Below are positions 1 through 64,000 of a stretch of 64,000 nt of DNA, one piece after another. Location: positions 2,120-66,119 of the forward strand of contig REBR01000267.1 in the NCBI GenBank assembly GCA_007692645.1, in the 5' to 3' direction. The stretch comes from Halomonadaceae bacterium (GTDB taxonomy: Bacteria; Pseudomonadota; Gammaproteobacteria; Pseudomonadales; Oleiphilaceae). The stretch's first letter is position 1. The number at the start of each line of letters is the position of its first letter. The notes beneath the pieces were generated by a model, which had not been told where the DNA came from, searched no databases, and saw only the letters and a program-made list of their open reading frames with translations. The translations under genes were made by a program, and so were the position numbers.

Positions 1-195
1 AAGGCCCTTGGTCTGGGCTTGGTGGACGGGCTGGGCAGTGCGGGTTACGTTGCCCGTGAAGTGGTGGGTTACGAAGAAATGGTAGACTACAGTTTTGAGG
101 CGTCACCTTTTCAGCGTTTAATGCGCCAACTGGGCACTTCCGTGGGTCGTGGCCTGTCTCAGGCACTGCGAAATGAGGGGCCCCGGCTGCAATAA
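1..195 (+). CDS. S49-family signal peptide peptidase (SppA-like), C-terminal fragment running off the 5-prime edge
   Basis: Open frame from base 1 to TAA at 193-195. It translates to KALGLGLVDGLGSAGYVAREVVGYEEMVDY..., where GLVD.LG is typical of S49 peptidase C-termini. It sits upstream of yceD-rpmF. Partial, so the call is tentative. Confidence 0.5.
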   Translation, partial: KALGLGLVDGLGSAGYVAREVVGYEEMVDYSFEASPFQRLMRQLGTSVGRGLSQALRNEGPRLQ

Positions 196-268
196 TTCGC
201 CGGTGTCTACAGGATAAACACGCGCAGCCTTTGACACAGGAGGGTTTGCGCCATAAAATTGCGCGCTT

Positions 269-814
269 ATGTCGAACGCCGAATTGCCGACCCAGGTCGA
301 CGCTTACAGAATTTTCGAGCAGGACTGCCAGCGACAGGGTCAGTTGCCACTGACAATGTTCCCGCGGTTAGGTGCTTTGCTGGTGTCAGATGAGGGTGAA
401 ATGCACGCCACACTGCATTTTTCCTTCGACAGTGAGAAGCGGCGGGTGCTGCAGGGTTCAGTGCGCTCACAGGTTCAGGTGCGTTGTCAGCGCTGTCTTG
501 AAGCCATGTCCCAGCAATTGGATTCCGACTTTCTGGTAGCCGTTGTGGCCAGCGATGATCTGGCCAGGGAATTACCTGCCGAGTTTGAGCCGGTTATTGT
601 GAGCGAGCAGGAGCTGGATTTGCTGGCATTGCTCGAAGATGAGCTGATCATGGCATTACCGGACTTCCCCCTGCATCAGGAGCAGGAGTGTCCGGCAACG
701 CCAGTACTGGAAGATATCAATGCCAGTGCCAATGCCGAGCTGGCCGATGCAGCACAGGAGAAGGAAAACCCCTTCAGTGTGTTGGCAGACATAAAAGGCA
801 AGTTGGACAAATAA
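269..814 (+). CDS. yceD: YceD/DUF177 large-subunit ribosome accumulation protein
   Basis: 181-aa ORF with a CxxC motif (VRCQRCLE) and an acidic C-terminus. It lies immediately upstream of rpmF-plsX, the universal yceD position. Confidence 0.85.
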   Translation: MSNAELPTQVDAYRIFEQDCQRQGQLPLTMFPRLGALLVSDEGEMHATLHFSFDSEKRRVLQGSVRSQVQVRCQRCLEAMSQQLDSDFLVAVVASDDLARELPAEFEPVIVSEQELDLLALLEDELIMALPDFPLHQEQECPATPVLEDINASANAELADAAQEKENPFSVLADIKGKLDK

Positions 815-887
815 AGTTTCACAGGAATTTTACAGGCCCCAGGCGGCGAAAGCCGGCTGATGCAATATCCGTTCAGGAGAACACGTC

Positions 888-1067
888 ATGGCAGTTCAGA
901 AGAATCGTAAAACCCGCTCCAAGCGTGGCATGCGCCGGTCCCACGACGCGCTGACCAAGCCCACGCTGTCTACCGATCCCACCACCGGTGAGATCCACCG
1001 TCGCCATCATATTACTCCAGACGGTTTTTACCGCGGCAAGAAAGTCATCGAGACCAGCGAAGACTGA
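888..1067 (+). CDS. rpmF: 50S ribosomal protein L32
   Basis: ATG at 888, TGA at 1065-1067. Hand translation gives [59 protein letters not shown]. It is below the 60-aa cutoff, so it is absent from the ORF track. RBS AGGAGA lies upstream. Confidence 0.95.
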
Positions 1068-1072
1068 GTCCT

Positions 1073-2077
1073 GTGACTGACCGCATAACGATTGCCGTTG
1101 ATGCCATGAGTGGTGATCGCGGCGCCGAGTGTGCGGTACAGGCGGCAAAAGCCGCTGTGGAAAGTAGTAAAGCCTTGAGTATTCTGCTGGTGGGCAATCA
1201 GCAGATACTTGAGGCTTTTTTGTGGTCGCCCCACCCGCGCCTGCGCATCGTGGACGCCCCGGACCGGGTGACCATGGATGAGCGCCCCTCCTATGCTTTA
1301 AGGCACAAACAGAACTCTTCCATGGCAGTGGCCCTGCGGCTGGTTCGCGACGGTGAAGCAGACGCCTGTGTCAGTGCCGGCAATACCGGTGCACTGATGG
1401 CCCTGGGTCGCAGCATTGTCAAAACCTACCCCGGTATCGAGCGCCCGGCTATTATCAAGCGCCTTCCCGCCCCCGGCCAGAACTGCTATGTGCTGGACCT
1501 GGGGGCGAATGTGGACGCCAGTGCCGAGCATCTGTTCCAGTTCGCCATTATGGGGTCCCTGATGGCGGAAGCCATTGAAGGCATTGCTGCACCCCGTGTG
1601 GCGCTGCTGAATGTGGGCCAGGAAGCCATCAAGGGCAACGAGCAGGTACGCCTGGCTTCCCATTTGCTCTCGGAAAGTGCCCATCTGCATTACATCGGCT
1701 TTATTGAAGGTCACCAGCTGTTTGATAACGCGGCAGATGTGGTGGTCTGTGACGGCTTTGTCGGCAATATTGCACTGAAAACCGGCGAAGGTGTTGCTGT
1801 CATGTTGATCGATCTGGTGCGTAAGACGTTTGCCTCAAGCCTTTGGGGCCGTGCCGTAGGGATGTTGGCCGCCCCAATTTTACGGCGACTGTTGCGCCGC
1901 ATGGACCCGGCCCGCCACAATGGCGCCAGTTTTATCGGGCTCCAGGGGGTGGTGGTAAAGAGCCACGGTAATGCCTGTGAGCGGGGGCTGCTAGCGGCGA
2001 TCCTGCAGGCAGAGAGGGAAGTGCAGCAGCAGATTCCGCAACGGCTAAACCAACGCCTGGATGAGTTGGTGTTTTAA
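1073..2077 (+). CDS. plsX: phosphate acyltransferase PlsX
   Basis: 334-aa ORF starting ITIAVDAMSGD... with GFVGNIALKTGEG. Conserved rpmF-plsX-fabD order. Confidence 0.95.
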   Translation: MTDRITIAVDAMSGDRGAECAVQAAKAAVESSKALSILLVGNQQILEAFLWSPHPRLRIVDAPDRVTMDERPSYALRHKQNSSMAVALRLVRDGEADACVSAGNTGALMALGRSIVKTYPGIERPAIIKRLPAPGQNCYVLDLGANVDASAEHLFQFAIMGSLMAEAIEGIAAPRVALLNVGQEAIKGNEQVRLASHLLSESAHLHYIGFIEGHQLFDNAADVVVCDGFVGNIALKTGEGVAVMLIDLVRKTFASSLWGRAVGMLAAPILRRLLRRMDPARHNGASFIGLQGVVVKSHGNACERGLLAAILQAEREVQQQIPQRLNQRLDELVF

Positions 2078-2098
2078 TAAAAAAAATGGAGAGCAGCT

Positions 2099-3043
2099 AT
2101 GAAAACAGCTTTCGTATTCCCCGGTCAGGGTTCCCAGAAAGTGGGCATGCTGAGGGAATCAGCAACACAGAATCCTCTGGTAAAATCCACCTTTAATGAA
2201 GCCTCAGAAGTGCTGGGTTATGATTTGTGGCAGCTGTGTCAGGAGGGACCTGAAGAGCGGCTTAACAGCACTGAGGTAACCCAGCCAGCTATATTGACGG
2301 CCAGCGTTGCCCTGTGGCGTTGTTGGCAGTCCGCTGAGGGTTTGACGCCGGCAATGGTGGCAGGCCACAGCCTGGGGGAGTACAGTGCGCTGGTGGCAGC
2401 AGGAAGTTTGGATTTCGCCGACGCCGTGGCCCTGGTCCAAAAACGTGCCCTGGCGATGCAGGCTGCCGTGCCTCAGGGGCAGGGCAGCATGGCGGCCATT
2501 CTGGGCCTTGACGACGCGCAGGTGCAGGTTGCCTGTGAGAGTGCAGCCCAGGGGCAGGTTGTCAGTGCCGTGAATTTTAACGCCCCGGGACAAGTGGTTA
2601 TTGCTGGTCACCGGGATGCTGTAGAGCGTGCCATCCTTGCTTGCAAAGAGGCAGGTGCCAAACGGGCCATGGCTCTGCCGGTGAGCGTTCCGTCTCACTG
2701 TACCCTGATGTTTCCTGCAGCAGATGTCATGGCGCAAGCTCTGGCTGTGACGCAGGTCCGGGATGCGGTGATACCAGTGGTGCAGAATGTGTCCGCAGAG
2801 GCTACCAGTGATGCCTCAGTGATTGCAGATAATCTGGTGAAGCAGTTAGTGTCACCGGTACTCTGGACTGACTCGGTTCGTTCACTGGCTGCAACAGGGT
2901 GTAACACGCTGATAGAGTGTGGTCCGGGGCGGGTGCTGGGGGGGCTGGTCAAGCGTATTGACCGGCAGCTGACCTGTCTGCCACTAGAGACGCCAGAGCA
3001 GCTTCAGGCGGCTTTAATGCAAATGAAAATAACAACAACGTAA
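2099..3043 (+). CDS. fabD: malonyl-CoA:ACP transacylase
   Basis: 314-aa ORF with FVFPGQGSQ and the GHSLGEYSAL active-site serine motif. Confidence 0.95.
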   Translation: MKTAFVFPGQGSQKVGMLRESATQNPLVKSTFNEASEVLGYDLWQLCQEGPEERLNSTEVTQPAILTASVALWRCWQSAEGLTPAMVAGHSLGEYSALVAAGSLDFADAVALVQKRALAMQAAVPQGQGSMAAILGLDDAQVQVACESAAQGQVVSAVNFNAPGQVVIAGHRDAVERAILACKEAGAKRAMALPVSVPSHCTLMFPAADVMAQALAVTQVRDAVIPVVQNVSAEATSDASVIADNLVKQLVSPVLWTDSVRSLAATGCNTLIECGPGRVLGGLVKRIDRQLTCLPLETPEQLQAALMQMKITTT

Positions 3044-3073
3044 AGGTCTTCCCAGTAAGGCCGGAGGAACAGT

Positions 3074-3817
3074 ATGACGCTCACAGGCAAAATCGCCCTG
3101 GTGACCGGCGCCAGTCGCGGCATCGGTGCCGCCACCCTGATGGCATTAGCGCGCCAGGGTGCTACCGTGATTGGCACTGCGACCAGTGAGTCCGGTGCCC
3201 AGGGGATCAGCCAGGCACTGGCCAGTGAAAACCTGCCCGGTACCGGTCAGGTCCTTAACGTCACCGATCCCGATAGCGTGACGGCTACCCTGAAACAGAT
3301 CAGCACCGATTATGGCCCCCCGGAAATACTGGTGAACAACGCCGGTATCACCCGGGATGGCCTGATGATGCGCATGAAAGAAGAAGACTGGCAGTCCACA
3401 TTAGACGCCAACCTCAGCGGTGCCTGGCGGGTCAGTAAAGCCTGTTTACGTGGCATGACCAAGGCCCGCCGTGGGCGCATTATCAATATCAGCTCCATCG
3501 TTGCCCGCATGGGAAACCCCGGGCAAACCAACTATTGCGCCAGTAAGGCCGGGCTCGAGGGTTTTACCCGCAGTCTGGCCCGGGAAATTGCCGGCCGTGG
3601 CATTACTGTTAATGCCGTAGCGCCAGGATTTATCGCCACAGACATGACCCGGGAGCTTGACGACAGCCAGCGTCAGGCTATGCTCGCTGCAGTTCCCCTG
3701 GGGCGTCTGGGTGAGCCAGAGGAAGTGGCCGCACTGGTGGCTTTTCTGGCATCGGATCACGCCGCATACATTACTGGAGAAACTATTCAGGTGAATGGCG
3801 GCATGTATATGGCCTAA
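3074..3817 (+). CDS. fabG: 3-oxoacyl-ACP reductase
   Basis: 247-aa SDR with TGASRGIG, NNAGI and YCASKAG motifs, ending GGMYMA. Confidence 0.95.
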   Translation: MTLTGKIALVTGASRGIGAATLMALARQGATVIGTATSESGAQGISQALASENLPGTGQVLNVTDPDSVTATLKQISTDYGPPEILVNNAGITRDGLMMRMKEEDWQSTLDANLSGAWRVSKACLRGMTKARRGRIINISSIVARMGNPGQTNYCASKAGLEGFTRSLAREIAGRGITVNAVAPGFIATDMTRELDDSQRQAMLAAVPLGRLGEPEEVAALVAFLASDHAAYITGETIQVNGGMYMA

Positions 3818-3950
3818 GGGCCGACTGAAACGTCGCTACGGGCTCGCAGCATAGTGAAGTCGGCTCTGTCTGACCTGCTTGTTTGCCAATAGCGATTCAT
3901 CTAAACTGGCACCCTCTCAGTGCCGGTCATGTAATAAGAGTGAGGACGTT

Positions 3951-4184
3951 ATGAGTACTATTGAAGATCGCGTTAAGAAGATTGTTTGCGAACAGCTCGG
4001 TGTAAAAGAGTCTGAAGTACAGAACACATCTTCTTTCGTAGAAGATCTTGGTGCAGATTCCCTGGATACCGTGGAACTGGTGATGGCACTGGAAGAAGAA
4101 TTTGAAACTGAAATTCCCGATGAAGAAGCAGAAAAGCTGGCGACAGTGAAAGACGCCATTGTCTACATCGAATCACACAGCTGA
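3951..4184 (+). CDS. acpP: acyl carrier protein
   Basis: Internal ATG of ORF 3879..4184. Sequence [12 protein letters not shown]...[20 protein letters not shown] carries the DSLD phosphopantetheine site. Confidence 0.97.
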
Positions 4185-4223
4185 AGCTGTGTTTCGGTGA
4201 TCCATGGATAGGCCATGCTCAAG

Positions 4224-4256
4224 AAGCCGCCCCTAGTTTTCGAGGGCGGCTTTTTT
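4224..4256 (+). terminator. rho-independent terminator after acpP
   Basis: Stem AAGCCGCCC / GGGCGGCTT followed by a T-run ending at 4256. Confidence 0.7.
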
Positions 4257-4288
4257 AATGGTTACGGATAGCACACAGAGGTCTGATT

Positions 4289-5536
4289 ATGTCTGCACGA
4301 CGTGTGGTAATTACAGGATTGGGAATGCTGACGCCCCTGGGGAATGATGTAGCCAGCACTTGGCAGGGCATCCAGGCAGGGCGCAGTGGCATTGCCGCCA
4401 TTGATCGCTTTGACACTGAAGGGTTTTCCACCCGTATTGGTGGTGCCATCAAGGGTCTCGAACTGGGTGATTACCTGAACCCGAAAGACGTACGCAAAAT
4501 GGATACCTTTCTGCAGTACGGCATGGTGGCCGGTATCCAGGCGATACAGGACTCCGGACTGATGGACACTCCTGGTCTGGACCCTGACCGGGTCGGCCTT
4601 GCTATCGGTTCCGGCATTGGTGGCCTGGAGTTTATCGAAAAAAGCCACAAAGCCCTGCTCAACAGCGGCCCGCGAAAAGTCTCGCCGTTCTTTGTGCCCG
4701 CCTCGGTCATCAACATGGTCTCCGGCAATCTGGCCATCCGTTACGGATTGCGCGGTCCCAATATCGCCATTACCACAGCTTGCACTACCGGTACCCATAA
4801 TATTGGCTATGCCGCCCGAACCATTGCCTATGGTGATGCAGATGCCATGGTGGCCGGTGGTGCTGAAATGGCCACAACCCCCACCGGGCTTGCGGGCTTT
4901 GCCGCTGCCCGAGCCTTATCCGGACGTAACGAAGCGCCGGAACAGGCCAGCCGCCCCTGGGACCGGGACCGGGACGGTTTTGTGCTCAGTGACGGTGCCG
5001 GCATTATGGTTCTGGAAGAGCTGGAACATGCCCGTGCCCGGGGCGCCAACATCGTGGCGGAGCTGGTGGGCTTTGGTATGAGCGATGACGCCCACCATAT
5101 GACAGCACCCCCGGAAGACGGCAGTGGCGCCCGTAAGGCCATGTTGAACGCCCTGGGGGATGCCCGGCTTAATCCCACCGATGTGGACTACATCAATGCC
5201 CACGGCACCAGTACTTTGGTGGGGGATGTGGCAGAAGTGCGGGCAGTGCGTGGTGCCCTTGGGGACCATGCTGACAAGGTGGCTGTCAGTAGCACCAAGT
5301 CCATGACCGGGCATTTGTTGGGGGCTGCGGGGGCAGTGGAGGCGATATTTTCCGTGCTGGCCATCCGCGACGGCATTCTGCCCCCGACGATTAATCTGGA
5401 TAACCCGGATACCGGTTGCGACCTGGACTTTGTCAGTGACGGTGCCCGCCAGGCAACGGTCAATGTCAGTCTGTCCAACTCCTTTGGCTTTGGCGGCACC
5501 AACGGCACACTGGTGTTTCGCCGGTTTCAGGACTGA
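4289..5536 (+). CDS. fabF: 3-oxoacyl-ACP synthase II
   Basis: 415-aa ORF starting RRVVITGLG, with active-site Cys context [13 protein letters not shown] and SFGFGGTNG. Confidence 0.95.
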
Positions 5537-6417
5537 TGGCGGGTAAAAAGCTTCAAGGCATCGGTTTGCCGGGTTCTGGCTGTGAGTGGTTCTGGCCCGG
5601 TGAAGACTGCCGGGTTCCCCTGGACGACCGTGGCCTGGCCTATGCTGACGGTCTGTTTGAAACATTGCGGGTAAATCACCAGGGCCCGGTGCTCATGGCA
5701 GAGCACCGGGCCAGGTTATTGCACAGCGCCCATCAACTGGAAATCCCCTTCGGTCCCACGGATTTTGATGAATGGCAGCAGCAGGCCAGTCAACGGGGTT
5801 TGCTGAAATGCCGTGCCGGAAACGACCAGATTCTGAAAATCACCCTGACACGGGGCTCCGGAGGCCGCGGCTATGGTCGCCCGGAAAAACCCCGGCCTCG
5901 GGTGCTGACGGCACGTCTGCAGGCACCACCTATTCCCCAAGGTTCGGTGAAAGCCCAGTTGTGCCGATATCCGGTGCAGGTGGCCCCGCACCGGGCCGGC
6001 CTAAAGACCCTGGAGAAACTGGATCAGGTGATGGCCAGCCGGGAGCTGCGTGGCGATGTGTTTGAAGGGCTGATGCCAGACAGTGCCGGCCACATAGTGG
6101 AAGGCACCCGTAGTAATCTATTGCTACTGTTATCAGACCGCCATCTGGTGACGCCACCGTCCCGGTCACTGGCAGTGCAGGGAACCCTGCGGGACTGGCT
6201 AATCCGGGAATTACCGACCCGGGGCCTGCGGGTGCGGGAGTCGGCATTGACCCTGAGCATGCTGAAGCGGGCTCAGGGGGTGGCAGTGGTCAACAGTGTC
6301 TTTGGCGTGGTACCACTGGCTGAGTTGGACGGTGTAACCCTCGGGCAGCACCCGCTGTTGGAAGACATTCGAGACTGGTGCGCCCAGCAAATCGGGTTAG
6401 CCGCTGGTACAACCTGA
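5536..6417 (+). CDS. pabC: aminodeoxychorismate lyase (class IV aminotransferase fold)
   Basis: 293-aa ORF with DRGLAYADGLFET near the N-terminus. Its ATG overlaps the fabF stop, and it holds the conserved slot between fabF and mltG. The exact start is uncertain. Confidence 0.75.
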   Translation: MAGKKLQGIGLPGSGCEWFWPGEDCRVPLDDRGLAYADGLFETLRVNHQGPVLMAEHRARLLHSAHQLEIPFGPTDFDEWQQQASQRGLLKCRAGNDQILKITLTRGSGGRGYGRPEKPRPRVLTARLQAPPIPQGSVKAQLCRYPVQVAPHRAGLKTLEKLDQVMASRELRGDVFEGLMPDSAGHIVEGTRSNLLLLLSDRHLVTPPSRSLAVQGTLRDWLIRELPTRGLRVRESALTLSMLKRAQGVAVVNSVFGVVPLAELDGVTLGQHPLLEDIRDWCAQQIGLAAGTT

Positions 6418-6445
6418 GTGACGATAACGACATAAGGCATTTATC

Positions 6446-7579
6446 GTGGTTAAACGAGTCATTATGACCATGGCAGCCCTGGTCCTGTTTCTGGGGGTGT
6501 CTGCCGGGTTTCTGGTCTGGCAGCAGATGGCACAGCTGCAGGTTGCCGCTCCCATCAGTGAACCTCAGGTGCTGGAGGTGTCCCAGGGCACCCCCTTTAT
6601 CCATATTGTGCGGGCCATGGAAGACCGTGGCTGGGTAGAGCGGGGAGAGTGGCTGCGCCTGTATACCCGCTTCAACCCGGAGCTTGGGGCCCTGCAGGCT
6701 GGCTACTATGAATTCAAGCCCGGCATGAGTCCCGTGGATATGCTCACCATGATGGCTGCAGGTAAAAGTAAGCGCTGGCCGATCCGTTTTCTGGAAGGCT
6801 GGACCTTTGCGCAGATGCGCCAGGAACTGGCCCGCCACGAGCAGTTGCAGCAAACCCTGCCTGGGCTGAGCAATGAGGAAGTGATGCAGGCCCTGGGCAT
6901 GGACGAGGATATGCACCCGGAAGGCTGGTTTTTCCCAGATACCTATAATTACCGGGCAGGTCAGAGTGACATGAGTATTCTGCGCCAGGCCTTCAACACC
7001 ATGAACCGGACCCTGGCCAATGAATGGGAGGCGCGCATGGAGGGGCTGCCCTATGAGACTCCTTATGAAGCGTTGATCATGGCCTCCATTGTAGAGCGGG
7101 AAACCGGTGCGCCCCACGAACGGGGTGAAGTGGCCGGTGTCTTTGTCCGCCGCCTGGATAAAGGCATGCGCCTGCAAACTGACCCGACGGTGATTTATGG
7201 TATGGGGGAACGCTACCAGGGGCGTATTACCCGCTCTGACCTGCAGGAACACACCCCATGGAACACCTACCGGATTAGTGGTCTGCCTCCTACGCCCATC
7301 GCCATGCCCGGGCAGGGAGCGATTCATGCGGCCCTGAACCCAGAAGACGGCGACACCTTCTATTTTGTTGCCCGTGGCGATGGTACCCACCAGTTCTCCC
7401 GCACCCTGGCAGAACACAACCGGGCAGTGCGGGAGTTCCAGTTGCAGCGCCGTTCTGATTACCGCTCCTCCCCGGCGCCGGTTACTGGGCCAGACCCCCA
7501 ATCCAGTGAGGAAGAGGTTGCTGAAGAAGAGCCCACGGCGCCAATCAGCGATGATAGGGAGGCACAGGATAATGACTGA
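6446..7579 (+). CDS. mltG: endolytic murein transglycosylase MltG (YceG family)
   Basis: 377-aa ORF with an N-terminal TM segment and YceG motifs (ASIVERET, LQTDPTVIYG, YNTY). It has an unusual acidic, disordered tail of about 40 aa. Confidence 0.9.
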   Translation: MVKRVIMTMAALVLFLGVSAGFLVWQQMAQLQVAAPISEPQVLEVSQGTPFIHIVRAMEDRGWVERGEWLRLYTRFNPELGALQAGYYEFKPGMSPVDMLTMMAAGKSKRWPIRFLEGWTFAQMRQELARHEQLQQTLPGLSNEEVMQALGMDEDMHPEGWFFPDTYNYRAGQSDMSILRQAFNTMNRTLANEWEARMEGLPYETPYEALIMASIVERETGAPHERGEVAGVFVRRLDKGMRLQTDPTVIYGMGERYQGRITRSDLQEHTPWNTYRISGLPPTPIAMPGQGAIHAALNPEDGDTFYFVARGDGTHQFSRTLAEHNRAVREFQLQRRSDYRSSPAPVTGPDPQSSEEEVAEEEPTAPISDDREAQDND

Positions 7580-8219
7580 GCCCAGACGCGGTCTGTTTAT
7601 CACGATGGAAGGTACAGAAGGGGTGGGGAAGTCCACCAACATGGAATTTCTGGCAAATCAGCTGGCAGCCCGTGGCATAGACTATGTGGTCACCCGCGAG
7701 CCTGGTGGAACCCCCATGGCGGAAGAAATCCGGGAGCTGTTGCTGCGCCGCCGTGAGGAGCCGGTTCAGGGCCTGACAGAGCTGCTGCTGATGTTTGCCG
7801 CCCGATCCCAGCATCTGCACAGCTTTATTCTGCCCCGTTTAAAGGAGGGGGTCTGGGTGCTCTGTGACCGTTTTACCGATGCCACCTATGCTTACCAGGG
7901 AGGGGGCCGGCAAATGCCCATGGAGCAGGTACAACTATTGGAACAACTGGTACAGGGAGACCGGCGGCCAGACCATGTGCTGCTGCTGGATGCCCCCGTT
8001 GCTGTGGGAATGCAGCGCATTCGTGGTCGGGATCTGGCGCCGGATCGGTTTGAGCAGGAGCAGCAGGCATTTTTTCAGCGGGTACAGGATGTTTACCGGG
8101 AACGGGCCCGGCAGGCGCCGGAGCGTTATCATCAGATCGATGCCAGCCAGCCCCTGAATCAGGTGCAGAGTGACCTTTCTGCAGTTCTCGATACAATCAT
8201 CATGGGAAGGCACCACTAA
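7572..8219 (+). CDS. tmk: thymidylate kinase
   Basis: Internal ATG of ORF 7365..8219. MTEPRRGLFITMEGTEGVGKST contains the P-loop. The start overlaps the mltG stop by 8 nt (ATGACTGA). Confidence 0.92.
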   Translation: MTEPRRGLFITMEGTEGVGKSTNMEFLANQLAARGIDYVVTREPGGTPMAEEIRELLLRRREEPVQGLTELLLMFAARSQHLHSFILPRLKEGVWVLCDRFTDATYAYQGGGRQMPMEQVQLLEQLVQGDRRPDHVLLLDAPVAVGMQRIRGRDLAPDRFEQEQQAFFQRVQDVYRERARQAPERYHQIDASQPLNQVQSDLSAVLDTIIMGRHH

Positions 8220-8404
8220 CCCGTTAACCCGCGCAGCGCAACTCCTTTAGGTGAGCTCAGACTGCCGTTCGGTAACAGAAAGCCACCGACGGTATAGTAA
8301 AGTTACCAGAAATATCGACAAACTGGCCTCTTCTGCTTTAATGAACTCAGTCCTATTCCCATTCGTAATGGTTAAGGACACTTAGAGTTTTCAAGGGAGG
8401 CCCC

Positions 8405-11400
8405 ATGTTTGACGCAAGTCGTGTTTTGAATTCCTCGTTCAATGATGAACCCCGAGATCAGCTATGGCAGGGGATCATCAACAACCATTTCGTTGACGAA
8501 ACGGCCTACCTTGAATCCCTGATGTCCCTGGCCACCCCAGACAGCAGTCACCGTAAAGCCATTGAAGAGCAGGCCAGCGCCATCATTCGTGATGTGCGGG
8601 ATCAAGACGAATCCGTACACATGGTGGATGCACTGTTGCAGGAATACAGCCTGGATACGGAAGAGGGGGTATTGCTGATGTGTCTGGCGGAAGCCCTGAT
8701 GCGGATTCCAGACTCCCATACCGCCGACGCCCTGATTAAAGACAAAATGGGGGATGCGGACTGGAAAAAGCACATGGGCCGCAGTGAGTCTGTGCTGGTG
8801 AATGCCTCCACTTGGGGCATGTTGCTCACCGGCAAAGTGGTCAAGCTCGACAGTCCCTTGGATGGCCAACCCCGCAGTATCTGGAAACGCCTGATCAACC
8901 GGGCCGGTGAACCGGTGATCCGCAAAGCCATGTACCAGGCCATGGGCATTATGGGTCGCCAGTTTGTGCTGGGCAGGGACATTGATGAAGCCCTTGATAA
9001 CGGCCGTGAAAGCCGCGACAAGGGTTACAGCTACTCCTTTGATATGTTGGGGGAGGCGGCCCTTACCCAGGAAGATGCAGACAAGTATTTTGACCATTAC
9101 TGGAAAGCCATCGAAGCCGTGGGTAACAACCGTTACCCCCGGGGTAAAGTGCCGGTACCTTCCGTTTCTATCAAATTGTCCGCCCTGCATTTCCGTTATC
9201 ACCGTTCCCATCAGGAGCGGGTTCATGGAGAACTGGTGCCTACTGTTCGGCGACTGGTGAAACATGCCCGTGGTTTGGGTGTGCCACTGACGGTGGATGC
9301 AGAGGAGATGGACCGCCTGGAACTGTCCCTTGAAGTCTTTGCGGCGGTCTATCAGTCAGAAGAAGCCCAAGGCTGGGGAGAGTTTGGCCTGGCGGTTCAG
9401 GGCTACTCCAAACTGGCACTGCCGGTACTGAGCTGGCTGAATGCCCTGTCTCGGGAGCAGGGGGACCTGATACCCGTGCGGCTGGTGAAAGGTGCTTACT
9501 GGGATACGGAAATCAAGCACTGTCAGCAGCTGGGCACCAGGGCCTACCCGGTGTTTACCCGTAAAGAAGGCACCGACCTGTCCTATCTGGCCTGTGCCCG
9601 CTACCTGTTGAGCCCCGGTGTACAGGGCAATATTTACCCCCAGTTTGCCAGCCATAACGCTCACACCGTGGCTTCTGTTTTGCATTACGCCCGCCAGGAA
9701 CCCACAGCGGTGTTTGAATTCCAGCGCCTCCATGGCATGGGGGATGCGCTCTATGGCGCCGTTATGAAAGACAAGGGCATTCCAGTACGCATTTATGCGC
9801 CAGTGGGTGCCCATAAAGATCTGCTGCCTTACCTGGTGCGGCGGTTGCTGGAAAACGGCGCCAACTCCTCCTTCGTACACCGGGTGGTAGATGCGGAAAC
9901 TCCGATTGAGGACCTGGTACAGCACCCGGTCACTGTGCTGAAAAGCTATGCCAGCTATCACGATCCAAGGATTCCTCTGCCACAGGACATCTACGGCAAG
10001 CACCGGCGCAACTCCAAAGGCCAGAATCTGATGGTGCTGAGCGATCTGGAACCTTTGGTGGCAGCCATTAACCGGTGGTCGGGCCACCATTGGACCGGGG
10101 CCCCCATTATTAACGGCAAAGACCGCCGTGAGGGCTCACCAAGCACCGTGGCCAACCCCGCAGACCGGGATCACACCACCGGGCAGATCTACTGGAGCCG
10201 CCCGGAACAGGTAACAGAGGCCCTGGAGCTGGCCACTGCCGGCAGCAAGCTGTGGCGTAAAACCGCAGCGGAAAGCAGGGCCCAGTGCCTGGAGCGTTTT
10301 GCGGACCTGATGGAAGCTAACCATGCAGAGCTGATGGCCCTGTGCACCCGGGAAGCGGGAAAGACTCTGCAGGATGGCATTGACGAAGTGCGGGAAGCGG
10401 TGGATTTCTGCCGTTACTACGCCAATCAGGCCCGGGATAAATTTGCCCAGGCCACCCCATTGCCTGGCCCCACCGGGGAGTCCAACGAAATCTATCTGGA
10501 AGGGCGCGGGGTGTTTCTCTGTATCAGCCCCTGGAACTTTCCTCTGGCCATTTTTGCCGGCCAGATCATGGCGGCACTGGCCGCTGGCAATGCGGTGCTG
10601 GCCAAGCCCGCAGAACAGACCAGCCTGGTGGCCCATCGGGCGGTGCAACTGATGCTGGAGGCGGGCTTTCCGCCAGAAGTTATCCAGTTGCTTCCCGGTG
10701 ACGGTGCCGGCATTGGTAAACAGCTACTGCCGGATGCCCGGGTCAGTGGCGTCACCTTTACCGGTTCCACCGGCACTGCCCATGTGATTAACCGTGCCCT
10801 GGCAGCCCGTGAGGGAGCCATTGTGCCGCTGATTGCCGAGACCGGTGGCCAGAACGCCATGATTGTGGACAGCAGTGCGCTGCCTGAGCAGGTGGTACGG
10901 GATGTTCTGCAGTCCGCATTTGCCAGTGCCGGCCAGCGCTGCTCCGCCTTGCGGGTGCTCTATGTGCAGGAAGATGTGGCGGATACTATTGAAACGCTGC
11001 TGGTGGGTGCCATGAAAGAGTTGCACCCGGGTAACCCGGCGGAACTGAAAACTGATGTGGGGCCTGTGATTGATGAACAGGCCCGGGAACTGCTGAACCG
11101 CCACTGTAAAAACCTCCGTGACAGCGGCTATCGCCTGATTGGGGAAACGCCCCTGCCCAAGGGCACGGACAAAGGGTGTTTTGTGGCTCCTCAGGCCTTT
11201 GCCATTAGCAGTATCAATGATCTGAAGCAGGAAAACTTCGGTCCCATCCTCCATGTGGTGCGCTACAAGGCCCGTGAGCTTGACCGGGTCATTGATGAAA
11301 TTAATGAGGCGGGTTATGGCCTGACCCTGGGTATCCACAGCCGCAGTGAATCCACGGCGGAATATATCGAATCCCGGGTCCGGGTGGGCAACACCTACAT

Positions 11401-11635
11401 TAACCGTAACCAGATTGGCGCAGTGGTCGGGGTGCAACCCTTTGGTGGTCAGGGCCTGTCAGGTACTGGCCCAAAAGCCGGCGGCCCCCATTACCTACTA
11501 CGGTTTGCCACAGAGCGTACTCGCACTAATAACACCACTGCCGTGGGGGGCAATGCCACCCTGTTGTCACTGGGGGTAGAAACCCTCTCAGTAGATGGCC
11601 AGCCCACCACCTCCAGGAATTCAGCAGGAGGCTGA
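8405..11635 (+). CDS. putA: bifunctional proline dehydrogenase / 1-pyrroline-5-carboxylate dehydrogenase
   Basis: 1076-aa ORF with a PRODH barrel region (RLVKGAYWD, FASHNAH) and an ALDH domain (ISPWNFP, ETGGQNAMIVD, GQRCSA). No N-terminal ribbon-helix-helix segment is evident. Confidence 0.95.
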   Translation: MFDASRVLNSSFNDEPRDQLWQGIINNHFVDETAYLESLMSLATPDSSHRKAIEEQASAIIRDVRDQDESVHMVDALLQEYSLDTEEGVLLMCLAEALMRIPDSHTADALIKDKMGDADWKKHMGRSESVLVNASTWGMLLTGKVVKLDSPLDGQPRSIWKRLINRAGEPVIRKAMYQAMGIMGRQFVLGRDIDEALDNGRESRDKGYSYSFDMLGEAALTQEDADKYFDHYWKAIEAVGNNRYPRGKVPVPSVSIKLSALHFRYHRSHQERVHGELVPTVRRLVKHARGLGVPLTVDAEEMDRLELSLEVFAAVYQSEEAQGWGEFGLAVQGYSKLALPVLSWLNALSREQGDLIPVRLVKGAYWDTEIKHCQQLGTRAYPVFTRKEGTDLSYLACARYLLSPGVQGNIYPQFASHNAHTVASVLHYARQEPTAVFEFQRLHGMGDALYGAVMKDKGIPVRIYAPVGAHKDLLPYLVRRLLENGANSSFVHRVVDAETPIEDLVQHPVTVLKSYASYHDPRIPLPQDIYGKHRRNSKGQNLMVLSDLEPLVAAINRWSGHHWTGAPIINGKDRREGSPSTVANPADRDHTTGQIYWSRPEQVTEALELATAGSKLWRKTAAESRAQCLERFADLMEANHAELMALCTREAGKTLQDGIDEVREAVDFCRYYANQARDKFAQATPLPGPTGESNEIYLEGRGVFLCISPWNFPLAIFAGQIMAALAAGNAVLAKPAEQTSLVAHRAVQLMLEAGFPPEVIQLLPGDGAGIGKQLLPDARVSGVTFTGSTGTAHVINRALAAREGAIVPLIAETGGQNAMIVDSSALPEQVVRDVLQSAFASAGQRCSALRVLYVQEDVADTIETLLVGAMKELHPGNPAELKTDVGPVIDEQARELLNRHCKNLRDSGYRLIGETPLPKGTDKGCFVAPQAFAISSINDLKQENFGPILHVVRYKARELDRVIDEINEAGYGLTLGIHSRSESTAEYIESRVRVGNTYINRNQIGAVVGVQPFGGQGLSGTGPKAGGPHYLLRFATERTRTNNTTAVGGNATLLSLGVETLSVDGQPTTSRNSAGG

Positions 11636-11740
11636 TACCCAGGCACCTGGCAAAGTGCTGTCTAGCGCCAGTACTTTGCCATTAAGCACCACCACACTAT
11701 CTCAAAAAAAGGGGTTTCAGCCCCGGAGGAGCAGTGCTTT

Positions 11741-13228
11741 ATGGAAGTCGAGAATCTAACCGTCGTTACCCTGACCTTTGTCGTGTATATCGTGGGTATG
11801 CTGGCTCTGGGTCTGGTGGCCTACATGCGTACCCAGAACCTGGCGGATTACGTCCTGGGGGGGCGTAACCTGGGGCCAATTCCTTCTGCCTTAAGTGCCG
11901 GCGCTTCAGATATGAGCGGCTGGCTGCTGCTGGGTCTGCCCGGTTATGCCTATGCGGCAGGTTTTGAAGCCATCTGGATTGCGGTGGGTCTGTTAGTAGG
12001 TACCTGGCTGAACTGGCTGGTGGTGGCCCGGCGGTTACGTAACTACAGTGCCGCTGCAAAAGACTCCCTGACCATTCCTTCGTATCTGGAAAATCGCTTC
12101 AACGACACCAGTCGTGTGCTGCGGGTCATTGCCGCGTTTTTTATTCTGCTGTTTTTCCTGTTTTATACCAGCGCGGGGCTGGTCGCCGGCGGCAAGTTGT
12201 TCGAAACTGTTTTCGAGATGCCCTATCAGTGGGCAGTGATTGTGGGTACCGTTGCTGTGGTTTCCTACACCCTGTTTGGTGGTTTTCTCGCCGTATCCTG
12301 GACTGACGTAGTGCAGGGCCTGCTGATGATGGCTGCTCTGGCACTGGTGCCGGTACTTGCCATCAGTGATGCAGGCGGCTGGAACTCTGTTACTGCTGCC
12401 ATGGGGGAAGAAAACAGCAACTTCCTGAATATGTTTACCGACGATGAAGGGAGAGCACTGGGTTTTGTAGCCATTGCCTCACTGCTGGCCTGGGGGCTGG
12501 GTTACTTTGGTCAGCCCCACATACTGGCCCGCTTCAAGGCCATCAGCAGTGAAGACAAAGTGCCTTATGCCCGGCGCATTGCCGTGAGCTGGTCCGCTAT
12601 CACCTTGCTGGGTTCATTGCTGGTGGGCTTCGCTGCCATCGGTTTCTTTGATGTAACGGTGGAAGACGGTGAAACCGTCTTTATGCTGCTGGTTAACGCC
12701 CTTTTCCACCCGGTCGTCTCCGGTATTCTGCTGGCAGCCATTCTGGCGGCCGTCATGAGCACCGCGGATTCCCAACTTCTGGTGTGCTCCTCGGCCCTGG
12801 CTGAAGACTTCTATAAAGGTTTCTTCCGCAAGGAAGCCAGCCAGTCTGAGCTGGTGATGGTTGGCCGGGTGGCAGTGGTAGTTATTGCTTTGATTGCAGC
12901 TGCGGTGGCCATGGACGACGAATCCATGGTGCTGGACCTGGTGTCCTATGCCTGGGCCGGCTTCGGTGCCGCCTTCGGTCCTGCCATTATCCTGTCCCTC
13001 TACTGGCGTCGCATGAACCGTAATGGCGCCCTGGCCGGCGTGTTGGTGGGTGGCATCACGGTGGTGCTGTGGGATATGGCCAGCGGTGGCCTGTTCGATA
13101 TCTACGAGATCCTGCCTGGCTTTATCTTCTCTGCCATTGCCATTGTGGTGGTCTCCCTGGCAACAGGGCGTCCGGAAGAAGCTATCGAACGTCAGTTTGA
13201 TAAGATGGATCCGAACCACGACAGCTAA
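11741..13228 (+). CDS. putP: sodium/proline symporter (SSS family)
   Basis: 495-aa polytopic ORF immediately after putA, with SSS-type motifs (GGRNLGP, SAGASDMSGWLLLGLPG). Confidence 0.93.
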   Translation: MEVENLTVVTLTFVVYIVGMLALGLVAYMRTQNLADYVLGGRNLGPIPSALSAGASDMSGWLLLGLPGYAYAAGFEAIWIAVGLLVGTWLNWLVVARRLRNYSAAAKDSLTIPSYLENRFNDTSRVLRVIAAFFILLFFLFYTSAGLVAGGKLFETVFEMPYQWAVIVGTVAVVSYTLFGGFLAVSWTDVVQGLLMMAALALVPVLAISDAGGWNSVTAAMGEENSNFLNMFTDDEGRALGFVAIASLLAWGLGYFGQPHILARFKAISSEDKVPYARRIAVSWSAITLLGSLLVGFAAIGFFDVTVEDGETVFMLLVNALFHPVVSGILLAAILAAVMSTADSQLLVCSSALAEDFYKGFFRKEASQSELVMVGRVAVVVIALIAAAVAMDDESMVLDLVSYAWAGFGAAFGPAIILSLYWRRMNRNGALAGVLVGGITVVLWDMASGGLFDIYEILPGFIFSAIAIVVVSLATGRPEEAIERQFDKMDPNHDS

Positions 13229-13243
13229 GTAAGCCCGGCTGTT

Positions 13244-13277
13244 AAACCCCGCCTGGCTTGCCGGTGCGGGGTTTTTT
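13244..13277 (+). terminator. rho-independent terminator after putP
   Basis: Stem AACCCCGC / GCGGGGTT followed by a T6 run. Confidence 0.7.
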
Positions 13278-13533
13278 ATAGGCCTCATGTAGCCAAGGAC
13301 TGACTGAGCCTGCACATTGTTATCTATTCTGAGGATAAAGGCTTTTCAGGGTAACCCTGGTATCCGGTAAAATCGATATACTTGTTTAGCTAGTACCTGA
13401 TCTGGGTATAAGGCGTAATCAACTGCTGAGAGCGCCACCTTCGGCCCGAAAAACCCATTTTTTACCGTTACATTGATGAAAATCTTAGGAGAACTCAGGG
13501 ATCTGAGTTCAAAAACACCTTTAAGGATGCCCC

Positions 13534-14841
13534 ATGTCTTTGTCGTTTGAACTGCAACGTGTCGTTTCCACTCTTTTCAGTTTCCTGGCCCACCTGGTTG
13601 CCCGAGTGTTTGTCCGGCAATCAGGGGAATTGCATGCATTCATCCTGCCCCCTACCGGTGCAGGTAGTGCTGGGGATCAGGCTATGGTTCAGGCGACCGC
13701 GCAGACCTTGTCTGACCGGGGGTTTACCCGAATAGATGTAGTGAGGTATTCACCTGAGGATAATTGGGGGGCCGCTGAAAGATTGTTTACTTCATCTGTT
13801 ACTTGGCCCAGAAAAAGCCCGTTTTCCTGGGTGAGTTTTGCCCTGAAGGTGGCCAGGGGAAGTCATTTCCTGACATTGGGCGCGGATGTACTAGATGGTA
13901 AATACGGTTATATCAAACCCTGGAGAATGCTTGAGGTGTCGTCACTGGCTGCACGACTGGGATTAGACACCCGGATATGTGGCTTTAGTCTCAATAGCAG
14001 CCCGCACCCACAGATGATTCGGGCCTTTAACCGCTTAAGTAAGAAGGTTGTCTGTTATCAATGGGACCCGGTATCGGCGCAGCGCTTTCGGGATTTGACC
14101 GCCAGACAGGGTGTTGAGGTGGCTGATCTGGCCTTTTTGTTATCCCCGGAAAATTCCCCGTTTGTGGCTGAGGTCGGAGAGTGGATAGACGCCAGACGCC
14201 GCCTTGGGGATAAAGTGATGGGGCTTAATCTGAATTATTTACCCTTTGCTGCAATGAAGCTGCAAACAGAGTCTGTTCTGCGTCAGATTACAGAAAATGT
14301 AGGGGTATTGCTCCACAGTGAAGATAACCTATCCCTGGTTTTTGTCCCTCATGACTCAAGGGAAGAGCGTAACGACGTCTGGTTTGCCGGGGAAATTTAC
14401 CAGCGTCTGGATGGTGCGCTAAAACCCCGTTGTCGGCTGATTGAACGGGTGCCAGAGGCTTCTGAAATCAAGGGGGTGGCTTCAATGCTTGATTTTGCCA
14501 TTACCGGCCGTATGCACTTCCTTATTGCACTGATGGGTTCAGGGGTGCCGGGTCTTGGGGTGACATACCAGGGGAAATTCCAGGGTTTGTACCAGCTTTT
14601 TGACATTAAAGGGCTTGGTATAACTCCAAACGAATTTTTGCAACAGGAGCCGTTTCTGGTCAGTGCGAGGAATCTGATTGCTCATTGTGACGACATCCAG
14701 TCACGGCTATCCCGGCAATTGGATGCGGTAAAAAAGCTGTCCATGAGTCAGCTGCCAGTTACGAGTAATCCGAGGACTGGATGCGCTAAAAAAACTGTCC
14801 CTGAGTCAGCTGCCGATAACATCCCTCCAGTGACGGTATAA
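13534..14841 (+). CDS. polysaccharide pyruvyl-transferase-like protein
   Basis: 435-aa ORF with an AAGGA RBS. It has GAGSAGDQAM near the N-terminus and GRMHFLIALMGSGVPGLGVTYQGKF, which resemble the WcaK/CsaB pyruvyl-transferase signatures. GC is visibly lower than in the neighbours. The family call is from recalled motifs only. Confidence 0.6.
   Translation: MSLSFELQRVVSTLFSFLAHLVARVFVRQSGELHAFILPPTGAGSAGDQAMVQATAQTLSDRGFTRIDVVRYSPEDNWGAAERLFTSSVTWPRKSPFSWVSFALKVARGSHFLTLGADVLDGKYGYIKPWRMLEVSSLAARLGLDTRICGFSLNSSPHPQMIRAFNRLSKKVVCYQWDPVSAQRFRDLTARQGVEVADLAFLLSPENSPFVAEVGEWIDARRRLGDKVMGLNLNYLPFAAMKLQTESVLRQITENVGVLLHSEDNLSLVFVPHDSREERNDVWFAGEIYQRLDGALKPRCRLIERVPEASEIKGVASMLDFAITGRMHFLIALMGSGVPGLGVTYQGKFQGLYQLFDIKGLGITPNEFLQQEPFLVSARNLIAHCDDIQSRLSRQLDAVKKLSMSQLPVTSNPRTGCAKKTVPESAADNIPPVTV
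14720..14814. repeat. imperfect 37-bp direct repeat, period 58 bp
   Basis: TGGATGCGGTAAAAAAGCTGTCCATGAGTCAGCTGCC (14720-14756) versus TGGATGCGCTAAAAAAACTGTCCCTGAGTCAGCTGCC (14778-14814). 34 of 37 positions are identical by hand alignment. Confidence 0.85.
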
Positions 14842-15897
14842 GGCGGTTTCGCCAAACAGGTTTTCCAGTTCCTCTTTGGCGGGGGGAGCTTGGTTTTCTG
14901 GGGAAAAGCGACTGCTTTCCACGGCTTTGACTAAATCCGCAATGCCGGATTGGATGTTTATCCAATTCTGGAGACCCTTGTCACTAAGCGCTCTGGCGAA
15001 CGCTGATTCTGTGACAAATAACCGGGTACCACAGGAGAGTGCAAAGAACAGGCTCCCGCTGACGATCATACTTGACTGGTCATTGGCAATGATCACCCCT
15101 GCTGCCCGGCGTACCCGTTCAGCCAGATAGCTTTCATCATGAAAGTCGTCCTCAATGATGACATTCTTACCTTCAGAAGCCGTCTTCAGGCTTTGCAGAT
15201 AACGATTGTCAGTGCAGGGGCCCATGATGGTCAGCTTAGAGGGCAGGGACCATTCAGCGATGACCTCATGGATCCTCTTATAGGGCTCGATTCTTCCAAT
15301 CATTAAGTATTCAGATCCAGGTGCTGGTGCCGTCTGACGTTGCTTCATCACCGTGGTGGAGCTGTATTTAGGCTCATCCAGGGCATAGAGCGGGTGGGGG
15401 ACGTAGTAATAGCCCGGTTTTTGCGCTTCTGCAGGGGAGTGAACCACTACCGCATCCGCCAGTTTTTCACCCCAGGCGATCAACCGAGAGACGCGCAGGA
15501 TATCTTGCCCACGAAGGTTGTGAGGGTGGTGATTGTGTCTTACATAAAACAGTTTTCTGGCTGAGGCGCGATGCAGCAGCATCGAGGCAATATATTCGAA
15601 CACCCCCCGTAACGTCAGGCGATCAGCTGTTGTCAGGCAGTTTTCCCGCCAGTTAACAATAAGAATATCGTACAGCTTTATCTGGGGCCTGAAAAAAACA
15701 TTCCTCAGTAGTGCTCCCAGCAATGCTGCGGGGGCAGGCACAGGAGCTACGGTTCCCAGTTGCGACAGAATCTTGCGGTTCTGGCTGATGTAACTGTTAG
15801 CTTTCAGATCATGGGGCAGGAGGCCGATAATAGGCGCTGATTTTATTCCCGCTGATTGTATGTCAATGGTCATTGTCTCGTCCGTGAGATTGTTCAA
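14806..15897 (-). CDS. glycosyltransferase-like protein (GT-B/GT4-like)
   Basis: 363-aa ORF. YLMIGRIEPYKRIHEVI resembles the GRL..KG...LI motif of GT4 enzymes. It has lower GC. The 3-prime end overlaps the convergent gene by 36 bp. The start is either TTG at 15897 or ATG at 15873. Confidence 0.5.
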   Translation of the reverse strand: MNNLTDETMTIDIQSAGIKSAPIIGLLPHDLKANSYISQNRKILSQLGTVAPVPAPAALLGALLRNVFFRPQIKLYDILIVNWRENCLTTADRLTLRGVFEYIASMLLHRASARKLFYVRHNHHPHNLRGQDILRVSRLIAWGEKLADAVVVHSPAEAQKPGYYYVPHPLYALDEPKYSSTTVMKQRQTAPAPGSEYLMIGRIEPYKRIHEVIAEWSLPSKLTIMGPCTDNRYLQSLKTASEGKNVIIEDDFHDESYLAERVRRAAGVIIANDQSSMIVSGSLFFALSCGTRLFVTESAFARALSDKGLQNWINIQSGIADLVKAVESSRFSPENQAPPAKEELENLFGETALYRHWRDVIGS

Positions 15898-16000
15898 TTG
15901 AATATTGTTACTAAGTATAAGAATACGATTATCCCGTGCTTAGTCAAAGCCCGCGGTGAAGGATGTGGCCTGTATTGCACGAAATGGCGATTTCTCAGGC

Positions 16001-16035
16001 TATAAAACAACGCCGCCCAGGTAGCTGGCGGCGTT
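16001..16035 (-). terminator. rho-independent terminator ending the MCP-porin-PBP operon
   Basis: Stem AACGCCGCC / GGCGGCGTT. On the minus strand it is followed by GTTTTATA. Confidence 0.6.
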
Positions 16036-16074
16036 ATCTGTTTCTGGTTAAGTGCTTGGCCGGGCAAGAGCCGA

Positions 16075-16470
16075 TTAAGGTGTCAGGATCACAGTGACAG
16101 AGTCATCCACATCATCTGCCATCAGGTAGCCGATGGCCGAAGGATCATTGGCAACAGCAGACTTCATGGCGCTGGCGGAGCTGACTTCCTCAGGAGGCTC
16201 ACCTTCACCGGTAAACATCTGTTGGGCCCAGAATGACCGCAGCTGTGCTTCAGTCCGCCCGGTAACCGAGCTGTGGAAGGCGGCGCGCTCATCTGTGCCT
16301 TGCACCATTTCGATGGGGGTGGCGGAACGGTTACGGTTCAGGTAAATGTTGCGAACCTCGTTTTCTGACAGGCCTGACACACCGCTCGGGTGGGCGATAA
16401 TCACAATGTCCGCTGCAGCCAGGGGAGATATCACCAATGCAGCCAGGGCAAGAATTCTAAACAGTTTCAT
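16075..16470 (-). CDS. secreted half-size PstS-fold (type 2 periplasmic-binding-fold) protein
   Basis: 131 aa with a signal peptide (MKLFRILALAALVISPLAAA). The motifs LSENEVRNIYLNR and NDPSAIGYL match those of PstS-family binding proteins (compare GNPGAIGYV in the PstS paralogue at 39533), at less than half their length. Confidence 0.65.
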   Translation of the reverse strand: MKLFRILALAALVISPLAAADIVIIAHPSGVSGLSENEVRNIYLNRNRSATPIEMVQGTDERAAFHSSVTGRTEAQLRSFWAQQMFTGEGEPPEEVSSASAMKSAVANDPSAIGYLMADDVDDSVTVILTP

Positions 16471-16481
16471 AGCAAGTCTCC

Positions 16482-17666
16482 TTAAAACGCCGCATCGAGT
16501 GTGAGGGTGTAAACGTTGGTATGGCTGAAGCGAACGTTACCGGTCGCATCCCGGTTATTGTCCAGCCCGCCGTCGGTCTGACCAAAGGAGCGGGAATGGG
16601 TCCAGTCAGCTTTTACCGCAATGCCAGGCATGATGTCGTAACGCACACCGAGGCTATAATCTTCGCGCTTCACGTTGAGAAATGATTGTTGTAACCCGGA
16701 CTCCAGCACCTGGCCATCGCGGTTTGAATCATCCTGGGTCTCAATCCATGCTGCCGTCACATAAGGCATGATATTGCCCAAGCGATAACCACCGGTAATA
16801 TAGGCAGAGTCCTGATCGGCGAAAATTCCCTGCACTTTTCGGCGGGTGGCTTCAGAAATCAGCAAAATGTTACCTTCGCTGTATTCCAGGCCCAGGCCAT
16901 AGAATTCCCCTTCGTAATCATCATTAAGGCTGATGAAGTCAAAGCTCGCGTCGGCACGTGCTGCGACGCCTCGAAGGGTCCAGGTGTAATCGGTCCACGT
17001 CATCACGCCACCGACCAGGTTTCTAAGTTCGATACGCGTGATGGCACCGGCAACGTCAACATCATTGCTGCTATGGCCACTGAAAACCTGAGTTCGCATA
17101 GTGCCGTCGCCCAGCTGGTAGCTGTACGTCGCATCTGCCCCGGTATAGTTGCTCAGTCTGATCTGGTCATACACGACCAGTGGCGAGCGCGCCCAGGGTT
17201 GGGCATAACCCAGTTCCAGGGCATCTGAATACATAAAAAACGGTAAGCGCATCTGTCCTGCACGAAGCCGCACACCATTGTCCAGATTGTGGGTCAGGTA
17301 GCCCCATTCCAGTTGGGTTTCAAACTCGTTGCGGCCATCATCCTGGCCCCGGGCAACCAGCTGTACCGTAGCATTTGTTGCATCGCTGATATCAAACCGA
17401 CCCTGAATGGCAAAAAGGGTCAGGGACTGGGCTTCGGATGTTTCAGTAATCCCATCATATCCAGCATCGTTACTGGCCCGGGCAATCCCGGTGCTCATAA
17501 AGCCGTTGAAGCGGACCCTGTCCTGGCCGGCTGCGCGGACATCTTGTTGCATGGAATCCACGCGTGCTTCCAGCTGCTTTATGCGGGCATCGTCAGCCTG
17601 GACGGTTGCGGCGACCGCCAGCAGGCACAGAACCAGAGGGGATTTGCGCATGATCGACTTTTTCAT
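16482..17666 (-). CDS. outer-membrane porin with N-terminal periplasmic coiled coil (DcaP-like architecture)
   Basis: 394 aa with a signal peptide (AVAATVQA/DD) and a heptad-like segment (ARIKQLEARVDSMQQDV). The body has alternating beta-strand character and ends in a C-terminal Phe (TLDAAF). It lies 11 bp upstream of the small PBP gene. Confidence 0.7.
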   Translation of the reverse strand: MKKSIMRKSPLVLCLLAVAATVQADDARIKQLEARVDSMQQDVRAAGQDRVRFNGFMSTGIARASNDAGYDGITETSEAQSLTLFAIQGRFDISDATNATVQLVARGQDDGRNEFETQLEWGYLTHNLDNGVRLRAGQMRLPFFMYSDALELGYAQPWARSPLVVYDQIRLSNYTGADATYSYQLGDGTMRTQVFSGHSSNDVDVAGAITRIELRNLVGGVMTWTDYTWTLRGVAARADASFDFISLNDDYEGEFYGLGLEYSEGNILLISEATRRKVQGIFADQDSAYITGGYRLGNIMPYVTAAWIETQDDSNRDGQVLESGLQQSFLNVKREDYSLGVRYDIMPGIAVKADWTHSRSFGQTDGGLDNNRDATGNVRFSHTNVYTLTLDAAF

Positions 17667-17731
17667 GGTACTACTTACTCCATTGAGGTTTTGAAGGTTG
17701 CCTTAACGTCAGAATGAGGCAGGCTGGGTGA

Positions 17732-19345
17732 TTACACCCGGAATTGAGAAGAGACTTTATGCAGGCGGCTGCTGATGTCGTGGCTGTCACGGCTGAAACG
17801 GTCCAGCTCGTGTGTGCTCTCGGTCACCAGCTTGGCCACTTCATGGATTTCACTGAAGTGCCCGACTACGCCGGTAAAGGTCATGCTTTGTTCATGAGTG
17901 GCTGCAGCAATCTGCTCGTTGATGCTGCTGATGTTCTCCACGTTGGTGAGGATGCGCTCAAGCATCTCGCCAGATTCCTTGGTGGAGTTCAGTCCGCTAT
18001 GGGCTTTCTGAACGCTGGCCTCCATTGCCTTTACGGATGAGGCGGACAGTCGCGAGAGTTCATCAATCACAGTTTCTATTTCTTCAGCAGATTTCTTGGT
18101 GCGCACTGCCAGGCCGCGCACTTCATCCGCAACAACCGCAAAACCACGGCCATGTTCACCGGCCCGGGCAGCTTCAATGGCTGCGTTCAAGGCAAGCAGG
18201 TTGGTCTGTTCGGTGACCGCTTTAATGGTATCCAGCAGGCCGGCAACCCGTGCGGAATGGGTTTCGAATTCATTGACCAGTCTGGCGGTCTGTTCGATCT
18301 CACCGGTCAGATCTTCAATAGTGCCGATATTGGAAGTGACATGGTCTTTGCCCTGACTGGCAAAGCGTGCTGCGTCCTGGGTTTGATCGGAGGCGTCGGT
18401 GGCAAAGCCGGCTACTTCTTCCACGCTCTTTACCAACTCGTCCACGGAGTGCCGGGCTGCCGCTATTGCGGTTGACTGGTCATTGATGCGGTCGAGATTA
18501 CTGCGGCTGGCATCGGACAGTTTTACCGACACCTCCTGCAATCCATGCACATCGTGAATAATGGTGCCAAATGACTCATGGAGCTTCGCCACAAAAGCAT
18601 TAAAGTGGGTCACCAGATCGTTCAGTTCATCTTTGCCGGTGTATTCAATCCGTGAGGTAAGATCTCCTTCCCCGTGGGCCATGTCCCGTAGCGATCGGGT
18701 AACCCGGTTGAGGCTTCTGGTAATCGATCCGCCGATTAGCAGGCTCAGACCAATCAGTACGATGATGGCTATCACCATGATGATGACGTTGACCCTGCTG
18801 CTTTGGTCGGTCAGTGCAATGGTGTCAGCGATGGAGCGGGTGAAATTTTCCCGGGTCTCATCCCGCAACTGGGTCATGCTCTTGGTGAGTGCGTTTAACC
18901 GCTCAGCATTGGCAGATGCGTCAGCGCCGAGGCGCCGGAAATCACCATCGCCATCAATGAACGCGGTAGCGATACGCACAGCATTGTTGTAGTAGGTGCT
19001 GAGGTCCCGTTCCAGATCATTCAGGCGACTGCCCATAGCCGGGGACAGGGTTCGCAGCTCATCAATATTGGCGCTGATTACCCGGTGATATTCGGCGGTA
19101 TCCGCCAGCTGATTATCGTCCCCTGTTGTCACAGCGCTGTTGATCTGGGCTTCCATGAGTTCAAGCTGACCAAGATTAATGGTGGTCCGCTCCAGCGTAG
19201 GGTAGAGCTGCTGATCGACTTCCTGAAGGCGCTCGGCATTTTGCGAATGGGTCACCAGTGCAAATCCCAGAGTTACCACAAAAGTAAAAACCGCTGTGGC
19301 GACCAGCAAGGCGAGTTTATGGGAAATCTTCAGTCGGGAGAGCAT
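17732..19345 (-). CDS. methyl-accepting chemotaxis protein
   Basis: 537 aa with two TM segments flanking a helical periplasmic domain of about 170 aa, then a HAMP domain. The highly conserved signalling hairpin reads [32 protein letters not shown]. Confidence 0.93.
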
Positions 19346-19582
19346 GGGGTTTTATCCGCTTATGGGTGCTAGTGGACGGCATAGTTATTACTTACCCGCA
19401 ATATCTCAACCACCGGGTGTTACTTAAGGTAACGCGAGGGTCAGTTTGGCTGGATTCTGTGACTGCTTCAGGTAGGTATGTCTTTGAAAAGATAGGTTTT
19501 GCAAGAATTCCTGCTGGTTTCAGGCAGTTACAAATTAGCTGGAGTAGTAAAGTGGTTTTTCCTGCATTTTGGGTGGATCAAT

Positions 19583-19617
19583 AAAAACGCCGCCTGGCAT
19601 AACCAGGCGGCGTTTTT
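19583..19617. terminator. bidirectional terminator downstream of acnB
   Basis: Perfect hairpin AAAAACGCCGCCTGG-CATAA-CCAGGCGGCGTTTTT with A/T runs on both sides. A second hairpin, GCCGGGCA-GGGGG-TGCCCGGC, lies at 19621-19641. Confidence 0.75.
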
Positions 19618-19663
19618 ATTGCCGGGCAGGGGGTGCCCGGCTTTTTGCGACTTCGTCAGAGGA

Positions 19664-22237
19664 TCAGGCGTTTACAGCAGTATCGGCCTTGGACTGGTAC
19701 TGATCCATCTTGTCGAAGTTGAGGTAGCGGTACACCTCGCCGGACATGCCATCCAGGTTCTTGGCATATTCCATGTACTCATCCACGGTGGGGATCTTAC
19801 CGAGAATGGCACCTACTGCAGATAGCTCAGCAGAGGCCAGGTACACGTTAGCGCCGTCACCCAGACGGTTGGGGAAGTTCCGGGTGGAGGTGGACATTAC
19901 CGTGGACTTGGCTTCCACCCGTGCCTGGTTGCCCATGCACAGTGAGCAGCCTGGGATCTCGGTGCGCACATTGTTGTTGCTGAAGGTCTGGTAGTAGCCT
20001 TCTTCCATCAACTGGGCCTGGTCCATCTTGGTGGGTGGAGCTATCCACAGACGGGTCTTCAGGGCTTCGGTATTCTGCTCCAGCAGTTTACCGGCGGCCC
20101 GGAAGTGGCCGATGTTGGTCATGCAGGAGCCGATGAAGACTTCATCGATCTGCTGGCCAGCCACCTCAGACAGGGTGCGGGCATCGTCAGGATCGTTAGG
20201 GGCGCACAGAATGGGCTCCTTGATCTCGTCCATGTCGATCTCGATCACGGTCTGGTATTCCGCATCCTTATCCGCACGCATCAGGCTGGGGTTGGCCAGC
20301 CACTCTTCCATGGCCTTGGCACGACGCTGCAGGGTACGCACATCGCCGTAACCTTCAGCAATCATCCAGCGCAACATGGTGATGTTGGAGCGCAGGTACT
20401 CGGCCACAGACTCTTCAGACAGGGTGATGGTGCAACCGGCAGCGGAACGCTCGGCAGAGGCATCGGACAGCTCAAAGGCCTGCTCGACGGTCAGCTCTTC
20501 CAGACCTTCAATTTCCAGGATACGGCCGGAGAAGACGTTCTTCTTGCCGGATTTCTCCACGGTCAGGTGGCCCTGCTTGATGGCGTACAGGGGGATAGCA
20601 TGCACCATGTCCCGCAGGGTAACACCGGGCTGGCGCTTGCCTTTAAAGCGCACACAAACCGACTCAGGCATATCCAGCGGCATCACGCCGGTGGCGGCGG
20701 CAAAGGCCACCAGACCGGAGCCCGCAGGGAAAGAGATGCCCATGGGGAAACGGGTATGGGAGTCACCACCGGTACCGACGGTATCCGGCAGCAGCATACG
20801 GTTCAGCCAGCTGTGAATAACACCGTCACCGGGGCGCAGTGAAACGCCGCCACGGTTCATGATGAAGTCCGGCATGGTGTGCTGCATTTCCACGTCGATG
20901 GGCTTGGGGTATGCCGCGGTGTGGCAGAAAGACTGCATTACCAGATCCGTGGAGAAGCCCAGGCAAGCCAGATCTTTCAGCTCATCACGGGTCATGGGGC
21001 CGGTGGTGTCCTGGGAGCCCACGGTGGTCATGCGCGGCTCGCAGTACTGACCGGGGCGCACACCGTCCAGACCACAGGCCTTGCCCACCATCTTCTGGGC
21101 CAGGGTGAAGCCTTTGTTGCTGGCTTCCACCACACCCGGGCGGCGGAATACGGTAGTGGGTTCCATACCCAGGGCTTCACGGGCCTTATCGGTCAGGCCA
21201 CGACCAATGATCATGGGGATCCGGCCGCCGGCACGGACTTCGTCCAGCAGCACGTTGCTTTTCATTTCAAAGGTGCTGATCAGCTCGCCACTGTTGTGGT
21301 CGCGGATCTCGCCCTTGAAGGGGTAAACGTCGATCACGTCGCCCATGTTCAGTTTGCTGACATCAGTTTCAAAGGGCAGGGAGCCGGCATCTTCCATGGT
21401 GTTGAAGAAGATGGGGGCAATCTTGCCGCCGATGCAGACACCACCGGTGCGCTTGTTGGGTACGCCGGGCATGTCCTTGCCGATGTACCAGAGCACGGAG
21501 TTGGTGGCGGATTTCCGTGAAGAACCGGTACCTACCACATCGCCGACGAAAGCCAGGTCATGGCCTTTCTCTTTCAATTCGACGATTTTCTCCAGTGGCT
21601 TGTCGGTCAGGCCTTCACGGGGCATCTTGTACATGGCAAGACCATGGAGGGGGATATCAGGGCGTGACCAGGCATCCGGCGCAGGAGACAGGTCATCGGT
21701 GTTGGTCTCGCCAGGCACCTTGAACACAGTGTAAGTGGACTTCTCGGGCACATCCGGCTTGTTCAGGAACCATTCAGCGTCTGCCCAGGATTTCATGACA
21801 GCTTTGGCGTTGGCATTGCCCGCTTCGGCTTTTTCCTGCACATCGTTGAAGGCATCAAACATCAGCAGCGTGTGCTTGAGTTCTTCTGCTGCCAGCTTGC
21901 CCAGCTCGCCGTCGTTATCCAGCAGGTCGAGCAGGGTATGGATGTTGTAACCACCCTGCATCTTGCCGAGGATGCTCACTGCGTGAGCCTGGTCGATCAA
22001 GGGGCAGGTGATTTCGCCCTTGACGATAGCGTCCATAAAGCCGGCTTTCACATAAGCGGCTTCGTCCACACCGGGGGGAACACGGTTCTCGATCAGATAA
22101 AGCAGGGTTTCCTCTTCACCAGCGGGGGGATTCTTCAGCAGTTCTACCAGTGCAGCAGTCTGCTCAGCGTTCAGGGGCTTGGGAGGAATGCCCTGTGCTT
22201 CACGTTCGGCAACGTGTTCTCTGTAGGCTTCTAGCAC
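19664..22237 (-). CDS. acnB: aconitate hydratase 2 / 2-methylisocitrate dehydratase
   Basis: Collinear with E. coli AcnB from (V)LEAYREHVAEREAQGIPPKPL to the C-terminus. I chose the GTG at 22237, preceded by AGAGGA. The ORF-track start at 22363 adds 42 non-homologous residues. Confidence 0.95.
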   Translation of the reverse strand: MLEAYREHVAEREAQGIPPKPLNAEQTAALVELLKNPPAGEEETLLYLIENRVPPGVDEAAYVKAGFMDAIVKGEITCPLIDQAHAVSILGKMQGGYNIHTLLDLLDNDGELGKLAAEELKHTLLMFDAFNDVQEKAEAGNANAKAVMKSWADAEWFLNKPDVPEKSTYTVFKVPGETNTDDLSPAPDAWSRPDIPLHGLAMYKMPREGLTDKPLEKIVELKEKGHDLAFVGDVVGTGSSRKSATNSVLWYIGKDMPGVPNKRTGGVCIGGKIAPIFFNTMEDAGSLPFETDVSKLNMGDVIDVYPFKGEIRDHNSGELISTFEMKSNVLLDEVRAGGRIPMIIGRGLTDKAREALGMEPTTVFRRPGVVEASNKGFTLAQKMVGKACGLDGVRPGQYCEPRMTTVGSQDTTGPMTRDELKDLACLGFSTDLVMQSFCHTAAYPKPIDVEMQHTMPDFIMNRGGVSLRPGDGVIHSWLNRMLLPDTVGTGGDSHTRFPMGISFPAGSGLVAFAAATGVMPLDMPESVCVRFKGKRQPGVTLRDMVHAIPLYAIKQGHLTVEKSGKKNVFSGRILEIEGLEELTVEQAFELSDASAERSAAGCTITLSEESVAEYLRSNITMLRWMIAEGYGDVRTLQRRAKAMEEWLANPSLMRADKDAEYQTVIEIDMDEIKEPILCAPNDPDDARTLSEVAGQQIDEVFIGSCMTNIGHFRAAGKLLEQNTEALKTRLWIAPPTKMDQAQLMEEGYYQTFSNNNVRTEIPGCSLCMGNQARVEAKSTVMSTSTRNFPNRLGDGANVYLASAELSAVGAILGKIPTVDEYMEYAKNLDGMSGEVYRYLNFDKMDQYQSKADTAVNA

Positions 22238-22430
22238 GATGTGGTCCTCTGTTGTTGGACGCCGGGCTGACTGGGTACAGGCAGTGGCGCGGGAAGTGGC
22301 TTGTGGCCATATTAAAAGACGCGTTATTTTAATGGATTTGGGGGTAAAAGTTAAGTACTGCACCGGTTATGCCTGCGGTTAACGAATCCGCTACAATGCC
22401 CCATCGCCAATAACTCCAGCCAACACTGCA

Positions 22431-23078
22431 ATGAGAGAACCCATGCCGGCCGTTACCCTCGCCACCGAAGTGCCCAAGGATGATATGCAGGCCATTGCCC
22501 AATTCCTGCCCTGTGCCACCCCACAGGCCTGGATCGACGGGGCCCTGGCAAATCAGCCGGTGCTGCTGATCGACCATGCCCACTGCGAAAAGAAAGCGGC
22601 GTCCACCGCCCTGAGTCTGATGTACCGCTATGTGGACAGCCCGGACCTGCTGCACCGCATGTCCCGTCTGGCTCGGGAAGAGTTGCGGCATTTTGAGCAG
22701 GTGCTTGGGTTGATGGAGAAGCGTGATATCACCTACTGCCATATGACCCCCTCACGGTATGCCGGTGCTCTGCGAGAGGCGGCCCGCAAGGAAGAACCGG
22801 GGCGGCTGGTGGACACCCTGGTGATCGGTGCCCTGATTGAGGCCCGCTCCTGTGAGCGGTTTGCCGCCATTGCGCCCCATCTTGATGCAGAGCTTTCCCG
22901 CTTTTACCGCTCCTTGCTCAAATCAGAAGCACGGCATTACCAGGATTACCTGGCTCTGGCAGAAACCGCCGCTGGCGGCTCCGTGGCGGATCGCATTGCC
23001 CATTTCTGCGCCATTGAAAAGGATCTGGTGCAATCTCCCGATGCCGATTTCCGCTTTCACAGTGGTGTTCCTGCCTGA
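22431..23078 (+). CDS. miaE: tRNA-(ms2io6A37) hydroxylase MiaE
   Basis: 215 aa with di-iron ferritin-like motifs (DHAHCEKKAAS, EELRHF, EARSCERF, SEARHY), as in MiaE. Confidence 0.85.
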   Translation: MREPMPAVTLATEVPKDDMQAIAQFLPCATPQAWIDGALANQPVLLIDHAHCEKKAASTALSLMYRYVDSPDLLHRMSRLAREELRHFEQVLGLMEKRDITYCHMTPSRYAGALREAARKEEPGRLVDTLVIGALIEARSCERFAAIAPHLDAELSRFYRSLLKSEARHYQDYLALAETAAGGSVADRIAHFCAIEKDLVQSPDADFRFHSGVPA

Positions 23079-23207
23079 TCAGAACACGAATCACCCGGAC
23101 GGCACACGAGTGCCTGTGACACTGCACGTTTCTTGCTGTGAATTAGGCGAGCACAACCATGGGTAAAGGCGTGCAACAGGCGCTGCCCTGACGTTTGGGA
23201 GAATGCC

Positions 23208-24962
23208 GTGAAAGCACTCTTGCACTGGCTACGAGCACTGCAGTTACCCGGGCTTGCCACCGGCCTGCGTTCCGCCTGGCAGGCAGGCTATGGTCTGGAT
23301 GATCTGCGCCGGGATATTCTCGCCGGCCTGACCGTGGGTGTGGTGGCCGTCCCCCTGGCCATGGCACTGGCTATTGCCACCGGCGTACCTCCTCAGCACG
23401 GGCTCTACACCGCCATTGTCGCCGGTGCCATCATCGCCTTTACCGGCGGCTCCCGCTTTAACGTGTCTGGTCCCACTGCCGCCTTTGTGGTGATCCTGTT
23501 CCCCATCGTCAAGGAATTCGGCCTGGGTGGTCTGATGCTGGCCACCTTTATGGGCGGTGCCATTTTGCTGGTTCTGGGCTTATGCCGCCTGGGAGCCCTG
23601 ATCCGGCTGGTTCCTTATCCGGTGATTCTGGGGTTCACCGCCGGTATCGCCGTGGTGATTGCCACCATGCAGGTGCCGGACTTTCTCGGTCTGGAGACAG
23701 ACGGGCTGAGCGAACATTACGTGGAAAACCTGGGCAGTATTCTCACCGCCCTGGGCAGCATTAATCCTCTCGAGTTAGCAGTGGGGCTTTTTACCCTGGC
23801 GGTGTTGTTGTTATGGCCACGGCTGAAACTGCCGGTGCCGGCACCCCTGGTGGGACTGCTTCTGGGTGGTGTGGTGGCCTGGGTCATCAATCACTGGATG
23901 GGGGCCGGTTTCAGTGTGGATACTATCGCCTCCCGCTTTACCTGGGAGCATCAGGGGCAGAGTGGGGCGGGTATTCCCCCGATACTGCCAGGTTTTGCCA
24001 TGCCCTGGCACTTTCCCGGGCCCGATGGTGAGCCCCTGGTGCTGAATTTCAGCCTGTTCCGTGCCCTGCTGGGGCCAGCCCTGGCTATTGCCATGCTTGG
24101 TGCCATTGAGTCCCTGCTGTGCGCGGTGGTCTCTGACAGCATGACCCGTACCCGCCATGACCCCAATGGCGAGCTGATGGGCCAGGGCCTGGGCAATATG
24201 GTGGTGCCCTTCTTTGGCGGCATTACCGCCACCGCCGCCATTGCCCGCACCGCCACCAATGTGCGCAGCGGCGCCCGCTCCCCGATGGCTGCCCTGGTGC
24301 ACTCACTGGTGGTGCTGCTGTCGGTAACTGTGCTGGCAGGAGCCCTTAGTCTGGTGCCCATGGCAGCCCTGGCGGCCTTGTTGTTTGTGGTGGCCTGGAA
24401 CATGTCTGAGGCCCGGCATTTTGTGCACACCCTGCGCCTGGCCCCGAGAGGGGACATCGCCATCCTGCTGGTGTGTTTTGTGCTCACGGTGTTCTTTGAC
24501 ATGGTGCTGGCGGTGGCAGTAGGCACCGGCCTGGCTTCATTGCTGTTTATGCGCCGCATGGCACAGACCACCCGTTCAGACCGGGTTGAAGGGGAATATG
24601 ACCCGTTGCTGGCAGACCTGCCCCGGGAAGTGGCGCTTTATGATGTGAACGGCCCCCTGTTTTTCGGCGCGGCAGACCGGGCTATTGCCTCACTGCAACA
24701 GGTGGACCCGGCGGTGCGGGTGGTGGTGGTGGATATGCGGGATGTGCCCAGCATCGATGCCACCGCCATCGCCGCCCTGAAGAGTCTGGTGGATGACATG
24801 AGTTACCAGAATATGGGGTTGATTTTCTCCGGTCTGTCCCGGGAAAAAGTGATGAAGCTGCGCCGTTTCGGTCTGGCCAAGGTGCCAGGCCAGCTGGCCT
24901 ATTGCCGGGATCTGCCCCAAGCCATTGGCATGGCTAAGCGCTGGCTGGCAGTGGCCCCTTAG
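23208..24962 (+). CDS. SulP-family anion permease with C-terminal STAS domain
   Basis: 584 aa with a GTG start after GGGAGA. The start reads D...DILAG(L)TVG.V.VP.AMA, the body is polytopic, and a STAS-like tail follows (VVVDMRDVPSIDATAIAAL). Confidence 0.9.
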   Translation: MKALLHWLRALQLPGLATGLRSAWQAGYGLDDLRRDILAGLTVGVVAVPLAMALAIATGVPPQHGLYTAIVAGAIIAFTGGSRFNVSGPTAAFVVILFPIVKEFGLGGLMLATFMGGAILLVLGLCRLGALIRLVPYPVILGFTAGIAVVIATMQVPDFLGLETDGLSEHYVENLGSILTALGSINPLELAVGLFTLAVLLLWPRLKLPVPAPLVGLLLGGVVAWVINHWMGAGFSVDTIASRFTWEHQGQSGAGIPPILPGFAMPWHFPGPDGEPLVLNFSLFRALLGPALAIAMLGAIESLLCAVVSDSMTRTRHDPNGELMGQGLGNMVVPFFGGITATAAIARTATNVRSGARSPMAALVHSLVVLLSVTVLAGALSLVPMAALAALLFVVAWNMSEARHFVHTLRLAPRGDIAILLVCFVLTVFFDMVLAVAVGTGLASLLFMRRMAQTTRSDRVEGEYDPLLADLPREVALYDVNGPLFFGAADRAIASLQQVDPAVRVVVVDMRDVPSIDATAIAALKSLVDDMSYQNMGLIFSGLSREKVMKLRRFGLAKVPGQLAYCRDLPQAIGMAKRWLAVAP

Positions 24963-25139
24963 AGAAGCTACGGAGCGTAGTTTAAGGTCCATATTTTGGC
25001 ATATAACAGGGTATCTGTCGTTGATAGGCTGCAGGGACGCGGACCTTTGATCGTGGAACACTAGCTATGAGGAGCGCCGCAAAGCCATAACAAGATCCGC
25101 GGTGACTCCCTGCAAGACCCAGTGATAAGGAGATCACTT

Positions 25140-27536
25140 ATGAACAGGGACCGTTGCTTACCCCCATTACGTTGCCCGGCAGGGCCACATCATCCCCCCC
25201 GGGGACCGGCGACACCAGGCCGGCCCCAGGGCCCTCTCTACAGCGGATTTATTATCCTGCGCCTGGTGCCTGAATTCGGCGCTGCTGAGGAAAAAAGCCT
25301 GAATGCGTTGGCCCGGCGACACAAGCTGGGTGGCCTGGCAAAGCTGCTCAGCGATGCGGGTCAGCAGCGGGTCCGCCCGTTGATTCGCAGCCTGAGCCGG
25401 AAAAAGCTGCTGGAACTTGAGCGTCGCGCCCGCCGTTCTGCCTTCCCCCCGGGAAACAGCCTGGCCAGCTACTGGCGAATCGACCTACGGGACCGCCCGG
25501 ATGATATCCAGCAATTGCTGGAGCGCCTGCAGCGGCTGCCCCAGGTGGATCTGGCTTACCGGGAACTGAGCGTTTCTGACCCCATGGCGGTGGACGACAG
25601 CGACGACCCCTATGCGGAACAGCAGGACTACCTGGACCCGGCACCGGTGGGAATTGATGCCCGCTGGGCCTGGACCCAGCCCAACGGCACCGGTGCCGGA
25701 GTGGGGGGGGTGGATCTGGAGCAGGGCTGGTTCCTCACCCATGAGGACCTGGTGGCCCATACCCCCACCCTGCTTTACGGGGATAACCGCGATGGTGTAG
25801 GCAACTATGTGGGTAACCATGGGGCTGCAGTGATGGGTCAGATTGCCGGTGAAGACAACACCGTGGGCATTGTCGGTATAGCCCCGCACCTGTCCTACAT
25901 CCATGCCACCTCCCATTACGACGCCGCTACCAATACGGCACTGCATGTGGCGGACGCCCTGGTGGCTTCCTTGCCGACCCTGCCTGTGGGGGATGTGCTG
26001 TTGCTGGAAGTGCAGCGCGGCGGCGGTACCCCCACTGAGATTGATGCTGCGGATTTCGATGCCATTCGTCTGGCCACGGCATTGGGAGTGATCGTGGTGG
26101 AGGCCGCTGGCAACGGAAATAACAACCTGGACACTCTCACGGATGCCTTTGGCACCCAGTTCCTTAACCGTGACAGTGCCGATTTCCGGGATTCCGGGGC
26201 CATTATGGTGGGTGCAGCACTGGCGGCGTTGCCCCACAACCGTGCGGGGTTTTCCAACTTCGGTAGCCGTATTGACTGCTATGGCTGGGGCAATACCGTC
26301 ACCACCTGTGGTTACGGGGATCTGGATGATGGCGGTGGCGATAATGACCGTACCTATACCGCCACCTTTAGCGGCACCAGTAGTGCCTCCCCCATAGTGA
26401 CCGGGGCCGCGATGATCCTGCAGGGCATGTATGCAGCCAATACCGGCACCCGCCTGTCCCCGGGACAGATGCGGGCAATACTGGCGAATCCGGAAACCGG
26501 CACACCCCAGGGTCCTGGGGTGGCAGGGGATATTGGTGTGATGCCGGATCTGCGGGCCATGATTGAGGACACCCTGGGTCTGGTGCCTGATGTGTATCTG
26601 CGGGACAACCTCAGTGACACCGGTGCGGTGCCTTCCACCGGACCCATCAGTGCCAGCCCGGATGTGATACTGCGGCAAAGTCCAGTGGCCAACCCCACTG
26701 CCGCCTTCGGTGAAGGCAGTGGTCATGAAAACAGCAACACCCTGGGGTTTGAGGCACTGGCGGACAGCGACAATTATATTTATGTGCGCCTGCGCAACCG
26801 GGGTGCGGCTGCCGCCAATGGGGTTACCGCCACGGTGCACTGGAGTCCGGTAGCCACTCTGTTAACGCCAGACCTGTGGACCCTGGTGGGTACCTCTGCG
26901 CCGGTGAATGCCCCCACCGGAGATGCTCTGGTAGTGACCGATGCCATTATCTGGCCCGGGGCACAGGTGCCGGCGCCGGGCCACTACTGCCTGGTGGCAC
27001 TGCTTGACCATCCCCAGGACCCGGCACCGCCACTGCCACCGGGGCCGCCAGAATTTGACTGGGATGCGTTCCGGGGTTTTATCCGGGCCCATAACAATGT
27101 GACCTGGCGTAATTTCAATGTGGTAACACCCCCACCAGACCCCAGTCTGCCCCTGGTCCTGCCGTTTCTGATCACCGGCACCCCGGACCGGGCAAGGGTG
27201 TTTGATTTTGAAGTGGTGGCCCGTCTGCCCCAGGGCGCGGTACTGCACCTGGCACTGTCCCGGGCATTGGCAAATCACATGCGGGGAGATGCTCTCTGGC
27301 CCATGGATCAGGACGAAAAGGCCAGACAGGTGATCCTGCGCTTGCCGGCTCTGCAGCGCCTGCCTCTGTGTGGTGTCAGGCTGGGCAAAGGGGCACGCCA
27401 GCCGGCCCGCTTTGTGATACAGGGGGGACGGGGCATTAACCTGGAAGGTGCCAGTGTGACCATCCGGCAGCTGTTTGAGGGGGAAGAAGTTGGGCGGGTA
27501 ACCTGGCAGGTTTCCAGCAGGAGGCAGCCGGACTAG
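25140..27536 (+). CDS. S8 (subtilisin-like) serine peptidase, no signal peptide, large uncharacterised C-terminal region
   Basis: The ATG at 25140 follows AAGGAG. The catalytic triad contexts are GVGGVDLEQGW (Asp), GNHGAAVMGQIAG (His) and GTSSASPIVTGAAMIL (Ser). About 190 aa precede the catalytic domain and about 300 aa follow it. The N-terminus has no hydrophobic leader. Confidence 0.85.
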   Translation: MNRDRCLPPLRCPAGPHHPPRGPATPGRPQGPLYSGFIILRLVPEFGAAEEKSLNALARRHKLGGLAKLLSDAGQQRVRPLIRSLSRKKLLELERRARRSAFPPGNSLASYWRIDLRDRPDDIQQLLERLQRLPQVDLAYRELSVSDPMAVDDSDDPYAEQQDYLDPAPVGIDARWAWTQPNGTGAGVGGVDLEQGWFLTHEDLVAHTPTLLYGDNRDGVGNYVGNHGAAVMGQIAGEDNTVGIVGIAPHLSYIHATSHYDAATNTALHVADALVASLPTLPVGDVLLLEVQRGGGTPTEIDAADFDAIRLATALGVIVVEAAGNGNNNLDTLTDAFGTQFLNRDSADFRDSGAIMVGAALAALPHNRAGFSNFGSRIDCYGWGNTVTTCGYGDLDDGGGDNDRTYTATFSGTSSASPIVTGAAMILQGMYAANTGTRLSPGQMRAILANPETGTPQGPGVAGDIGVMPDLRAMIEDTLGLVPDVYLRDNLSDTGAVPSTGPISASPDVILRQSPVANPTAAFGEGSGHENSNTLGFEALADSDNYIYVRLRNRGAAAANGVTATVHWSPVATLLTPDLWTLVGTSAPVNAPTGDALVVTDAIIWPGAQVPAPGHYCLVALLDHPQDPAPPLPPGPPEFDWDAFRGFIRAHNNVTWRNFNVVTPPPDPSLPLVLPFLITGTPDRARVFDFEVVARLPQGAVLHLALSRALANHMRGDALWPMDQDEKARQVILRLPALQRLPLCGVRLGKGARQPARFVIQGGRGINLEGASVTIRQLFEGEEVGRVTWQVSSRRQPD

Positions 27537-27595
27537 TCTCACCCCCATGCCTTAGAGCACCTCACACCGGCTAATGAAGTTGCTGTTCGTGGGGG

Positions 27596-28795
27596 CTAAT
27601 CATCCACTGTAATAACAGACCCTGATATTGGCTGAATACCAGTAACAGGGTCTGACTTTTCTGTATCTGAAGACGGGGATAAAGGCACCAGGTCGCTGCC
27701 ATCCCAGCGCCGGGTTTCGCCAAACACCATGGTAATAAAGTGGTGGTCCGGGACCCCGTGTTTTTCCCGGGCTTTTGCCAGGTCTTTAGGGGGCTGGTCC
27801 AGGGGTTCATCCGCCAGTCGGAAGGTGCCCCAGTGGATGCCTACCGCCCGGTCAGCACGAATTTCCTGCTGGGTTATCACGGCCTCATGGGGGTCAATGT
27901 GCTGAGGGCTCATAAACCAGCGGGGTTGGTAGTCACCGATGGCGATAGCCGCCAAATCGAAAGGCCCCAGCCGTTCACCAATGTCAGGAATGTCCTGGGA
28001 ATAGCCCAGATCCCCGGAAAACCAGAAACGAAAATCGTCACTGACCAGGGCCCACCCACCCCAGAGCGTCTGGTTGCGATCGAACGGAGTTCGCTGACTC
28101 CAGTGTTGTACCGGGGTCAGAATAAACCGCACTTCCCCCAGTAACGCTTCCTGCCACCAGTCCAGCCCTTCTACTCGGGCCTCATCACACTCCGGGACTG
28201 CCTGGCGCACCCAGTCATCCAGCTTCAGGGGCATCATCAGTACCGGCGGTCCGCCGGGTTGCTCGCAGAGTTGGCGAATACTGGGCCGGTCCAGGTGGTC
28301 GTAATGGGAGTGAGAGACGACGACTGCGTGAATATGAGGTAGCTGCTGGGTTGTCAGCCCTGGTGGCTGATGCCGTTTGGGGCCGGCAAAGCCCAGGGGG
28401 GAGGCCCGATCGGAAAACACCGGGTCAGCCAGAATGTTCAGTCCGTTCATCTGCAGCAGTACAGAGGCATGACCGATAAAAGTCAGGCTGACCTCACTGT
28501 GGTTACTGGCCAGGTAGTCCACGGCGGGATCAGTTACCGGATCTGGCAGATCTTCGGGCTCGGAGCGGTCCATATGCACCAGTCTCTGGCGGCGCCATTC
28601 CAGAAAATCCAGCAGGGAAGGGTCAATAAAGCTGTAGTTGTTGCGAAAGCCGCCGTCTTTATGATGATCAGGGCGGGGCTGTTCGTTATCTGGGTTTGTG
28701 GCGCAAGCGAAAAGGCTAAATGATAATGCTATCAATAGCATATGGAGTGAAGCTAAGGTTTTAGATAGGAAGAGATGGGGGGGGCGACAGTGCAT
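27596..28795 (-). CDS. MBL-fold metallo-hydrolase lipoprotein
   Basis: 399 aa. The ATG at 28795 is preceded by AGAGGA. It has a lipobox (LFAC) and the metal motif VVSHSHYDHLD. A C8 tract sits at codons 4-7. Confidence 0.8.
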   Translation of the reverse strand: MHCRPPHLFLSKTLASLHMLLIALSFSLFACATNPDNEQPRPDHHKDGGFRNNYSFIDPSLLDFLEWRRQRLVHMDRSEPEDLPDPVTDPAVDYLASNHSEVSLTFIGHASVLLQMNGLNILADPVFSDRASPLGFAGPKRHQPPGLTTQQLPHIHAVVVSHSHYDHLDRPSIRQLCEQPGGPPVLMMPLKLDDWVRQAVPECDEARVEGLDWWQEALLGEVRFILTPVQHWSQRTPFDRNQTLWGGWALVSDDFRFWFSGDLGYSQDIPDIGERLGPFDLAAIAIGDYQPRWFMSPQHIDPHEAVITQQEIRADRAVGIHWGTFRLADEPLDQPPKDLAKAREKHGVPDHHFITMVFGETRRWDGSDLVPLSPSSDTEKSDPVTGIQPISGSVITVDD

Positions 28796-29036
28796 CTTTT
28801 TCCTCTGTGCCGAGTGCGCGACTCTTTATACTAATGGCTTATCCTGTTCTTTCCCATGATTTTTTGGGGAACTGCTACACCTGGGTTCCGCTGTTCTTCT
28901 AGCTATTTAACAACGGCAGTATTTTTGGGTCGGGGACAATGTGGGCTGACGGCGAAGGTGTAAACACAGGTACTGGCCAGGATTTCTATCAGGCATTGGG
29001 GTATTATTGCCTACTTACAGTAGGGGGAATCTTTAA

Positions 29037-30158
29037 TTGCCAGAACAAAGTCAGGCTCCGGTTCACCATGTCATTACCAGCCCGCTTCCATCCACCACAG
29101 CACTGGAAGAATTTCAGCGATTACTAAGCCGGCGTATCCTGGTGGCTGCCGCTTGGTTAGCGTTGTTTCTGGCCCCCTTGCTCCAGGGGCTGGATTATTT
29201 ATTGAGCCACATGGGGGAGTCATTGTGGTGGCACCATTTTGCCTTACGCTTGGTGGTGATGCTGGTTGCTGGCGCAATTCTGCTGGTGAATTGGCGCTGG
29301 CCCGATGGCCGCTGGCCGCGACCCGCAAGTAAACTGCTGGGTTTGCTGCTAACGGCGGTTGGTTGGAGCCTGTTTATTCTTCATGCCGCCGTTCCAGACG
29401 GGAACCTGGCGGTAACCTCCCAAGGTCTTACCCTGTTTCTGATAGCTGTTGCGGTTCTGGCCACTGGGGGCCTGCGTGACCTGTGGTTGATCTATCTGGT
29501 GCCCGCCATCCTTGCGCTGCTGATATTGCTGGAACGAGGTCTGTTCCTGGGACTACTGCCGGGACACCTGGTTTACCCCTTAATGGCCATGGTGGTGGGG
29601 GCCGTGCTCGCCCAGATTCTGTCTTCGGGCTACCTGAGGCTTCTGGCGGCCCAGGAGGGGCTCAAGCAACATGCCCTGACCGACCCGCTCACGGGACTGC
29701 TTAACCGCCGGGCCATGGATCAGCGTCTGGCCGCAGAGCATGCCCACTGTGAGCGCCATGGTCTGAATTATGCTGTTCTCATGGCAGACCTGGACCGGTT
29801 TAAGCGGGTCAATGATACCCATGGCCATGATGTGGGGGACCAGGTGCTGCGGCAACTCAGCCAGCGACTACTGGCAGCGGTGCGCCAGGAGGACTCGGTG
29901 TCCCGCTGGGGGGGCGAGGAGTTTTTGCTGATGCTACAGGGTGCCAGTGACGAGAGTGCCTTGCAGGTGGCGGAAAAGATTCGCCAGGCTGTGGCAAAGG
30001 AGCCTTTTATAACCAGCGCAGGCTCTCTGACCATTACCGTGAGTCTCGGGGTCGCTCTATATGCGCGCGGCACATCCGTAAACGAGGTGATTGTGCGGGC
30101 AGATCAGGCCCTCTATCAGGCGAAGAATAATGGCCGGAATCAGTCCGTGCTGCTGTGA
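29037..30158 (+). CDS. membrane-bound diguanylate cyclase (GGDEF)
   Basis: 373 aa with a TTG start and roughly six N-terminal TM helices. The GGDEF domain has an intact GGEEF motif and an RxxD I-site (RQEDSVSRWGGEEF). Confidence 0.85.
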   Translation: MPEQSQAPVHHVITSPLPSTTALEEFQRLLSRRILVAAAWLALFLAPLLQGLDYLLSHMGESLWWHHFALRLVVMLVAGAILLVNWRWPDGRWPRPASKLLGLLLTAVGWSLFILHAAVPDGNLAVTSQGLTLFLIAVAVLATGGLRDLWLIYLVPAILALLILLERGLFLGLLPGHLVYPLMAMVVGAVLAQILSSGYLRLLAAQEGLKQHALTDPLTGLLNRRAMDQRLAAEHAHCERHGLNYAVLMADLDRFKRVNDTHGHDVGDQVLRQLSQRLLAAVRQEDSVSRWGGEEFLLMLQGASDESALQVAEKIRQAVAKEPFITSAGSLTITVSLGVALYARGTSVNEVIVRADQALYQAKNNGRNQSVLL

Positions 30159-30170
30159 AGAGCTGAGTGA

Positions 30171-31676
30171 TTAAAACAGCCCCAGCAATGGTCCTGCCAC
30201 CAGGACTACCCACAGACTGATCAGCACCGCCGCCAGCAGGCTGATTAAAGCGCCGGCTTTGGCCATCTGGGCGACGGTCATCTGATTGCTGGCAAACACA
30301 ATGGCATTGGGAGGGGTGGCTACAGGCAGCATAAAGGCGCAGGAGGCAGCCAGGGCCACAGGTAGCAGCAGAGTTAACAATGGCAGCTGCAGGGCCAGGG
30401 CCAGTGAGGCGGCCAGGGGCAGAAGAGTGGCGGCGGTGGCGGTATTGCTGGTGACATGGCTTAACACCATTACCAGGGTAACAATGCCAGCTACCACCAG
30501 CCATTGTGGCTGTCCCGCTAGCCCCTGTAATTCCCCTGCAGCGGTCAGTGCCAGGCCGCTGGCCTCAATGGCCGCACCCAGACTCAGACCACCACCCACC
30601 AGTAGCAAGACCCCCCAGGGCAGGTTGCGGGCAGCTTCCCAGGTCATGAGAAATTGCAGCTGTTGCCAGCGGGCCGGAATCACAAACAGCAACAGAGCCC
30701 CGAGCAGGGCAATTCCCGGGTCCGTCAGTGTCAGCCCGGGCAAAAAGTCCTGCAGTAATGGTCGGCTCAACCAGGCCAGGGCCACCCCCAGGAAAACAAC
30801 AGCCACGGCCTTCTCTGGTCCGCTCATGGGGCCCTGGTCATGACGTTGCTGCAGTAACAGATCACCCAGGCCCTGAATGGGGTGCCGGGAAACCGGATAC
30901 AGTACCCGTGTGAGCAGCCACCAGGCCATAAACAGCAACAACAGAGACAGGGGAAGGGCCATGACCATCCACTGGGCAAAGCCCAGGGTAATGTCGTGGT
31001 GATCCCGCAGGTAGCCTGCCAAAAGGGCGTTGGGGGGAGTGCCGATAAGGGTGGCCATGCCACCAATGTTGGCGCTCATGGCTATGCCCAGCAGCAGGCA
31101 CAGGTTGAGGTGTTTGGGGCCTTGCTCGCCAGTGTCCACCAGGCTCAGCACAGAGAGACCGATAGGCAGCATCAGGGCGGCGGTGGCGGTGTTACTGACC
31201 CACATGCTAAGGCTGGCGGTGGCAATCATGAAGCCCGCCACCACATGGTCCGGTCGGGTGCCGGCAATGGCCAGCACCCACAGGGCAAGGCGCCGGTGCA
31301 GCCCCCACCGTTGCACTCCTTCAGCCAGTATAAAGCCCCCGAGAAACAGAAAAATCAACGGGTTGGCGTAGGGGCTGGCGGCTTCTGCCATGGGTACCAC
31401 ACCCATTAACGGCAACAGTGCCACCGGCAGCAACGCGGTAATGGCCACCGGCAGAGCTTCTGTTACCCACCAGACCGCCATTAGCCCGGTCAGGGCCAGG
31501 GTTCGCCAGGCAGCGACACTGAAGCCGGCTGGCGGTTCTATCAGTAAGAGCCCGATAAACAGTAGCGGTCCGAGAATAAACCCCAGGTGCAGCCGCCAGT
31601 GGGAAAGCCTGGCCCCGGGCCCTGGTTCCGTGGCGGTTTGCCTTGGGTCGTTTTGGGAAGAGAACCGTTTAGCCAC
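30171..31676 (-). CDS. DASS/SLC13-family anion:sodium symporter
   Basis: 501-aa polytopic ORF with paired hairpin motifs (VSNTATAA and SNTATAAT). The GTG start overlaps the upstream ATPase stop by 8 nt. Confidence 0.8.
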   Translation of the reverse strand: MAKRFSSQNDPRQTATEPGPGARLSHWRLHLGFILGPLLFIGLLLIEPPAGFSVAAWRTLALTGLMAVWWVTEALPVAITALLPVALLPLMGVVPMAEAASPYANPLIFLFLGGFILAEGVQRWGLHRRLALWVLAIAGTRPDHVVAGFMIATASLSMWVSNTATAALMLPIGLSVLSLVDTGEQGPKHLNLCLLLGIAMSANIGGMATLIGTPPNALLAGYLRDHHDITLGFAQWMVMALPLSLLLLFMAWWLLTRVLYPVSRHPIQGLGDLLLQQRHDQGPMSGPEKAVAVVFLGVALAWLSRPLLQDFLPGLTLTDPGIALLGALLLFVIPARWQQLQFLMTWEAARNLPWGVLLLVGGGLSLGAAIEASGLALTAAGELQGLAGQPQWLVVAGIVTLVMVLSHVTSNTATAATLLPLAASLALALQLPLLTLLLPVALAASCAFMLPVATPPNAIVFASNQMTVAQMAKAGALISLLAAVLISLWVVLVAGPLLGLF

Positions 31677-34434
31677 CTTGAACGCTTTCCCGGGGGGATT
31701 GAGGGCTTTTTGGCCGTGGGGAGAAGCGTCTCAGTAACCACTTCTCCAACTCCACAATAAACAGCAGTGGCAGAGTCACCATAATAATCAGTAACCAGCT
31801 ATTGCCGGGTAAGGCCCCAGTACCAAACAACTGATGCATAAAGGGCAGATAACTGAAACCCCACTGCAGCAGCAGAATCAGGCCAATGGCACCGGGCACC
31901 CAGGGATTCCCCAGCAGTCCGGCCCGACTGAAAACCGGTAGCAGCAGGTGGCGGCAGTTAATCAGGTAGAACACCTGAGCGGCAATCACGGTGTTGACGG
32001 CAGCGGTCCGCGACTGCTCCAGTGAGAAGCCTGCCTGCTGGTGATAGCGGAAAATCCAGAAGGTGGCAGCCAGTACCAGGGTGGACACCAGCAGTACCCG
32101 CCAGACCAGAAACGGCGTAAAAATCCCTTCCTGGGGGGAGCGTGGAGGGCGCTGCATAATGCCAGGTTCTGGGGGCTCCATGGTCAGCGCCAGGGCCAGG
32201 GTGACTGCGGTTACCATGTTGACCCAGAGAATCTGTACCGGGGTAACCGGTAATGCCATCCCGGCCATTACAGCCGCCAGGATCAGCAAGGCCTGGCCAC
32301 CGTTGGTGGGCAGAATGAACAGCAGGGATTTGCGGATATTATCGTAAATGGCTCTGCCGGTTTTTACCGCTCCGGCAATGCTGGCAAAGTTGTCATCCGC
32401 CAATACAATTTCCGCCGCCTCCCGGGCCGCTTCAGTGCCGCTTTTACCCATGGCCACCCCCACATCGGCACGACGCAGGGCAGGTGAGTCATTCACCCCG
32501 TCACCGGTCATGGCGACCACTTCCCGGGCCTGTTGCAGGGCTTTCACCAGGGTCAGCTTGTTGTCCGGGCTGAAGCGGGCGAAGACATCGGTTTTTTGGG
32601 CCACCTGGCTGATTTCTTCAGTGTTCAGAGTATCGAAATCTTTTCCCGTCAGGCCGTTTTTGCCATCCCCTATACCCAGTTGCCGGCCAATGGCCAGTGC
32701 AGTCCCAAGGTGATCCCCGGTGATCATCTTTACCCGTATGCCGGCGGCATGACACTGCCTGACAGCTTCTATTGCTTCATCCCGTGGTGGGTCTTCCAGC
32801 GCTACCAGACCCAGCAACACCAGGCCCTGCTCGGCATCCTGCTGTTGCAGGGTTGCTTGTGTCTGGTCCTGAATTTTCATGGCGAATGCCAGTGTGCGGC
32901 GCCCCTCCCGGGCAAAGCTGTCCACCAGATCCTGCCAGTGCTGCTTATCCAGAGGTGCATTGCCGCCATTGCCGTCCATGGCATGCTGGCACATCTCCAT
33001 GATGCGCTCGGGGGCTCCCTTTACCAGAATGCGCCCCTGACCCTCTGGGTTATGATCCAGGGTGGCCATGTAGCGGTTTTCAGACTCGAAAGGGATGTGG
33101 TCTACCCGTTGCCAGTGATCACGCAGGGCTTCGCCATCAAGCCCGCCTTTGGCGGCAACGACCAGTAAGGCCGCCTCCATGGGGTCGCCGCTGATGCGGG
33201 TCTCGTTATCGGTGTGCTGGATATGGGAGTCATTGCACAGCAGCCCAGCCTGCAGTAGCTCAAGTAGCGCTTTATCGGGTTCACGGGGGTTATCCTCTAA
33301 CCCCTCAATTTTGCCTTCAAGGGTATAACCGGCACCACTTACCTGGGCCTGCTGACTCAGGGTAGCGATACTGCGCACGGTCATTTCATTGCGGGTAAGA
33401 GTGCCGGTTTTATCAGAGCAGATGACGGTGACTGAACCCAGGGCTTCCACCGCAGGCAACCGGCGCACGATGGCGTTGCGGTGAGCCATGGTCTGAACAC
33501 CCAAAGCCAGGGTAATGGTAATAATTGCTGGCAGGCCTTCGGGTATGGCCGCTACCGCCAGGCCAACGGCGGCAAAAAACATGTCCACGGCAGTTTCACC
33601 CTGAACTTGAGTACCCAGGGCGAAGGTGATGGCTGCCAGTATCAAGATAATCACCGTCAGCTGGCGGCCAAACCGTTCAATGCGCTGCAGCAGGGGAGTG
33701 GCTAACTGGGTGGTTTGTTCTGCAGCGGTGCTGATGCGGCCCAATTCCGTGTGGTTGCCAGTGGCTACCACCAGTGCCTGAGCCCTGCCTGCCACCACCA
33801 GGGTGCCGGACCAGACCATGCCAAGACGGTCCCCCAGGGGTGTCTGCTCTTCCACCGGCCCGGTGTCTTTATCAATGGGCACGGACTCCCCGGTAAGGCT
33901 GGACTCATCGGTACGCAGGCCTTTCAGGGACAGCAGGCGGGCATCGGCGGGAACCCGGTCACCACTTTCAAGTGCGACCAGATCACCAGGCACCAGTTCA
34001 GTGGCATCCAGTTCCTGGCGTTGCCCGTCGCGCAGTACCCGTGCCCGGGTAGACATCATCTTGCGGATACTGTCCATGGCCTGTTCTGCGCGGCCTTCCT
34101 GAATGAAACCGATCAGCGCGTTCACCAGGACCACGGCAAAAATGACCCCTGCATCCAGCCACTGCCCAAGGGCCAGGGTAATCAAACCAGCAACGATCAG
34201 CACATGGATCAGCATGTTGTTGAACTGGCTTAACAGGCGTTTCAAGGGGCCGCGCCTGGGGGGTGCCGGCAAGCGGTTCTCCCCAAACTGGGCCCGGCGG
34301 CGCTCCACCTCCGAGGTAGACAGCCCTTTGGTATCGGCTTCCAGTTTGCTTAGCAGAGACTCCTGGGACAGGCTGTGCCAAGCAGTATGGACGGTATTAT
34401 TGGAAACCTCCTGTTTCCTGGATTTCCTGTCCAT
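31669..34434 (-). CDS. P2-type cation-transporting ATPase
   Basis: 921 aa with TGES, the TM4 motif PEGLPAIIT, phosphorylation site [14 protein letters not shown] and the hinge [12 protein letters not shown]. The start is 3 nt after the stop of the FixK-like gene. Confidence 0.93.
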
Positions 34435-34437
34435 AAC

Positions 34438-35223
34438 TTATTCGCTATTCCGCTGGGAGTGTAGTGAGGCTGCTGGGCCCATGGCCGCAATGGCCTCCAG
34501 TCCGGCCAGATTAAGAATTTCAATGTCGCTGGTATTAACAGCCAGCAGCCCCTGATCCCGGAACTGGCTGAAAGCCCGTGACAGGGTTTCGGTGGCAAGC
34601 CCCAGATAACCTGCCAGGTCCCGGCGCTTCATGGGTAGATGCAGGGTCAGGCGGCTGCCCCCCCGGCGTGACTGACCTTCCGCATATTCCAGCAGAAAGC
34701 TTGCCAGGCGACTGGTGGTGGAACACCCCCGTTCCATATGCAGTAACCGGGTCAGTCGCAGTATTTCATCATACATGCTGTGTATCACAGGGCTGTGAAG
34801 GTGGCTGTCGGACACCTCGGCGGCGGAACAATGACTCGGGCTTTGCTCACTTTCGCCGCCCTTACAGTACAGGCTAGCCAGTTCAGCCGTGGTTAACTGC
34901 CGCACACTGGCGGTATCCAGGGCCATCACAGCACAGAAAGTGGTGCGCCCCACCATGGCGTCAAAGCCGATCAGATCTCCAGGCAGATGAAACCCCAGTA
35001 CCTGCTCGCTGCCGTCTTCATACACCACGTAACTCTTGAACACCCCCGCCATCACCCGATAGGGGTGGCTGAGGGGCTCGCCGGCATGAAACAGGTGTTC
35101 TTTTCTTCGCAGAATGCGGTTTTTGGCGGACGTCAGAGTGGCGGCAACTGGCAGTGATGGAAGGGTAGGGGAAAGGTGTTGAGCTTGCCCTGGAGTGTAA
35201 TGAGCCTGAGGTTGTCCAGCCAT
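34438..35223 (-). CDS. Crp/FNR-family regulator, FixK-type (no N-terminal Cys cluster)
   Basis: The ATG at 35223 follows AGGAAGGA. It has a cNMP-like beta roll (GFHLPGDLIGFDA) and an HTH (RRDLAGYLGLATETLSRAF) with the E--SR recognition residues of FNR/FixK. It lacks the CX2CX5C N-terminal cluster of FNR. Confidence 0.8.
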   Translation of the reverse strand: MAGQPQAHYTPGQAQHLSPTLPSLPVAATLTSAKNRILRRKEHLFHAGEPLSHPYRVMAGVFKSYVVYEDGSEQVLGFHLPGDLIGFDAMVGRTTFCAVMALDTASVRQLTTAELASLYCKGGESEQSPSHCSAAEVSDSHLHSPVIHSMYDEILRLTRLLHMERGCSTTSRLASFLLEYAEGQSRRGGSRLTLHLPMKRRDLAGYLGLATETLSRAFSQFRDQGLLAVNTSDIEILNLAGLEAIAAMGPAASLHSQRNSE

Positions 35224-35330
35224 GATGAGTTCCTTCCTGATGACCGCTAATGAGCAAATGAATGGCGATGAAACGGAACCCAAGTAGAGCCCGTCTGGAA
35301 GGTTAGATTAGCCAGTCACGGAAACGGAAG

Positions 35331-35350
35331 GTATGGGGGGTTCCCCCCAT
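35331..35350 (-). terminator. GC hairpin just downstream of the fixL-like gene (weak terminator or attenuator)
   Basis: TATGGGGGG-TT-CCCCCCATA lies 25 nt after the kinase stop. There is no strong U-run, so read-through into the FixK-like gene is plausible. Confidence 0.35.
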
Positions 35351-35374
35351 AGCTCTGTCCGGCCTGACAGACAG

Positions 35375-36601
35375 TTAAGGGGGTGTTTGCCATGCTGGAG
35401 TTGAGGCTTGTTGGCAGGGCAGGGTAAGGCGAAAAATTGCGCCGCCATGCTGGTTGTTTGAGGCCAGAATCTGTCCCCCGTGCCTAGTCATAATGGAGCG
35501 GCAAATGGACAGTCCCTGCCCCATGCCGTGGGCCTTGGTGGTGAAGAAGGGATCGAACAGCTGATTCATATCCTCTGAATTTATGCCCGGACCATTATCC
35601 CTTATTTCAATGATGCACTGATTCTGGTTCCAGTCTGTTACCAGGCTCAGGATCCGTTCGCCGTTATTCTCATGCATGGCATCAATGGCATTTCTGATCA
35701 GGTTGAAAAGTACCTGTTCGATCTGTGTGCGGTTCAGGAGACAGGGTTTTAAGGGCGTTGAAAGATGTGTTTTCAGGGTTATGTCAGCGCCACGTATTTC
35801 ATGGGCCAGTAACAGCAGCACGTTACTGATCAGCTGGTTGGGTTGCTCCGGAGTCAGTTCCGTCTCTCGCTCCTTGACCAGAAAGCGCCGCAGTTCATTA
35901 ATAATCTCACTGGCACGGCGGCTTTGTTGAAGTATCTGCTCCATGGGACGCTGTAAAACGCTGCTATCCCCCTGACCGCTCTCTATCAGGCAAAGGCAGG
36001 CCTGGGCCGTTGTGTGTATCGCCGTGAGGGGCTGACTGATTTCGTGGGCCAAGCCGGCGGAGAGCTCCCCCATGGAGCCGAGACGGTTCATGTGGGCCAG
36101 TTCCGTAAGCGCCTTGTGAGCTTCCCGCTCGGCTTTTTTTCGGTGACTGATATCCTGCAGAAAGCCCACAAAAAGCTGCTGGCCTTCCAGCGTTAACTCT
36201 GCAATGGCCAGGTTCAGCTCCACGGTATGGCCATCCCGGTGCAGACCAGTGACTTCCCGGCCAATGCCAATAATCTTTTTTTCGCCGGTTTGCTGGTAGT
36301 TGCGGATATAACCGTCGTGATGCCCACGAATGGGTTCTGGCATCAGCATCTTGATATTCTTGCCTACTACCGCTTCGGCGGGGTACCCCAGAATGCGCTC
36401 CGCCGCCGGATTAAATGATTCCACAATACCCCGGTGGTTAATGGTAATGATGCCATCAATGGCATGAGCCACAATGGTCTGGCTGCGCAGGGTCTGATCT
36501 TTCAACTGTTGACGCAGGTGGTGGAAATGATCGCCACGGCTGTCATTTTCACTGTGCTCGTCGGCACCGGCGACCCGGGAGAGAGGAGATGATTCTTCCA
36601 T
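35375..36601 (-). CDS. fixL: soluble heme-PAS sensor histidine kinase, FixL-like
   Basis: 408 aa with no TM segment. The PAS core MLMPEPIRGHHDGYIRNYQQTGEKKIIGIGREVTGLHRDGHTVELNLAIAE aligns with rhizobial FixL heme pockets recalled from memory: [35 protein letters not shown] and ILMPEPDRSRHDSYISRY...IIGIGRIVTG. The H-box is LAHEISQPL, and N and G boxes are present. Confidence 0.85.
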   Translation of the reverse strand: MEESSPLSRVAGADEHSENDSRGDHFHHLRQQLKDQTLRSQTIVAHAIDGIITINHRGIVESFNPAAERILGYPAEAVVGKNIKMLMPEPIRGHHDGYIRNYQQTGEKKIIGIGREVTGLHRDGHTVELNLAIAELTLEGQQLFVGFLQDISHRKKAEREAHKALTELAHMNRLGSMGELSAGLAHEISQPLTAIHTTAQACLCLIESGQGDSSVLQRPMEQILQQSRRASEIINELRRFLVKERETELTPEQPNQLISNVLLLLAHEIRGADITLKTHLSTPLKPCLLNRTQIEQVLFNLIRNAIDAMHENNGERILSLVTDWNQNQCIIEIRDNGPGINSEDMNQLFDPFFTTKAHGMGQGLSICRSIMTRHGGQILASNNQHGGAIFRLTLPCQQASTPAWQTPP

Positions 36602-36878
36602 GAGGCTTTCAGCTCAGTCGTTTGCTACTGCTTGCACAATGCACCCTATAAGAAATGCCCTACAATTTAGAATATCATGGATATCTGTAGGGGATGCAAC
36701 ACCTGAATTCCCGATTGTACGTTGAGGGTCGCAGGTGTGGCTAACTTACAGGGCGCCCCCTTTCACCAGGGCGACAGCAGGGTATTTTAATATGACAGCT
36801 TACCTGTAATGATCGTTGGATGGTTGCAATTGAGCATGCAATACCCCCAGGTAGTGGACCTGTCTGCGGCACTATTCA

Positions 36879-36892
36879 TTGATCCACATCAT
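36879..36892. promoter_or_regulatory. FNR/FixK-type box TTGATCCACATCAT
   Basis: It matches TTGAT-N4-ATCAA at 9 of 10 defined positions. Its centre is about 70 bp upstream of the usp ATG, and a TGTAAT -10 candidate at 36918-36923 puts the box near -42 to -45. The region is shared and divergent with fixL. Confidence 0.5.
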
Positions 36893-36954
36893 ATTGAACA
36901 GGTGCAGGACTGGTTACTGTAATCCCAGATAATGACCATTTTAGCGAGGCTCCC

Positions 36955-37824
36955 ATGACAACGACTATCCAACGACTTGTTACTGCTACCGATTTTTCTG
37001 AAGCGGGCAACAATGCCGCGCTTCGCGGGGCCTATTTGGCCAAGGCCATGGGTGTAGAGACCTTTTGCCTTTGGCATGTGCTGGAACCCGCTGTTGGCAG
37101 GGTGCTGAGGGAAACCCTGGCGTTGTCCCTGAGCCACAAAAAGGATTTCCATGACCCGGTCAGTGAGGCGTTGGCCGCCATGGCCAAGCGCATTGAAGAG
37201 GAAACCGGGATTACTCCCCACACAGAATTTCTCGAAGGGGCCATGACCCAGGTGCTTCCCCAGGCCCTGAAAAAGGGCGACTTATTGGTGATCGGGGCCA
37301 CCGGTAGCCACCGATTCCGGCGCATCATGCTGGGCACCACGGCCCTGCGCATCCTGCAGCGTTGCCAGGTGCCGGTGCTGGTGACCCGGGAAACTGCCGC
37401 CAGCAGCTATCAGAAAGTTCTGGTGGCCACGGATTTCTCACCGTTCTGTGAGCGGGCCATAGAATTGGCGGAAAAGGTGGCTCCAGATGCGGATATCCGT
37501 CTGTTTCATGCCTACCATGCCAGCCATGAAATGGATCTGATTTTTGCCGGGCTCAGTGATCAGGTCATTCAGCAGTACCGGGATAAGGCGAAAATTGAGG
37601 CAGAACAGAAAATGCAACGGCTGAGGGCTTCTCATCCGTCCTTTAATGCAGACCTGTTGCCCGGTTACCCGGTGCCAACCCTGATTGAGCACCTTGAAAC
37701 ACAGCAATCAGACCTGGTAGTGGTGGGCAAGCAGGGACAGGGAGCGACGGAAGATTCTCAGCTGGGCAGAGTGACCCAGCGGCTGTTGAATGAAGGGACC
37801 ACGGATGTGCTGGTAGTCAATTGA
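36955..37824 (+). CDS. tandem-domain universal stress protein (UspE-like)
   Basis: 289 aa with two Usp domains, each ending in a G-x2-G-x9-G(S/T)-like ATP motif (IGATGSHRFRRIMLGTTA, VGKQGQGATEDSQLGRVT). Confidence 0.88.
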   Translation: MTTTIQRLVTATDFSEAGNNAALRGAYLAKAMGVETFCLWHVLEPAVGRVLRETLALSLSHKKDFHDPVSEALAAMAKRIEEETGITPHTEFLEGAMTQVLPQALKKGDLLVIGATGSHRFRRIMLGTTALRILQRCQVPVLVTRETAASSYQKVLVATDFSPFCERAIELAEKVAPDADIRLFHAYHASHEMDLIFAGLSDQVIQQYRDKAKIEAEQKMQRLRASHPSFNADLLPGYPVPTLIEHLETQQSDLVVVGKQGQGATEDSQLGRVTQRLLNEGTTDVLVVN

Positions 37825-37875
37825 GCACAGGTTTCAGACAATATTAAAACCGTTGCAGTCAGGGAGCAGTAAGCA

Positions 37876-39231
37876 ATGCGCGTAACTTTTATGGGTGGTA
37901 CCGAAACCGTGACCGGCTCCCGCTTTCTGGTGGAAAGCGAAAATGCCCGTATTCTGGTGGATTGTGGGCTCTTTCAGGGCTACAAGTGGTTGCGGGAGCG
38001 CAACTGGCAGGCTCCCCTGTTTGATATTGACGGGATCGATGCAGTGGTGCTGAGCCACGCCCACCTGGACCACTCCGGCTATATTCCCAGACTCTATCAC
38101 CTGGGCTACCGGGGGCCGGTTTACTGCCAGCATGCCACACTGGATCTGTGTGGTCTGCTGCTACCCGACAGTGGTTTTATCCAGGAAGAGGATGCCCGCT
38201 TTTTTCATCGTCACCACCTCAGTAAGCATGCCAAACCGGAGCCTCTCTATGACCGGGAGACGGCGGAGAAGAGTCTGACCCTGTTCAAATCCGTGGACTT
38301 CGGTGAAGTTTTTACTGTGGGAGATATGAAGATCCATATACAGCCTGTGGGGCACCTGCTCGGTGCCGGCAGTGTGATTATTGAAGCTGACGGCAAGCGG
38401 ATCGGTTTCTCTGGTGATGTTGGCCGTCAGGATGATCTGTTTATGTATCCTCCGAAGCCGCTGCCGGAACTGGATTTGTTGGTGCTGGAGTCCACCTACG
38501 GAAATCGCCGCCATGAAACCGGTGACCCCTGGGAACAGCTGGCCATGGTGGTGAATGAGACGGCGGCAAAAGGGGGAGTACTGCTGGTGCCCAGCTTTAC
38601 GGTCGGTCGGGCACAACTGATGCAACACATGCTGGTAACCCTGATGGCTGAGAAGCGTATTCCGCAGCTATCAATTTTCCTGGACAGCCCCATGGCCATC
38701 GATGCCTCCCACATTTATAAACGCCATGCCAGCCAGCATCGCCTGAGCGAAGGTCAGTGCCAGTGGATGTGCCAGGGTGTTACCTATACCCGTGGGGTTG
38801 AGGAATCCAGGGCACTGGAGGAAATCCGTTACCCGCATATCATCATCGCCGGCAGTGGCATGCTTACCGGTGGACGTATTCTGCACCACATGAAGCGGCT
38901 AATGGCTAATCACCGTACCACGCTATTGTTTACCGGCTTCCAGGCTGGCGGAACCCGTGGCTCACACCTGGTTAACGGGGCGGAGAGCGTCAAGATTCAC
39001 GGTGAATACATCCCCTGTAAGGCCCGAGTCGCGGTGCTGGATGGGCTCTCTGGCCATGGGGATTATCTGGAAATTGCCGATTGGTTGAAACAGTCAGCCC
39101 TGAAACCCGGTACCCGTATTCAACTGGTCCATGGGGAGCCGGAAGCGTCCGACGCCATGCGCCTCTACCTCAAAGACCACACTTCCTATGAAGTGTCAGT
39201 CGCGCAATATCACCAGATTCTTCGCGTTTAG
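37876..39231 (+). CDS. MBL-fold / beta-CASP RNA-metabolising hydrolase
   Basis: 451 aa with LSHAHLDHSGYIP (HxHxDH), ESTYGNR and a C-terminal GLSGHGD motif, typical of the CPSF73/RNase-J-like beta-CASP family. Confidence 0.85.
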   Translation: MRVTFMGGTETVTGSRFLVESENARILVDCGLFQGYKWLRERNWQAPLFDIDGIDAVVLSHAHLDHSGYIPRLYHLGYRGPVYCQHATLDLCGLLLPDSGFIQEEDARFFHRHHLSKHAKPEPLYDRETAEKSLTLFKSVDFGEVFTVGDMKIHIQPVGHLLGAGSVIIEADGKRIGFSGDVGRQDDLFMYPPKPLPELDLLVLESTYGNRRHETGDPWEQLAMVVNETAAKGGVLLVPSFTVGRAQLMQHMLVTLMAEKRIPQLSIFLDSPMAIDASHIYKRHASQHRLSEGQCQWMCQGVTYTRGVEESRALEEIRYPHIIIAGSGMLTGGRILHHMKRLMANHRTTLLFTGFQAGGTRGSHLVNGAESVKIHGEYIPCKARVAVLDGLSGHGDYLEIADWLKQSALKPGTRIQLVHGEPEASDAMRLYLKDHTSYEVSVAQYHQILRV

Positions 39232-39532
39232 GGCTAAAGGGTGGCCTGGAGACCTGCACATCAGAAATGTCCGCACAACCACTTACTTCCCCCCACTATC
39301 GCCAGCGAGCCCCCTCCGGGTAACGAATTATCCGGAGGGACACCAGACCATCAGTTGGGGCCAGGAGCTGTTTCAGGTTTATACTGGCTACCCACACGCT
39401 GCAACTACTCTCAAGGATGGCACGTAAAGCCAATAGTCGGTTGGGATTTCCCGAAGAGCCCAGCCAGCTTGGTAACGATCAGCCAGCATGAGGGTCATTA
39501 CCCCATGCGCTATTTCTGAGTCAGGAGCTCCC

Positions 39533-40351
39533 ATGTCGACAGTCCCCCGGTTCTTCCCTGTAATGTTAGTGGTGCTGTTTCTCAGTGGCTGCGGTAAACC
39601 CCAGCATGACACTCTGGTGCTGACGGGTTCCAGCACCGTGGCGCCCCTGATCAGTGATTTGGCGGCAGATTTTGAGGCCCTGAACCCGGGGGTTCGGGTG
39701 GATGTACAAAGCGGTGGCAGCAGCCGGGGGCTCGCCGATGTACGCCAGGGAACGGCGGCTCTGGGTATGATTTCAAGGGAGCTGAGATCTGAGGAGTCAG
39801 GCTTGCAGGCCCATGTAATCGCCCGGGATGGCATCAGCCTGCTGGTGCATGCCCGCAACCCGGTGACAGAGCTCTCTGACGAACAGGTGCGTCGGCTGTT
39901 TCGCGGGGAAATTGCCAACTGGCAGGAAGTGACCGATTTCGATGCCCGGGTCAGCATTGTGCATAAGGGGGAAGGGCGGGCTACTCTGGATGTCTTTCTG
40001 GCTTATTTCGCCCTGCATAACCGGGACGTGAAAGCAGATTTGATTGTCGGCGAAAACCAGCAGGGCATTCGCTCTGTGGCGGGCAACCCCGGGGCCATAG
40101 GCTATGTATCTATTGGGTCGGCCAATTATGAGATTGCTCAGGGGGTGCCGGTAAAGGGGTTGGCTATTGCCGGCGTTGCGCCGGATGCAACGGCGATTGC
40201 CCAGGGGGATTATCCCCTGAGCCGCAATCTGAATCTGGTCACTCAGGGGGAGCTAGGGGGGCTGGCGGCAGACTTTGTCGCCTACGCCCGTTCCCCCCAA
40301 GCCCATGAGCGCATTCAGCAGCACTTTTTCACGCCTGTGGTGAACCCCTGA
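39533..40351 (+). CDS. pstS: PstS-family substrate-binding lipoprotein (Pst paralogue)
   Basis: The ATG at 39533 follows AGGAG. It has a lipobox (LSGC) plus GSSTVAPL, GGSSRG and GAIGYVS motifs. The ORF-track start at 39488 is less likely. Confidence 0.85.
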   Translation: MSTVPRFFPVMLVVLFLSGCGKPQHDTLVLTGSSTVAPLISDLAADFEALNPGVRVDVQSGGSSRGLADVRQGTAALGMISRELRSEESGLQAHVIARDGISLLVHARNPVTELSDEQVRRLFRGEIANWQEVTDFDARVSIVHKGEGRATLDVFLAYFALHNRDVKADLIVGENQQGIRSVAGNPGAIGYVSIGSANYEIAQGVPVKGLAIAGVAPDATAIAQGDYPLSRNLNLVTQGELGGLAADFVAYARSPQAHERIQQHFFTPVVNP

Positions 40352-41181
40352 TGAGGGACCAGGTGCTGCGGTTGATAACGGGCCTGGCCGCATTGGTAGC
40401 TGGGCTGTTGCTGCTGCTGATTCTGGCTGAGCTGGTGCGGGCCAGCTGGCCCGCACTGACAGGCCTGCCGGTTAAAGCCTGGTTATTCTCCGGGCACTGG
40501 GCGCCAGGGGATGGCCAGTTCGGTTTGGGGGCCATGTTAGCCTCAAGCCTTGCCGTCAGCGTGCTGGCCCTGGCTATTGCGGCACCGGCGGGGATTCTGA
40601 TCGGCGCCTGGCTGCACCTGAGTGCCCCGGCCTGGATCGCTGTTCCTTTACGGGCCCTACAAGGCGTGATGGCGGGGATCCCTTCCGTGGTTTATGGCTT
40701 TTGGGGCCTGATTACCCTGGTGCCGCTGGTGAACCAGTGGGCGCCCCCTGGGGCGGTTCTGATCACTGCAGTGCTGGTGTTGGCGCTGATGATTCTGCCT
40801 CTGAGTGTGCTGGTGACCGATGCGGCCCTGCATCAGGTGCCGGCCCGCTCACTGCAGGCGGCCAGAGCCCTGGCCCTGTCCCGCTGGGGCACGTTCCGTC
40901 AGGTGATGTGGCCAACGGTGCGGGGCAGCATCGCCAGCGGTGTGGTATTGCAGTTTGGCCGCGCCCTGGGGGAGACACTGGCGGTGTTGATGGTGGCCGG
41001 CAATGTGATTCGCTGGCCGGGCTCCCTGACCGAGCCGGTGCGGACCATTACCGCCAATATCGCCCTGGAAATGGGCTATGCCTCTGGGCTGCATAGCCAG
41101 GTCCTGTTTCTCAGCGGCCTCATCCTGCTGCTGCTGGTGATGGCCTGTATGCTGCTGGTGCGTGGAGGGTTACGGGGATGA
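40351..41181 (+). CDS. pstC: ABC permease PstC-like
   Basis: 276-aa polytopic ORF with an EAA-loop-like RALGETLAV. The start abuts the pstS stop. Confidence 0.88.
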   Translation: MRDQVLRLITGLAALVAGLLLLLILAELVRASWPALTGLPVKAWLFSGHWAPGDGQFGLGAMLASSLAVSVLALAIAAPAGILIGAWLHLSAPAWIAVPLRALQGVMAGIPSVVYGFWGLITLVPLVNQWAPPGAVLITAVLVLALMILPLSVLVTDAALHQVPARSLQAARALALSRWGTFRQVMWPTVRGSIASGVVLQFGRALGETLAVLMVAGNVIRWPGSLTEPVRTITANIALEMGYASGLHSQVLFLSGLILLLLVMACMLLVRGGLRG

Positions 41182-42026
41182 ACCTGACCCAGCGGGACTG
41201 GCTGTTCACCGTCACTGGCGGCCTGTTGGTGTGCCTGGTGTTATTGCCTCTGGTCGCCATGCTGTTTGATCTGTTGCGTTTGGGGTTGCCGGTGCTGGGG
41301 TGGGAGTTTTTACTCACTGCCCCCAGCAACGCCGGACGCAGTGGCGGCATTGCTCCCCTGTTGATTTCCACCGGTTGGATTCTGCTGGTGTGCCTGAGTG
41401 TGGCGGTACCGGTTGGGCTGGGGTGTGCCGTGTTTCTTAATGAGTGGCTATTGCCGGAGTCGCGGCTGTCCCGGGGGATCGGTTTGAGTCTGGATGTGCT
41501 CAGTGGGGTGCCGTCGATTATCTTCGGTCTGTTTGGTTATCAGGTGTTTGCCATTACTCTGGGGCTGGGTTTTTCCATCCTCTCTGGTGGTCTGGCCCTG
41601 GCCTGCATGGTGCTGCCTTTTATCGTCCGTACCAGTCAGCAGTCCCTGGCCGCTGTGCCGGCGGGTTACCGCCAGGCGGCACAGGCCCTGTCCCTGAGCC
41701 AGACCGGCATGCTCTGGCGGGTGGTGCTACCCACTGCCTCCCCGGGGATTGCCGCCGGCGTGGTGCTGGCTACCGGCCGGGCCCTGGGGGAAACGGCGGT
41801 GCTGATTTTTACCGCCGGCTATGTGCTGCGCCAGCCGGATTCCGTGCTGGATTCGGGCCGCGCCCTGGCGGTGCATATTTATGATCTGGCCACCAATGTT
41901 ACCGGTGGCACCAGTCACGGGGCCGCCACGGCCCTGGTGTTGCTGGCGCTGATTCTGATTGCCACCACCAGTGTCCGCTCCGGAGCCGGTCTGTGGAGCC
42001 GCTATATGCTTGAGGAAAAACGATGA
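41178..42026 (+). CDS. pstA: ABC permease PstA-like
   Basis: 282-aa polytopic ORF with RALGETAVL. It overlaps pstC by 4 nt. Confidence 0.88.
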   Translation: MNLTQRDWLFTVTGGLLVCLVLLPLVAMLFDLLRLGLPVLGWEFLLTAPSNAGRSGGIAPLLISTGWILLVCLSVAVPVGLGCAVFLNEWLLPESRLSRGIGLSLDVLSGVPSIIFGLFGYQVFAITLGLGFSILSGGLALACMVLPFIVRTSQQSLAAVPAGYRQAAQALSLSQTGMLWRVVLPTASPGIAAGVVLATGRALGETAVLIFTAGYVLRQPDSVLDSGRALAVHIYDLATNVTGGTSHGAATALVLLALILIATTSVRSGAGLWSRYMLEEKR

Positions 42027-42865
42027 GTCTGACCAGCCCCAGTACCTTTTCCGCTTCGGCGGAGGTTTTACCTGCCCATGATCAGGTTGTTCAGTCGCGG
42101 GCGCCGGTGGTCAGTATTGACCAGGTGAGTGTGTTTTACGGTGACCAATGCGCGATCCAGCGGGCTTCACTGACGGTTCAGCCTGGTCAGCTGATGGCCC
42201 TGGTGGGCCCCAGCGGTTGTGGCAAGACCAGTCTGCTACACAGCATCAACCGGCTAACCGATAGTGTGGCCGGCTGCCGTGTAACGGGCGAGACCCGGGT
42301 CGGGGAGTTGGCGGTGAACGCACCGGCCACCTCACTGCGTGAGCTGCGGACCCGTATTGGCATGGTCTTTCAGCAGCCCAATCCTTTCCCCCTGTCGGTG
42401 GCCGACAATATCCGCTTTCCCCTGAAGGAGCATGGTCTGCGCAATAAGCAGGCACTGAATCAGCGGGTAGAGCAAAATCTCCGAGCCGTGGGGTTATGGG
42501 ATGAGGTTAAAGACCGGCTGCAGCAATCGGCCTTGTCACTTTCCGGTGGCCAGCAGCAGCGCCTGTGCCTGGCCCGGGCCCTGGCCATGGAACCTGAGGT
42601 GCTGCTGCTGGATGAGCCCTGTTCGGCCCTGGACCCGGTGGCTACAGAGACCATCGAACAACTGATTCGCAGCCTGAAAGGGCACTACACGGTGCTGATG
42701 GTGACCCACAACCTGGCACAAGCCCGGCGCATAGCCGATGCTGTCACGGTGTGTTGGGTGGATGAAGGCTGTGGCTGTGTGGTGGAAACCGGCTCCCGGG
42801 AAGCCATCTTTGTCAATTCCAGTAACCCGGTAACCCGGGCTTATTGCAGTGGTGAAAAAGGCTAG
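42023..42865 (+). CDS. pstB: ABC ATPase PstB-like
   Basis: 280 aa with Walker A (GPSGCGKT), the PstB-typical MVFQQPNPFP, LSGGQQQRLCLARA, LLDEPCSALDP and VTHNLAQA. It overlaps pstA by 4 nt. Confidence 0.93.
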   Translation: MSLTSPSTFSASAEVLPAHDQVVQSRAPVVSIDQVSVFYGDQCAIQRASLTVQPGQLMALVGPSGCGKTSLLHSINRLTDSVAGCRVTGETRVGELAVNAPATSLRELRTRIGMVFQQPNPFPLSVADNIRFPLKEHGLRNKQALNQRVEQNLRAVGLWDEVKDRLQQSALSLSGGQQQRLCLARALAMEPEVLLLDEPCSALDPVATETIEQLIRSLKGHYTVLMVTHNLAQARRIADAVTVCWVDEGCGCVVETGSREAIFVNSSNPVTRAYCSGEKG

Positions 42866-43266
42866 TGCGGTTGGTTCGAAAGGGTAGCGCGGATTAATTG
42901 CAGCAGATCCCGGGCTTCAAAGGGCTTGCCCATCACGGTCACCGCTCCGGCATTCAATGCCCGCTGAACCAGCGGGTTATGGGGTTGCGCGGTCAGGAGA
43001 ATGGTCGATGCCGGCCAGAGGCGAGCCTGCAGCTGTTCCTGCAGCTCAGCACCATTGATATCCGGTAAGTGGATATCCAGCAGCAGACAGCAGGGTTGCT
43101 GTGGCTCGATAGGCAGTTGGTCCAGGAAGTCACTGCCATGGGCAAACAGGTGAACCTGCCAGCCACAGGTGTGCAGAAGCAATTCCAGTGAATCCCGTAT
43201 GGCACAGTTATCCTCCACCACATAAATCAGTGGCACCGGGTCCTGGATTGAAAGGGGGCTTTTCAT
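42862..43266 (-). CDS. single-domain response-regulator receiver (FixT-like candidate)
   Basis: Receiver fold only, with VVEDN, phospho-acceptor context LLLDIHLPD, then LTAQ and GKPF. No output domain. The protein contains four Cys. The start is ambiguous (43266 ATG, 43317 ATG or 43344 GTG). Confidence 0.8.
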   Translation of the reverse strand: MKSPLSIQDPVPLIYVVEDNCAIRDSLELLLHTCGWQVHLFAHGSDFLDQLPIEPQQPCCLLLDIHLPDINGAELQEQLQARLWPASTILLTAQPHNPLVQRALNAGAVTVMGKPFEARDLLQLIRATLSNQPH

Positions 43267-43353
43267 GGTGGTGTTATGGTCCTGGCACCCGACGTTTGAG
43301 GGCTGTATACGCTCCATTGAACCGGGTTGCTCACCGGATGACACTGACCGTCA

Positions 43354-43977
43354 TCAATGTTCCTGCTGATGCTTTAAAGCCACTTGTTTTTTTACCAGAT
43401 CTGCTGCAGTTCTAAGGGCCAGTTTCTTCATCGCCCGACCCCGGTGCACCTCTACGGTTCGCTCACTGATACCCAATTCCAGGGCGATAACTTTATTGGC
43501 CTGGCCGTCTGCGGCCAGGCGTGCAACCTCAAGCTCTCTGGGGCTCAGCAGGGCAATACGCTGTTGCCATTGGGCATCCTGATTTGCCAAAGCCAGTTGT
43601 TGCCGATGCTGTTCGGTGGCATTACAGATAATGTCCAGTAAGGCCTCCCGGTCGAAAAGCGGCTTCTCCAGAAAATCCATGGCTCCCTGTTTCAGGGCAT
43701 TCACCGCCAGGGGCACCTGGCCATGGCCGGTTAAAAAGACTATGGGCAGCAGGCACCTCTCCGCCTGCAATTGTGCCTGAACATCCAGGCCGCTGACCCC
43801 GGGCATATGGATATCCAGCAGCAGACAGGCCGGGCCGGTTGGCCGGGGAGCGGCGAGAAAATCGCTGCCTGAGCTGAATTGCTGCACGGTCAGTCCGGCA
43901 CCGTGCATCAGCAGTGTCAGCGCTTCCCGTACAGCGTCATCATCATCCACAATTACCACGTGGCGAGTTTCGGTCAT
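43354..43977 (-). CDS. fixJ: FixJ-family response regulator (REC + LuxR HTH)
   Basis: 207 aa with IVDDDDAVREAL, LLLDIHMPGVSG, FLTGHGQVPLAV, DFLEKP, LSPRELEV and ISERTVEVHRGRAMKK. It aligns closely with S. meliloti FixJ as recalled. Confidence 0.85.
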   Translation of the reverse strand: MTETRHVVIVDDDDAVREALTLLMHGAGLTVQQFSSGSDFLAAPRPTGPACLLLDIHMPGVSGLDVQAQLQAERCLLPIVFLTGHGQVPLAVNALKQGAMDFLEKPLFDREALLDIICNATEQHRQQLALANQDAQWQQRIALLSPRELEVARLAADGQANKVIALELGISERTVEVHRGRAMKKLALRTAADLVKKQVALKHQQEH

Positions 43978-44112
43978 GGGGTTAGCTCATGAGTGGAAAA
44001 ACAGTATTGTCTGGGACCATAGCAAATTTCTCCTTATGGCCTCCAGCAGTGAGCAACGCTTTTTCGCCACGGTGATTTCATCAAAGAGGCGCCTGTCAGT
44101 CTCCGCAAGGGA

Positions 44113-45459
44113 TTATGGGAGTAGATGAAGTACCTGTTCCAGCATGGGGTCAAGACCGTCAGCCCGCCCCCGGCGCCCAAGAAAGGGCAGGCGTACATGG
44201 GGAGGAATGCCTACATCCTCATACAGGGCACCATCGAAGGAGTGATACAGCTCATTGGAAAGGGTTACGGTCCAGCCATTGGGCAGTTGCCGCTCCAGGG
44301 TATCTGAAAGAATGCCATGGGTGGGTTCCCCGATCAGGGTCAGACGGGGGTGCTGCAGCAGGGACAGCACGAAGATTTCCGCGGCGCTGGCGGTCAGTTC
44401 GCTGGTCAGCAGAAAAATCCGCCCGCTGTACACCGGGCTATCCGCCGGACGCAAGGTCACGGTTTGCCGGCCGGTGAAGGTGTCGCCCATGCGGGCTGCT
44501 TTACTGAAAGCGACCCGGCGCCGGTCGATCAGGTAGCTGGCCAGGCGCAATGCAACGCCGTCATAGCCGCCGCCATTACCCCGCAGGTCTACCACCAGTG
44601 CAGGCAGGTGTCCCAGGTCTTTCAATACCCGGGGCATGGCCTGGTCCACACTGGCCATGTCCTCGGCCGGGTAACCGATGCGGCCACTTTGACCGGCCAT
44701 GGCACGGATGTTCAGGTAGCCTGCCCGGTCACTGATGGCCCCCCACTCCAGCAACCGGTTGCAGCTGTGTTGCGAGCCGCCGCTCAGGTAATCATCATGA
44801 ATCACCTCCCGCAGCCACTCCCTCAGCTCGGCCAGGTAAGAAAGCACTTCACGGTTGTCATCCGCCTCTTGCAGTTCCCGCATTAACCGGCGGTACAGGG
44901 CAGGGCGGGCAGAGGCGCTGCTATTGGCAAAGGGGGCTGACAGGCGAACATGGCCATCCCGCAGGGGGCGGATCATGGCGCTTATCAGGGCAAACAGATC
45001 CTCTTGGCTAGTCTGCGGTGTCACCTTGCTCTGGTAGCGTTGGTGGTGGCTTAACCAGTCCAGTCCCTTGAGAGTAAACAGGGCATATTGCTCATAAAAA
45101 GTGGCACAAAAAACTTCAAAATTGAAGACTGGGTCGTTCAGCTCCTCCTCGCTGAGCTCCACACAGGTGTCAGGCAGGGATTGCAGCCGGCGATAGCTGA
45201 TACGGGTTACGCCGGTGGCCCGGCGAGCACTGAAACTGTTGCCTCCATCGCTGATGTTCAGATCCACATAGCGCTGGGTCAGGTCAGACAGGGGCCCCTC
45301 ATAAACCGGCAGACAGCTGATGCGGGTTTCTTCATAGTAGATGTAATCATCTTCCCCAATGACCAGTAACCGGCCGTAGCCACGGCAGCGCCATATGCCT
45401 TTCAGGGTCTGAAAGTGAGGCAGTTTCGGTGCGCTGATCTGGGAAGTGCTGGTTGCCAT
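44113..45459 (-). CDS. S41-family (tail-specific-protease-like) serine peptidase, no signal peptide
   Basis: The ATG at 45459 follows AGGGGG. Motifs are VDLRGNGGG, LTSELTASAAEIF (Ser) and LIGEPTHG. The N-terminus is not hydrophobic. Confidence 0.8.
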   Translation of the reverse strand: MATSTSQISAPKLPHFQTLKGIWRCRGYGRLLVIGEDDYIYYEETRISCLPVYEGPLSDLTQRYVDLNISDGGNSFSARRATGVTRISYRRLQSLPDTCVELSEEELNDPVFNFEVFCATFYEQYALFTLKGLDWLSHHQRYQSKVTPQTSQEDLFALISAMIRPLRDGHVRLSAPFANSSASARPALYRRLMRELQEADDNREVLSYLAELREWLREVIHDDYLSGGSQHSCNRLLEWGAISDRAGYLNIRAMAGQSGRIGYPAEDMASVDQAMPRVLKDLGHLPALVVDLRGNGGGYDGVALRLASYLIDRRRVAFSKAARMGDTFTGRQTVTLRPADSPVYSGRIFLLTSELTASAAEIFVLSLLQHPRLTLIGEPTHGILSDTLERQLPNGWTVTLSNELYHSFDGALYEDVGIPPHVRLPFLGRRGRADGLDPMLEQVLHLLP

Positions 45460-45499
45460 GATTACTGCCCCCTGTAAGGGTAAAACTGGCAAAGTGGCC

Positions 45500-46228
45500 T
45501 CAGAAGGGTGCCAGGGACCTGAGCTCTGGTGACTGCCCGGCAGCCGCTTCGATAAACCATACCCGCTTATCCCAATCCCCCAGTACCAGACGTCGGGCTG
45601 GTTGCTGGTTTACTTCGAACTGGTGAACCTTGGGTCGGTGAGTATGGCCATGAATCAAAGCCCTGACATCTTTATCTGCCATAACCCGTTCCACTTCCCC
45701 GGGGTTCACATCCATGATTTCCTGGGCTTTACCCTGATTTTTCAGCTGACTCAGCTGACGCAGCTGTTTGGCCACCATTTGCCGTTCTGCCAGGGGGCGG
45801 GCCAGAAACGCCTGGTGCCAGGACCCGTCCCGCACACTGCGGCGGAACTTCATGTACTCCACATCGTCGATGCACAGGCTGTCGCCGTGCATTAACAGGG
45901 TGGGCTCACCATAAAGATCTACCACAGTGGGGTCATCCAGCAGACGGGCCCCCAGCCGTTGGCAGAAATCATTGCCAATCAGCAGGTCCCGGTTGCCGTG
46001 CATCAGATACAGGGCGGTGCCGGAGGCGGAAACCGCCTGCAGCGCCTGGGTCACTTCCTGCTGCAGGGGAGTGCGCTCATCATCACCAATCCAGTTTTCA
46101 AACAGATCCCCCAGAATATACAGGGCATCTATGCCGTAGCAGTGCCTGGGAAGGAAATCGAGCAGGGCATCGGTAATATCCCGGCGGCTTTCTTCCAGAT
46201 GCAGGTCGGCAATGAACAGGGTGGCCAT
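45500..46228 (-). CDS. lpxH: UDP-2,3-diacylglucosamine diphosphatase
   Basis: 242 aa with FIADLHL, GDLF, HGNRD and GHTH metallophosphatase motifs. Confidence 0.92.
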   Translation of the reverse strand: MATLFIADLHLEESRRDITDALLDFLPRHCYGIDALYILGDLFENWIGDDERTPLQQEVTQALQAVSASGTALYLMHGNRDLLIGNDFCQRLGARLLDDPTVVDLYGEPTLLMHGDSLCIDDVEYMKFRRSVRDGSWHQAFLARPLAERQMVAKQLRQLSQLKNQGKAQEIMDVNPGEVERVMADKDVRALIHGHTHRPKVHQFEVNQQPARRLVLGDWDKRVWFIEAAAGQSPELRSLAPF

Positions 46229-46231
46229 GGG

Positions 46232-46735
46232 TTATTCCGCAGCCTCCTGAACAGTGGCTTTGATAATCATTACATCCTCAGCTGGCACATCCTGATGGCC
46301 CATTTTGGTGGTGGTGGGGACATCGCGGATTTTCTCCACCACATCCATGCCGCTGACCACTTTGCCAAATACCGCATAGCCCCAGCCATCGGCGCTCTTG
46401 CCACTGTGATCAAGAAACCCGTTATCTTTGACGTTGATGAAAAACTGGGAAGAGGCAGAATGGGGGTCCATGGTGCGGGCCATGGCCAGGGTGCCGGTCT
46501 TGTTGCTGAGGCCGTTGTCCGCCTCGTTGGTAATGGACTCCCGGGGTTTGCGCAGCTTCATGCCTGGCTCAAAACCGCCGCCCTGTACCATGAAGTTGCT
46601 GATCACGCGGTGGAAAATCAGGCCGTCGTAGAAGCCGTCCCGGACATATTGCTCAAAGTTGGCGGCGGATTTTGGCGCTTTTTCATACTCCAGTTCAATG
46701 CCAATGTTGCCGTGACTGGTTTCCAGGATGATCAT
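46232..46735 (-). CDS. ppiB: peptidyl-prolyl cis-trans isomerase B (cyclophilin)
   Basis: 167 aa with FHRVI..FM.QGGG and SQFFIN. It lies 3 nt upstream of lpxH. Confidence 0.95.
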   Translation of the reverse strand: MIILETSHGNIGIELEYEKAPKSAANFEQYVRDGFYDGLIFHRVISNFMVQGGGFEPGMKLRKPRESITNEADNGLSNKTGTLAMARTMDPHSASSQFFINVKDNGFLDHSGKSADGWGYAVFGKVVSGMDVVEKIRDVPTTTKMGHQDVPAEDVMIIKATVQEAAE

Positions 46736-46869
46736 GTGTGTTGGTCCTCATTTTTTATCGGGGCGGTTAGGTTAACGGCCATTGTAAGGTATCTGACCAT
46801 ACAGTGCATGAGATCCAGCGCCGAGTATGATTATAATAGCCGCCCATATTCATCAGGTGCAGAGTCTAT

Positions 46870-48555
46870 ATGAGTGCTGAAGAAAGCAAGGCCGGGCATT
46901 TTATTGCCGCCATTATCGATGAAGACCGCCGTGAGGGTAAGCACGGTGGCAACGTAGTTACCCGTTTCCCGCCAGAGCCCAACGGTTACCTGCACATCGG
47001 CCATGCCAAATCCATCTGCCTGAATTTCGGCATTGCCGAAAGCTATAATGGTGAGTGCACCCTGCGGTTTGACGACACCAACCCGGCCAAAGAAAGCCAG
47101 GAATACATTGATGCCATCAAAGAAGATGTGAGCTGGCTGGGCTACGAGTGGGCCGGCCCGGTACGCTATGCCTCGGATTATTTTGAGCGTCTGTATGAAT
47201 ACGCCATTGAGCTGATTGAGCAGGGTAAGGCCTATGTTTGCAGCCTGCCGGCCACAGAAGCGGCGGAATACCGTGGCTCACTGACCCGCCCCGGGCGCAA
47301 CAGCCCCTACCGGGACCGTACCGTGGCGGAAAACCTGGATCTGTTCAAGCGCATGCGGGCCGGTGAGTTCGCTGAGGGCAAACATGCCCTGCGGGCACGC
47401 ATTGATATGGCCGCGCCGAATATGAACCTGCGGGACCCGATTCTCTACCGCATCCGCTACCAGACCCATCACCAGACCGGTGATAACTGGTGCATTTACC
47501 CCATGTATGACTTTACCCACCCCCTGTCGGATGCAGCGGAAGGGGTGACCCACTCCCTGTGCACCCTGGAGTTTGAGGATCACCGCCCTCTGTATGACTG
47601 GGTGCTGGATAATGTCACTCCGCCTTGCCGGCCTCGGCAGATTGAGTTCGCAAGACTCAATCTCAACTACACCATCACCAGCAAGCGCAAACTGCTGCGG
47701 CTGGTGGATGAAGGCTATGTGGACGGCTGGAACGACCCCCGCATGCCCACCATTTCAGGGCTGCGCCGCCGTGGCGTGACCCCCGCCGCTATCCGGGACT
47801 TCTGCGAGATGGTTGGCATTAACAAGGTGGGCGGCATCGTGGATATGGGCATGCTGGAACATGCTATCCGTGATGACCTGAATCAGCATGCCCCCCGTGC
47901 CATGTGTGTGATGGACCCCATCAAGGTGGTGCTGGTGAATTACCCTGAGGGTGACAGTCAGCAACTGACCCTGCCGGTTCACCCCCAGGACCCGGAGCAG
48001 GGCACCCGTGAGGTGACCTGGAGCCGTGAGCTGTACATTGACCGGGAAGATTTTGCCGAAGTACCCCCGGGTAAATGGAAGCGCCTGGCACCCAATTCCG
48101 CGGTTCGCCTGCGGGGCGGTTATGTCATGACCTGTGTGGATGTGATCAAGAATGCCAAAGGGGATGTGGTCGAACTGCATTGCGAATACGACCCGGAGAC
48201 TCTGGGGGTCAACCCCACCGGCTACAAACCAAAAGGGGTGCTGCACTGGGTCGCCGCGGACACTGCCGTGGATGTGGAGGTGCGCCTCTATGACCGCATG
48301 TTCAACAGTGAAAACCCGGACGGTGACAAAAACGTGGATTTCATTGAACACCTGAACCCCGAGTCACTGCGCATTCTCACCGGCTGCAAGGCAGAACCCA
48401 GCCTGGTCCAGCCCCGTGCTGACATGGCCTACCAGTTCGAGCGTGAAGGCTATTTCTTTTACGACAAAGAAGCCACAGAGACCCAGGGTCTGCCGGTGTT
48501 TAACCGCACCGTGACCCTGCGGGATTCCTGGAGCAAAATCAGCCAGAAGAACTGA
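46870..48555 (+). CDS. glnS: glutamine--tRNA ligase
   Basis: 561 aa with TRFPPEPNGYLHIGHAK (HIGH) and a VMSKR-equivalent region. Confidence 0.97.
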   Translation: MSAEESKAGHFIAAIIDEDRREGKHGGNVVTRFPPEPNGYLHIGHAKSICLNFGIAESYNGECTLRFDDTNPAKESQEYIDAIKEDVSWLGYEWAGPVRYASDYFERLYEYAIELIEQGKAYVCSLPATEAAEYRGSLTRPGRNSPYRDRTVAENLDLFKRMRAGEFAEGKHALRARIDMAAPNMNLRDPILYRIRYQTHHQTGDNWCIYPMYDFTHPLSDAAEGVTHSLCTLEFEDHRPLYDWVLDNVTPPCRPRQIEFARLNLNYTITSKRKLLRLVDEGYVDGWNDPRMPTISGLRRRGVTPAAIRDFCEMVGINKVGGIVDMGMLEHAIRDDLNQHAPRAMCVMDPIKVVLVNYPEGDSQQLTLPVHPQDPEQGTREVTWSRELYIDREDFAEVPPGKWKRLAPNSAVRLRGGYVMTCVDVIKNAKGDVVELHCEYDPETLGVNPTGYKPKGVLHWVAADTAVDVEVRLYDRMFNSENPDGDKNVDFIEHLNPESLRILTGCKAEPSLVQPRADMAYQFEREGYFFYDKEATETQGLPVFNRTVTLRDSWSKISQKN

Positions 48556-48632
48556 CACCGGCAACCCTCTGCCGGAGCAAATGAGCCGCGCCCGGCAGGA
48601 CTGCCGGGCATTAACAAGCCACAGGAGATGAC

Positions 48633-50033
48633 GTGATCCGCATCTACAGCACCCTCAGCCAGAAAAAAGAAACCTTTCGTCCCATCCATGACGGCCAGGT
48701 GCGCATGTATGTCTGTGGCATGACGGTGTACGACTATTGTCACCTGGGCCATGCCCGGGTGCTGGTGGCCTTTGATGTGATCACCCGTTACTTCCGCCAC
48801 CGTGGCTTTGACGTCAATTACATCCGCAACATCACGGATATTGATGACAAGATCCTGCAGCGGGCCCGGGATAACGGTGAGGACTTTATGAGCCTGACCA
48901 ACCGCATGATTGAGGCCATGCATGAAGATGAGAAAGCCCTGGGGGTGATTCCCCCTAACGCGGAGCCCAGGGCTACTGAGTATGTGGCCCAGATTATCGA
49001 CATGATTGGCGTTCTGGTTGAGAAGGGCCATGCCTATCAAGCCAGCAATGGTGATGTGTACTACGCGGTATCCAGCTTCGACGGCTACGGCAAGCTGAGC
49101 AAACGCAAGCTGGAAGACCTGGTGGCCGGTGCCCGGGTGCAGATCGATGAGGCCAAGAAGAGCCCAGCGGACTTTGTGTTGTGGAAATCTGCCAAGCCGG
49201 ATGAAGTGACCTGGCCGTCCCCCTGGGGACCGGGCCGACCGGGCTGGCATATCGAATGCTCCGCCATGTCCACCTGCTGCCTGGGCAACACCTTCGATAT
49301 TCACGGTGGCGGGCCGGACCTGATGTTTCCCCACCATGAAAACGAAATCGCTCAGTCTGAGGCGGCCACGGGGCAACAGTATGTGAATTACTGGATGCAC
49401 GCCGGTGCGGTGCGGGTGAACCATGAAAAAATGTCCAAGTCCCTGGGCAACTTTTTCACCATTCGCGAAATTCTGGAGCAGCACCCGGCTGAAGTCGTGC
49501 GTTACCTGCTGGTGTCCAGCCATTACCGCAGCCAGATCGACTATTCATCGGACAGCCTGAGCGAAGCCCGGGCCTCCCTGAGCCGGTTTTACGAGGCACT
49601 GCGGGGGCTGTTGCCCTTCACTGAGCCGGATCCCCAGTTACTGGCCCACTGGCAGCAGCGCTTCGAAGCGGCCATGGACGATGACTTCAACAGTGCCGGT
49701 GCTCTGGGGGTGCTGTTTGAGGTGGTGCGGGAGATCAACCAGCTGCGCCGCAATGATGATCTGGTGAAAGCCAGCGAGCTGGGGGGCATCGTGGTGCAGC
49801 TGGGTGGCATTTTAGGCCTGTTACAGCAGGACCCGGAGGCCTATTTCCAGGACAGCAGCCCCGGTCAGGAGGAGGGGCTGGACGCCCAGGCGATTGAGCA
49901 GCTGATTGCTGACCGTAAAGCGGCCCGCCAGAACCGGGACTTTGCTGAAGCGGACCGCATCCGTGATGACCTGCTGGCTCAGGGCATTGTGCTGGACGAT
50001 AGCCGGGAAGGAACCCGCTGGCGGAGAGAATAA
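48633..50033 (+). CDS. cysS: cysteine--tRNA ligase
   Basis: 466 aa with a GTG start after AGGAGA. Motifs are CGMTVYDYCHLGHAR and KMSKSLGN. Confidence 0.97.
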   Translation: MIRIYSTLSQKKETFRPIHDGQVRMYVCGMTVYDYCHLGHARVLVAFDVITRYFRHRGFDVNYIRNITDIDDKILQRARDNGEDFMSLTNRMIEAMHEDEKALGVIPPNAEPRATEYVAQIIDMIGVLVEKGHAYQASNGDVYYAVSSFDGYGKLSKRKLEDLVAGARVQIDEAKKSPADFVLWKSAKPDEVTWPSPWGPGRPGWHIECSAMSTCCLGNTFDIHGGGPDLMFPHHENEIAQSEAATGQQYVNYWMHAGAVRVNHEKMSKSLGNFFTIREILEQHPAEVVRYLLVSSHYRSQIDYSSDSLSEARASLSRFYEALRGLLPFTEPDPQLLAHWQQRFEAAMDDDFNSAGALGVLFEVVREINQLRRNDDLVKASELGGIVVQLGGILGLLQQDPEAYFQDSSPGQEEGLDAQAIEQLIADRKAARQNRDFAEADRIRDDLLAQGIVLDDSREGTRWRRE

Positions 50034-50142
50034 AGATCCGCCCCTGGGCAGGCATGAAGTCACCGGCAAATTGCCGTAGAATAAGCTCCCAGTTTACTGT
50101 GAGCATTTCATTATCCACCATCGAACATTGAGGCCAATCACG

Positions 50143-52326
50143 ATGACAGAACGTGTCCAAGCCGGCGACCTGCAAGTTGCCAAGATCCTGTACGACTTTA
50201 TCAACAAGGAAGCGCTGCCTGGCACAGGTGTCGATCAGGACAGCTTCTGGAGCGGTTTCAGCGCCATCGTGAACGACCTGGGCCCCCGTAACCGTGAGCT
50301 GCTGGGCAAGCGTGATGCGCTGCAGGTCAAGCTGGATGACTGGTACAAAGCCAACAAGGACCAGGACATCAATCTGGACCAGTACAAGCAGTTCCTGCAG
50401 GAAATCGGCTACCTGGTACCCGAAGGCAATGATTTCTCTGCCACCACGGAAAATGTGGATCCGGAAATCGCCACCATGGCCGGCCCTCAGCTGGTAGTGC
50501 CGGTCATGAACGCCCGCTTTGCCCTGAACGCCGCCAACGCCCGCTGGGGCAGCCTGTATGACGCCCTCTACGGCAGCGACGTAATTCCCGAAGACGACGG
50601 CGCAGAAAAAGGCCGCGGTGGCTACAACCCCATCCGTGGCGCCCGGGTCATCGATTACGCCCGTAACCTGCTGGACGATTCCGCCCCCCTGGCTGAGGGC
50701 AGCCACCATGGCAGCACCGGTTATCGCATCGAGGCTGGCAAGCTGCTGGTCAAGCTCGGTAACGGCAGTGAAAGCGGCTTGAAGGATCCAGCGCAGCTGG
50801 TGGGTTACACCGGCGCCGAAAATGCCCCCAACGGCATTCTGCTGGTAAAGAATGGCATGCACTTTGAAATTCAGATCGATGCCAGCCACCCCATCGGCAA
50901 AGACGACGGTGCCCATGTAAAAGATGTCGTCATGGAATCCGCCCTGACCACCATCATGGACTGTGAAGACTCCGTGGCTGCGGTGGACGCGCAAGACAAG
51001 ACCCTGGTCTACCGCAACTGGCTGGGACTGATGAAAGGGGATCTGGAAGAAAGCTTTGAGAAAGGCGGCAAAACCCAGACCCGGCGCATGAATCAGGACC
51101 GTGAATACACCGGTACCGATGGCAAGACTGTTACCTTGCAGGGCCGCAGCCTGATGTTCGTGCGTAACGTGGGCCACCTGATGAGCAACGAAGCCATCCT
51201 GGACAAAGCCGGCAATGAAATTTACGAAGGCATCATGGACGGTGTGGTCACCTCCCTGATTGCTATTCATGACCTGAAGAGTCAGGGCCCGATCCGTAAC
51301 AGCAAGACCGGCAGCGTCTATATCGTTAAGCCCAAGATGCACGGCCCTGAAGAAGTGGCCTTTACCAATGAGCTGTTTGGCCGGGTGGAAGAAATCCTGG
51401 GCCTGACCCGTAACACCCTGAAAGTGGGCATCATGGATGAGGAACGCCGCACCACGGTGAACCTCAAGGAATGTATTCGTGCCGCCAAAGAGCGGGTGGT
51501 GTTTATCAACACCGGCTTCCTGGACCGCACCGGCGATGAGATCCACACCAGCATGGAAGCCGGCCCGGTGATCCGCAAGGCCGCCATGAAGCAGGCGGAC
51601 TGGATGACCACCTATGAAGACTGGAACGTGGACATCGGCCTGGAAACTGGCCTCAAGGGCCGTTCCCAGATTGGTAAGGGCATGTGGCCCATGCCAGACA
51701 AAATGGCAGGCATGATGGAGGCGAAAATCGCCCACCCCATGGCCGGCGCCAACACCGCCTGGGTGCCATCCCCCACAGCGGCGAGCTTGCATGCCATGCA
51801 TTACCATAAGGTGGATGTGCGCGCCCGTCAGGATGAGCTGGCCAAGCGTGGCCGTGCCAGCCTGGACAAGATCCTGACGCTGCCGCTGCTGAAAGACGTC
51901 AATTCGGTCAGCGCTGAAGAGCGTCAGCAGGAACTGGACAACAATGCCCAGGGTATTCTCGGTTACGTGGTGCGCTGGATTGATAGTGGCGTCGGCTGCT
52001 CCAAGGTGCCGGACATCAACGATGTGGGCCTGATGGAAGACCGTGCCACCCTGCGGATTTCCTCACAGCACATCTGTAACTGGCTGCACCACGGCCTCTA
52101 CACCGAAGAGCAGGTGATGGAAGCCATGAAGCGCATGGCGGCGGTGGTGGATCGCCAGAACAGCGGCGACCCCAGCTACCGGGCCATGGCAGATAACTTT
52201 GATGACAGTATTGCCTTCAAGGCAGCCTGTGATCTGGTACTGAAGGGCCGTGAGCAGCCCAACGGCTACACCGAGCCGCTTCTGCACGCTTACCGTCGCA
52301 AGGCCAAGGCCAAGTTCGGGCAGTAA
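50143..52326 (+). CDS. glcB: malate synthase G
   Basis: Starts [21 protein letters not shown]... and is collinear with GlcB over about 727 aa. I preferred the ATG at 50143 to the TTG at 50128. Confidence 0.96.
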
Positions 52327-52344
52327 CACCCCTTGAGCTGACAT

Positions 52345-52372
52345 AAAAAACCCCGCTACGGCGGGGTTTTTT
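52345..52372 (+). terminator. rho-independent terminator after glcB
   Basis: AAAAAACCCCGC-TACG-GCGGGGTTTTTT. Confidence 0.8.
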
Positions 52373-52405
52373 CGTTGCTGGCAACTCAGCATAAAACAGG
52401 GGTTT

Positions 52406-52425
52406 ATCGCGGCTATAGCCGCGAT
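52406..52425. repeat. perfect 20-bp palindrome
   Basis: ATCGCGGCTATAGCCGCGAT, centred between the two inverted terminator copies. Confidence 0.7.
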
Positions 52426-52443
52426 TGACCGGTGCTCAGAACT

Positions 52444-52470
52444 AAAACCCCCCGCCGTAGCGGGGTTCTT
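52444..52470 (-). terminator. rho-independent terminator after folD (inverted copy of the glcB terminator core)
   Basis: The minus strand reads AAGAACCCCGC-TACG-GCGGGGGGTTTT. The 16-nt core CCCCGCTACGGCGGGG is identical to that of the glcB terminator. Confidence 0.7.
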
Positions 52471-52485
52471 ATAGCCGCAAAGAGA

Positions 52486-53340
52486 TCAGTCGTGCAGCTG
52501 ATCCGCCGCATACAGGGTGTTCTGCAGCAGGATGGCAATGGTCATGGGCCCCACACCCCCCGGTACCGGGGTAATCCAGCCAGCGCGCTCTGCGGCCGCC
52601 GCAAACACCACATCACCGGTCAGCTTGCCCTCGGCCGTGCGGTTGATGCCCACATCAATGACCGTGGCCCCGGGGCGTACCCATTCACCAGGTATCAGGC
52701 CGGGCTTGCCCGCGGCGGCAATCAGAATATCTGCCTCACCCACAAAGCGGGCCAGATTTTCGGTAAAGCGGTGAGTAACGGTGACGGTGGCGCCCTTGAT
52801 CAGCAGTTCCATGGCCATGGGGCGGCCAACGATATTGGAGGCCCCCACAATAACCGCATGCTGGCCCTTGTAGGGTGTCTTGATGCTGTCCAGCAAGCGA
52901 ATGATGCCCGCCGGGGTGCAGGGGCGCAGTTCCGGCTTGCGCTGGGCCAGGCGGCCGATGTTGTAAGGGTGAAAGCCATCCACGTCCTTGTCCGGACGGA
53001 TGCGCAACAGAATCTGATCATCGTCCAGATGCCCGGGGAGGGGAAGCTGCACCAGGATGCCGTCAATCTCCGGGTCACTATTCAGGTCATCCACCAGTTG
53101 GTTCAGGCTTTCCTGAGTGGTGTTTTCCGGCAGGCTGTAATCCCGGGCAATGATGCCAGTTTCTTCACAGGCTTCACGTTTTTTGCGCACATACACACTG
53201 GATGCGGGATCGTTACCCACCAGAATGACGGCCAGTCCTGGGGGGCGCAGGCCCTGTTCACGGCGACGACTAACCCCAGCGGCCACCTCATCCCTTACTG
53301 AGCGGGAAATGGCCTTGCCGTCAATCAGTTGTGCTGTCAT
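52486..53340 (-). CDS. folD: bifunctional methylenetetrahydrofolate dehydrogenase/cyclohydrolase
   Basis: Internal ATG of ORF 52486..53691. It starts [12 protein letters not shown]..., and contains GRPM and PGGVGPMT. The ORF extension reads through tRNA-Pro and is spurious. Confidence 0.96.
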
Positions 53341-53547
53341 TAATACTCTCTCGCTGGGTGTGACCGGCTGGCGGCATCTGCAGGCAGTGATGCCGGTAAT
53401 GGCGAACTCTTTAGGGGGCGTATTGTCGCATGCCTGGGCCTTGGGGCCAATGTGCTCAATGATAGTAAAGGCTGTTAATGGGGGCCTGGAAACCCTCACC
53501 GCCAGTGAGTAATATGGGTGCCAGAGGCATTTGCCGGCGCAAAGCGC

Positions 53548-53576
53548 TTGACGAAGGCCCGGCGCGTCGTTAATAT
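53548..53576 (+). promoter_or_regulatory. sigma70 stable-RNA-type promoter for the tRNA operon
   Basis: TTGACG, a 17-nt spacer, TAATAT, then the GC-rich discriminator GCGCGCC. It lies about 40 nt upstream of tRNA-Pro. Confidence 0.55.
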
Positions 53577-53613
53577 GCGCGCCAACTTTGCTGACTAACA
53601 GCTTAACGATTTT

Positions 53614-53690
53614 CGGGGTATAGCGCAGTCTGGTAGCGCGCCTGCTTTGGGAGCAGGATGTCGGGAGTTCGAATCTCTCTACCCCGACCA
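53614..53690 (+). tRNA. tRNA-Pro (anticodon UGG)
   Basis: Cloverleaf folded by hand. The acceptor pairs CGGGGTA with TACCCCG, the anticodon loop is TTTGGGA, the T-loop is TTCGAAT, and the 3-prime end is ACCA. Confidence 0.93.
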
Positions 53691-53725
53691 TATTTGATCG
53701 CTCGTCCGGTGAGCGTGTGGGTTAA

Positions 53726-53802
<77 letters not shown>

Positions 53803-53911
53803 GTTCAGGCAGTTGGACCGAGCCGGACAAGGTCTTGCATCATTTCAGATACACCATGAAAGCATCGGCGCAGTTCATCTGTGCCACCAAGAATGCTGAT
53901 TAACGGTTTAT

Positions 53912-53988
53912 GGTGGGCGTAGCTCAGTTGGTAGAGCTCAGGATTGTGACTCCTGCGGTCGAGGGTTCGATCCCCTTCGTCCACCCCA
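53912..53988 (+). tRNA. tRNA-His (anticodon GUG)
   Basis: It carries the extra G at position -1 (GGTGGGCGTAGCTCAGTTGGTAGAGC). The anticodon stem pairs CAGGA with TCCTG around loop TTGTGAC, and the end is CCACCCCA. Confidence 0.93.
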
Positions 53989-53997
53989 TATTCTTTC

Positions 53998-54022
53998 AGG
54001 CGCCTGTTGGCGCCTTGTTTTT
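53998..54022 (+). terminator. terminator-like hairpin inside the tRNA cluster (between His and Leu)
   Basis: AGGCGCC-TGTT-GGCGCCT followed by TGTTTTT. Confidence 0.4.
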
Positions 54023-54055
54023 GTCCGGTTGGGCGCTCTTGCCTGCCGGTGCTAT

Positions 54056-54139
54056 GCCGCCCTGGTGGAATTGGTAGACACGCTAGGTTTAGGTCCTAGT
54101 GCCCTAGGCGTCCCGGTTCAAGTCCGGGGGGCGGTACCA
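54056..54139 (+). tRNA. tRNA-Leu (anticodon UAG), class II with long variable arm
   Basis: The acceptor pairs GCCGCCC with GGGCGGT, the D-region is GGAATTGGTAGAC, the anticodon stem pairs CTAGG with CCTAG around loop TTTAGGT, and the end is ACCA. Confidence 0.9.
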
Positions 54140-54282
54140 TTTTAGACAAGCTTCCACAGAAACAAACCCCTTCTGCTGTATTTTACCCCCCCAGAGCATT
54201 TCTCTACCGCTGGTTAAACGTGGTAAAGTGCTCGTTTATGCCCCATTCACTGAACCCAAACGGCAACCTTTGAGGAAGATCC

Positions 54283-55587
54283 ATGCAAGTTTCTGTTGAG
54301 ACGACGTCTGATATTGAGCGTCGGATGACCATCGGCGTACCCGCAGAGAAAGTGCAGCAGCAGGTGGATAAACGCCTGCAGGAAGCGGCCAAGACCGTCA
54401 AGCTGAACGGGTTCCGCCCCGGAAAGGTGCCCATGAGCGTGGTGCGTAAGCGTTTCGGCCCCGGCGTGCGTCAGGAAGTGCTGGGTGATGTGATGCGGGA
54501 ATCCTACATGGAGGCGATCCAGAAGGAAGAGGTACAGCCCGCTGGCATGCCCCGCTTTGAACCCAAAACTGTTGAAGAAGGCAAGGACTTTGAGTTTGTT
54601 GCCGTCTTTGAGGTGATGCCCGCCTTCGAAATCGGCGATATGAGCAAAATTGAGATTGAAAAGCCGGTGTCTGAGGTGGAAGACAAAGACCTCACCAAGA
54701 TGATCGACAACCTGCGCCGCCAACAGGCCACCATGAAAGAGGTCAAGCGCAAGGCGAAAAAGAAAGACGTCATGACCCTGGATTTTGCCGGCACCATTGA
54801 CGGTGAAGCCTTTGACGGTGGCACAGCAGAAGACCAGGCGATTACTCTGGGGGAAGGCCAGATGATCCCCGGTTTTGAAGATGGCCTGATCGGCGCTAAA
54901 ACCGGTGAAGAGCATACCCTGGACGTGACTTTCCCTGAGGACTACCAGAACAAGGAACTGGCCGGTAAAGCCGCACAATTCCAGGTTACGGTGAAAAAAG
55001 TGGAAGAGCCCCAACTGCCTGAGATGACTCCGGAGTTTTTCCAGCAATTTGGTGTCGAAGCGGATAGCGAAGAGCAGTTCCGTGAAGAAGTCCGCAAAAA
55101 TATGGCGCGGGAACTTAAAAACGGTATCAGCAACAAAGTTAAAAACCAGGTAGTGGATGGTTTGTTGCAAGTGACCGAGTTTCAGGTGCCCCAGGGCATG
55201 GTGGATCAGGAAATTGACCGCCTGAAGCAGGAAGCGGTTCAGCAGTTTGGTGGCCAGATGGACGCCTCACAACTGCCTTCAGAGCTGTTCCAGGATCAGG
55301 CTGTGCGCCGTGTGCGTACCGGTCTGGTATTCCAGGAAATTCTGCGCAAAGAAGAACTCACCGCAGATGAAGATGCCGTGAACACCAAGCTGCAGGAAAT
55401 TGCCTCTACCTATCAGGACCCGGAGGAGGTGATTGCCCACTACAACAGCAATCCGGAACAGAAGCAGCAGCTGGAAGCCGTTGTGCTGGAAGACAAAGTG
55501 GTTGACCTGGTGCTGAGCAAGGCCAAAGTCAAAGAAAAGAAGTATAAATACGAAGATGCCGTTAAGCCGCCCCAACAGGGCGCCTGA
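54283..55587 (+). CDS. tig: trigger factor
   Basis: 434 aa starting MQVSVETTSDIERRMTIGVPAEKV, with GFRPGKVP. Confidence 0.97.
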   Translation: MQVSVETTSDIERRMTIGVPAEKVQQQVDKRLQEAAKTVKLNGFRPGKVPMSVVRKRFGPGVRQEVLGDVMRESYMEAIQKEEVQPAGMPRFEPKTVEEGKDFEFVAVFEVMPAFEIGDMSKIEIEKPVSEVEDKDLTKMIDNLRRQQATMKEVKRKAKKKDVMTLDFAGTIDGEAFDGGTAEDQAITLGEGQMIPGFEDGLIGAKTGEEHTLDVTFPEDYQNKELAGKAAQFQVTVKKVEEPQLPEMTPEFFQQFGVEADSEEQFREEVRKNMARELKNGISNKVKNQVVDGLLQVTEFQVPQGMVDQEIDRLKQEAVQQFGGQMDASQLPSELFQDQAVRRVRTGLVFQEILRKEELTADEDAVNTKLQEIASTYQDPEEVIAHYNSNPEQKQQLEAVVLEDKVVDLVLSKAKVKEKKYKYEDAVKPPQQGA

Positions 55588-55637
55588 TTTGCCCAGAGAC
55601 TGCCCGCTGGTGTTAGAGTTGGTCTAGACTGACTAAG

Positions 55638-55659
55638 CAGCCGGCATACCGGCTGTTTT
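55638..55659 (+). terminator. rho-independent terminator after tig
   Basis: CAGCCGG-CATA-CCGGCTG followed by TTTT. Confidence 0.65.
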
Positions 55660-55742
55660 CATCAGGGCTTTTTATCAGGCAATTTCAGGTTCAGGCGGCA
55701 CCAGGCTGTCAACACCGTTCAAATACGGAGATAACAAGGCAT

Positions 55743-56375
55743 ATGACTAACCCATTTAACCAGGGCGCCGGGCAAACCCATTCCGCTCTAGTGCCCATGG
55801 TAATTGAGCAAACGGCCCGTGGTGAGCGGTCTTTTGACATTTATTCCCGTTTGCTGAAAGAGCGCGTTATTTTCATGGTGGGGCAGGTGGAAGACCACAT
55901 GGCCAACCTGATTGTGGCTCAGTTGTTGTTTCTGGAATCGGAAAACCCGGACAAGGACATCCACCTGTACATCAATTCCCCCGGTGGCTCCGTCACTGCG
56001 GGTATGTCGATTTATGACACCATGCAGTTTATCAAGCCGGACGTGTCCACTTTGTGTATTGGTCAGGCGGCCAGCATGGGCGCGTTGCTGTTGGCTGGCG
56101 GTGCAGCGGGTAAGCGGTTCTGTCTGCCCCACTCCCGGGTAATGATTCATCAGCCGTTGGGTGGTTTCCAGGGGCAGGCCTCGGACATTGAGATCCATAC
56201 CAAGGAAATCCTCAAGATCCGTGATGATCTCAATACTATTCTGGCGCACCATACCGGCCAGCCCATTGAGACTATCGCCCGTGATACCGACCGTGACAAT
56301 TTCATGGACCCGGCACAGGCAACGGAATACGGTTTGATTGATGGTTCACTTGATAAGCGTCCCCTCAATAAATAA
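55743..56375 (+). CDS. clpP: ATP-dependent Clp protease proteolytic subunit
   Basis: 210 aa with [20 protein letters not shown] (Ser) and MIHQPLGG (His). Confidence 0.97.
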
Positions 56376-56519
56376 TACTGGATTACTGCAGTCGTATTGC
56401 TGCCAGCGGGCGTAGACAGACTAACGAGTACCACCGGGGCGGGTCAGTAGCCCGCCACCGGGGTAACATCAGCGTTAACATCGACGAGCAGTTTTGCTCT
56501 GGGCTATAGAGGTACATCA

Positions 56520-57803
56520 ATGGCGGATAAAGGAAGCGGCAGGGGCGACGACAGTGGCAAGTTGCTCTATTGCTCGTTCTGCGGCAAAAGTCAGCATGAG
56601 GTCAGGAAGCTGATTGCCGGGCCATCCGTATTCATTTGCGATGAGTGCGTGGACCTGTGTAATGACATTATCCGGGAGGAAATCCAGGAAAATACCCAGG
56701 AAGAGGCCAGCGACCGCCTGCCGTCCCCACACGAAATTAAAGAAACCCTGGATGAGTACGTCATCGGCCAGGACCGCGCCAAAGTGGTGTTGTCGGTAGC
56801 GGTGTATAACCACTACAAGCGCCTGCGTTTTGGTGAAACCCGTCCGGAGGTTGAGCTGGGTAAGAGCAATATCCTGCTGATTGGTCCCACGGGCAGCGGT
56901 AAAACCCTGCTGGCGGAAACCCTGGCGCGGATGCTGAATGTGCCCTTTACCATCGCCGACGCCACCACGTTGACCGAAGCCGGTTATGTGGGGGAAGACG
57001 TGGAAAACATCATTCAGAAGCTGCTGCAAAAGTGTGACTATGATGTGGAGAAAGCCCAGAAGGGCATTGTCTATATCGATGAAATCGACAAGATTTCACG
57101 CAAGTCAGATAACCCGTCAATCACCCGTGATGTATCCGGTGAAGGGGTGCAGCAGGCGTTGCTGAAACTGATCGAAGGCACCGTGGCTTCCGTCCCCCCT
57201 CAGGGCGGGCGTAAGCACCCCCAGCAGGAGTTCCTGCAAGTGGATACCGCCAACATGCTGTTTATCTGTGGTGGTGCCTTTGCCGGTCTGGATAAGGTGA
57301 TTCGCGAACGCACTGAGAAAACCAGTATCGGCTTTTCGGCACGGGTGGTGAGTAAAACTGACGAACAAAGCACCTCTGACGTATTGAAAACTGTTGAAAC
57401 GGAAGATCTGGTCAAATACGGCCTGATTCCCGAATTTGTCGGTCGCCTGCCGGTGATTGCCACATTGACGGAGCTTGATGAGGAGGCGCTGGTAGAAATT
57501 CTGACCCAGCCCAAGAATGCCCTCACCAAGCAGTACCAGCAGTTGTTCGAAATGGAAGATGTTGAGCTGGACTTCCGTGAGGACGCACTGCGTGCGGTGG
57601 CGGGTAAGGCCATGCAACGCAAAACCGGTGCCCGTGGGTTGCGCTCCATCATGGAGTCGGTACTGCTGGACACCATGTACGAGGTGCCTTCAGAGCCGGA
57701 TGTGTGCAAAGTGGTCATTGACGAAAGTGTCATCCTGGGGGATTCTTCGCCTATCAAGATTTACTCCAGCCAGGAAAAAGCCAAGGCAGTCCCGGAAGAC
57801 TGA
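56520..57803 (+). CDS. clpX: ATP-dependent Clp protease ATP-binding subunit ClpX
   Basis: 427 aa with a zinc-binding N-terminus ([11 protein letters not shown]...CDEC) and GPTGSGKT. Confidence 0.97.
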
Positions 57804-57842
57804 TGCGCAAGCCCCAGGGGTACGGGTCAGTCAGGTATTAAT

Positions 57843-57866
57843 AAAGGGGCGAAAGCCCCTTTTTTT
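57843..57866 (+). terminator. rho-independent terminator after clpX
   Basis: AAAGGGGC-GAAA-GCCCCTTT followed by a T-run. Confidence 0.8.
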
Positions 57867-57895
57867 ATTGCAATTGCCGTCCACCGCCCCCACAA
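57867..57895 (+). promoter_or_regulatory. possible sigma32-type heat-shock promoter for lon
   Basis: ATTGCAA (compare CTTGAAA), a spacer of about 14 nt, then CCCCACAA (compare CCCCATNT), about 80 nt upstream of the lon ATG. The match is partial, so confidence is low. Confidence 0.3.
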
Positions 57896-57970
57896 AGTAC
57901 GTAAGACAAATAGAATTAATCGTTTCGTGCCCCCAGGGGCGCGGATGACATGTAATGCCGAGGGTCCAAT

Positions 57971-60382
57971 ATGACTGACAAAGAGCAGGTAAAAGCCGTA
58001 GAAACGCTGCCCATGCTGCCATTGCGGGATGTGGTGGTGTTCCCCCACATGGTCGTGCCACTTTTTGTAGGCCGTGAAAAATCCATTAATGCCCTTGAAG
58101 AGGCCATGGCCACCAGCAAGAAAATATTCCTGGTGGCTCAGCGGGATGCGGAAACCGACGATCCGGGCAAAGACGACATCTACCAGCTGGGCACCGTGGC
58201 CAGTGTACTGCAGATGCTGAAGCTCCCTGACGGCACTGTGAAAGTGCTGGTGGAAGGCACTCACCGTGGCCGTGTCAGCGATGTGATGGGTGATGAGTAC
58301 CTACAGGGCCAGGTAACGGCCATCCCTGAAGAGTCTGTTGATGAGCGGGAAGAAGAAGTGCTGGTACGCACCCTGATGGAGGAGTTTGAGAAATTCGTCA
58401 AACTGTCCCGCAAGGTCCCCGCCGAAGTCAGCAACTCCCTGACAGGTATTGAAGAGCTGGATCGCCTGGCAGATACCATGGCGGCCCATCTGGAGCTGAA
58501 AGTTTCGGAAAAGCAGGAGCTGCTGGAAACCCTGGATCTGCGCAAGCGGATTGAGGGGCTGCTGGGCAAGCTGGACTCGGAAATTGACCTGATTGAAATT
58601 GAAAAGCGCATCCGTGGCCGGGTTAAAAAGCAGATGGAGCGCAGCCAGCGCGAGTATTACCTGAATGAGCAGATGAAGGCCATCCAGAAAGAAATGGGCC
58701 AGATGGGGGATGGCGGTGGTCATGATTTTGAAGACCTTGAGCAGCGCATTGAATCTGCCGGTATGCCAACAGACGCCCGGAAAAAAGCGGAAACCGAGCT
58801 GAACAAGTTGAAAATGATGTCCCCCATGTCGGCGGAAGCCACCGTGGTTCGTGGTTACATCGACTGGTTGCTGGCAGTGCCCTGGAAAAAGCGCAGCCGG
58901 GTGCGTCATGACCTGGATAAAGCCCGGGAGATCCTCGACGAGGACCATTACGGTCTTGAGGAGGTCAAGGAGCGCATTCTGGAGTACCTGGCGGTACAGA
59001 GCCGGGTGCGCAAGTTAAAAGGCCCTGTGCTGTGTCTGGTGGGGCCTCCCGGGGTTGGTAAAACCTCACTGGGCAAGTCAGTGGCCCGGGCCACCAATCG
59101 CCAGTACACCCGTATGGCCCTTGGCGGGGTCCGTGACGAGGCGGAAATCCGCGGTCACCGGCGCACCTATATTGGCGCACTGCCGGGTAAGATCATCCAG
59201 AAAATGGCCAAGGCAGGAGCCCGTAACCCACTGTTTCTGCTGGATGAAATTGATAAGATGGGGATGGATCACCGGGGTGATCCGGCATCTGGTCTGCTGG
59301 AGGTGCTGGACCCGGAACAGAACCACACATTCAACGATCACTACCTGGAATTGGACTTCGACCTGTCAGATGTGATGTTCGTGTGTACCTCCAACTCCAT
59401 GAACATTCCCGGCCCATTACTGGACCGTATGGAAATTATCCGCATTCCCGGTTACACCGAGGATGAAAAGGTCAATATTGCCCGCCGTTACCTGTTGCCC
59501 AAGCAGCTCAAGGCCAATGGTCTTAAGGGTGATGAGCTGACCATGCCGGATGATACCCTGCTGGCACTGATCCGCTACTACACCCGGGAAGCCGGGGTGC
59601 GTAATCTGGAGCGGGAAATCGCCAAAATCTGCCGTAAGGTGGTGCGTGAGCACGTGGAAGCGGGCAATCGCAATGCCAATGAAATCAATGTGTCTAACCT
59701 TGAGCATTACTCCGGGGTTAAGCGGTTTAAATACGGCCTGGCGGAAGAAACCAACCAGATTGGCCAGGTTACCGGTCTGGCCTGGACCCAGGTGGGGGGT
59801 GAATTACTCACCATTGAAACCGCCGTTAGCCCGGGCAAAGGCAAGGTGATTAAAACCGGTTCACTGGGTGATGTGATGCAGGAATCCATCCAGGCAGCCC
59901 TCACGGTGGTCCGTAGCCGGGCTGCAGGACTGGGTCTGGCGGCGGATTTTTACGAAAAAAATGACGTTCACGTGCATGTTCCAGAGGGTGCAACCCCGAA
60001 AGATGGCCCCAGTGCGGGCATTGGTATGTGCACCAGTCTGATTTCTGCATTGACCCGGATTCCGGTGCGGGCAGACGTGGCCATGACCGGTGAAATTACC
60101 CTTCGGGGCCGTGTTCTAATGATCGGGGGCCTTAAGGAAAAGCTCTTGGCCGCTCATCGGGGGGGTATCAAGACAGTTATTATTCCAGAGGAAAATGTCG
60201 GCGATCTCAAAGAGATACCTGACAATATCAAGGCCTCTCTGGATATCCGTCCGGTAAAATGGATTGACGAAGTACTGGATATCGCGTTGACTTACCAACC
60301 GGACGCGGCGGCTTCGGCCGATGCCGATGGGGGCGCTTCGGGCCATTCCAGGGAGGACGATGACAGGGTCAATACGCATTAA
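57971..60382 (+). CDS. lon: Lon protease
   Basis: 803 aa starting [16 protein letters not shown], with GPPGVGKTS and the protease site PKDGPSAG. Confidence 0.97.
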
Positions 60383-60397
60383 CACCTAACCCTGTTA

Positions 60398-60427
60398 TTG
60401 ACAGGTCTCGCGGGGCGTTGGTATAAC
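60398..60427 (+). promoter_or_regulatory. candidate sigma70 promoter for hupB with about 200-nt leader
   Basis: TTGACA, an 18-nt spacer, then TATAAC, 15 nt after the lon stop. Confidence 0.45.
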
Positions 60428-60627
60428 GTAATCCGCCTTGCGGCGGGCTGCGTCTGCGGGACCTAACGCCGTATCACGCAAGCGGCCAGTGTCCGTTGCC
60501 GCAAGGATCCTGCGGGATCCGGTAGAGCTTAAATCATCCATGGAATTCCCCTATGGCCTGTGCCATAGTCGGGAACTTCAAAGAACTATAAGCTCAAACA
60601 TCTAATCAGAAATCTAAGGGGTTTAGT

Positions 60628-60900
60628 GTGAACAAGTCCGAACTGATCGACGCTATCGCAGATTCTGCAGACATTTCCAAAGCAGCCGCTGGCCGTGCAC
60701 TGGATGCAATGGTTGGCTCCATTACCGATTCCCTGAAAAAAGGCGATCAGGTCACTCTGATTGGTTTCGGTACTTTTGCTGTGAAAGAGCGGGCAGCACG
60801 CACCGGTCGTAACCCACAGACGGGTGCTGAGATTCAGATCAAAGCGTCCAAGGTTCCTAGCTTCAAAGCCGGTAAAGCGCTGAAGGATGCGGTCAAGTAA
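60628..60900 (+). CDS. hupB: DNA-binding protein HU-beta
   Basis: 90 aa with a GTG start after AAGGGG. It reads (M)[10 protein letters not shown]...[21 protein letters not shown]. Confidence 0.95.
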
Positions 60901-61017
60901 CATCCGTTGCGACCTGACCGTTAAAAGCTGCAGGAGTGGCTGTCCATCCAGTTAAGAGTACCTTCAGGTTTACCGGGTATTGTGTATTTGGATACTGTCC
61001 GCTTCGCCAGTTTCGTG

Positions 61018-61043
61018 GGCGCATCCTCCGGGTGCGCCTTTTT
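61018..61043 (+). terminator. rho-independent terminator after hupB
   Basis: GGCGCA-TCCTCCGGG-TGCGCC followed by TTTTT. Confidence 0.65.
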
Positions 61044-61101
61044 ACGTTAAGTTCACCGGCTTTAACGGTGCCATCAGATACAGCGCCAGTTTGGGGGAAT
61101 A

Positions 61102-62976
61102 ATGCTGCAAGATATTCGTGACAACGCCCAGGGAATGATCGCTAAAACGATCATCTTCGTGCTTATCCTGTCCCTCTCCATCTGGGGCATGGACGCGATC
61201 GTGGGCGGCTTCGGTGGTGAGCCCGAGATTGCTACCGTTAATGGTGAGGAAATCACCGAGCGCGAGTTTCAGCGCATGATCCAGATTGAGCGACAGCAGC
61301 GTCTGGCCAATATGGAGAATCCGGACCCGGCCAGGATCGACCAGGACGAACTGCGTCAATCGGTACTGGAAGGTCTAATCCAGCAGAAACTGTTGGGCCT
61401 GGACATTAAAAACCGCGGCCTGCAACTCACGGAAGACGATGTTGATCAGATGATTACCGAGCAGGAGGCCTTCCAGGTGGATGGTCGCTTTAGCCCTGAT
61501 CGCTTCCGCCAGGCGGTGCGTAACCAGGGTATGTCGGTGGCTGAGTTCCGTGAAGCCATGCAGCAGGACCACCTGAGTCAACTAGTCGCTGCCATTGTTT
61601 CCGGTAGTGCCTTTGCCGCACCGGATGAGGCGCGGCATGTAGCGAGCCTGTTCACCCAGACCCGTAGTTTCTCCACCCTTGAGGTGCCCTTTGACCGGGT
61701 AGCTGACCGTGTCCACATCAGCGACGAGGAAATTGAAACCTATTACCAGGACAATCAAAGTGACTTTGAGCGTCCTGAAATGGCGGATGTATCCTGGATT
61801 GAGCTTAACCTGGAAGGGTTAATGAAAGATGTCGAGGTGGATGAGGATGACCTTCGGGAGCTTTATCAACGTCGCGTGGCAGAGCTTGAGCAGAGTGGCG
61901 AGCGCAACGCAGCCCATATCCTGATTCTTGAGGGTGACGACGCGGACGAGAAAGTGGACGCCGTTGCTGCAGCTCTCGACGAGGGCCGTGATTTCGCTGC
62001 CGTAGCTGAAGAGTTCTCTGACGATCCGGCCTCAGCCGGGCAGGGTGGCGAGTTGGGTTTTGCCACTCCTGACAGCTATGACGAAGCTTTCAGTGAAGCC
62101 CTGTTTGCCATTGAAAATGAAGGTGACGTTGTAGGTCCGGTAGAAACCCCTTTCGGTCGGCACTTCATTAAGCTGCTGGCGGTAGAGACTGAAGAAGCCC
62201 CGTCTTTTGCCAGCATGGAGGATGAATTGCGCCGTGATGCTGCCAGAGAGCAGGCGGGTCGGCAATTTGCCGAGATCAGTATGGAGTTGGCGGAGCTGGC
62301 TTACTCCGAGTATGACCTTGAAGCCCCTGCTGAGCTGATCAACGCTGAGATCCAGACCCGTGATGGGGTTACCCGTGAGAACAATCAGGAGCCTTTCAAT
62401 CATCCGCAGTTGCTGAGGGAATTATTCAGTGAAGATGTCCTGCAGGATGGTTTTAATACGGAACCGGTCGAGATAGGTTCAGACCGGGCCATTGTTGCCC
62501 GTGTGCGTGACTATCATCCGGCTACCCAGCTTGAGCTGGCTGATGTGGCGGATGAAATCCGTGACCGGCTGCGGGTGCAGAAAATGCGCGCGACCCTGGA
62601 AGAGGAAGCCCGACAGCACATTGCCTCTCTGCGGGATCAGGGGGAGGATGCCATGGACTCTGTTGCCGCTGAGCTGGGTGGTGAGTGGGTTCACCATGAC
62701 ACCGTCAGTCGCAGTGACGATTTTGTGTCGCCCATTCTGAGGGAGGCAGTTTTCGGTTTGCCCCGGCCCAGTGAAGGCAGCAGCCGTTATGCCTCAGTTG
62801 CCGTTCCGGGGGGCATTGCCCTGATTAAATTGGCAGAAGTGATGGAAGGGGATGAGGCGGCAACAGAAATGTTGACCCGAAACATGCAAGAGTCCCTGTC
62901 CCAGCGCCACGGTCAGGCAGCTTACGCTTTCTATGTGAGCCAGCTCCGTGACAAGGCGGATATACAGCGCCGCTAA
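61102..62976 (+). CDS. ppiD: periplasmic chaperone / peptidyl-prolyl isomerase PpiD
   Basis: 624 aa starting MLQDIRDNAQG with an N-terminal TM anchor and a central parvulin-like segment (AAHILI...GGELGF). It holds the conserved position after hupB. Confidence 0.9.
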   Translation: MLQDIRDNAQGMIAKTIIFVLILSLSIWGMDAIVGGFGGEPEIATVNGEEITEREFQRMIQIERQQRLANMENPDPARIDQDELRQSVLEGLIQQKLLGLDIKNRGLQLTEDDVDQMITEQEAFQVDGRFSPDRFRQAVRNQGMSVAEFREAMQQDHLSQLVAAIVSGSAFAAPDEARHVASLFTQTRSFSTLEVPFDRVADRVHISDEEIETYYQDNQSDFERPEMADVSWIELNLEGLMKDVEVDEDDLRELYQRRVAELEQSGERNAAHILILEGDDADEKVDAVAAALDEGRDFAAVAEEFSDDPASAGQGGELGFATPDSYDEAFSEALFAIENEGDVVGPVETPFGRHFIKLLAVETEEAPSFASMEDELRRDAAREQAGRQFAEISMELAELAYSEYDLEAPAELINAEIQTRDGVTRENNQEPFNHPQLLRELFSEDVLQDGFNTEPVEIGSDRAIVARVRDYHPATQLELADVADEIRDRLRVQKMRATLEEEARQHIASLRDQGEDAMDSVAAELGGEWVHHDTVSRSDDFVSPILREAVFGLPRPSEGSSRYASVAVPGGIALIKLAEVMEGDEAATEMLTRNMQESLSQRHGQAAYAFYVSQLRDKADIQRR

Positions 62977-62998
62977 CACTCCGGGAAAGTGAGACCTG

Positions 62999-63030
62999 AA
63001 ACCCCATGGGCGCGAGCCCATGGGGTTTTT
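62999..63030 (+). terminator. rho-independent terminator after ppiD
   Basis: AAACCCCATGGG-CGCGAG-CCCATGGGGTTT followed by TT. Confidence 0.8.
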
Positions 63031-63086
63031 GCGTTGCTGCGTCACAAAACCATAACGCAGTCCTAAATTCCCTCCTTATTAAACAC

Positions 63087-63140
63087 TTAGCCACCGGTGA
63101 ATTGAGCACCAGTTAACTTTAGCACCGACCTGCTTTAGGT
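63087..63140 (+). repeat. four direct repeats with 16-bp period, core TT(T)AGCACC
   Basis: TTAGCCACC at 63087, TTGAGCACC at 63102, TTTAGCACC at 63118 and a degenerate TTTAGGTAT at 63134. They sit 35-90 bp upstream of the C39 gene. Confidence 0.5.
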
Positions 63141-63175
63141 ATCGTTTCGTTAATAATAATGGACGCGAGATACCC

Positions 63176-63976
63176 ATGATCTTCGCACTGGCAGGCTCAT
63201 TACTGGGAATGACCATTTTCCAGCAAATCGCTGAAGTCGAAGCGCACCCACAGGGTGCGGTAGTGCAGGAGATGCATTACGACGTCACCGATAACATTCT
63301 GATGGAGCGCTACCTTGTGGAACCCCTGGTAGAGCAGAAATTCCGTCACCTGGTTCGCCAGGCTTATGACTACAGCTGTGGTGCTGCTTCACTGACCACC
63401 ATTCTGCGTTACCACCTGGGGTTACAGGTTACGGAGCGCCAGGTCATGGAAGGGCTGCTGCAGTATGGCCAAACCGAAAGGATCATTCAGCGCCGGGCTT
63501 TTTCACTCCTCGATATGAATCGGCTAGTCACTGCCCTTGGTTACCCATCAGGAGGGTTCCGGGCAGAGCTGAAAGACCTGGTTGAACTGGACCACCCTGC
63601 CATTGTTCCGATTCATTACGCCGGTTTTGAGCACTTTGTAGTGGTGCGGGATATTCGCGATGGGCGGGTTTTTGTGGCTGACCCCGCGGTTGGCAATATC
63701 TCCTTCACCCTGAGCCGCTTTCAGGAAGTCTGGACCGACAATGTTCTGTTTATTGTATTTCCCGGGGAAGAAGAGCCTTTAAGTGCCTTGGCCTTGCGCA
63801 ACGAAGACCTGCGCTACATCGATGATCAGACCCTGACACTCCAGGCGAGAATGGAATTTCCACACTTCCATGAAGGGTTGCAGTGGGACCTGCAGAACGA
63901 ACTGGAAAGGCAAAAAAACAATCCTGACGGCACCGTGGACAATACCCGTAAACAGCTGCACTACCGCCGCCGCTAA
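63176..63976 (+). CDS. stand-alone C39-family (bacteriocin-processing-type) cysteine peptidase domain protein
   Basis: 266 aa with a hydrophobic N-terminus. The catalytic Cys context is YDYSCGAASLTTIL, the His context is FEHFVVVRD, and the Asp context is VADPA. No ABC-transporter domains are attached. Confidence 0.75.
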   Translation: MIFALAGSLLGMTIFQQIAEVEAHPQGAVVQEMHYDVTDNILMERYLVEPLVEQKFRHLVRQAYDYSCGAASLTTILRYHLGLQVTERQVMEGLLQYGQTERIIQRRAFSLLDMNRLVTALGYPSGGFRAELKDLVELDHPAIVPIHYAGFEHFVVVRDIRDGRVFVADPAVGNISFTLSRFQEVWTDNVLFIVFPGEEEPLSALALRNEDLRYIDDQTLTLQARMEFPHFHEGLQWDLQNELERQKNNPDGTVDNTRKQLHYRRR

Positions 63977-64000
63977 TGGGTGCCCCCGTCAGAAAACCAG

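Follow-up and report, generated by a model that had tools for sequence, protein, structure and literature searches.

Organisation of the locus

The window analysed here is the whole stretch of 64,000 nucleotides. The part of interest contains three genes lying in order on the minus strand, encoding a chemoreceptor (MCP), an outer-membrane porin and a small secreted protein. The genes and the features identified within and around them are as follows.

19443..19470, minus strand: degenerate sigma-28-like element (TGAAG, 15 nt, GCCAAACT), 97 nt upstream of the MCP start and below the scan threshold
17732..19345, minus strand: MCP gene, 537 aa, with TM1, periplasmic helical sensor, TM2, HAMP and signalling domain (open reading frame list and Pfam)
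18797..19249, minus strand: periplasmic sensor domain of the MCP, approximately residues 33-183, of an unclassified four-helix-bundle type
16482..17666, minus strand: porin gene, 394 aa, 16-strand barrel (open reading frame list, AlphaFold model and Foldseek)
17517..17591, minus strand: N-terminal periplasmic helix of the porin, residues 26-50 (25 residues), a probable coiled coil (model)
17151..17246, minus strand: loop between porin strands 5 and 6, residues 141-172, at the position of the constriction loop L3 of general porins (strands of the model)
16075..16470, minus strand: small-protein gene, 131 aa, secreted, with a one-lobe PstS fold (open reading frame list, profile against the PDB and Foldseek)
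16001..16035 (approximate), minus strand: intrinsic terminator past the small gene, a 9-bp G+C-rich hairpin AACGCCGCC..GGCGGCGTT followed by GTTTTAT (read from the sequence)

The gaps are 65 bp between the MCP and porin genes (17667-17731) and 11 bp between the porin and small genes (16471-16481), exactly the three-gene layout given in the initial annotation. Homologues of each of the three open reading frames are numerous and have very low E-values, and therefore none of them is a chance open reading frame. A consensus scan found no terminator-like sites in the two gaps. The terminator placed by the initial annotation at 16001-16035 is borne out by the hairpin and GTTTTAT that can be read there on the minus strand. 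In this region the consensus scan reported only a plus-strand hairpin, at 16018-16040; our guess is that the minus-strand hairpin was missed because its loop, 9 nt as read, exceeds the limit of 8.

The upstream gene acnB has its own terminator at approximately 19587-19641, and hence the start of the operon must fall between 19346 and approximately 19580. The window contains no clear sigma-28 promoter in this position, only the degenerate copy listed above, which is at the homologous position and at the same distance from the MCP start as the promoters of the orthologous operons in Marinobacter. At least 22 of these operons have clear promoters of the form TAAAG-N14/15-GCCGATAC or GCCGACAA. Many of the orthologous operons of Marinobacter are preceded by a sigma-28-type promoter, which was found in 32 of 69 loci, versus 7% of shuffles. 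Inspection by eye of the region upstream of the MCP gene revealed no convincing match to a Pho box.

The chemoreceptor and its sensor domain

The first gene clearly encodes an MCP: Pfam identifies a HAMP domain (residues 203-257, E 4.1e-12) and an MCPsignal domain (residues 322-503, E 1.2e-40), and two transmembrane segments can be read from the sequence as hydrophobic stretches at approximately residues 10-32 and 184-206, flanking the periplasmic sensor. The NCBIfam CtpM model matches residues 181-537 only. The protein had been described as a canonical MCP with a four-helix-type sensor of about 170 aa; the assignment as an MCP is correct, but the periplasmic stretch is shorter, at about 150 aa. 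The genome has 7 CheW-domain matches, indicating the presence of chemotaxis machinery.

The periplasmic domain has no Pfam match above threshold. Matches to TarH are weak and limited to 6 of 18 relatives, with a best E-value of 1e-4, so that the domain is not placed in the TarH or 4HB_MCP families, and a profile search found no solved relative. From its sequence, the domain probably has the topology of a four-helix bundle. Its invariant residues are P49, G75 and D135. G75 is predicted to lie in the loop between helices 1 and 2, and D135 in that between helices 3 and 4; these two loops would correspond to the tip at which MBP docks on Tar.

The same domain is found on MCPs, on histidine kinases and on one GGDEF protein. 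For example, its profile matches the N-terminus of a hybrid histidine kinase (E 4e-23) that adjoins a pair of porin and small genes. Across 300 gammaproteobacterial genomes, 24 of the 33 occurrences of the domain have a small gene within 3 kb. The sensor-domain family is thus largely confined to the cassette that contains the small gene.

The porin

The AlphaFold model of the second protein (pLDDT 85.7) has a helix at residues 26-50 followed by 16 strands that form a barrel of the general-porin type. Foldseek matches to the model include OmpT, OmpU, VhChiP, OmpF, PorB, Omp32 and OprP, with E-values of around 1e-12. The fold therefore agrees with that of a general 16-strand porin, both in the number of strands and in the loop at residues 141-172. 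There is no match to a Pfam porin family at E-values up to 10, the only hit being OMP_b-brl at 0.91, and some of the 112 homologues have weak matches to PF13609 (Porin_4). The protein has no lipobox. The loop at residues 141-172 is dense in conserved positions: in 56 homologues, P142, F144, M145, S147, G153, Y154, R160, P162, V165 and Y166 are invariant or nearly so.

The initial annotation described an outer-membrane barrel with an N-terminal coiled coil, and called it DcaP-like. The model agrees with the architecture, and the helix has a weak and non-significant likeness to the coiled coil of Lpp. The likeness to DcaP does not extend to sequence, and no DcaP structure is present among the 50 porin fold matches listed. 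DcaP of Acinetobacter baumannii, which also has an N-terminal periplasmic coiled coil, and OprP and OprO of Pseudomonas aeruginosa share with our model the 16-strand barrel of porin type, and Foldseek matched the model to OprP (E 7e-12) and to OprO (E 1.3e-11). Unlike these proteins, the window porin lacks a Pfam porin family and its helix is only about 25 residues long; moreover OmpT, OmpU and OmpF match it as well as or better than OprP.

The small protein

The third protein starts with a signal peptide (approximately residues 1-20). It belongs to a family of 3,406 clusters at 50% identity, nearly all of them 127-150 aa long. An alignment of 70 sequences has nine invariant positions, among which are F65, W81, G88, G90, P92, P93, G114 and Y115. 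The single sequence from the window is below the Pfam thresholds, including that for PBP_like_2, but the family profile matches PstS structures in the PDB (4exl, 4q8r, 4gd5, 1twy and 4ecf) with E-values of 7e-9 to 3e-6. The AlphaFold model has a pLDDT of only 63; with this model, ranks 1-16 of the Foldseek search are all PstS or phosphate-binding proteins (top E 1.5e-5, TM 0.58). A relationship to PstS, as previously proposed, is thus established by both sequence and fold. A YfiR-like fold was also considered, and rejected: the 50 fold matches listed are PstS and other class II binding-protein folds, with no YfiR.

The profile matches span residues of approximately 72-218 of PstS chains of 252-290 residues, which is one lobe only. 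At 131 aa, the protein lacks the hinge and the length (about 250-350 aa) of a two-lobe PstS, in agreement with the earlier remark that it does not reach half the size of a binding protein and cannot form a two-lobe cleft alone. A single lobe does not enclose a ligand, and any ligand site would therefore need a second copy, the porin or the tip of the receptor.

A short protein of this kind could be the functionless remnant of a decayed pstS gene, as its length and its failure to reach the PBP_like_2 threshold might suggest. The initial annotation had noted that a lack of orthologues of similar length would point this way. The size of the family, its uniform length and its nine invariant positions already refute this explanation, which has practically no chance of being correct. 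In addition, the signal peptide and the position in the operon are conserved, other genomes have up to 10 copies of the small gene (in a census of 300 gammaproteobacterial genomes), and full-length PBP_like_2 genes are present elsewhere in the same genome. In its own genome the small gene has no paralogues, and both it and the porin gene are present in one copy each.

In the matched lobe of PstS, the residues that bind phosphate are Arg135, Asp137 and Ser139-Gly140-Thr141 (E. coli PstS numbering). In the profile alignment, the segment SREDGSGT of 4q8r and 4gd5 corresponds to EMVQGTDE in the window protein and to DQAEGSAA in the family consensus. The Arg is replaced by Met in the window protein and by Gln in the consensus, and the Asp by Gln and Glu, respectively. 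In the window protein the Gly-Thr is replaced by Asp-Glu, which places these two acidic residues at the start of the helix. The ligand of the small protein, if any, is probably not phosphate. In current annotation the genes are called 'phosphate ABC transporter substrate-binding protein' and 'hypothetical protein', and the former name misleads.

These features bear on the chain proposed in the initial annotation, from uptake gate through ligand shuttle to receptor. The porin would be substrate-specific, and the small protein, probably as a dimer, would bind the solute and present it to the receptor, in the manner of MBP with Tar or PstS with CtpL, with no stable docking to the porin. We consider this unlikely. 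It has in its favour the binding-protein fold and the dense run of conserved residues in the putative constriction loop of the porin, as expected for a specific channel. Furthermore, stimulation by binding proteins has been described for MCPs, kinases and c-di-GMP enzymes (PMC8050422). Against it are the replaced ligand positions and the single lobe, which could not enclose a ligand alone.

Gene neighbourhood

The MCP, porin and small genes occur together in 71 of 79 related loci, which confirms the linkage on which the initial annotation was based. Loci with the trio are found in Marinobacter, Tamilnaduibacter, Marinospirillum, Oceanospirillum, Gilvimarinus, Shewanella and Ferrimonas, and Aliiglaciecola and Janthinobacterium have the same three genes in a changed order.

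A wider census covered 300 gammaproteobacterial genomes, drawn evenly. Of these, 71 (about a quarter) have the small gene, with 116 copies in total. In at least 76 of the 116 it adjoins a gene for an outer-membrane barrel, often with a gap of about 10 bp; no other gene accompanies the small gene so consistently. No neighbouring barrel gene was detected for about 40 copies, 10 of which are at the ends of contigs or stretches. An MCP, kinase or GGDEF/EAL gene is within 1.8 kb of the small gene in 58 of the 116 copies.

In about a third of the copies (35 of 116) a porin gene and no sensor gene is present within 1.8 kb of the small gene, which implies that the pair can work without an adjacent sensor. 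An alternative is that there is no signalling link at all: the porin and small protein would be a pair for uptake or outer-membrane maintenance, and the receptor would sense a ligand of its own, possibly the same compound, and be merely co-regulated with them. The occurrence of the pair alone in many genomes fits this explanation. MCP genes frequently neighbour genes whose products take up or metabolise their ligand, and some of the sensors next to the small gene have ordinary ligand-binding domains (dCache_1 and dCache_3), both of which also fit. Nevertheless, we think that it is probably not the right one. A transducer within 1.8 kb in half of the copies is well above the 10% or so expected on a rough estimate, and the confinement of an unclassified sensor domain largely to the neighbourhood of the small gene, on three types of output, is hard to reconcile with co-regulation only.

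The phylogeny of the small proteins has one clade of 25 (support 100/99) found mostly beside dCache_3-PAS-GGDEF-EAL proteins, and one of 11 (support 99/98) mostly beside dCache_1 kinases. The clades therefore follow the type of partner, although vertical inheritance of whole operons could produce this pattern alone. We also considered that the small protein might be one part of a split binding protein, with the missing lobe carried by the sensor. This was rejected, the partner sensors having domains of the 4HB type, dCache_1 or dCache_3.

Two observations from the neighbourhoods fit a ligand shuttle. In one variant cassette the barrel passes the Pfam threshold for phosphate porins O/P (Porin_O_P), and tandem small domains and tandem small genes are recurrent, as would suit a binding unit of two copies. 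Two others do not: the spacing between the porin and small genes is unexpectedly tight for a free shuttle, and no permease or ATPase genes (pstCAB or other ABC transporter) were seen beside the small gene in the window or in related loci with annotated genes.

Domain fusions

New in this analysis are fusions of the small domain with MltD-like transglycosylases, with a J-domain protein and with a BlaR1-like protein. The MltD-like fusions occur in three genomes, one of which (G042) is the single genome in its order. They consist of a signal peptide, the small domain, a spacer of about 230-250 residues and an MltD-like enzyme with SLT and LysM domains. In two of the genomes the gene directly follows a porin gene; the third fusion is shorter, with the small domain and SLT, and neither LysM nor an adjacent porin gene was detected. 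In one fusion (L094) the match to MltD begins at position 9 of the profile, and no lipobox was seen in the N-termini that were read. The small domain thus occupies the place of the lipid anchor of MltD, which suggests that docking to the porin is at least as likely a function as carriage of a ligand. A long spacer in such a position is not what a free shuttle would lead one to expect.

MltF is a lytic transglycosylase in which an N-terminal two-lobe module of the amino-acid-binding type packs against the enzyme. The fusions resemble it in joining a module with a binding-protein fold to an SLT catalytic domain. They differ in having a single PstS-type lobe, a spacer of up to about 250 residues, and a location at the lipid-anchor position of MltD.

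Of the remaining fusions, one has a J-domain, a transmembrane segment and the small domain, and adjoins an outer-membrane barrel gene. The other, a BlaR1-type M56 protein, carries the small domain twice in tandem. In both of these membrane proteins the small domain forms the extracytoplasmic end, which is difficult to explain if it has no link to signalling. An apparent fusion of 512 aa (L098) was rejected as an over-long open reading frame in G+C-rich DNA.

Proposed function of the cassette

On the basis of these observations, we hypothesise that this conserved cassette, of which the window has one copy, serves in envelope sensing, with the one-lobe small protein as a hub between porin and receptor. 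We give this proposal an even chance of being correct. The small protein would dock on the periplasmic face of its porin, and the receptor would read how much of the protein is at the porin and how much at the membrane-distal tip of its own sensor domain. Either a solute entering or occupying the porin or the condition of the outer membrane would set this distribution, and the receptor would then hand the signal to the CheA/CheW machinery and so alter swimming behaviour. Since the receptor domain extends no more than about 8 nm out from the inner membrane, it cannot be in direct contact with a protein docked on the porin, and we therefore assume that the small protein must move between them.

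Counting for a hub are the linkage of the trio, the census, the co-distribution of the sensor domain, the small-protein clades that go with partner type and the fusions in anchoring or sensing positions, together with the location of G75 and D135 in predicted tip loops, the sigma-28-type promoters of Marinobacter and the CheW-domain matches. Counting against it are the low pLDDT of the small-protein model, the sensor-less pairs, the copies with no detected barrel gene, the absence of a clear sigma-28 promoter in the window, the movement that has to be assumed for the small protein, and the fact that the partner clades are explicable by vertical inheritance.

More tentatively, and with rather less confidence than in the hub itself, we suggest that the one-lobe domain could be a general adaptor, which connects porins to chemoreceptors, histidine kinases, c-di-GMP enzymes, MltD-type enzymes, J-domain proteins and BlaR1-like proteases.

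Comparison with known systems

The proposed cassette has similarities to maltose taxis in E. coli (LamB-MBP-Tar), in that a periplasmic protein with a binding-protein fold would connect the exterior with a chemoreceptor whose periplasmic domain is helical, and in that a dedicated porin is upstream of the periplasmic protein in the maltose case. PstS-CtpL, which mediates phosphate taxis in Pseudomonas aeruginosa, relies on a periplasmic protein that shares the PBP_like_2 fold family (PMC8050422). MBP and PstS have both lobes and additionally supply ABC transporters; they are encoded with the transporter rather than the receptor genes (PMC8050422). In contrast, the protein described here has one lobe, no transporter gene nearby and replaced phosphate-ligand positions, and is encoded in one operon with porin and receptor.

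A second comparison is with YfiB-YfiR-YfiN (TpbB) of Pseudomonas and E. coli, and with RcsF-OmpA/C/F-IgaA of enterobacteria. Each comprises an outer-membrane part, a small periplasmic or outer-membrane-associated part and an inner-membrane signalling part, and sequestration of the small protein at the outer membrane decides whether it reaches its inner-membrane partner. The cassette would have the same three-part layout. There is no homology: YfiB is an OmpA-like lipoprotein and RcsF a lipoprotein, whereas the present cassette has a 16-strand porin lacking a lipobox and a soluble PstS-fold lobe, with YfiR absent from the 50 fold matches listed. The outputs also differ, here being chemotaxis, kinases or c-di-GMP enzymes.

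Significance

The literature searched contains no description of a set of porin, truncated PstS and sensor, which bears out the earlier statement that the locus matched no described system. Neither porins nor truncated binding proteins are mentioned anywhere in a 2021 review on how binding proteins take part in signalling (PMC8050422). The cassette is present in about a quarter of the gammaproteobacterial genomes sampled, beside chemotaxis, two-component and c-di-GMP outputs, and this widespread set of genes seems to couple a channel in the outer membrane with membrane sensors, perhaps in the manner proposed above.

In Gram-negative bacteria, the passage of information from the outer membrane to inner-membrane sensors is understood for a few systems only (Rcs, YfiBNR and TonB-dependent trans-envelope signalling). 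If the small protein does act as an adaptor, what happens at an outer-membrane channel would be signalled across the periplasm by a route that had gone unrecognised. If it couples the porin to sensors, many orphan receptors that carry the unclassified sensor domain would gain a candidate input. Finally, the existence of one lobe of this fold that is stable by itself would be relevant to the origin of the two-lobe binding proteins.

Operon organisation and promoters

The genes for the chemoreceptor (MCP), the outer-membrane porin and the small PstS-fold protein are consecutive minus-strand ORFs separated by 65 and 11 bp, exactly as described in the initial annotation. The terminator proposed there is also found, as a hairpin beyond the last gene.

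17732-19345, minus strand: MCP, 537 aa (ORF listing)
16482-17666, minus strand: porin, 394 aa (ORF listing)
16075-16470, minus strand: small protein, 131 aa (ORF listing)
~16001-16035, 3' of the small gene: G+C-rich hairpin with a T-run (read from the sequence)

A terminator scan listed no terminator-like site within either gap. Because the aconitase gene upstream ends in a terminator of its own, the three genes should constitute a single transcription unit, starting between 19346 and ~19580. The base composition of the region is unremarkable. Directly downstream (13534-15897) lie convergent genes for a pyruvyl-transferase-like protein (PF04230) and an unclassified 363-aa protein.

A sigma-28-type promoter was found in 32 of 69 orthologous operons; shuffling the sequences gave one in 7% of cases. 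In Marinobacter the element reads TAAAG-N14/15-GCCGATAC or GCCGACAA in at least 22 loci, and its distance to the start of the MCP is constant, at 93-106 nt; examples of related loci with such promoters upstream of the MCP are L012, L016-L030, L035, L036 and L071, among others. The promoter is absent or degenerate in Tamilnaduibacter and in the window, where no clear sigma-28 promoter was found and a degenerate element stands at the same distance from the MCP.

The small protein

The small protein has a signal peptide. As a single sequence it matched no family, and its match to PstS1 of S. pneumoniae was weak (E 0.059). A profile built from 70 members of its family, however, matched five solved PstS proteins (E 7e-9 to 3e-6), in each case over one lobe, which bears out both the proposed relationship to PstS and the proposal that the protein has less than two lobes. 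The best fold matches of the structural model, which is of low confidence (pLDDT 63), are likewise PstS structures (E 1.5e-5, TM 0.58).

In the profile alignment the PstS motif SREDGSGT, which we take from E. coli PstS to provide the phosphate ligands of that lobe, lies opposite EMVQGTDE of the small protein. PstS-like binding of phosphate is unlikely, because the Arg, Asp and Gly-Thr of this presumed ligand motif are replaced, partly by acidic residues. The family has an insertion of ~10 residues relative to PstS around a conserved GxPP, within the motif W-x4-F-T-G-x-G-x-P-P, in which W81, G88, G90, P92 and P93 do not vary and F86 and T87 hardly vary. A classical ligand shuttle, working without docking to the porin, is a reading of the small protein that we consider improbable.

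An exhaustive search (E up to 1e-3) gave 3,406 family clusters at 50% identity, 674 of them at E up to 1e-10, and almost all clusters listed have lengths of 127-150 aa. This refutes the idea that the gene is a pseudogene or remnant. A search with the family profile returned 3,374 proteins; where these are named in databases, the name is 'phosphate ABC transporter substrate-binding protein'. The genome itself has one copy each of the small gene and the porin gene and, at other sites, two full-length PBP_like_2 genes. One of these (PstS-type, E 1.3e-37) is in the window at ~39599-40294 on the plus strand, and is unrelated to the operon; the other is on another contig.

The porin and the receptor

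The porin matched no Pfam or NCBIfam family. Its model (pLDDT 85.7) is a barrel of 16 strands preceded by a helix at residues 26-50, in agreement with the suggested outer-membrane barrel with an N-terminal helical segment. Foldseek matched the model to many trimeric porins at E ~1e-12 (OmpT, OmpU, VhChiP, OmpF, PorB, Omp32, OprP, OprO). A long loop (141-172) follows strand 5, and this putative constriction loop shows a dense cluster of conserved positions among 56 homologues.

The cytoplasmic half of the MCP is standard (HAMP and MCPsignal in Pfam), and the CtpM model covers residues 181-537 only. The receptor is thus canonical as annotated, although its periplasmic stretch is ~150 rather than ~170 residues long. 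This stretch matched no Pfam family, and a profile search found no related solved structure; weak TarH matches occur in 6 of 18 relatives (best E 1e-4). It appears to belong to an unclassified family of helical-bundle-type sensors. Its invariant residues include G75 and D135, which by the inferred topology should be placed at the membrane-distal tip. The genome contains seven CheW-domain matches, and the receptor therefore has machinery to signal to.

The sensor domain is largely dedicated to the cassette and travels with the small gene. When searched against 300 evenly sampled gammaproteobacterial genomes, its profile gave 33 matches in 27 genomes. Comparison of two coordinate tables places a small gene within 3 kb of 24 of the 33, and of 23 of the 27 matches with E <= 1e-18. 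The carriers are MCPs, HAMP-kinases with receiver domains and one HAMP-GGDEF protein. The profile also matches the N-terminus of a hybrid kinase (E 4e-23) that adjoins an unrelated porin and small gene pair.

Conservation of the linkage

The gene-neighbourhood check suggested earlier was run on 79 loci encoding a close relative, one genome per species. MCP, porin and small gene are together in 71 of them, nearly always in the order seen in the window, from Tamilnaduibacter, Marinobacter, Marinospirillum and Oceanospirillum to Gilvimarinus and other Cellvibrionaceae, Shewanella and Ferrimonas. The order is changed in Aliiglaciecola (small-porin-MCP) and Janthinobacterium (porin-small-MCP). Shewanella maritima has MCP, porin, small, porin, small, and Marinobacter a second porin and small gene pair without a sensor. 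More distant members of the small family adjoin histidine kinases and GGDEF-EAL proteins.

In a census of the 300 genomes, 71 carry the small gene, with a maximum of 10 copies in one genome. Neighbouring genes were classified for 116 copies, using profiles built in this analysis; the counts are floors, owing to contig ends and heuristic barrel detection. The commonest neighbour is a barrel gene: a porin of the window porin's family adjoins at least 67 copies and another barrel-like gene 9 more, including one barrel that exceeds the Pfam cut-off for phosphate porins O/P. An MCP, kinase or GGDEF/EAL gene lies within 1.8 kb of at least 58 copies, and 35 have a porin but no sensor.

Some clades of the small gene have characteristic partners. 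A clade of 25 (support 100/99) is mostly found with dCache_3-PAS-GGDEF-EAL proteins, the gene order being small-porin-enzyme, and a clade of 11 (support 99/98) with dCache_1 kinases. These clades argue for long-term association and not for contact, because inheritance of whole operons can produce them. Co-regulation of the genes with no signalling link between their products is a further explanation, to which we give a low probability.

Several individual loci are worth recording. Two related genomes have the order MCP-small-barrel (L100:2826-3914, plus strand; L112:3395-4483, minus strand); the L100 barrel is of a different family, scoring above threshold with the Pfam model of phosphate-selective porins O/P, and the L112 barrel is nearly identical to it at both ends. 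In genome G117 (L104:3764-4487, minus strand) a TAG stop disrupts the sensor gene, the porin is in fragments, and this cassette looks like a decaying copy. The related genomes G011 and G230 (L105, L109, L118, L128, L138, L149) have 8-10 small genes each, some of them in arrays where porin genes outnumber small genes two or three to one.

Fusions of the small domain

In three genomes from three families a secreted MltD-like enzyme has the small domain at its N-terminus, and the domain also occurs in a J-domain protein.

L094:2462-5053, plus strand: MltD-like fusion, SLT and two LysM
L095:2279-4681, plus strand: MltD-like fusion, SLT and two LysM
L096:2077-3738, plus strand: MltD-like fusion, SLT only (E 7e-51)
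L097:2581-4323, minus strand: J-domain fusion, a membrane protein adjoining a barrel gene

The two longer MltD-like fusions (L094, L095) match NF008050 (E 1e-89 and 1e-90), the match in L094 beginning at profile position 9. Each is directly preceded by a porin gene, and has an Ala/Lys-rich or Lys/Ser-rich spacer of ~230-250 residues between the small domain and the enzyme. No lipobox was seen on reading the N-termini of the MltD-like fusions. In E. coli, MltD is a lipoprotein of the outer membrane, and the small domain thus occupies the position of the lipid anchor. The simplest reading is that the small domain binds the porin and so tethers the enzyme to the outer membrane.

In the J-domain fusion, a transmembrane segment and then a linker separate the J-domain from the small domain at the C-terminus. 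The fusion protein P0226 is a BlaR1-type M56 protein that terminates in a pair of tandem small domains, and tandem small genes also occur; both are consistent with a two-copy unit.

Proposed function

The analysis supports the three-gene unit and the fold assigned to each part. We hypothesise that the small protein links porin and receptor: it would bind the porin, and would also act on the receptor, most likely at its membrane-distal tip. The distance between these sites is too great for direct contact, so the small protein would have to move between them. We give this model about an even chance of being correct.

In its proposed function, the cassette most resembles binding-protein-dependent chemoreception (LamB-MBP-Tar, PstS-CtpL) and outer-membrane sequestration switches (YfiBNR, RcsF-OMP-IgaA), and it belongs to none of these systems. 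Neither porins nor truncated binding proteins are mentioned in a 2021 review on the part that binding proteins play in signal transduction (PMC8050422). The initial annotation could match the cassette to no described system, and no published description of a porin with a truncated PstS and a sensor was found in the literature searched, which covered few subscription journals. The cassette is real and conserved, and represents a new arrangement of known kinds of parts, with a predicted function.

Follow-up and report, generated by a model that had tools for sequence, protein, structure and literature searches.

A FixLJ-FixK-type gene cluster with a putative low-oxygen survival role in a Halomonadaceae bacterium

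Results

We analysed a 64,000-nucleotide stretch of DNA (hereafter the window) from a Halomonadaceae MAG, a salt-loving gammaproteobacterium. It carries a chromosomal gene cluster that encodes, on the minus strand, a FixL-like kinase, a FixJ-like regulator, a receiver-only protein, a FixK-like regulator, a P-type ATPase and a DASS permease, and, on the plus strand, a universal stress protein (Usp), a beta-CASP nuclease, a Pst-like transporter and a GGDEF protein. The genes named in a first-pass annotation are all present at its coordinates and in its families, and its domain calls hold against Pfam and NCBIfam profiles; the FixL, FixJ and FixK proteins of the window all score under the curated cut-offs of the corresponding NCBIfam models.

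A FixL-like kinase with conserved heme-pocket residues

The fixL-like gene (35375–36601, minus strand) encodes a 408-aa histidine kinase with one PAS domain followed by HisKA and HATPase domains. Because its N-terminus is hydrophilic, the kinase is predicted to be soluble, as first proposed. FixL heme domains are its nearest structural relatives in the PDB by a wide margin (E=1e-27, with 41% identity to the Bradyrhizobium protein BjFixL, against 2e-17 for the heme-PAS of DosP). The PAS domain aligns with FixL PAS and conserves both the proximal His (H95) and the pocket Arg of the "IGR" motif (R115), the residue that contacts bound O2 in FixL. Together with the HisKA phospho-His (H186), these residues are invariant in 23 homologues, and we infer that the kinase binds heme and O2.

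Could the cascade read a signal other than O2? The kinase might respond to NO, CO or redox, or its PAS domain might bind no heme, and the locus would then serve a nitrosative or redox stress response. Consistent with this possibility, Asn occupies the position of BjFixL Arg206 (R, H or N across FixL homologues), the kinase lacks the N-terminal PAS domains of its 510–640-aa relatives, and DosP-like heme-PAS sensors have the same fold. However, the two invariant pocket residues, the much weaker DosP match and cargo homologues that are low-oxygen genes elsewhere (see below) all argue for O2, and we judge a different signal unlikely.

FixJ-like and receiver-only proteins

A FixJ-type REC-LuxR regulator followed by a receiver-only protein had been annotated, and both proteins are indeed FixJ-like. 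For the regulator (43354–43977, minus strand, 207 aa; Pfam Response_reg and GerE), FixJ NF006900 is the top NCBIfam match (191.8 bits, cut-off 255), and identity to the FixJ encoded right after fixL in other gammaproteobacterial loci is 50–57%. The receiver-only protein, FixT-like by position, is encoded at 42862–43266 (minus strand). Its listed ORF extends to 43344, and alignment with the closest relative (L001) points to ATG 43266 as the probable true start, giving 134 aa with a single Response_reg domain in which the acidic pocket, phospho-Asp, Thr and Lys are complete. The gene shares a 66-nt paralogous stretch with fixJ, and in most related loci it lies between fixJ and fixK.

A degenerate FixK/FNR-type box, TTGATGACGGTCAG (43344–43357, minus strand; 2 mismatches to TTGAT-N4-ATCAA), sits about 84 nt 5′ of the receiver-only ATG and overlaps the fixJ stop. 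L001 carries TTGATGGCGGTCAG at the matching position, a conservation that is partly forced because the box overlaps the fixJ coding sequence. Boxes with 1 mismatch occur about 80 nt 5′ of the receiver-only gene in three related loci (L013, L014 and L023), and FixK boxes are found 5′ of fixL in two (L008 and L021).

A cysteine-less FixK-like regulator and its predicted operon

The fixK-like gene (34438–35223, minus strand) encodes a 261-aa Crp/FNR regulator (Pfam cNMP_binding and HTH_Crp_2); its ORF was listed as 34438–35283, ATG 35223 being the probable true start. The protein aligns with FNR residues 59–244 and with FixK2 (PDB 4i2o). Alignment with Aliivibrio FNR upheld the claim that the FNR Cys cluster is absent: every FNR cysteine is missing, there being no N-terminal Cys and an Arg in place of FNR Cys122, so that no Fe-S ligands are left, while the ETLSR recognition helix (E--SR) is retained.

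The palindrome TATGGGGGGAACCCCCCATA (35332–35351, minus strand) precedes the fixK ATG by about 118 nt and is a FixJ-box-type candidate similar to the FixJ site published for S. meliloti, TAAGTAATTTCCCTTA (PMC4999443). The palindrome is conserved in L001, and TAAGGG-N4-CCCTTA occurs at the matching position with at most 3 mismatches in 15 of 18 related loci. The window and L001 palindromes form a symmetric variant in which each arm deviates (AA to GG) from the pattern shared by the other loci, and a terminator scan flags 35332–35351 as a hairpin just 3′ of fixL. The palindrome is therefore perhaps a terminator rather than an activator site; we regard it as a predicted FixJ-box-type site that is possibly also the fixL terminator hairpin.

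Behind this palindrome, fixK, the ATPase gene and the DASS gene are packed as one predicted operon. The 3-nt gap between the fixK stop and the ATPase gene and the 8-nt overlap between the ATPase and DASS genes were both confirmed. The ATPase gene also directly follows fixK in L004, L005 and L087, and no FixK box separates the two genes in the window or in these three loci; in L006 and L021 the ATPase gene is nearby, not directly after fixK.

The P2-like P-type ATPase (31669–34434, minus strand, 921 aa) has complete P2 domains (Pfam) and matches LMCA1 with E=9e-174, reaching none of the NCBIfam equivalog cut-offs. It shares 53% identity with P. aeruginosa PA1429 (recognised by its lasR-rsaL-lasI neighbours), a member of a published low-O2/Anr-induced gene set with a TTGA-N6-TCAA box about 60 nt upstream. 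TM6 of the window ATPase has Ala where Asp is canonical, and the family to which it belongs lacks the canonical TM6 aspartate. The DASS-family anion:Na+ symporter (30171–31676, minus strand, 501 aa; TIGR00785, 291 bits against a cut-off of 198.6) starts at GTG 31676, the sole in-frame start ahead of the first membrane helix.

In the window, the two regulatory arms lie about 7 kb apart, as had been noted, but this distance does not reflect the general arrangement, since a compact fixL-fixJ-(receiver)-fixK cluster is kept in most of 23 related gammaproteobacterial loci. By comparison with these loci, the spread layout is particular to this lineage and derives by rearrangement from the compact fixL-fixJ-(REC)-fixK(-ATPase) cluster that is widely conserved. 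Cultured carriers of the cluster include Vreelandella utahensis and Halospina denitrificans DSM 15505.

A conserved FixK/FNR-type box upstream of usp

The tandem Usp (36955–37824, plus strand, 289 aa) has two Pfam Usp stretches, the first with a G-x2-G-x9-G-T motif, and its orthologue at the same place in L001 is 67% identical. The FNR/FixK-type box reported for usp is real: TTGATCCACATCAT (36879–36892, plus strand) falls within the 353-nt spacer between fixL and usp, at a distance of 62 nt from the usp ATG, and is the sole match with at most one mismatch in the 64-kb window, over which 1.25 such boxes are expected by chance. The L001 equivalent, TTGATCCAGATCAT, is likewise 62 nt before its usp. 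A second element, GACTGGTTACTGTAA (36908–36922, plus strand), shows no change between the window and L001, the spacer around it being otherwise 69% identical. It is the likely −10 region of the usp promoter, its centre being about 31–34 nt from that of the box, a spacing like that in class II FNR-type promoters.

The beta-CASP nuclease gene annotated next to usp starts 51 nt 3′ of it (37876–39231, plus strand) and encodes a 451-aa metallo-beta-lactamase of the RNase J/TTHA0252 type (Pfam Lactamase_B, Beta-Casp and RMMBL). Homologues with 63–73% identity are found in many gammaproteobacteria, the closest in Cellvibrionaceae and Microbulbifer, not in Halomonadaceae. Across its whole length, the nuclease also shares 46% identity with the product of the MBL gene in an lxa-type locus of Burkholderia sp. 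FXe9, a gene with FNR-type boxes upstream. No FNR-type box was found near the nuclease orthologues that adjoin usp in Microbulbifer and Zobellella, so the usp-nuclease pairing is not always tied to an oxygen regulator. In Aquisalimonas, FixK boxes lie ahead of RNR, Hsp20 and phosphoribosyltransferase genes.

Neighbouring pst-like and GGDEF genes

PstS-, PstC-, PstA- and PstB-like ABC transporter genes occupy 39488–42865 (plus strand), beginning with a PstS-like lipoprotein (lipobox LSGC, probable start ATG 39533) and continuing with ORFs at 40351–41181, 41178–42026 and 42023–42865. They had been described as a full PstSCAB paralogue; all four genes are present, but only PstA passes its NCBIfam cut-off (220.8 bits against 193.45), PstC (189.1 against 196.45), PstB (313.2 against 343.2) and the PstS family (157 against 206.6) falling short. 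At the left edge, the expected GGDEF cyclase is present (29037–30158, plus strand): a 373-aa membrane-anchored diguanylate cyclase (GGDEF domain E=6e-50) with a GGEEF motif and an RxxD I-site five residues upstream, encoded convergently with the DASS gene. Vreelandella utahensis has another, different PAS-GGDEF gene after its ATPase gene. The 64-kb scan found no FixK/FNR-type box with at most one mismatch upstream of the pst-like genes or the GGDEF gene; showing no cis sign of Fix control, they are best taken as neighbours only, and a place for them in the module is unproven.

Does the functional unit extend beyond the four regulators? If it did not, the transporters, nuclease, usp and GGDEF genes would be unrelated neighbours and the usp box a chance match. 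Such a reading would fit the missing boxes upstream of the pst-like and GGDEF genes, the nuclease-usp pairs that lack an FNR box elsewhere and the number of boxes expected by chance. It would also fit L001, which keeps the regulators and usp at the same locus and lacks the nuclease, pst, ATPase, DASS and GGDEF genes. Against it, (i) in L001 the usp box keeps both its position and its sequence within a diverged spacer; (ii) the ATPase gene follows fixK at 3 nt, with the same direct order in three other loci; and (iii) Pseudomonas and Burkholderia low-oxygen sets include ATPase and nuclease homologues. We thus find it quite improbable that the regulators stand alone.

Chromosomal context

The cluster is flanked by housekeeping genes, with S41 peptidase, metallophosphoesterase, PPIase and GlnRS on one side and DauA, MiaE and AcnB on the other, both flanks being syntenic with L001. 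A tRNA, an integrase, a flanking repeat, a GC deviation and a plasmid match were sought for the locus and none was found. Because of these flanks and the absent marks of mobility, "island" is the only descriptive term of the first-pass annotation that does not stand. Although two window blocks (24963–34437 and 37876–42865) are extra relative to L001, the nearest nuclease homologues lie outside the Halomonadaceae and our literature search gave no paper on FixLJ-FixK in this family, a horizontally acquired 15-kb island bearing an undescribed hypoxia or dormancy regulon, with Fix regulators and novel outputs, is very improbable given the lack of mobility marks, the conserved chromosomal context around the regulators, a fixK-ATPase adjacency that is widespread and thus probably ancestral, and cargo families that are already described.

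Discussion

What is the function of the cluster? We favour, with a probability of about 0.6, a FixLJ-FixK-type module on the chromosome that serves signalling and survival at low oxygen. Upon a drop in O2, the soluble heme-PAS FixL (35375–36601) would autophosphorylate and transfer phosphate to FixJ (43354–43977), and FixJ~P would bind the palindrome at 35332–35351 and turn on the fixK, ATPase and DASS operon (35223–30171). Because FixK has no Fe-S cluster, its activity would be governed mainly by the amount made. FixK would bind the TTGAT-N4-ATCA-type box at 36879–36892 and activate usp, with the nuclease expressed by read-through, and would probably also activate the receiver-only gene (43266–42862), whose product may exert negative feedback on FixL/FixJ, like FixT in Caulobacter. 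During slowed respiration, the ATP-driven pump would uphold ion gradients alongside anion (dicarboxylate) exchange, and growth arrest would be aided by Usp and RNase activity.

We infer which way regulation runs, and what physiological role it has, from features established at the sequence level: the protein families with their key residues, both cis elements and how they are conserved, the close packing of the operon and the repeated occurrence of the fixK-ATPase pair. The cargo suggests low oxygen because ATPase and nuclease homologues sit in low-oxygen sets elsewhere. In the original proposal of a hypoxia- or dormancy-type module built from Fix regulators, the FixL/J/K/T-type identities stand and a low-oxygen or stasis output is most likely, but a non-canonical or undescribed output set is not supported, the lxa locus and the Anr set holding the same families. 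The locus adds a new case to a type of low-oxygen survival locus that has been described before and does not constitute a new system.

Comparison with known systems

As in the Caulobacter crescentus FixLJ-FixK-FixT and rhizobial FixLJ-FixK cascades, the genes for a heme-PAS kinase and a FixJ-type REC-LuxR regulator are grouped with those for a Crp/FNR regulator lacking the FNR cysteines and for a single-domain receiver, and a palindromic site lies 5′ of fixK. FixK boxes ahead of the receiver-only gene and, in relatives, fixL suggest the same feedback logic as in Caulobacter. In contrast to these cascades, the cluster belongs to a gammaproteobacterium, its FixL carries a single PAS domain and no membrane anchor, no cbb3 or fixGHIS genes lie near the cluster within the window, and the fixK operon contains a P2-like ATPase gene. 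The receiver has a canonical phospho-Asp and lacks the 4-Cys Fe-S motif of Caulobacter.

The B. cenocepacia lxa locus contains USPs, an Anr-like CRP regulator, two-component systems, a cation-transporting ATPase, a metal-dependent RNase, ABC transporters and a TGA-N6-TCA motif (PMC3721108). It is proposed to be under FixLJ-FixK/Anr-like control, and a 2025 review ties it to FixLJ-FixK (PMC12071387). In lxa, the CRP regulator is encoded next to a response regulator and the RNase is of the beta-CASP MBL type; Usp, Crp-family regulator, RNase-type nuclease, ATPase and ABC transporter all have counterparts in the window. However, lxa is larger (about 50 kb, 50 genes, six USPs), has RNR, PHA, Hsp20 and nitroreductase genes that the window lacks, and has its FixLJ genes elsewhere in the genome; the lxa-type and window Crp regulators are only 31% identical.

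The P. aeruginosa Anr regulon includes PA1429, an ATPase of the same family as that of the window, with the PEGLP and LPTNGG motifs and no TM6 Asp, and the tandem Usp PA4352 of this species is needed for anaerobic survival. Unlike in the window, where sensing would be delegated to FixLJ and the ATPase gene is predicted to be co-transcribed with a regulator gene, Anr senses O2 directly by an Fe-S cluster.

The M. tuberculosis DosRST system is a functional analogue, combining a heme-based kinase and a LuxR-type regulator with Usp and P-type ATPase (ctpF) cargo. Its sensor domains are GAF instead of PAS, it has no Crp/FNR tier, and the ATPase of the window is without the TM6 Asp that a Ca2+ pump should have. 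The DosR analogy for such loci is already in the literature (PMC12071387, PMC3721108), the lxa authors themselves having drawn the comparison with the DosR regulon (PMC3721108).

Regulatory Proteins of the Locus

The first-pass annotation had proposed a hypoxia or dormancy island that it did not recognise as a described system. We find that the locus most likely is a FixLJ-FixK(-FixT-like) low-oxygen module, so that the low-oxygen part of the proposal stands, while the island and the undescribed system do not. ORF listing and profile searches placed every listed gene where it had been reported. The regulators are all on the minus strand: a fixK-like Crp/FNR gene (34438–35283), a fixL-like PAS-HisKA-HATPase kinase gene (35375–36601), a receiver-only gene (42862–43344), and a fixJ-like REC-GerE gene (43354–43977). 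The same searches recovered a GGDEF cyclase (29037–30158, plus strand), a DASS permease (30171–31676, minus), a P2-type ATPase (31669–34434, minus), a tandem Usp protein (36955–37824, plus), a beta-CASP metallo-beta-lactamase nuclease (37876–39231, plus), and four Pst-like ABC genes (39488–42865, plus). The 3-nt gap between the Crp/FNR gene and the ATPase gene is real, and so is the 8-nt overlap between the ATPase and DASS genes, because the GTG at 31676 is the sole possible DASS start. Alignment with L001, the locus of the closest relative, most likely moves two starts inward, to the ATG at 35223 for the Crp/FNR gene (261 aa) and to the ATG at 43266 for the receiver-only gene (134 aa).

Is the kinase an oxygen sensor? 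Its PAS domain matched the crystallised Sinorhizobium and Bradyrhizobium FixL heme domains (1d06 and 1dp6, E ~1e-27), the match to DosP being weaker (E = 2e-17), and the protein is 41% identical to Bradyrhizobium FixL (BjFixL). Both the proximal His and the pocket Arg of heme-binding FixL PAS domains are present: the His of 'GHHDGY' aligns with that of BjFixL 'RSRHDSY' (His200), and the Arg of 'IIGIGREV' aligns with that of BjFixL 'IIGIGRIV' (Arg220, which contacts bound O2). Across 23 aligned homologues, neither these two residues (H95 and R115) nor the HisKA His (H186) varies. The position of BjFixL Arg206, a heme propionate contact, is Asn in the window protein ('YIRNY'), with an Arg one residue before, and varies between R, H, and N among homologues, alphaproteobacterial ones included. 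The kinase carries Pfam HisKA and HATPase_c and scores 308.8 bits against NCBIfam NF041777, below the equivalog cut-off of 850 of a model built on longer rhizobial FixL proteins whose N-terminal part the window protein lacks. The kinase is a soluble protein with just one PAS domain; most FixL relatives are 510–640 aa long with one or two additional N-terminal PAS domains. By homology and key residues, the protein is thus predicted to be a FixL-type heme-PAS oxygen-sensor histidine kinase that would bind heme and respond to O2. As a side observation, four alphaproteobacterial FixL homologues (rows P0018, P0060, P0090, and P0110 of alignment A2) have the heme-pocket motif MPxPY..HD.YL ... IGIGR in both PAS domains and therefore apparently contain two heme-PAS-like domains.

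The FixK-like regulator aligned with FixK2 and, from residue 59, with Aliivibrio FNR. This alignment bore out the reported lack of the FNR Cys cluster: the first 35 residues contain no Cys, and FNR Cys122 is replaced by Arg. The E--SR recognition helix is kept ('ETLSR', 'ETISR' in FNR). The protein falls under the curated NCBIfam FixK and Fnr cut-offs, and the best curated match of the REC-GerE protein is FixJ NF006900 (191.8 bits, cut-off 255). Indeed, all four regulator proteins score below NCBIfam equivalog cut-offs, the FixL/FixJ/FixK-type models being built on alphaproteobacterial proteins.

The receiver-only gene is a single REC gene next after fixJ. Its product has a complete phospho-acceptor pocket, and its best NCBIfam match, to the FixJ receiver region, identifies it as a paralogue of that receiver. 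Over 66 nt, the gene and the receiver part of fixJ are 71% identical at the DNA level (43025–43090 versus 43763–43828), consistent with an origin by duplication. We rejected a Caulobacter-type Fe-S FixT: the CxxCxxCxxxxC motif (C53, C56, C59, and C64), which is unique to Caulobacter FixT (PMC7078487), is absent from the protein, whose four Cys are scattered.

Genomic Context and Layout Across Relatives

Comparison with L001 does not support an island. In L001, genes for a PPIase, a metallophosphoesterase, an S41 peptidase, FixJ, and the receiver lie on one strand and usp on the other; beyond usp come fixL and fixK, then a DauA-type SulP gene and miaE. The window keeps these flanks, with the S41 peptidase (44113–45492), metallophosphoesterase (45500–46228), and PPIase (46232–46735) on one side and DauA (23208–24962) and MiaE (22431–23078) on the other; GlnRS (46870–48555) and AcnB (19664–22363) lie farther out. 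Regulators and usp sit at a common site in both genomes, and just two cargo blocks differ, both of them extra in the window: one with the nuclease and Pst-like genes (37876–42865) and one with a subtilase, an MBL-fold hydrolase, and the GGDEF, DASS, and ATPase genes (24963–34437). Scans for tRNAs and repeats revealed no tRNA, integrase-like ORF, bordering repeat, or compositional step at the locus, and megablast against plasmids returned no similar plasmid DNA. The locus is therefore chromosomal and not an island.

Within the DauA-fixK block missing from L001, 25122–28795 encodes the subtilase (S8, 804 aa, plus strand) and the MBL-fold hydrolase (399 aa, minus strand); the antisense ORFs at 25485–26840 and 26862–27548 have no family matches and are probably not genes. 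A four-tRNA cluster (Pro-TGG, Arg-TCT, His-GTG, Leu-TAG; 53614–54139) lies about 10 kb off and borders neither variable block.

Other gammaproteobacterial loci, from Vreelandella, Halospina, Aquisalimonas, Natronospira, Wenzhouxiangella, Ectothiorhodospiraceae, and Lysobacterales among others, usually have fixL-fixJ-(receiver)-fixK on one strand. fixJ directly follows fixL in most of them and is 7 kb away in the window; only in the window/L001 lineage are fixJ and the receiver gene detached from the fixL-fixK pair. The ATPase gene directly follows fixK in Vreelandella utahensis (L005) and in two further homologous loci, L004 and L087, and is nearby in Halospina (L006) and a Wenzhouxiangella (L021). 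This recurrent adjacency indicates a conserved, probably ancestral fixK-ATPase link. No ATPase homologue closer than that of L087 (69% identity) was found. In the protein collection, the window FixL and nuclease had 100%-identical matches and the ATPase had none (best 69%). The L087 locus also carries phosphoketolase and class 3 FBPase genes upstream of fixL (106–3847) and a second Crp/FNR gene with hemN downstream (14757–18706), a gene content that suggests a larger low-oxygen neighbourhood.

Candidate FixJ and FixK Sites

How might these regulators be wired to the neighbouring genes? A FixK box, TTGATCCACATCAT, lies at 36879–36892, 62 nt before the usp ATG, where the first-pass annotation had noted an FNR/FixK-type box. 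Nowhere else in the 64 kb does a sequence match TTGAT-N4-ATCAA with one mismatch or none, chance predicting about 1.25 such matches for the whole window. L001, whose FixL is 76% identical, has TTGATCCAGATCAT at the same distance before usp, and the box is kept although the fixL-usp spacers are just 69% identical overall. Downstream of the box, GACTGGTTACTGTAA is perfectly conserved in L001 at a position that fits the −10 element of a class II FNR-type promoter. FixK would thus most likely drive usp, and possibly the nuclease gene with it. Elsewhere in this spacer, about 100 nt (36630–36727) are missing from that of L001 and contain neither an Rfam family nor an ORF; an Rfam search of 22–47 kb of the window found no RNA family.

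Some 118 nt ahead of the fixK ATG lies a palindrome, TATGGGGGGAACCCCCCATA (35332–35351), that L001 conserves. Of 18 related loci, 15 carry TAAGGG-N4-CCCTTA at the corresponding position, seven without a mismatch and the others with up to three; the window and L001 keep the dyad, but both arms read GG in place of AA. The site belongs to the same class as one published for S. meliloti FixJ, TAAGTAATTTCCCTTA, and as the 18-bp palindrome inferred for Rhizobiales and Caulobacterales (PMC4999443). Because a terminator scan also calls the 35332–35351 palindrome a hairpin directly after fixL, we can only infer a putative FixJ site here. A scan of the window for additional FixJ-type palindromes found none besides this one.

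A degenerate box, TTGATGACGGTCAG (43344–43357), overlaps the stop codon of fixJ and precedes the ATG of the receiver-only gene by about 84 nt; it has two mismatches to TTGAT-N4-ATCAA and is conserved in L001. Two-mismatch boxes are not above chance in the window (22 matches versus 18.5 expected), and we counted them only where a relative conserves the site. One-mismatch boxes lie about 80 nt before the receiver-only gene in three Wenzhouxiangella/Lysobacterales loci (L013, L014, and L023), and FixK-type boxes precede fixL in two other loci. Boxes before the receiver-only gene and fixL correspond to the Caulobacter feedback layout (PMC12071387, PMC4999443, PMC7078487).

Does FixK or FixJ control the ATPase? 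No FixK box was found between fixK and the ATPase gene in five loci, including the window, L004, L005, and L087, and we dropped a FixK-dependent ATPase for this reason. Thus, the fixK transcript most plausibly includes the ATPase and DASS genes. If the palindrome is a FixJ site, FixJ would directly drive fixK-ATPase-DASS.

A P-Type ATPase Family Without the TM6 Asp

What does the ATPase transport? The protein has the Pfam domains Cation_ATPase_N, E1-E2, Cation_ATPase, and Cation_ATPase_C, together with 'CSDKTGT' and 'IPEGLPA', and belongs to a P2-like family that keeps the TM4 PEGLP and has a near-invariant TM6 motif, LWVNM[IV]TAVTLAL (examples are the window ATPase, 31669–34434, minus strand; L092, 3926–6634; and those of L004, L005, L006, L021, and L087). 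The window ATPase is 53% identical to the P. aeruginosa ATPase beside lasR-rsaL-lasI, which from PAO1 gene order we take to be PA1429. At TM6 it reads 'NMVTAVTLA', whereas the Ca2+-ATPase LMCA1 has 'NLVNDSLPA' with a cation-ligating Asp. None of 125 aligned family members has an Asp at this position, nearly all having Ala and PA1429 Ser, so that the family without the TM6 Asp includes PA1429. With the Asp absent, a canonical Ca2+ pump of the SERCA/LMCA1/CtpF type was rejected; the protein also misses every NCBIfam Ca2+-ATPase equivalog cut-off. Both the JGI name 'magnesium-transporting' and the Ca2+ analogy are doubtful for this family.

The neighbours of related genes offer other hints. PA1429 has TTGAGACAGGTCAA about 60 nt upstream, and the gene is tabulated among low-oxygen/Anr genes (PMC8575079); an Azospirillum homologue adjoins pflAB. 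A betaproteobacterial homologue is flanked by Na+/H+ exchanger and Mrp genes, and in the window the gene overlaps that of a Na+-coupled DASS permease, which together suggest a role in monovalent-cation transport, a role that we offer as speculation. If the ATPase were a low-oxygen-induced monovalent-cation exporter, it would keep up a sodium or proton gradient when respiration fails, Na+-coupled dicarboxylate transport via the overlapping DASS would be kept running as well, and a function would emerge for a large family of orphan ATPases found repeatedly in hypoxia regulons. This orphan family is the most useful lead from the locus, and the ion that it transports is a testable entry point. We consider it unlikely that halophilic and alkaliphilic Gammaproteobacteria share a conserved and undescribed fixL-fixJ-(fixT-like)-fixK-ATPase cassette in which this widespread ATPase family, lacking the TM6 Asp, stands directly under FixJ.

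The usp, Nuclease, Pst-Like, and GGDEF Genes

The remaining cargo genes are tied to the regulators to different degrees. Nuclease orthologues with 65–73% identity occur in Microbulbifer, Zobellella, and a metagenome contig (L084, 4366–8356; L085, 5380–10766; L086, 121–2393), where thymidine-phosphorylase-like and/or PRPP-synthetase-like genes accompany them; at the two genomic loci (Microbulbifer and Zobellella), a tandem Usp gene is adjacent as well. These genes look like a conserved small module. No FNR boxes were found near the nuclease orthologues of Microbulbifer, Zobellella, and the metagenome contig, and the usp-nuclease pairing is therefore older and broader than Fix control.

Among the Pst-like proteins, PstA passes its NCBIfam cut-off, and PstC (189 versus 196), PstB (313 versus 343), and the PstS family protein (157 versus 207) fall just short. 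Nothing ties this operon to the Fix regulators, and a 300-nt spacer precedes it. This spacer, which separates the nuclease stop from the pstS-like start, contains an 8-bp GC-rich hairpin without a T-run, CCCTCCGG-N12-CCGGAGGG (39312–39339). As a possible attenuator or site of processing, the hairpin might determine whether the usp transcript extends into the pst-like genes. Nor does anything tie the GGDEF gene to these regulators; that the ATPase of V. utahensis is followed by a PAS-GGDEF gene, though a different one, gives a weak hint of a link to the module.

Comparison With Published Low-Oxygen Loci

Is the system new? FixLJ-FixK(-FixT) cascades have mostly been studied in Alpha- and Betaproteobacteria, and the loci compared here show that the cascade is also a conserved cluster in Gammaproteobacteria of salt and soda lakes, where it appears to be directly coupled to an orphan family of P-type ATPases, one that the Pseudomonas low-oxygen set also has. 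A literature search on FixL/FixK in Halomonas found nothing relevant. The regulatory logic itself is not new, and the cargo families match those of described low-oxygen loci. The dormancy-like intuition of the first-pass annotation was reasonable, but as an idea it was not new, since this type of system and the analogy with the mycobacterial DosR dormancy regulon had both been published. [quoted passage not shown] According to a 2025 review, FixLJ-FixK stands above lxa, which the review lines up with the Anr and DosR sets (PMC12071387).

We found an lxa-type locus on a replicon of Burkholderia sp. FXe9, recognised by its BCAM0308-family, FtsH, RNR, USP, Fnr, SulP, and Hsp20 genes. Its MBL protein is 46% identical to the window nuclease over the full length, and the gene has two FNR-type boxes within 170 nt upstream, among ten such boxes in 41 kb. 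In an Aquisalimonas MAG (L009; 5449–8116 and 11798–12434), FixK-type boxes near fixL/fixJ precede genes for a class II RNR, a phosphoribosyltransferase, and Hsp20, kinds of genes that the Burkholderia lxa locus and the DosR regulon also contain. Why hypoxia regulons of unrelated bacteria repeatedly recruit a pump, Usp proteins, and a beta-CASP RNase is a second testable entry point. The window and the lxa/Anr-type loci thus have in common USP, beta-CASP RNase, and P-type ATPase genes, together with an FNR-family regulator and its boxes.
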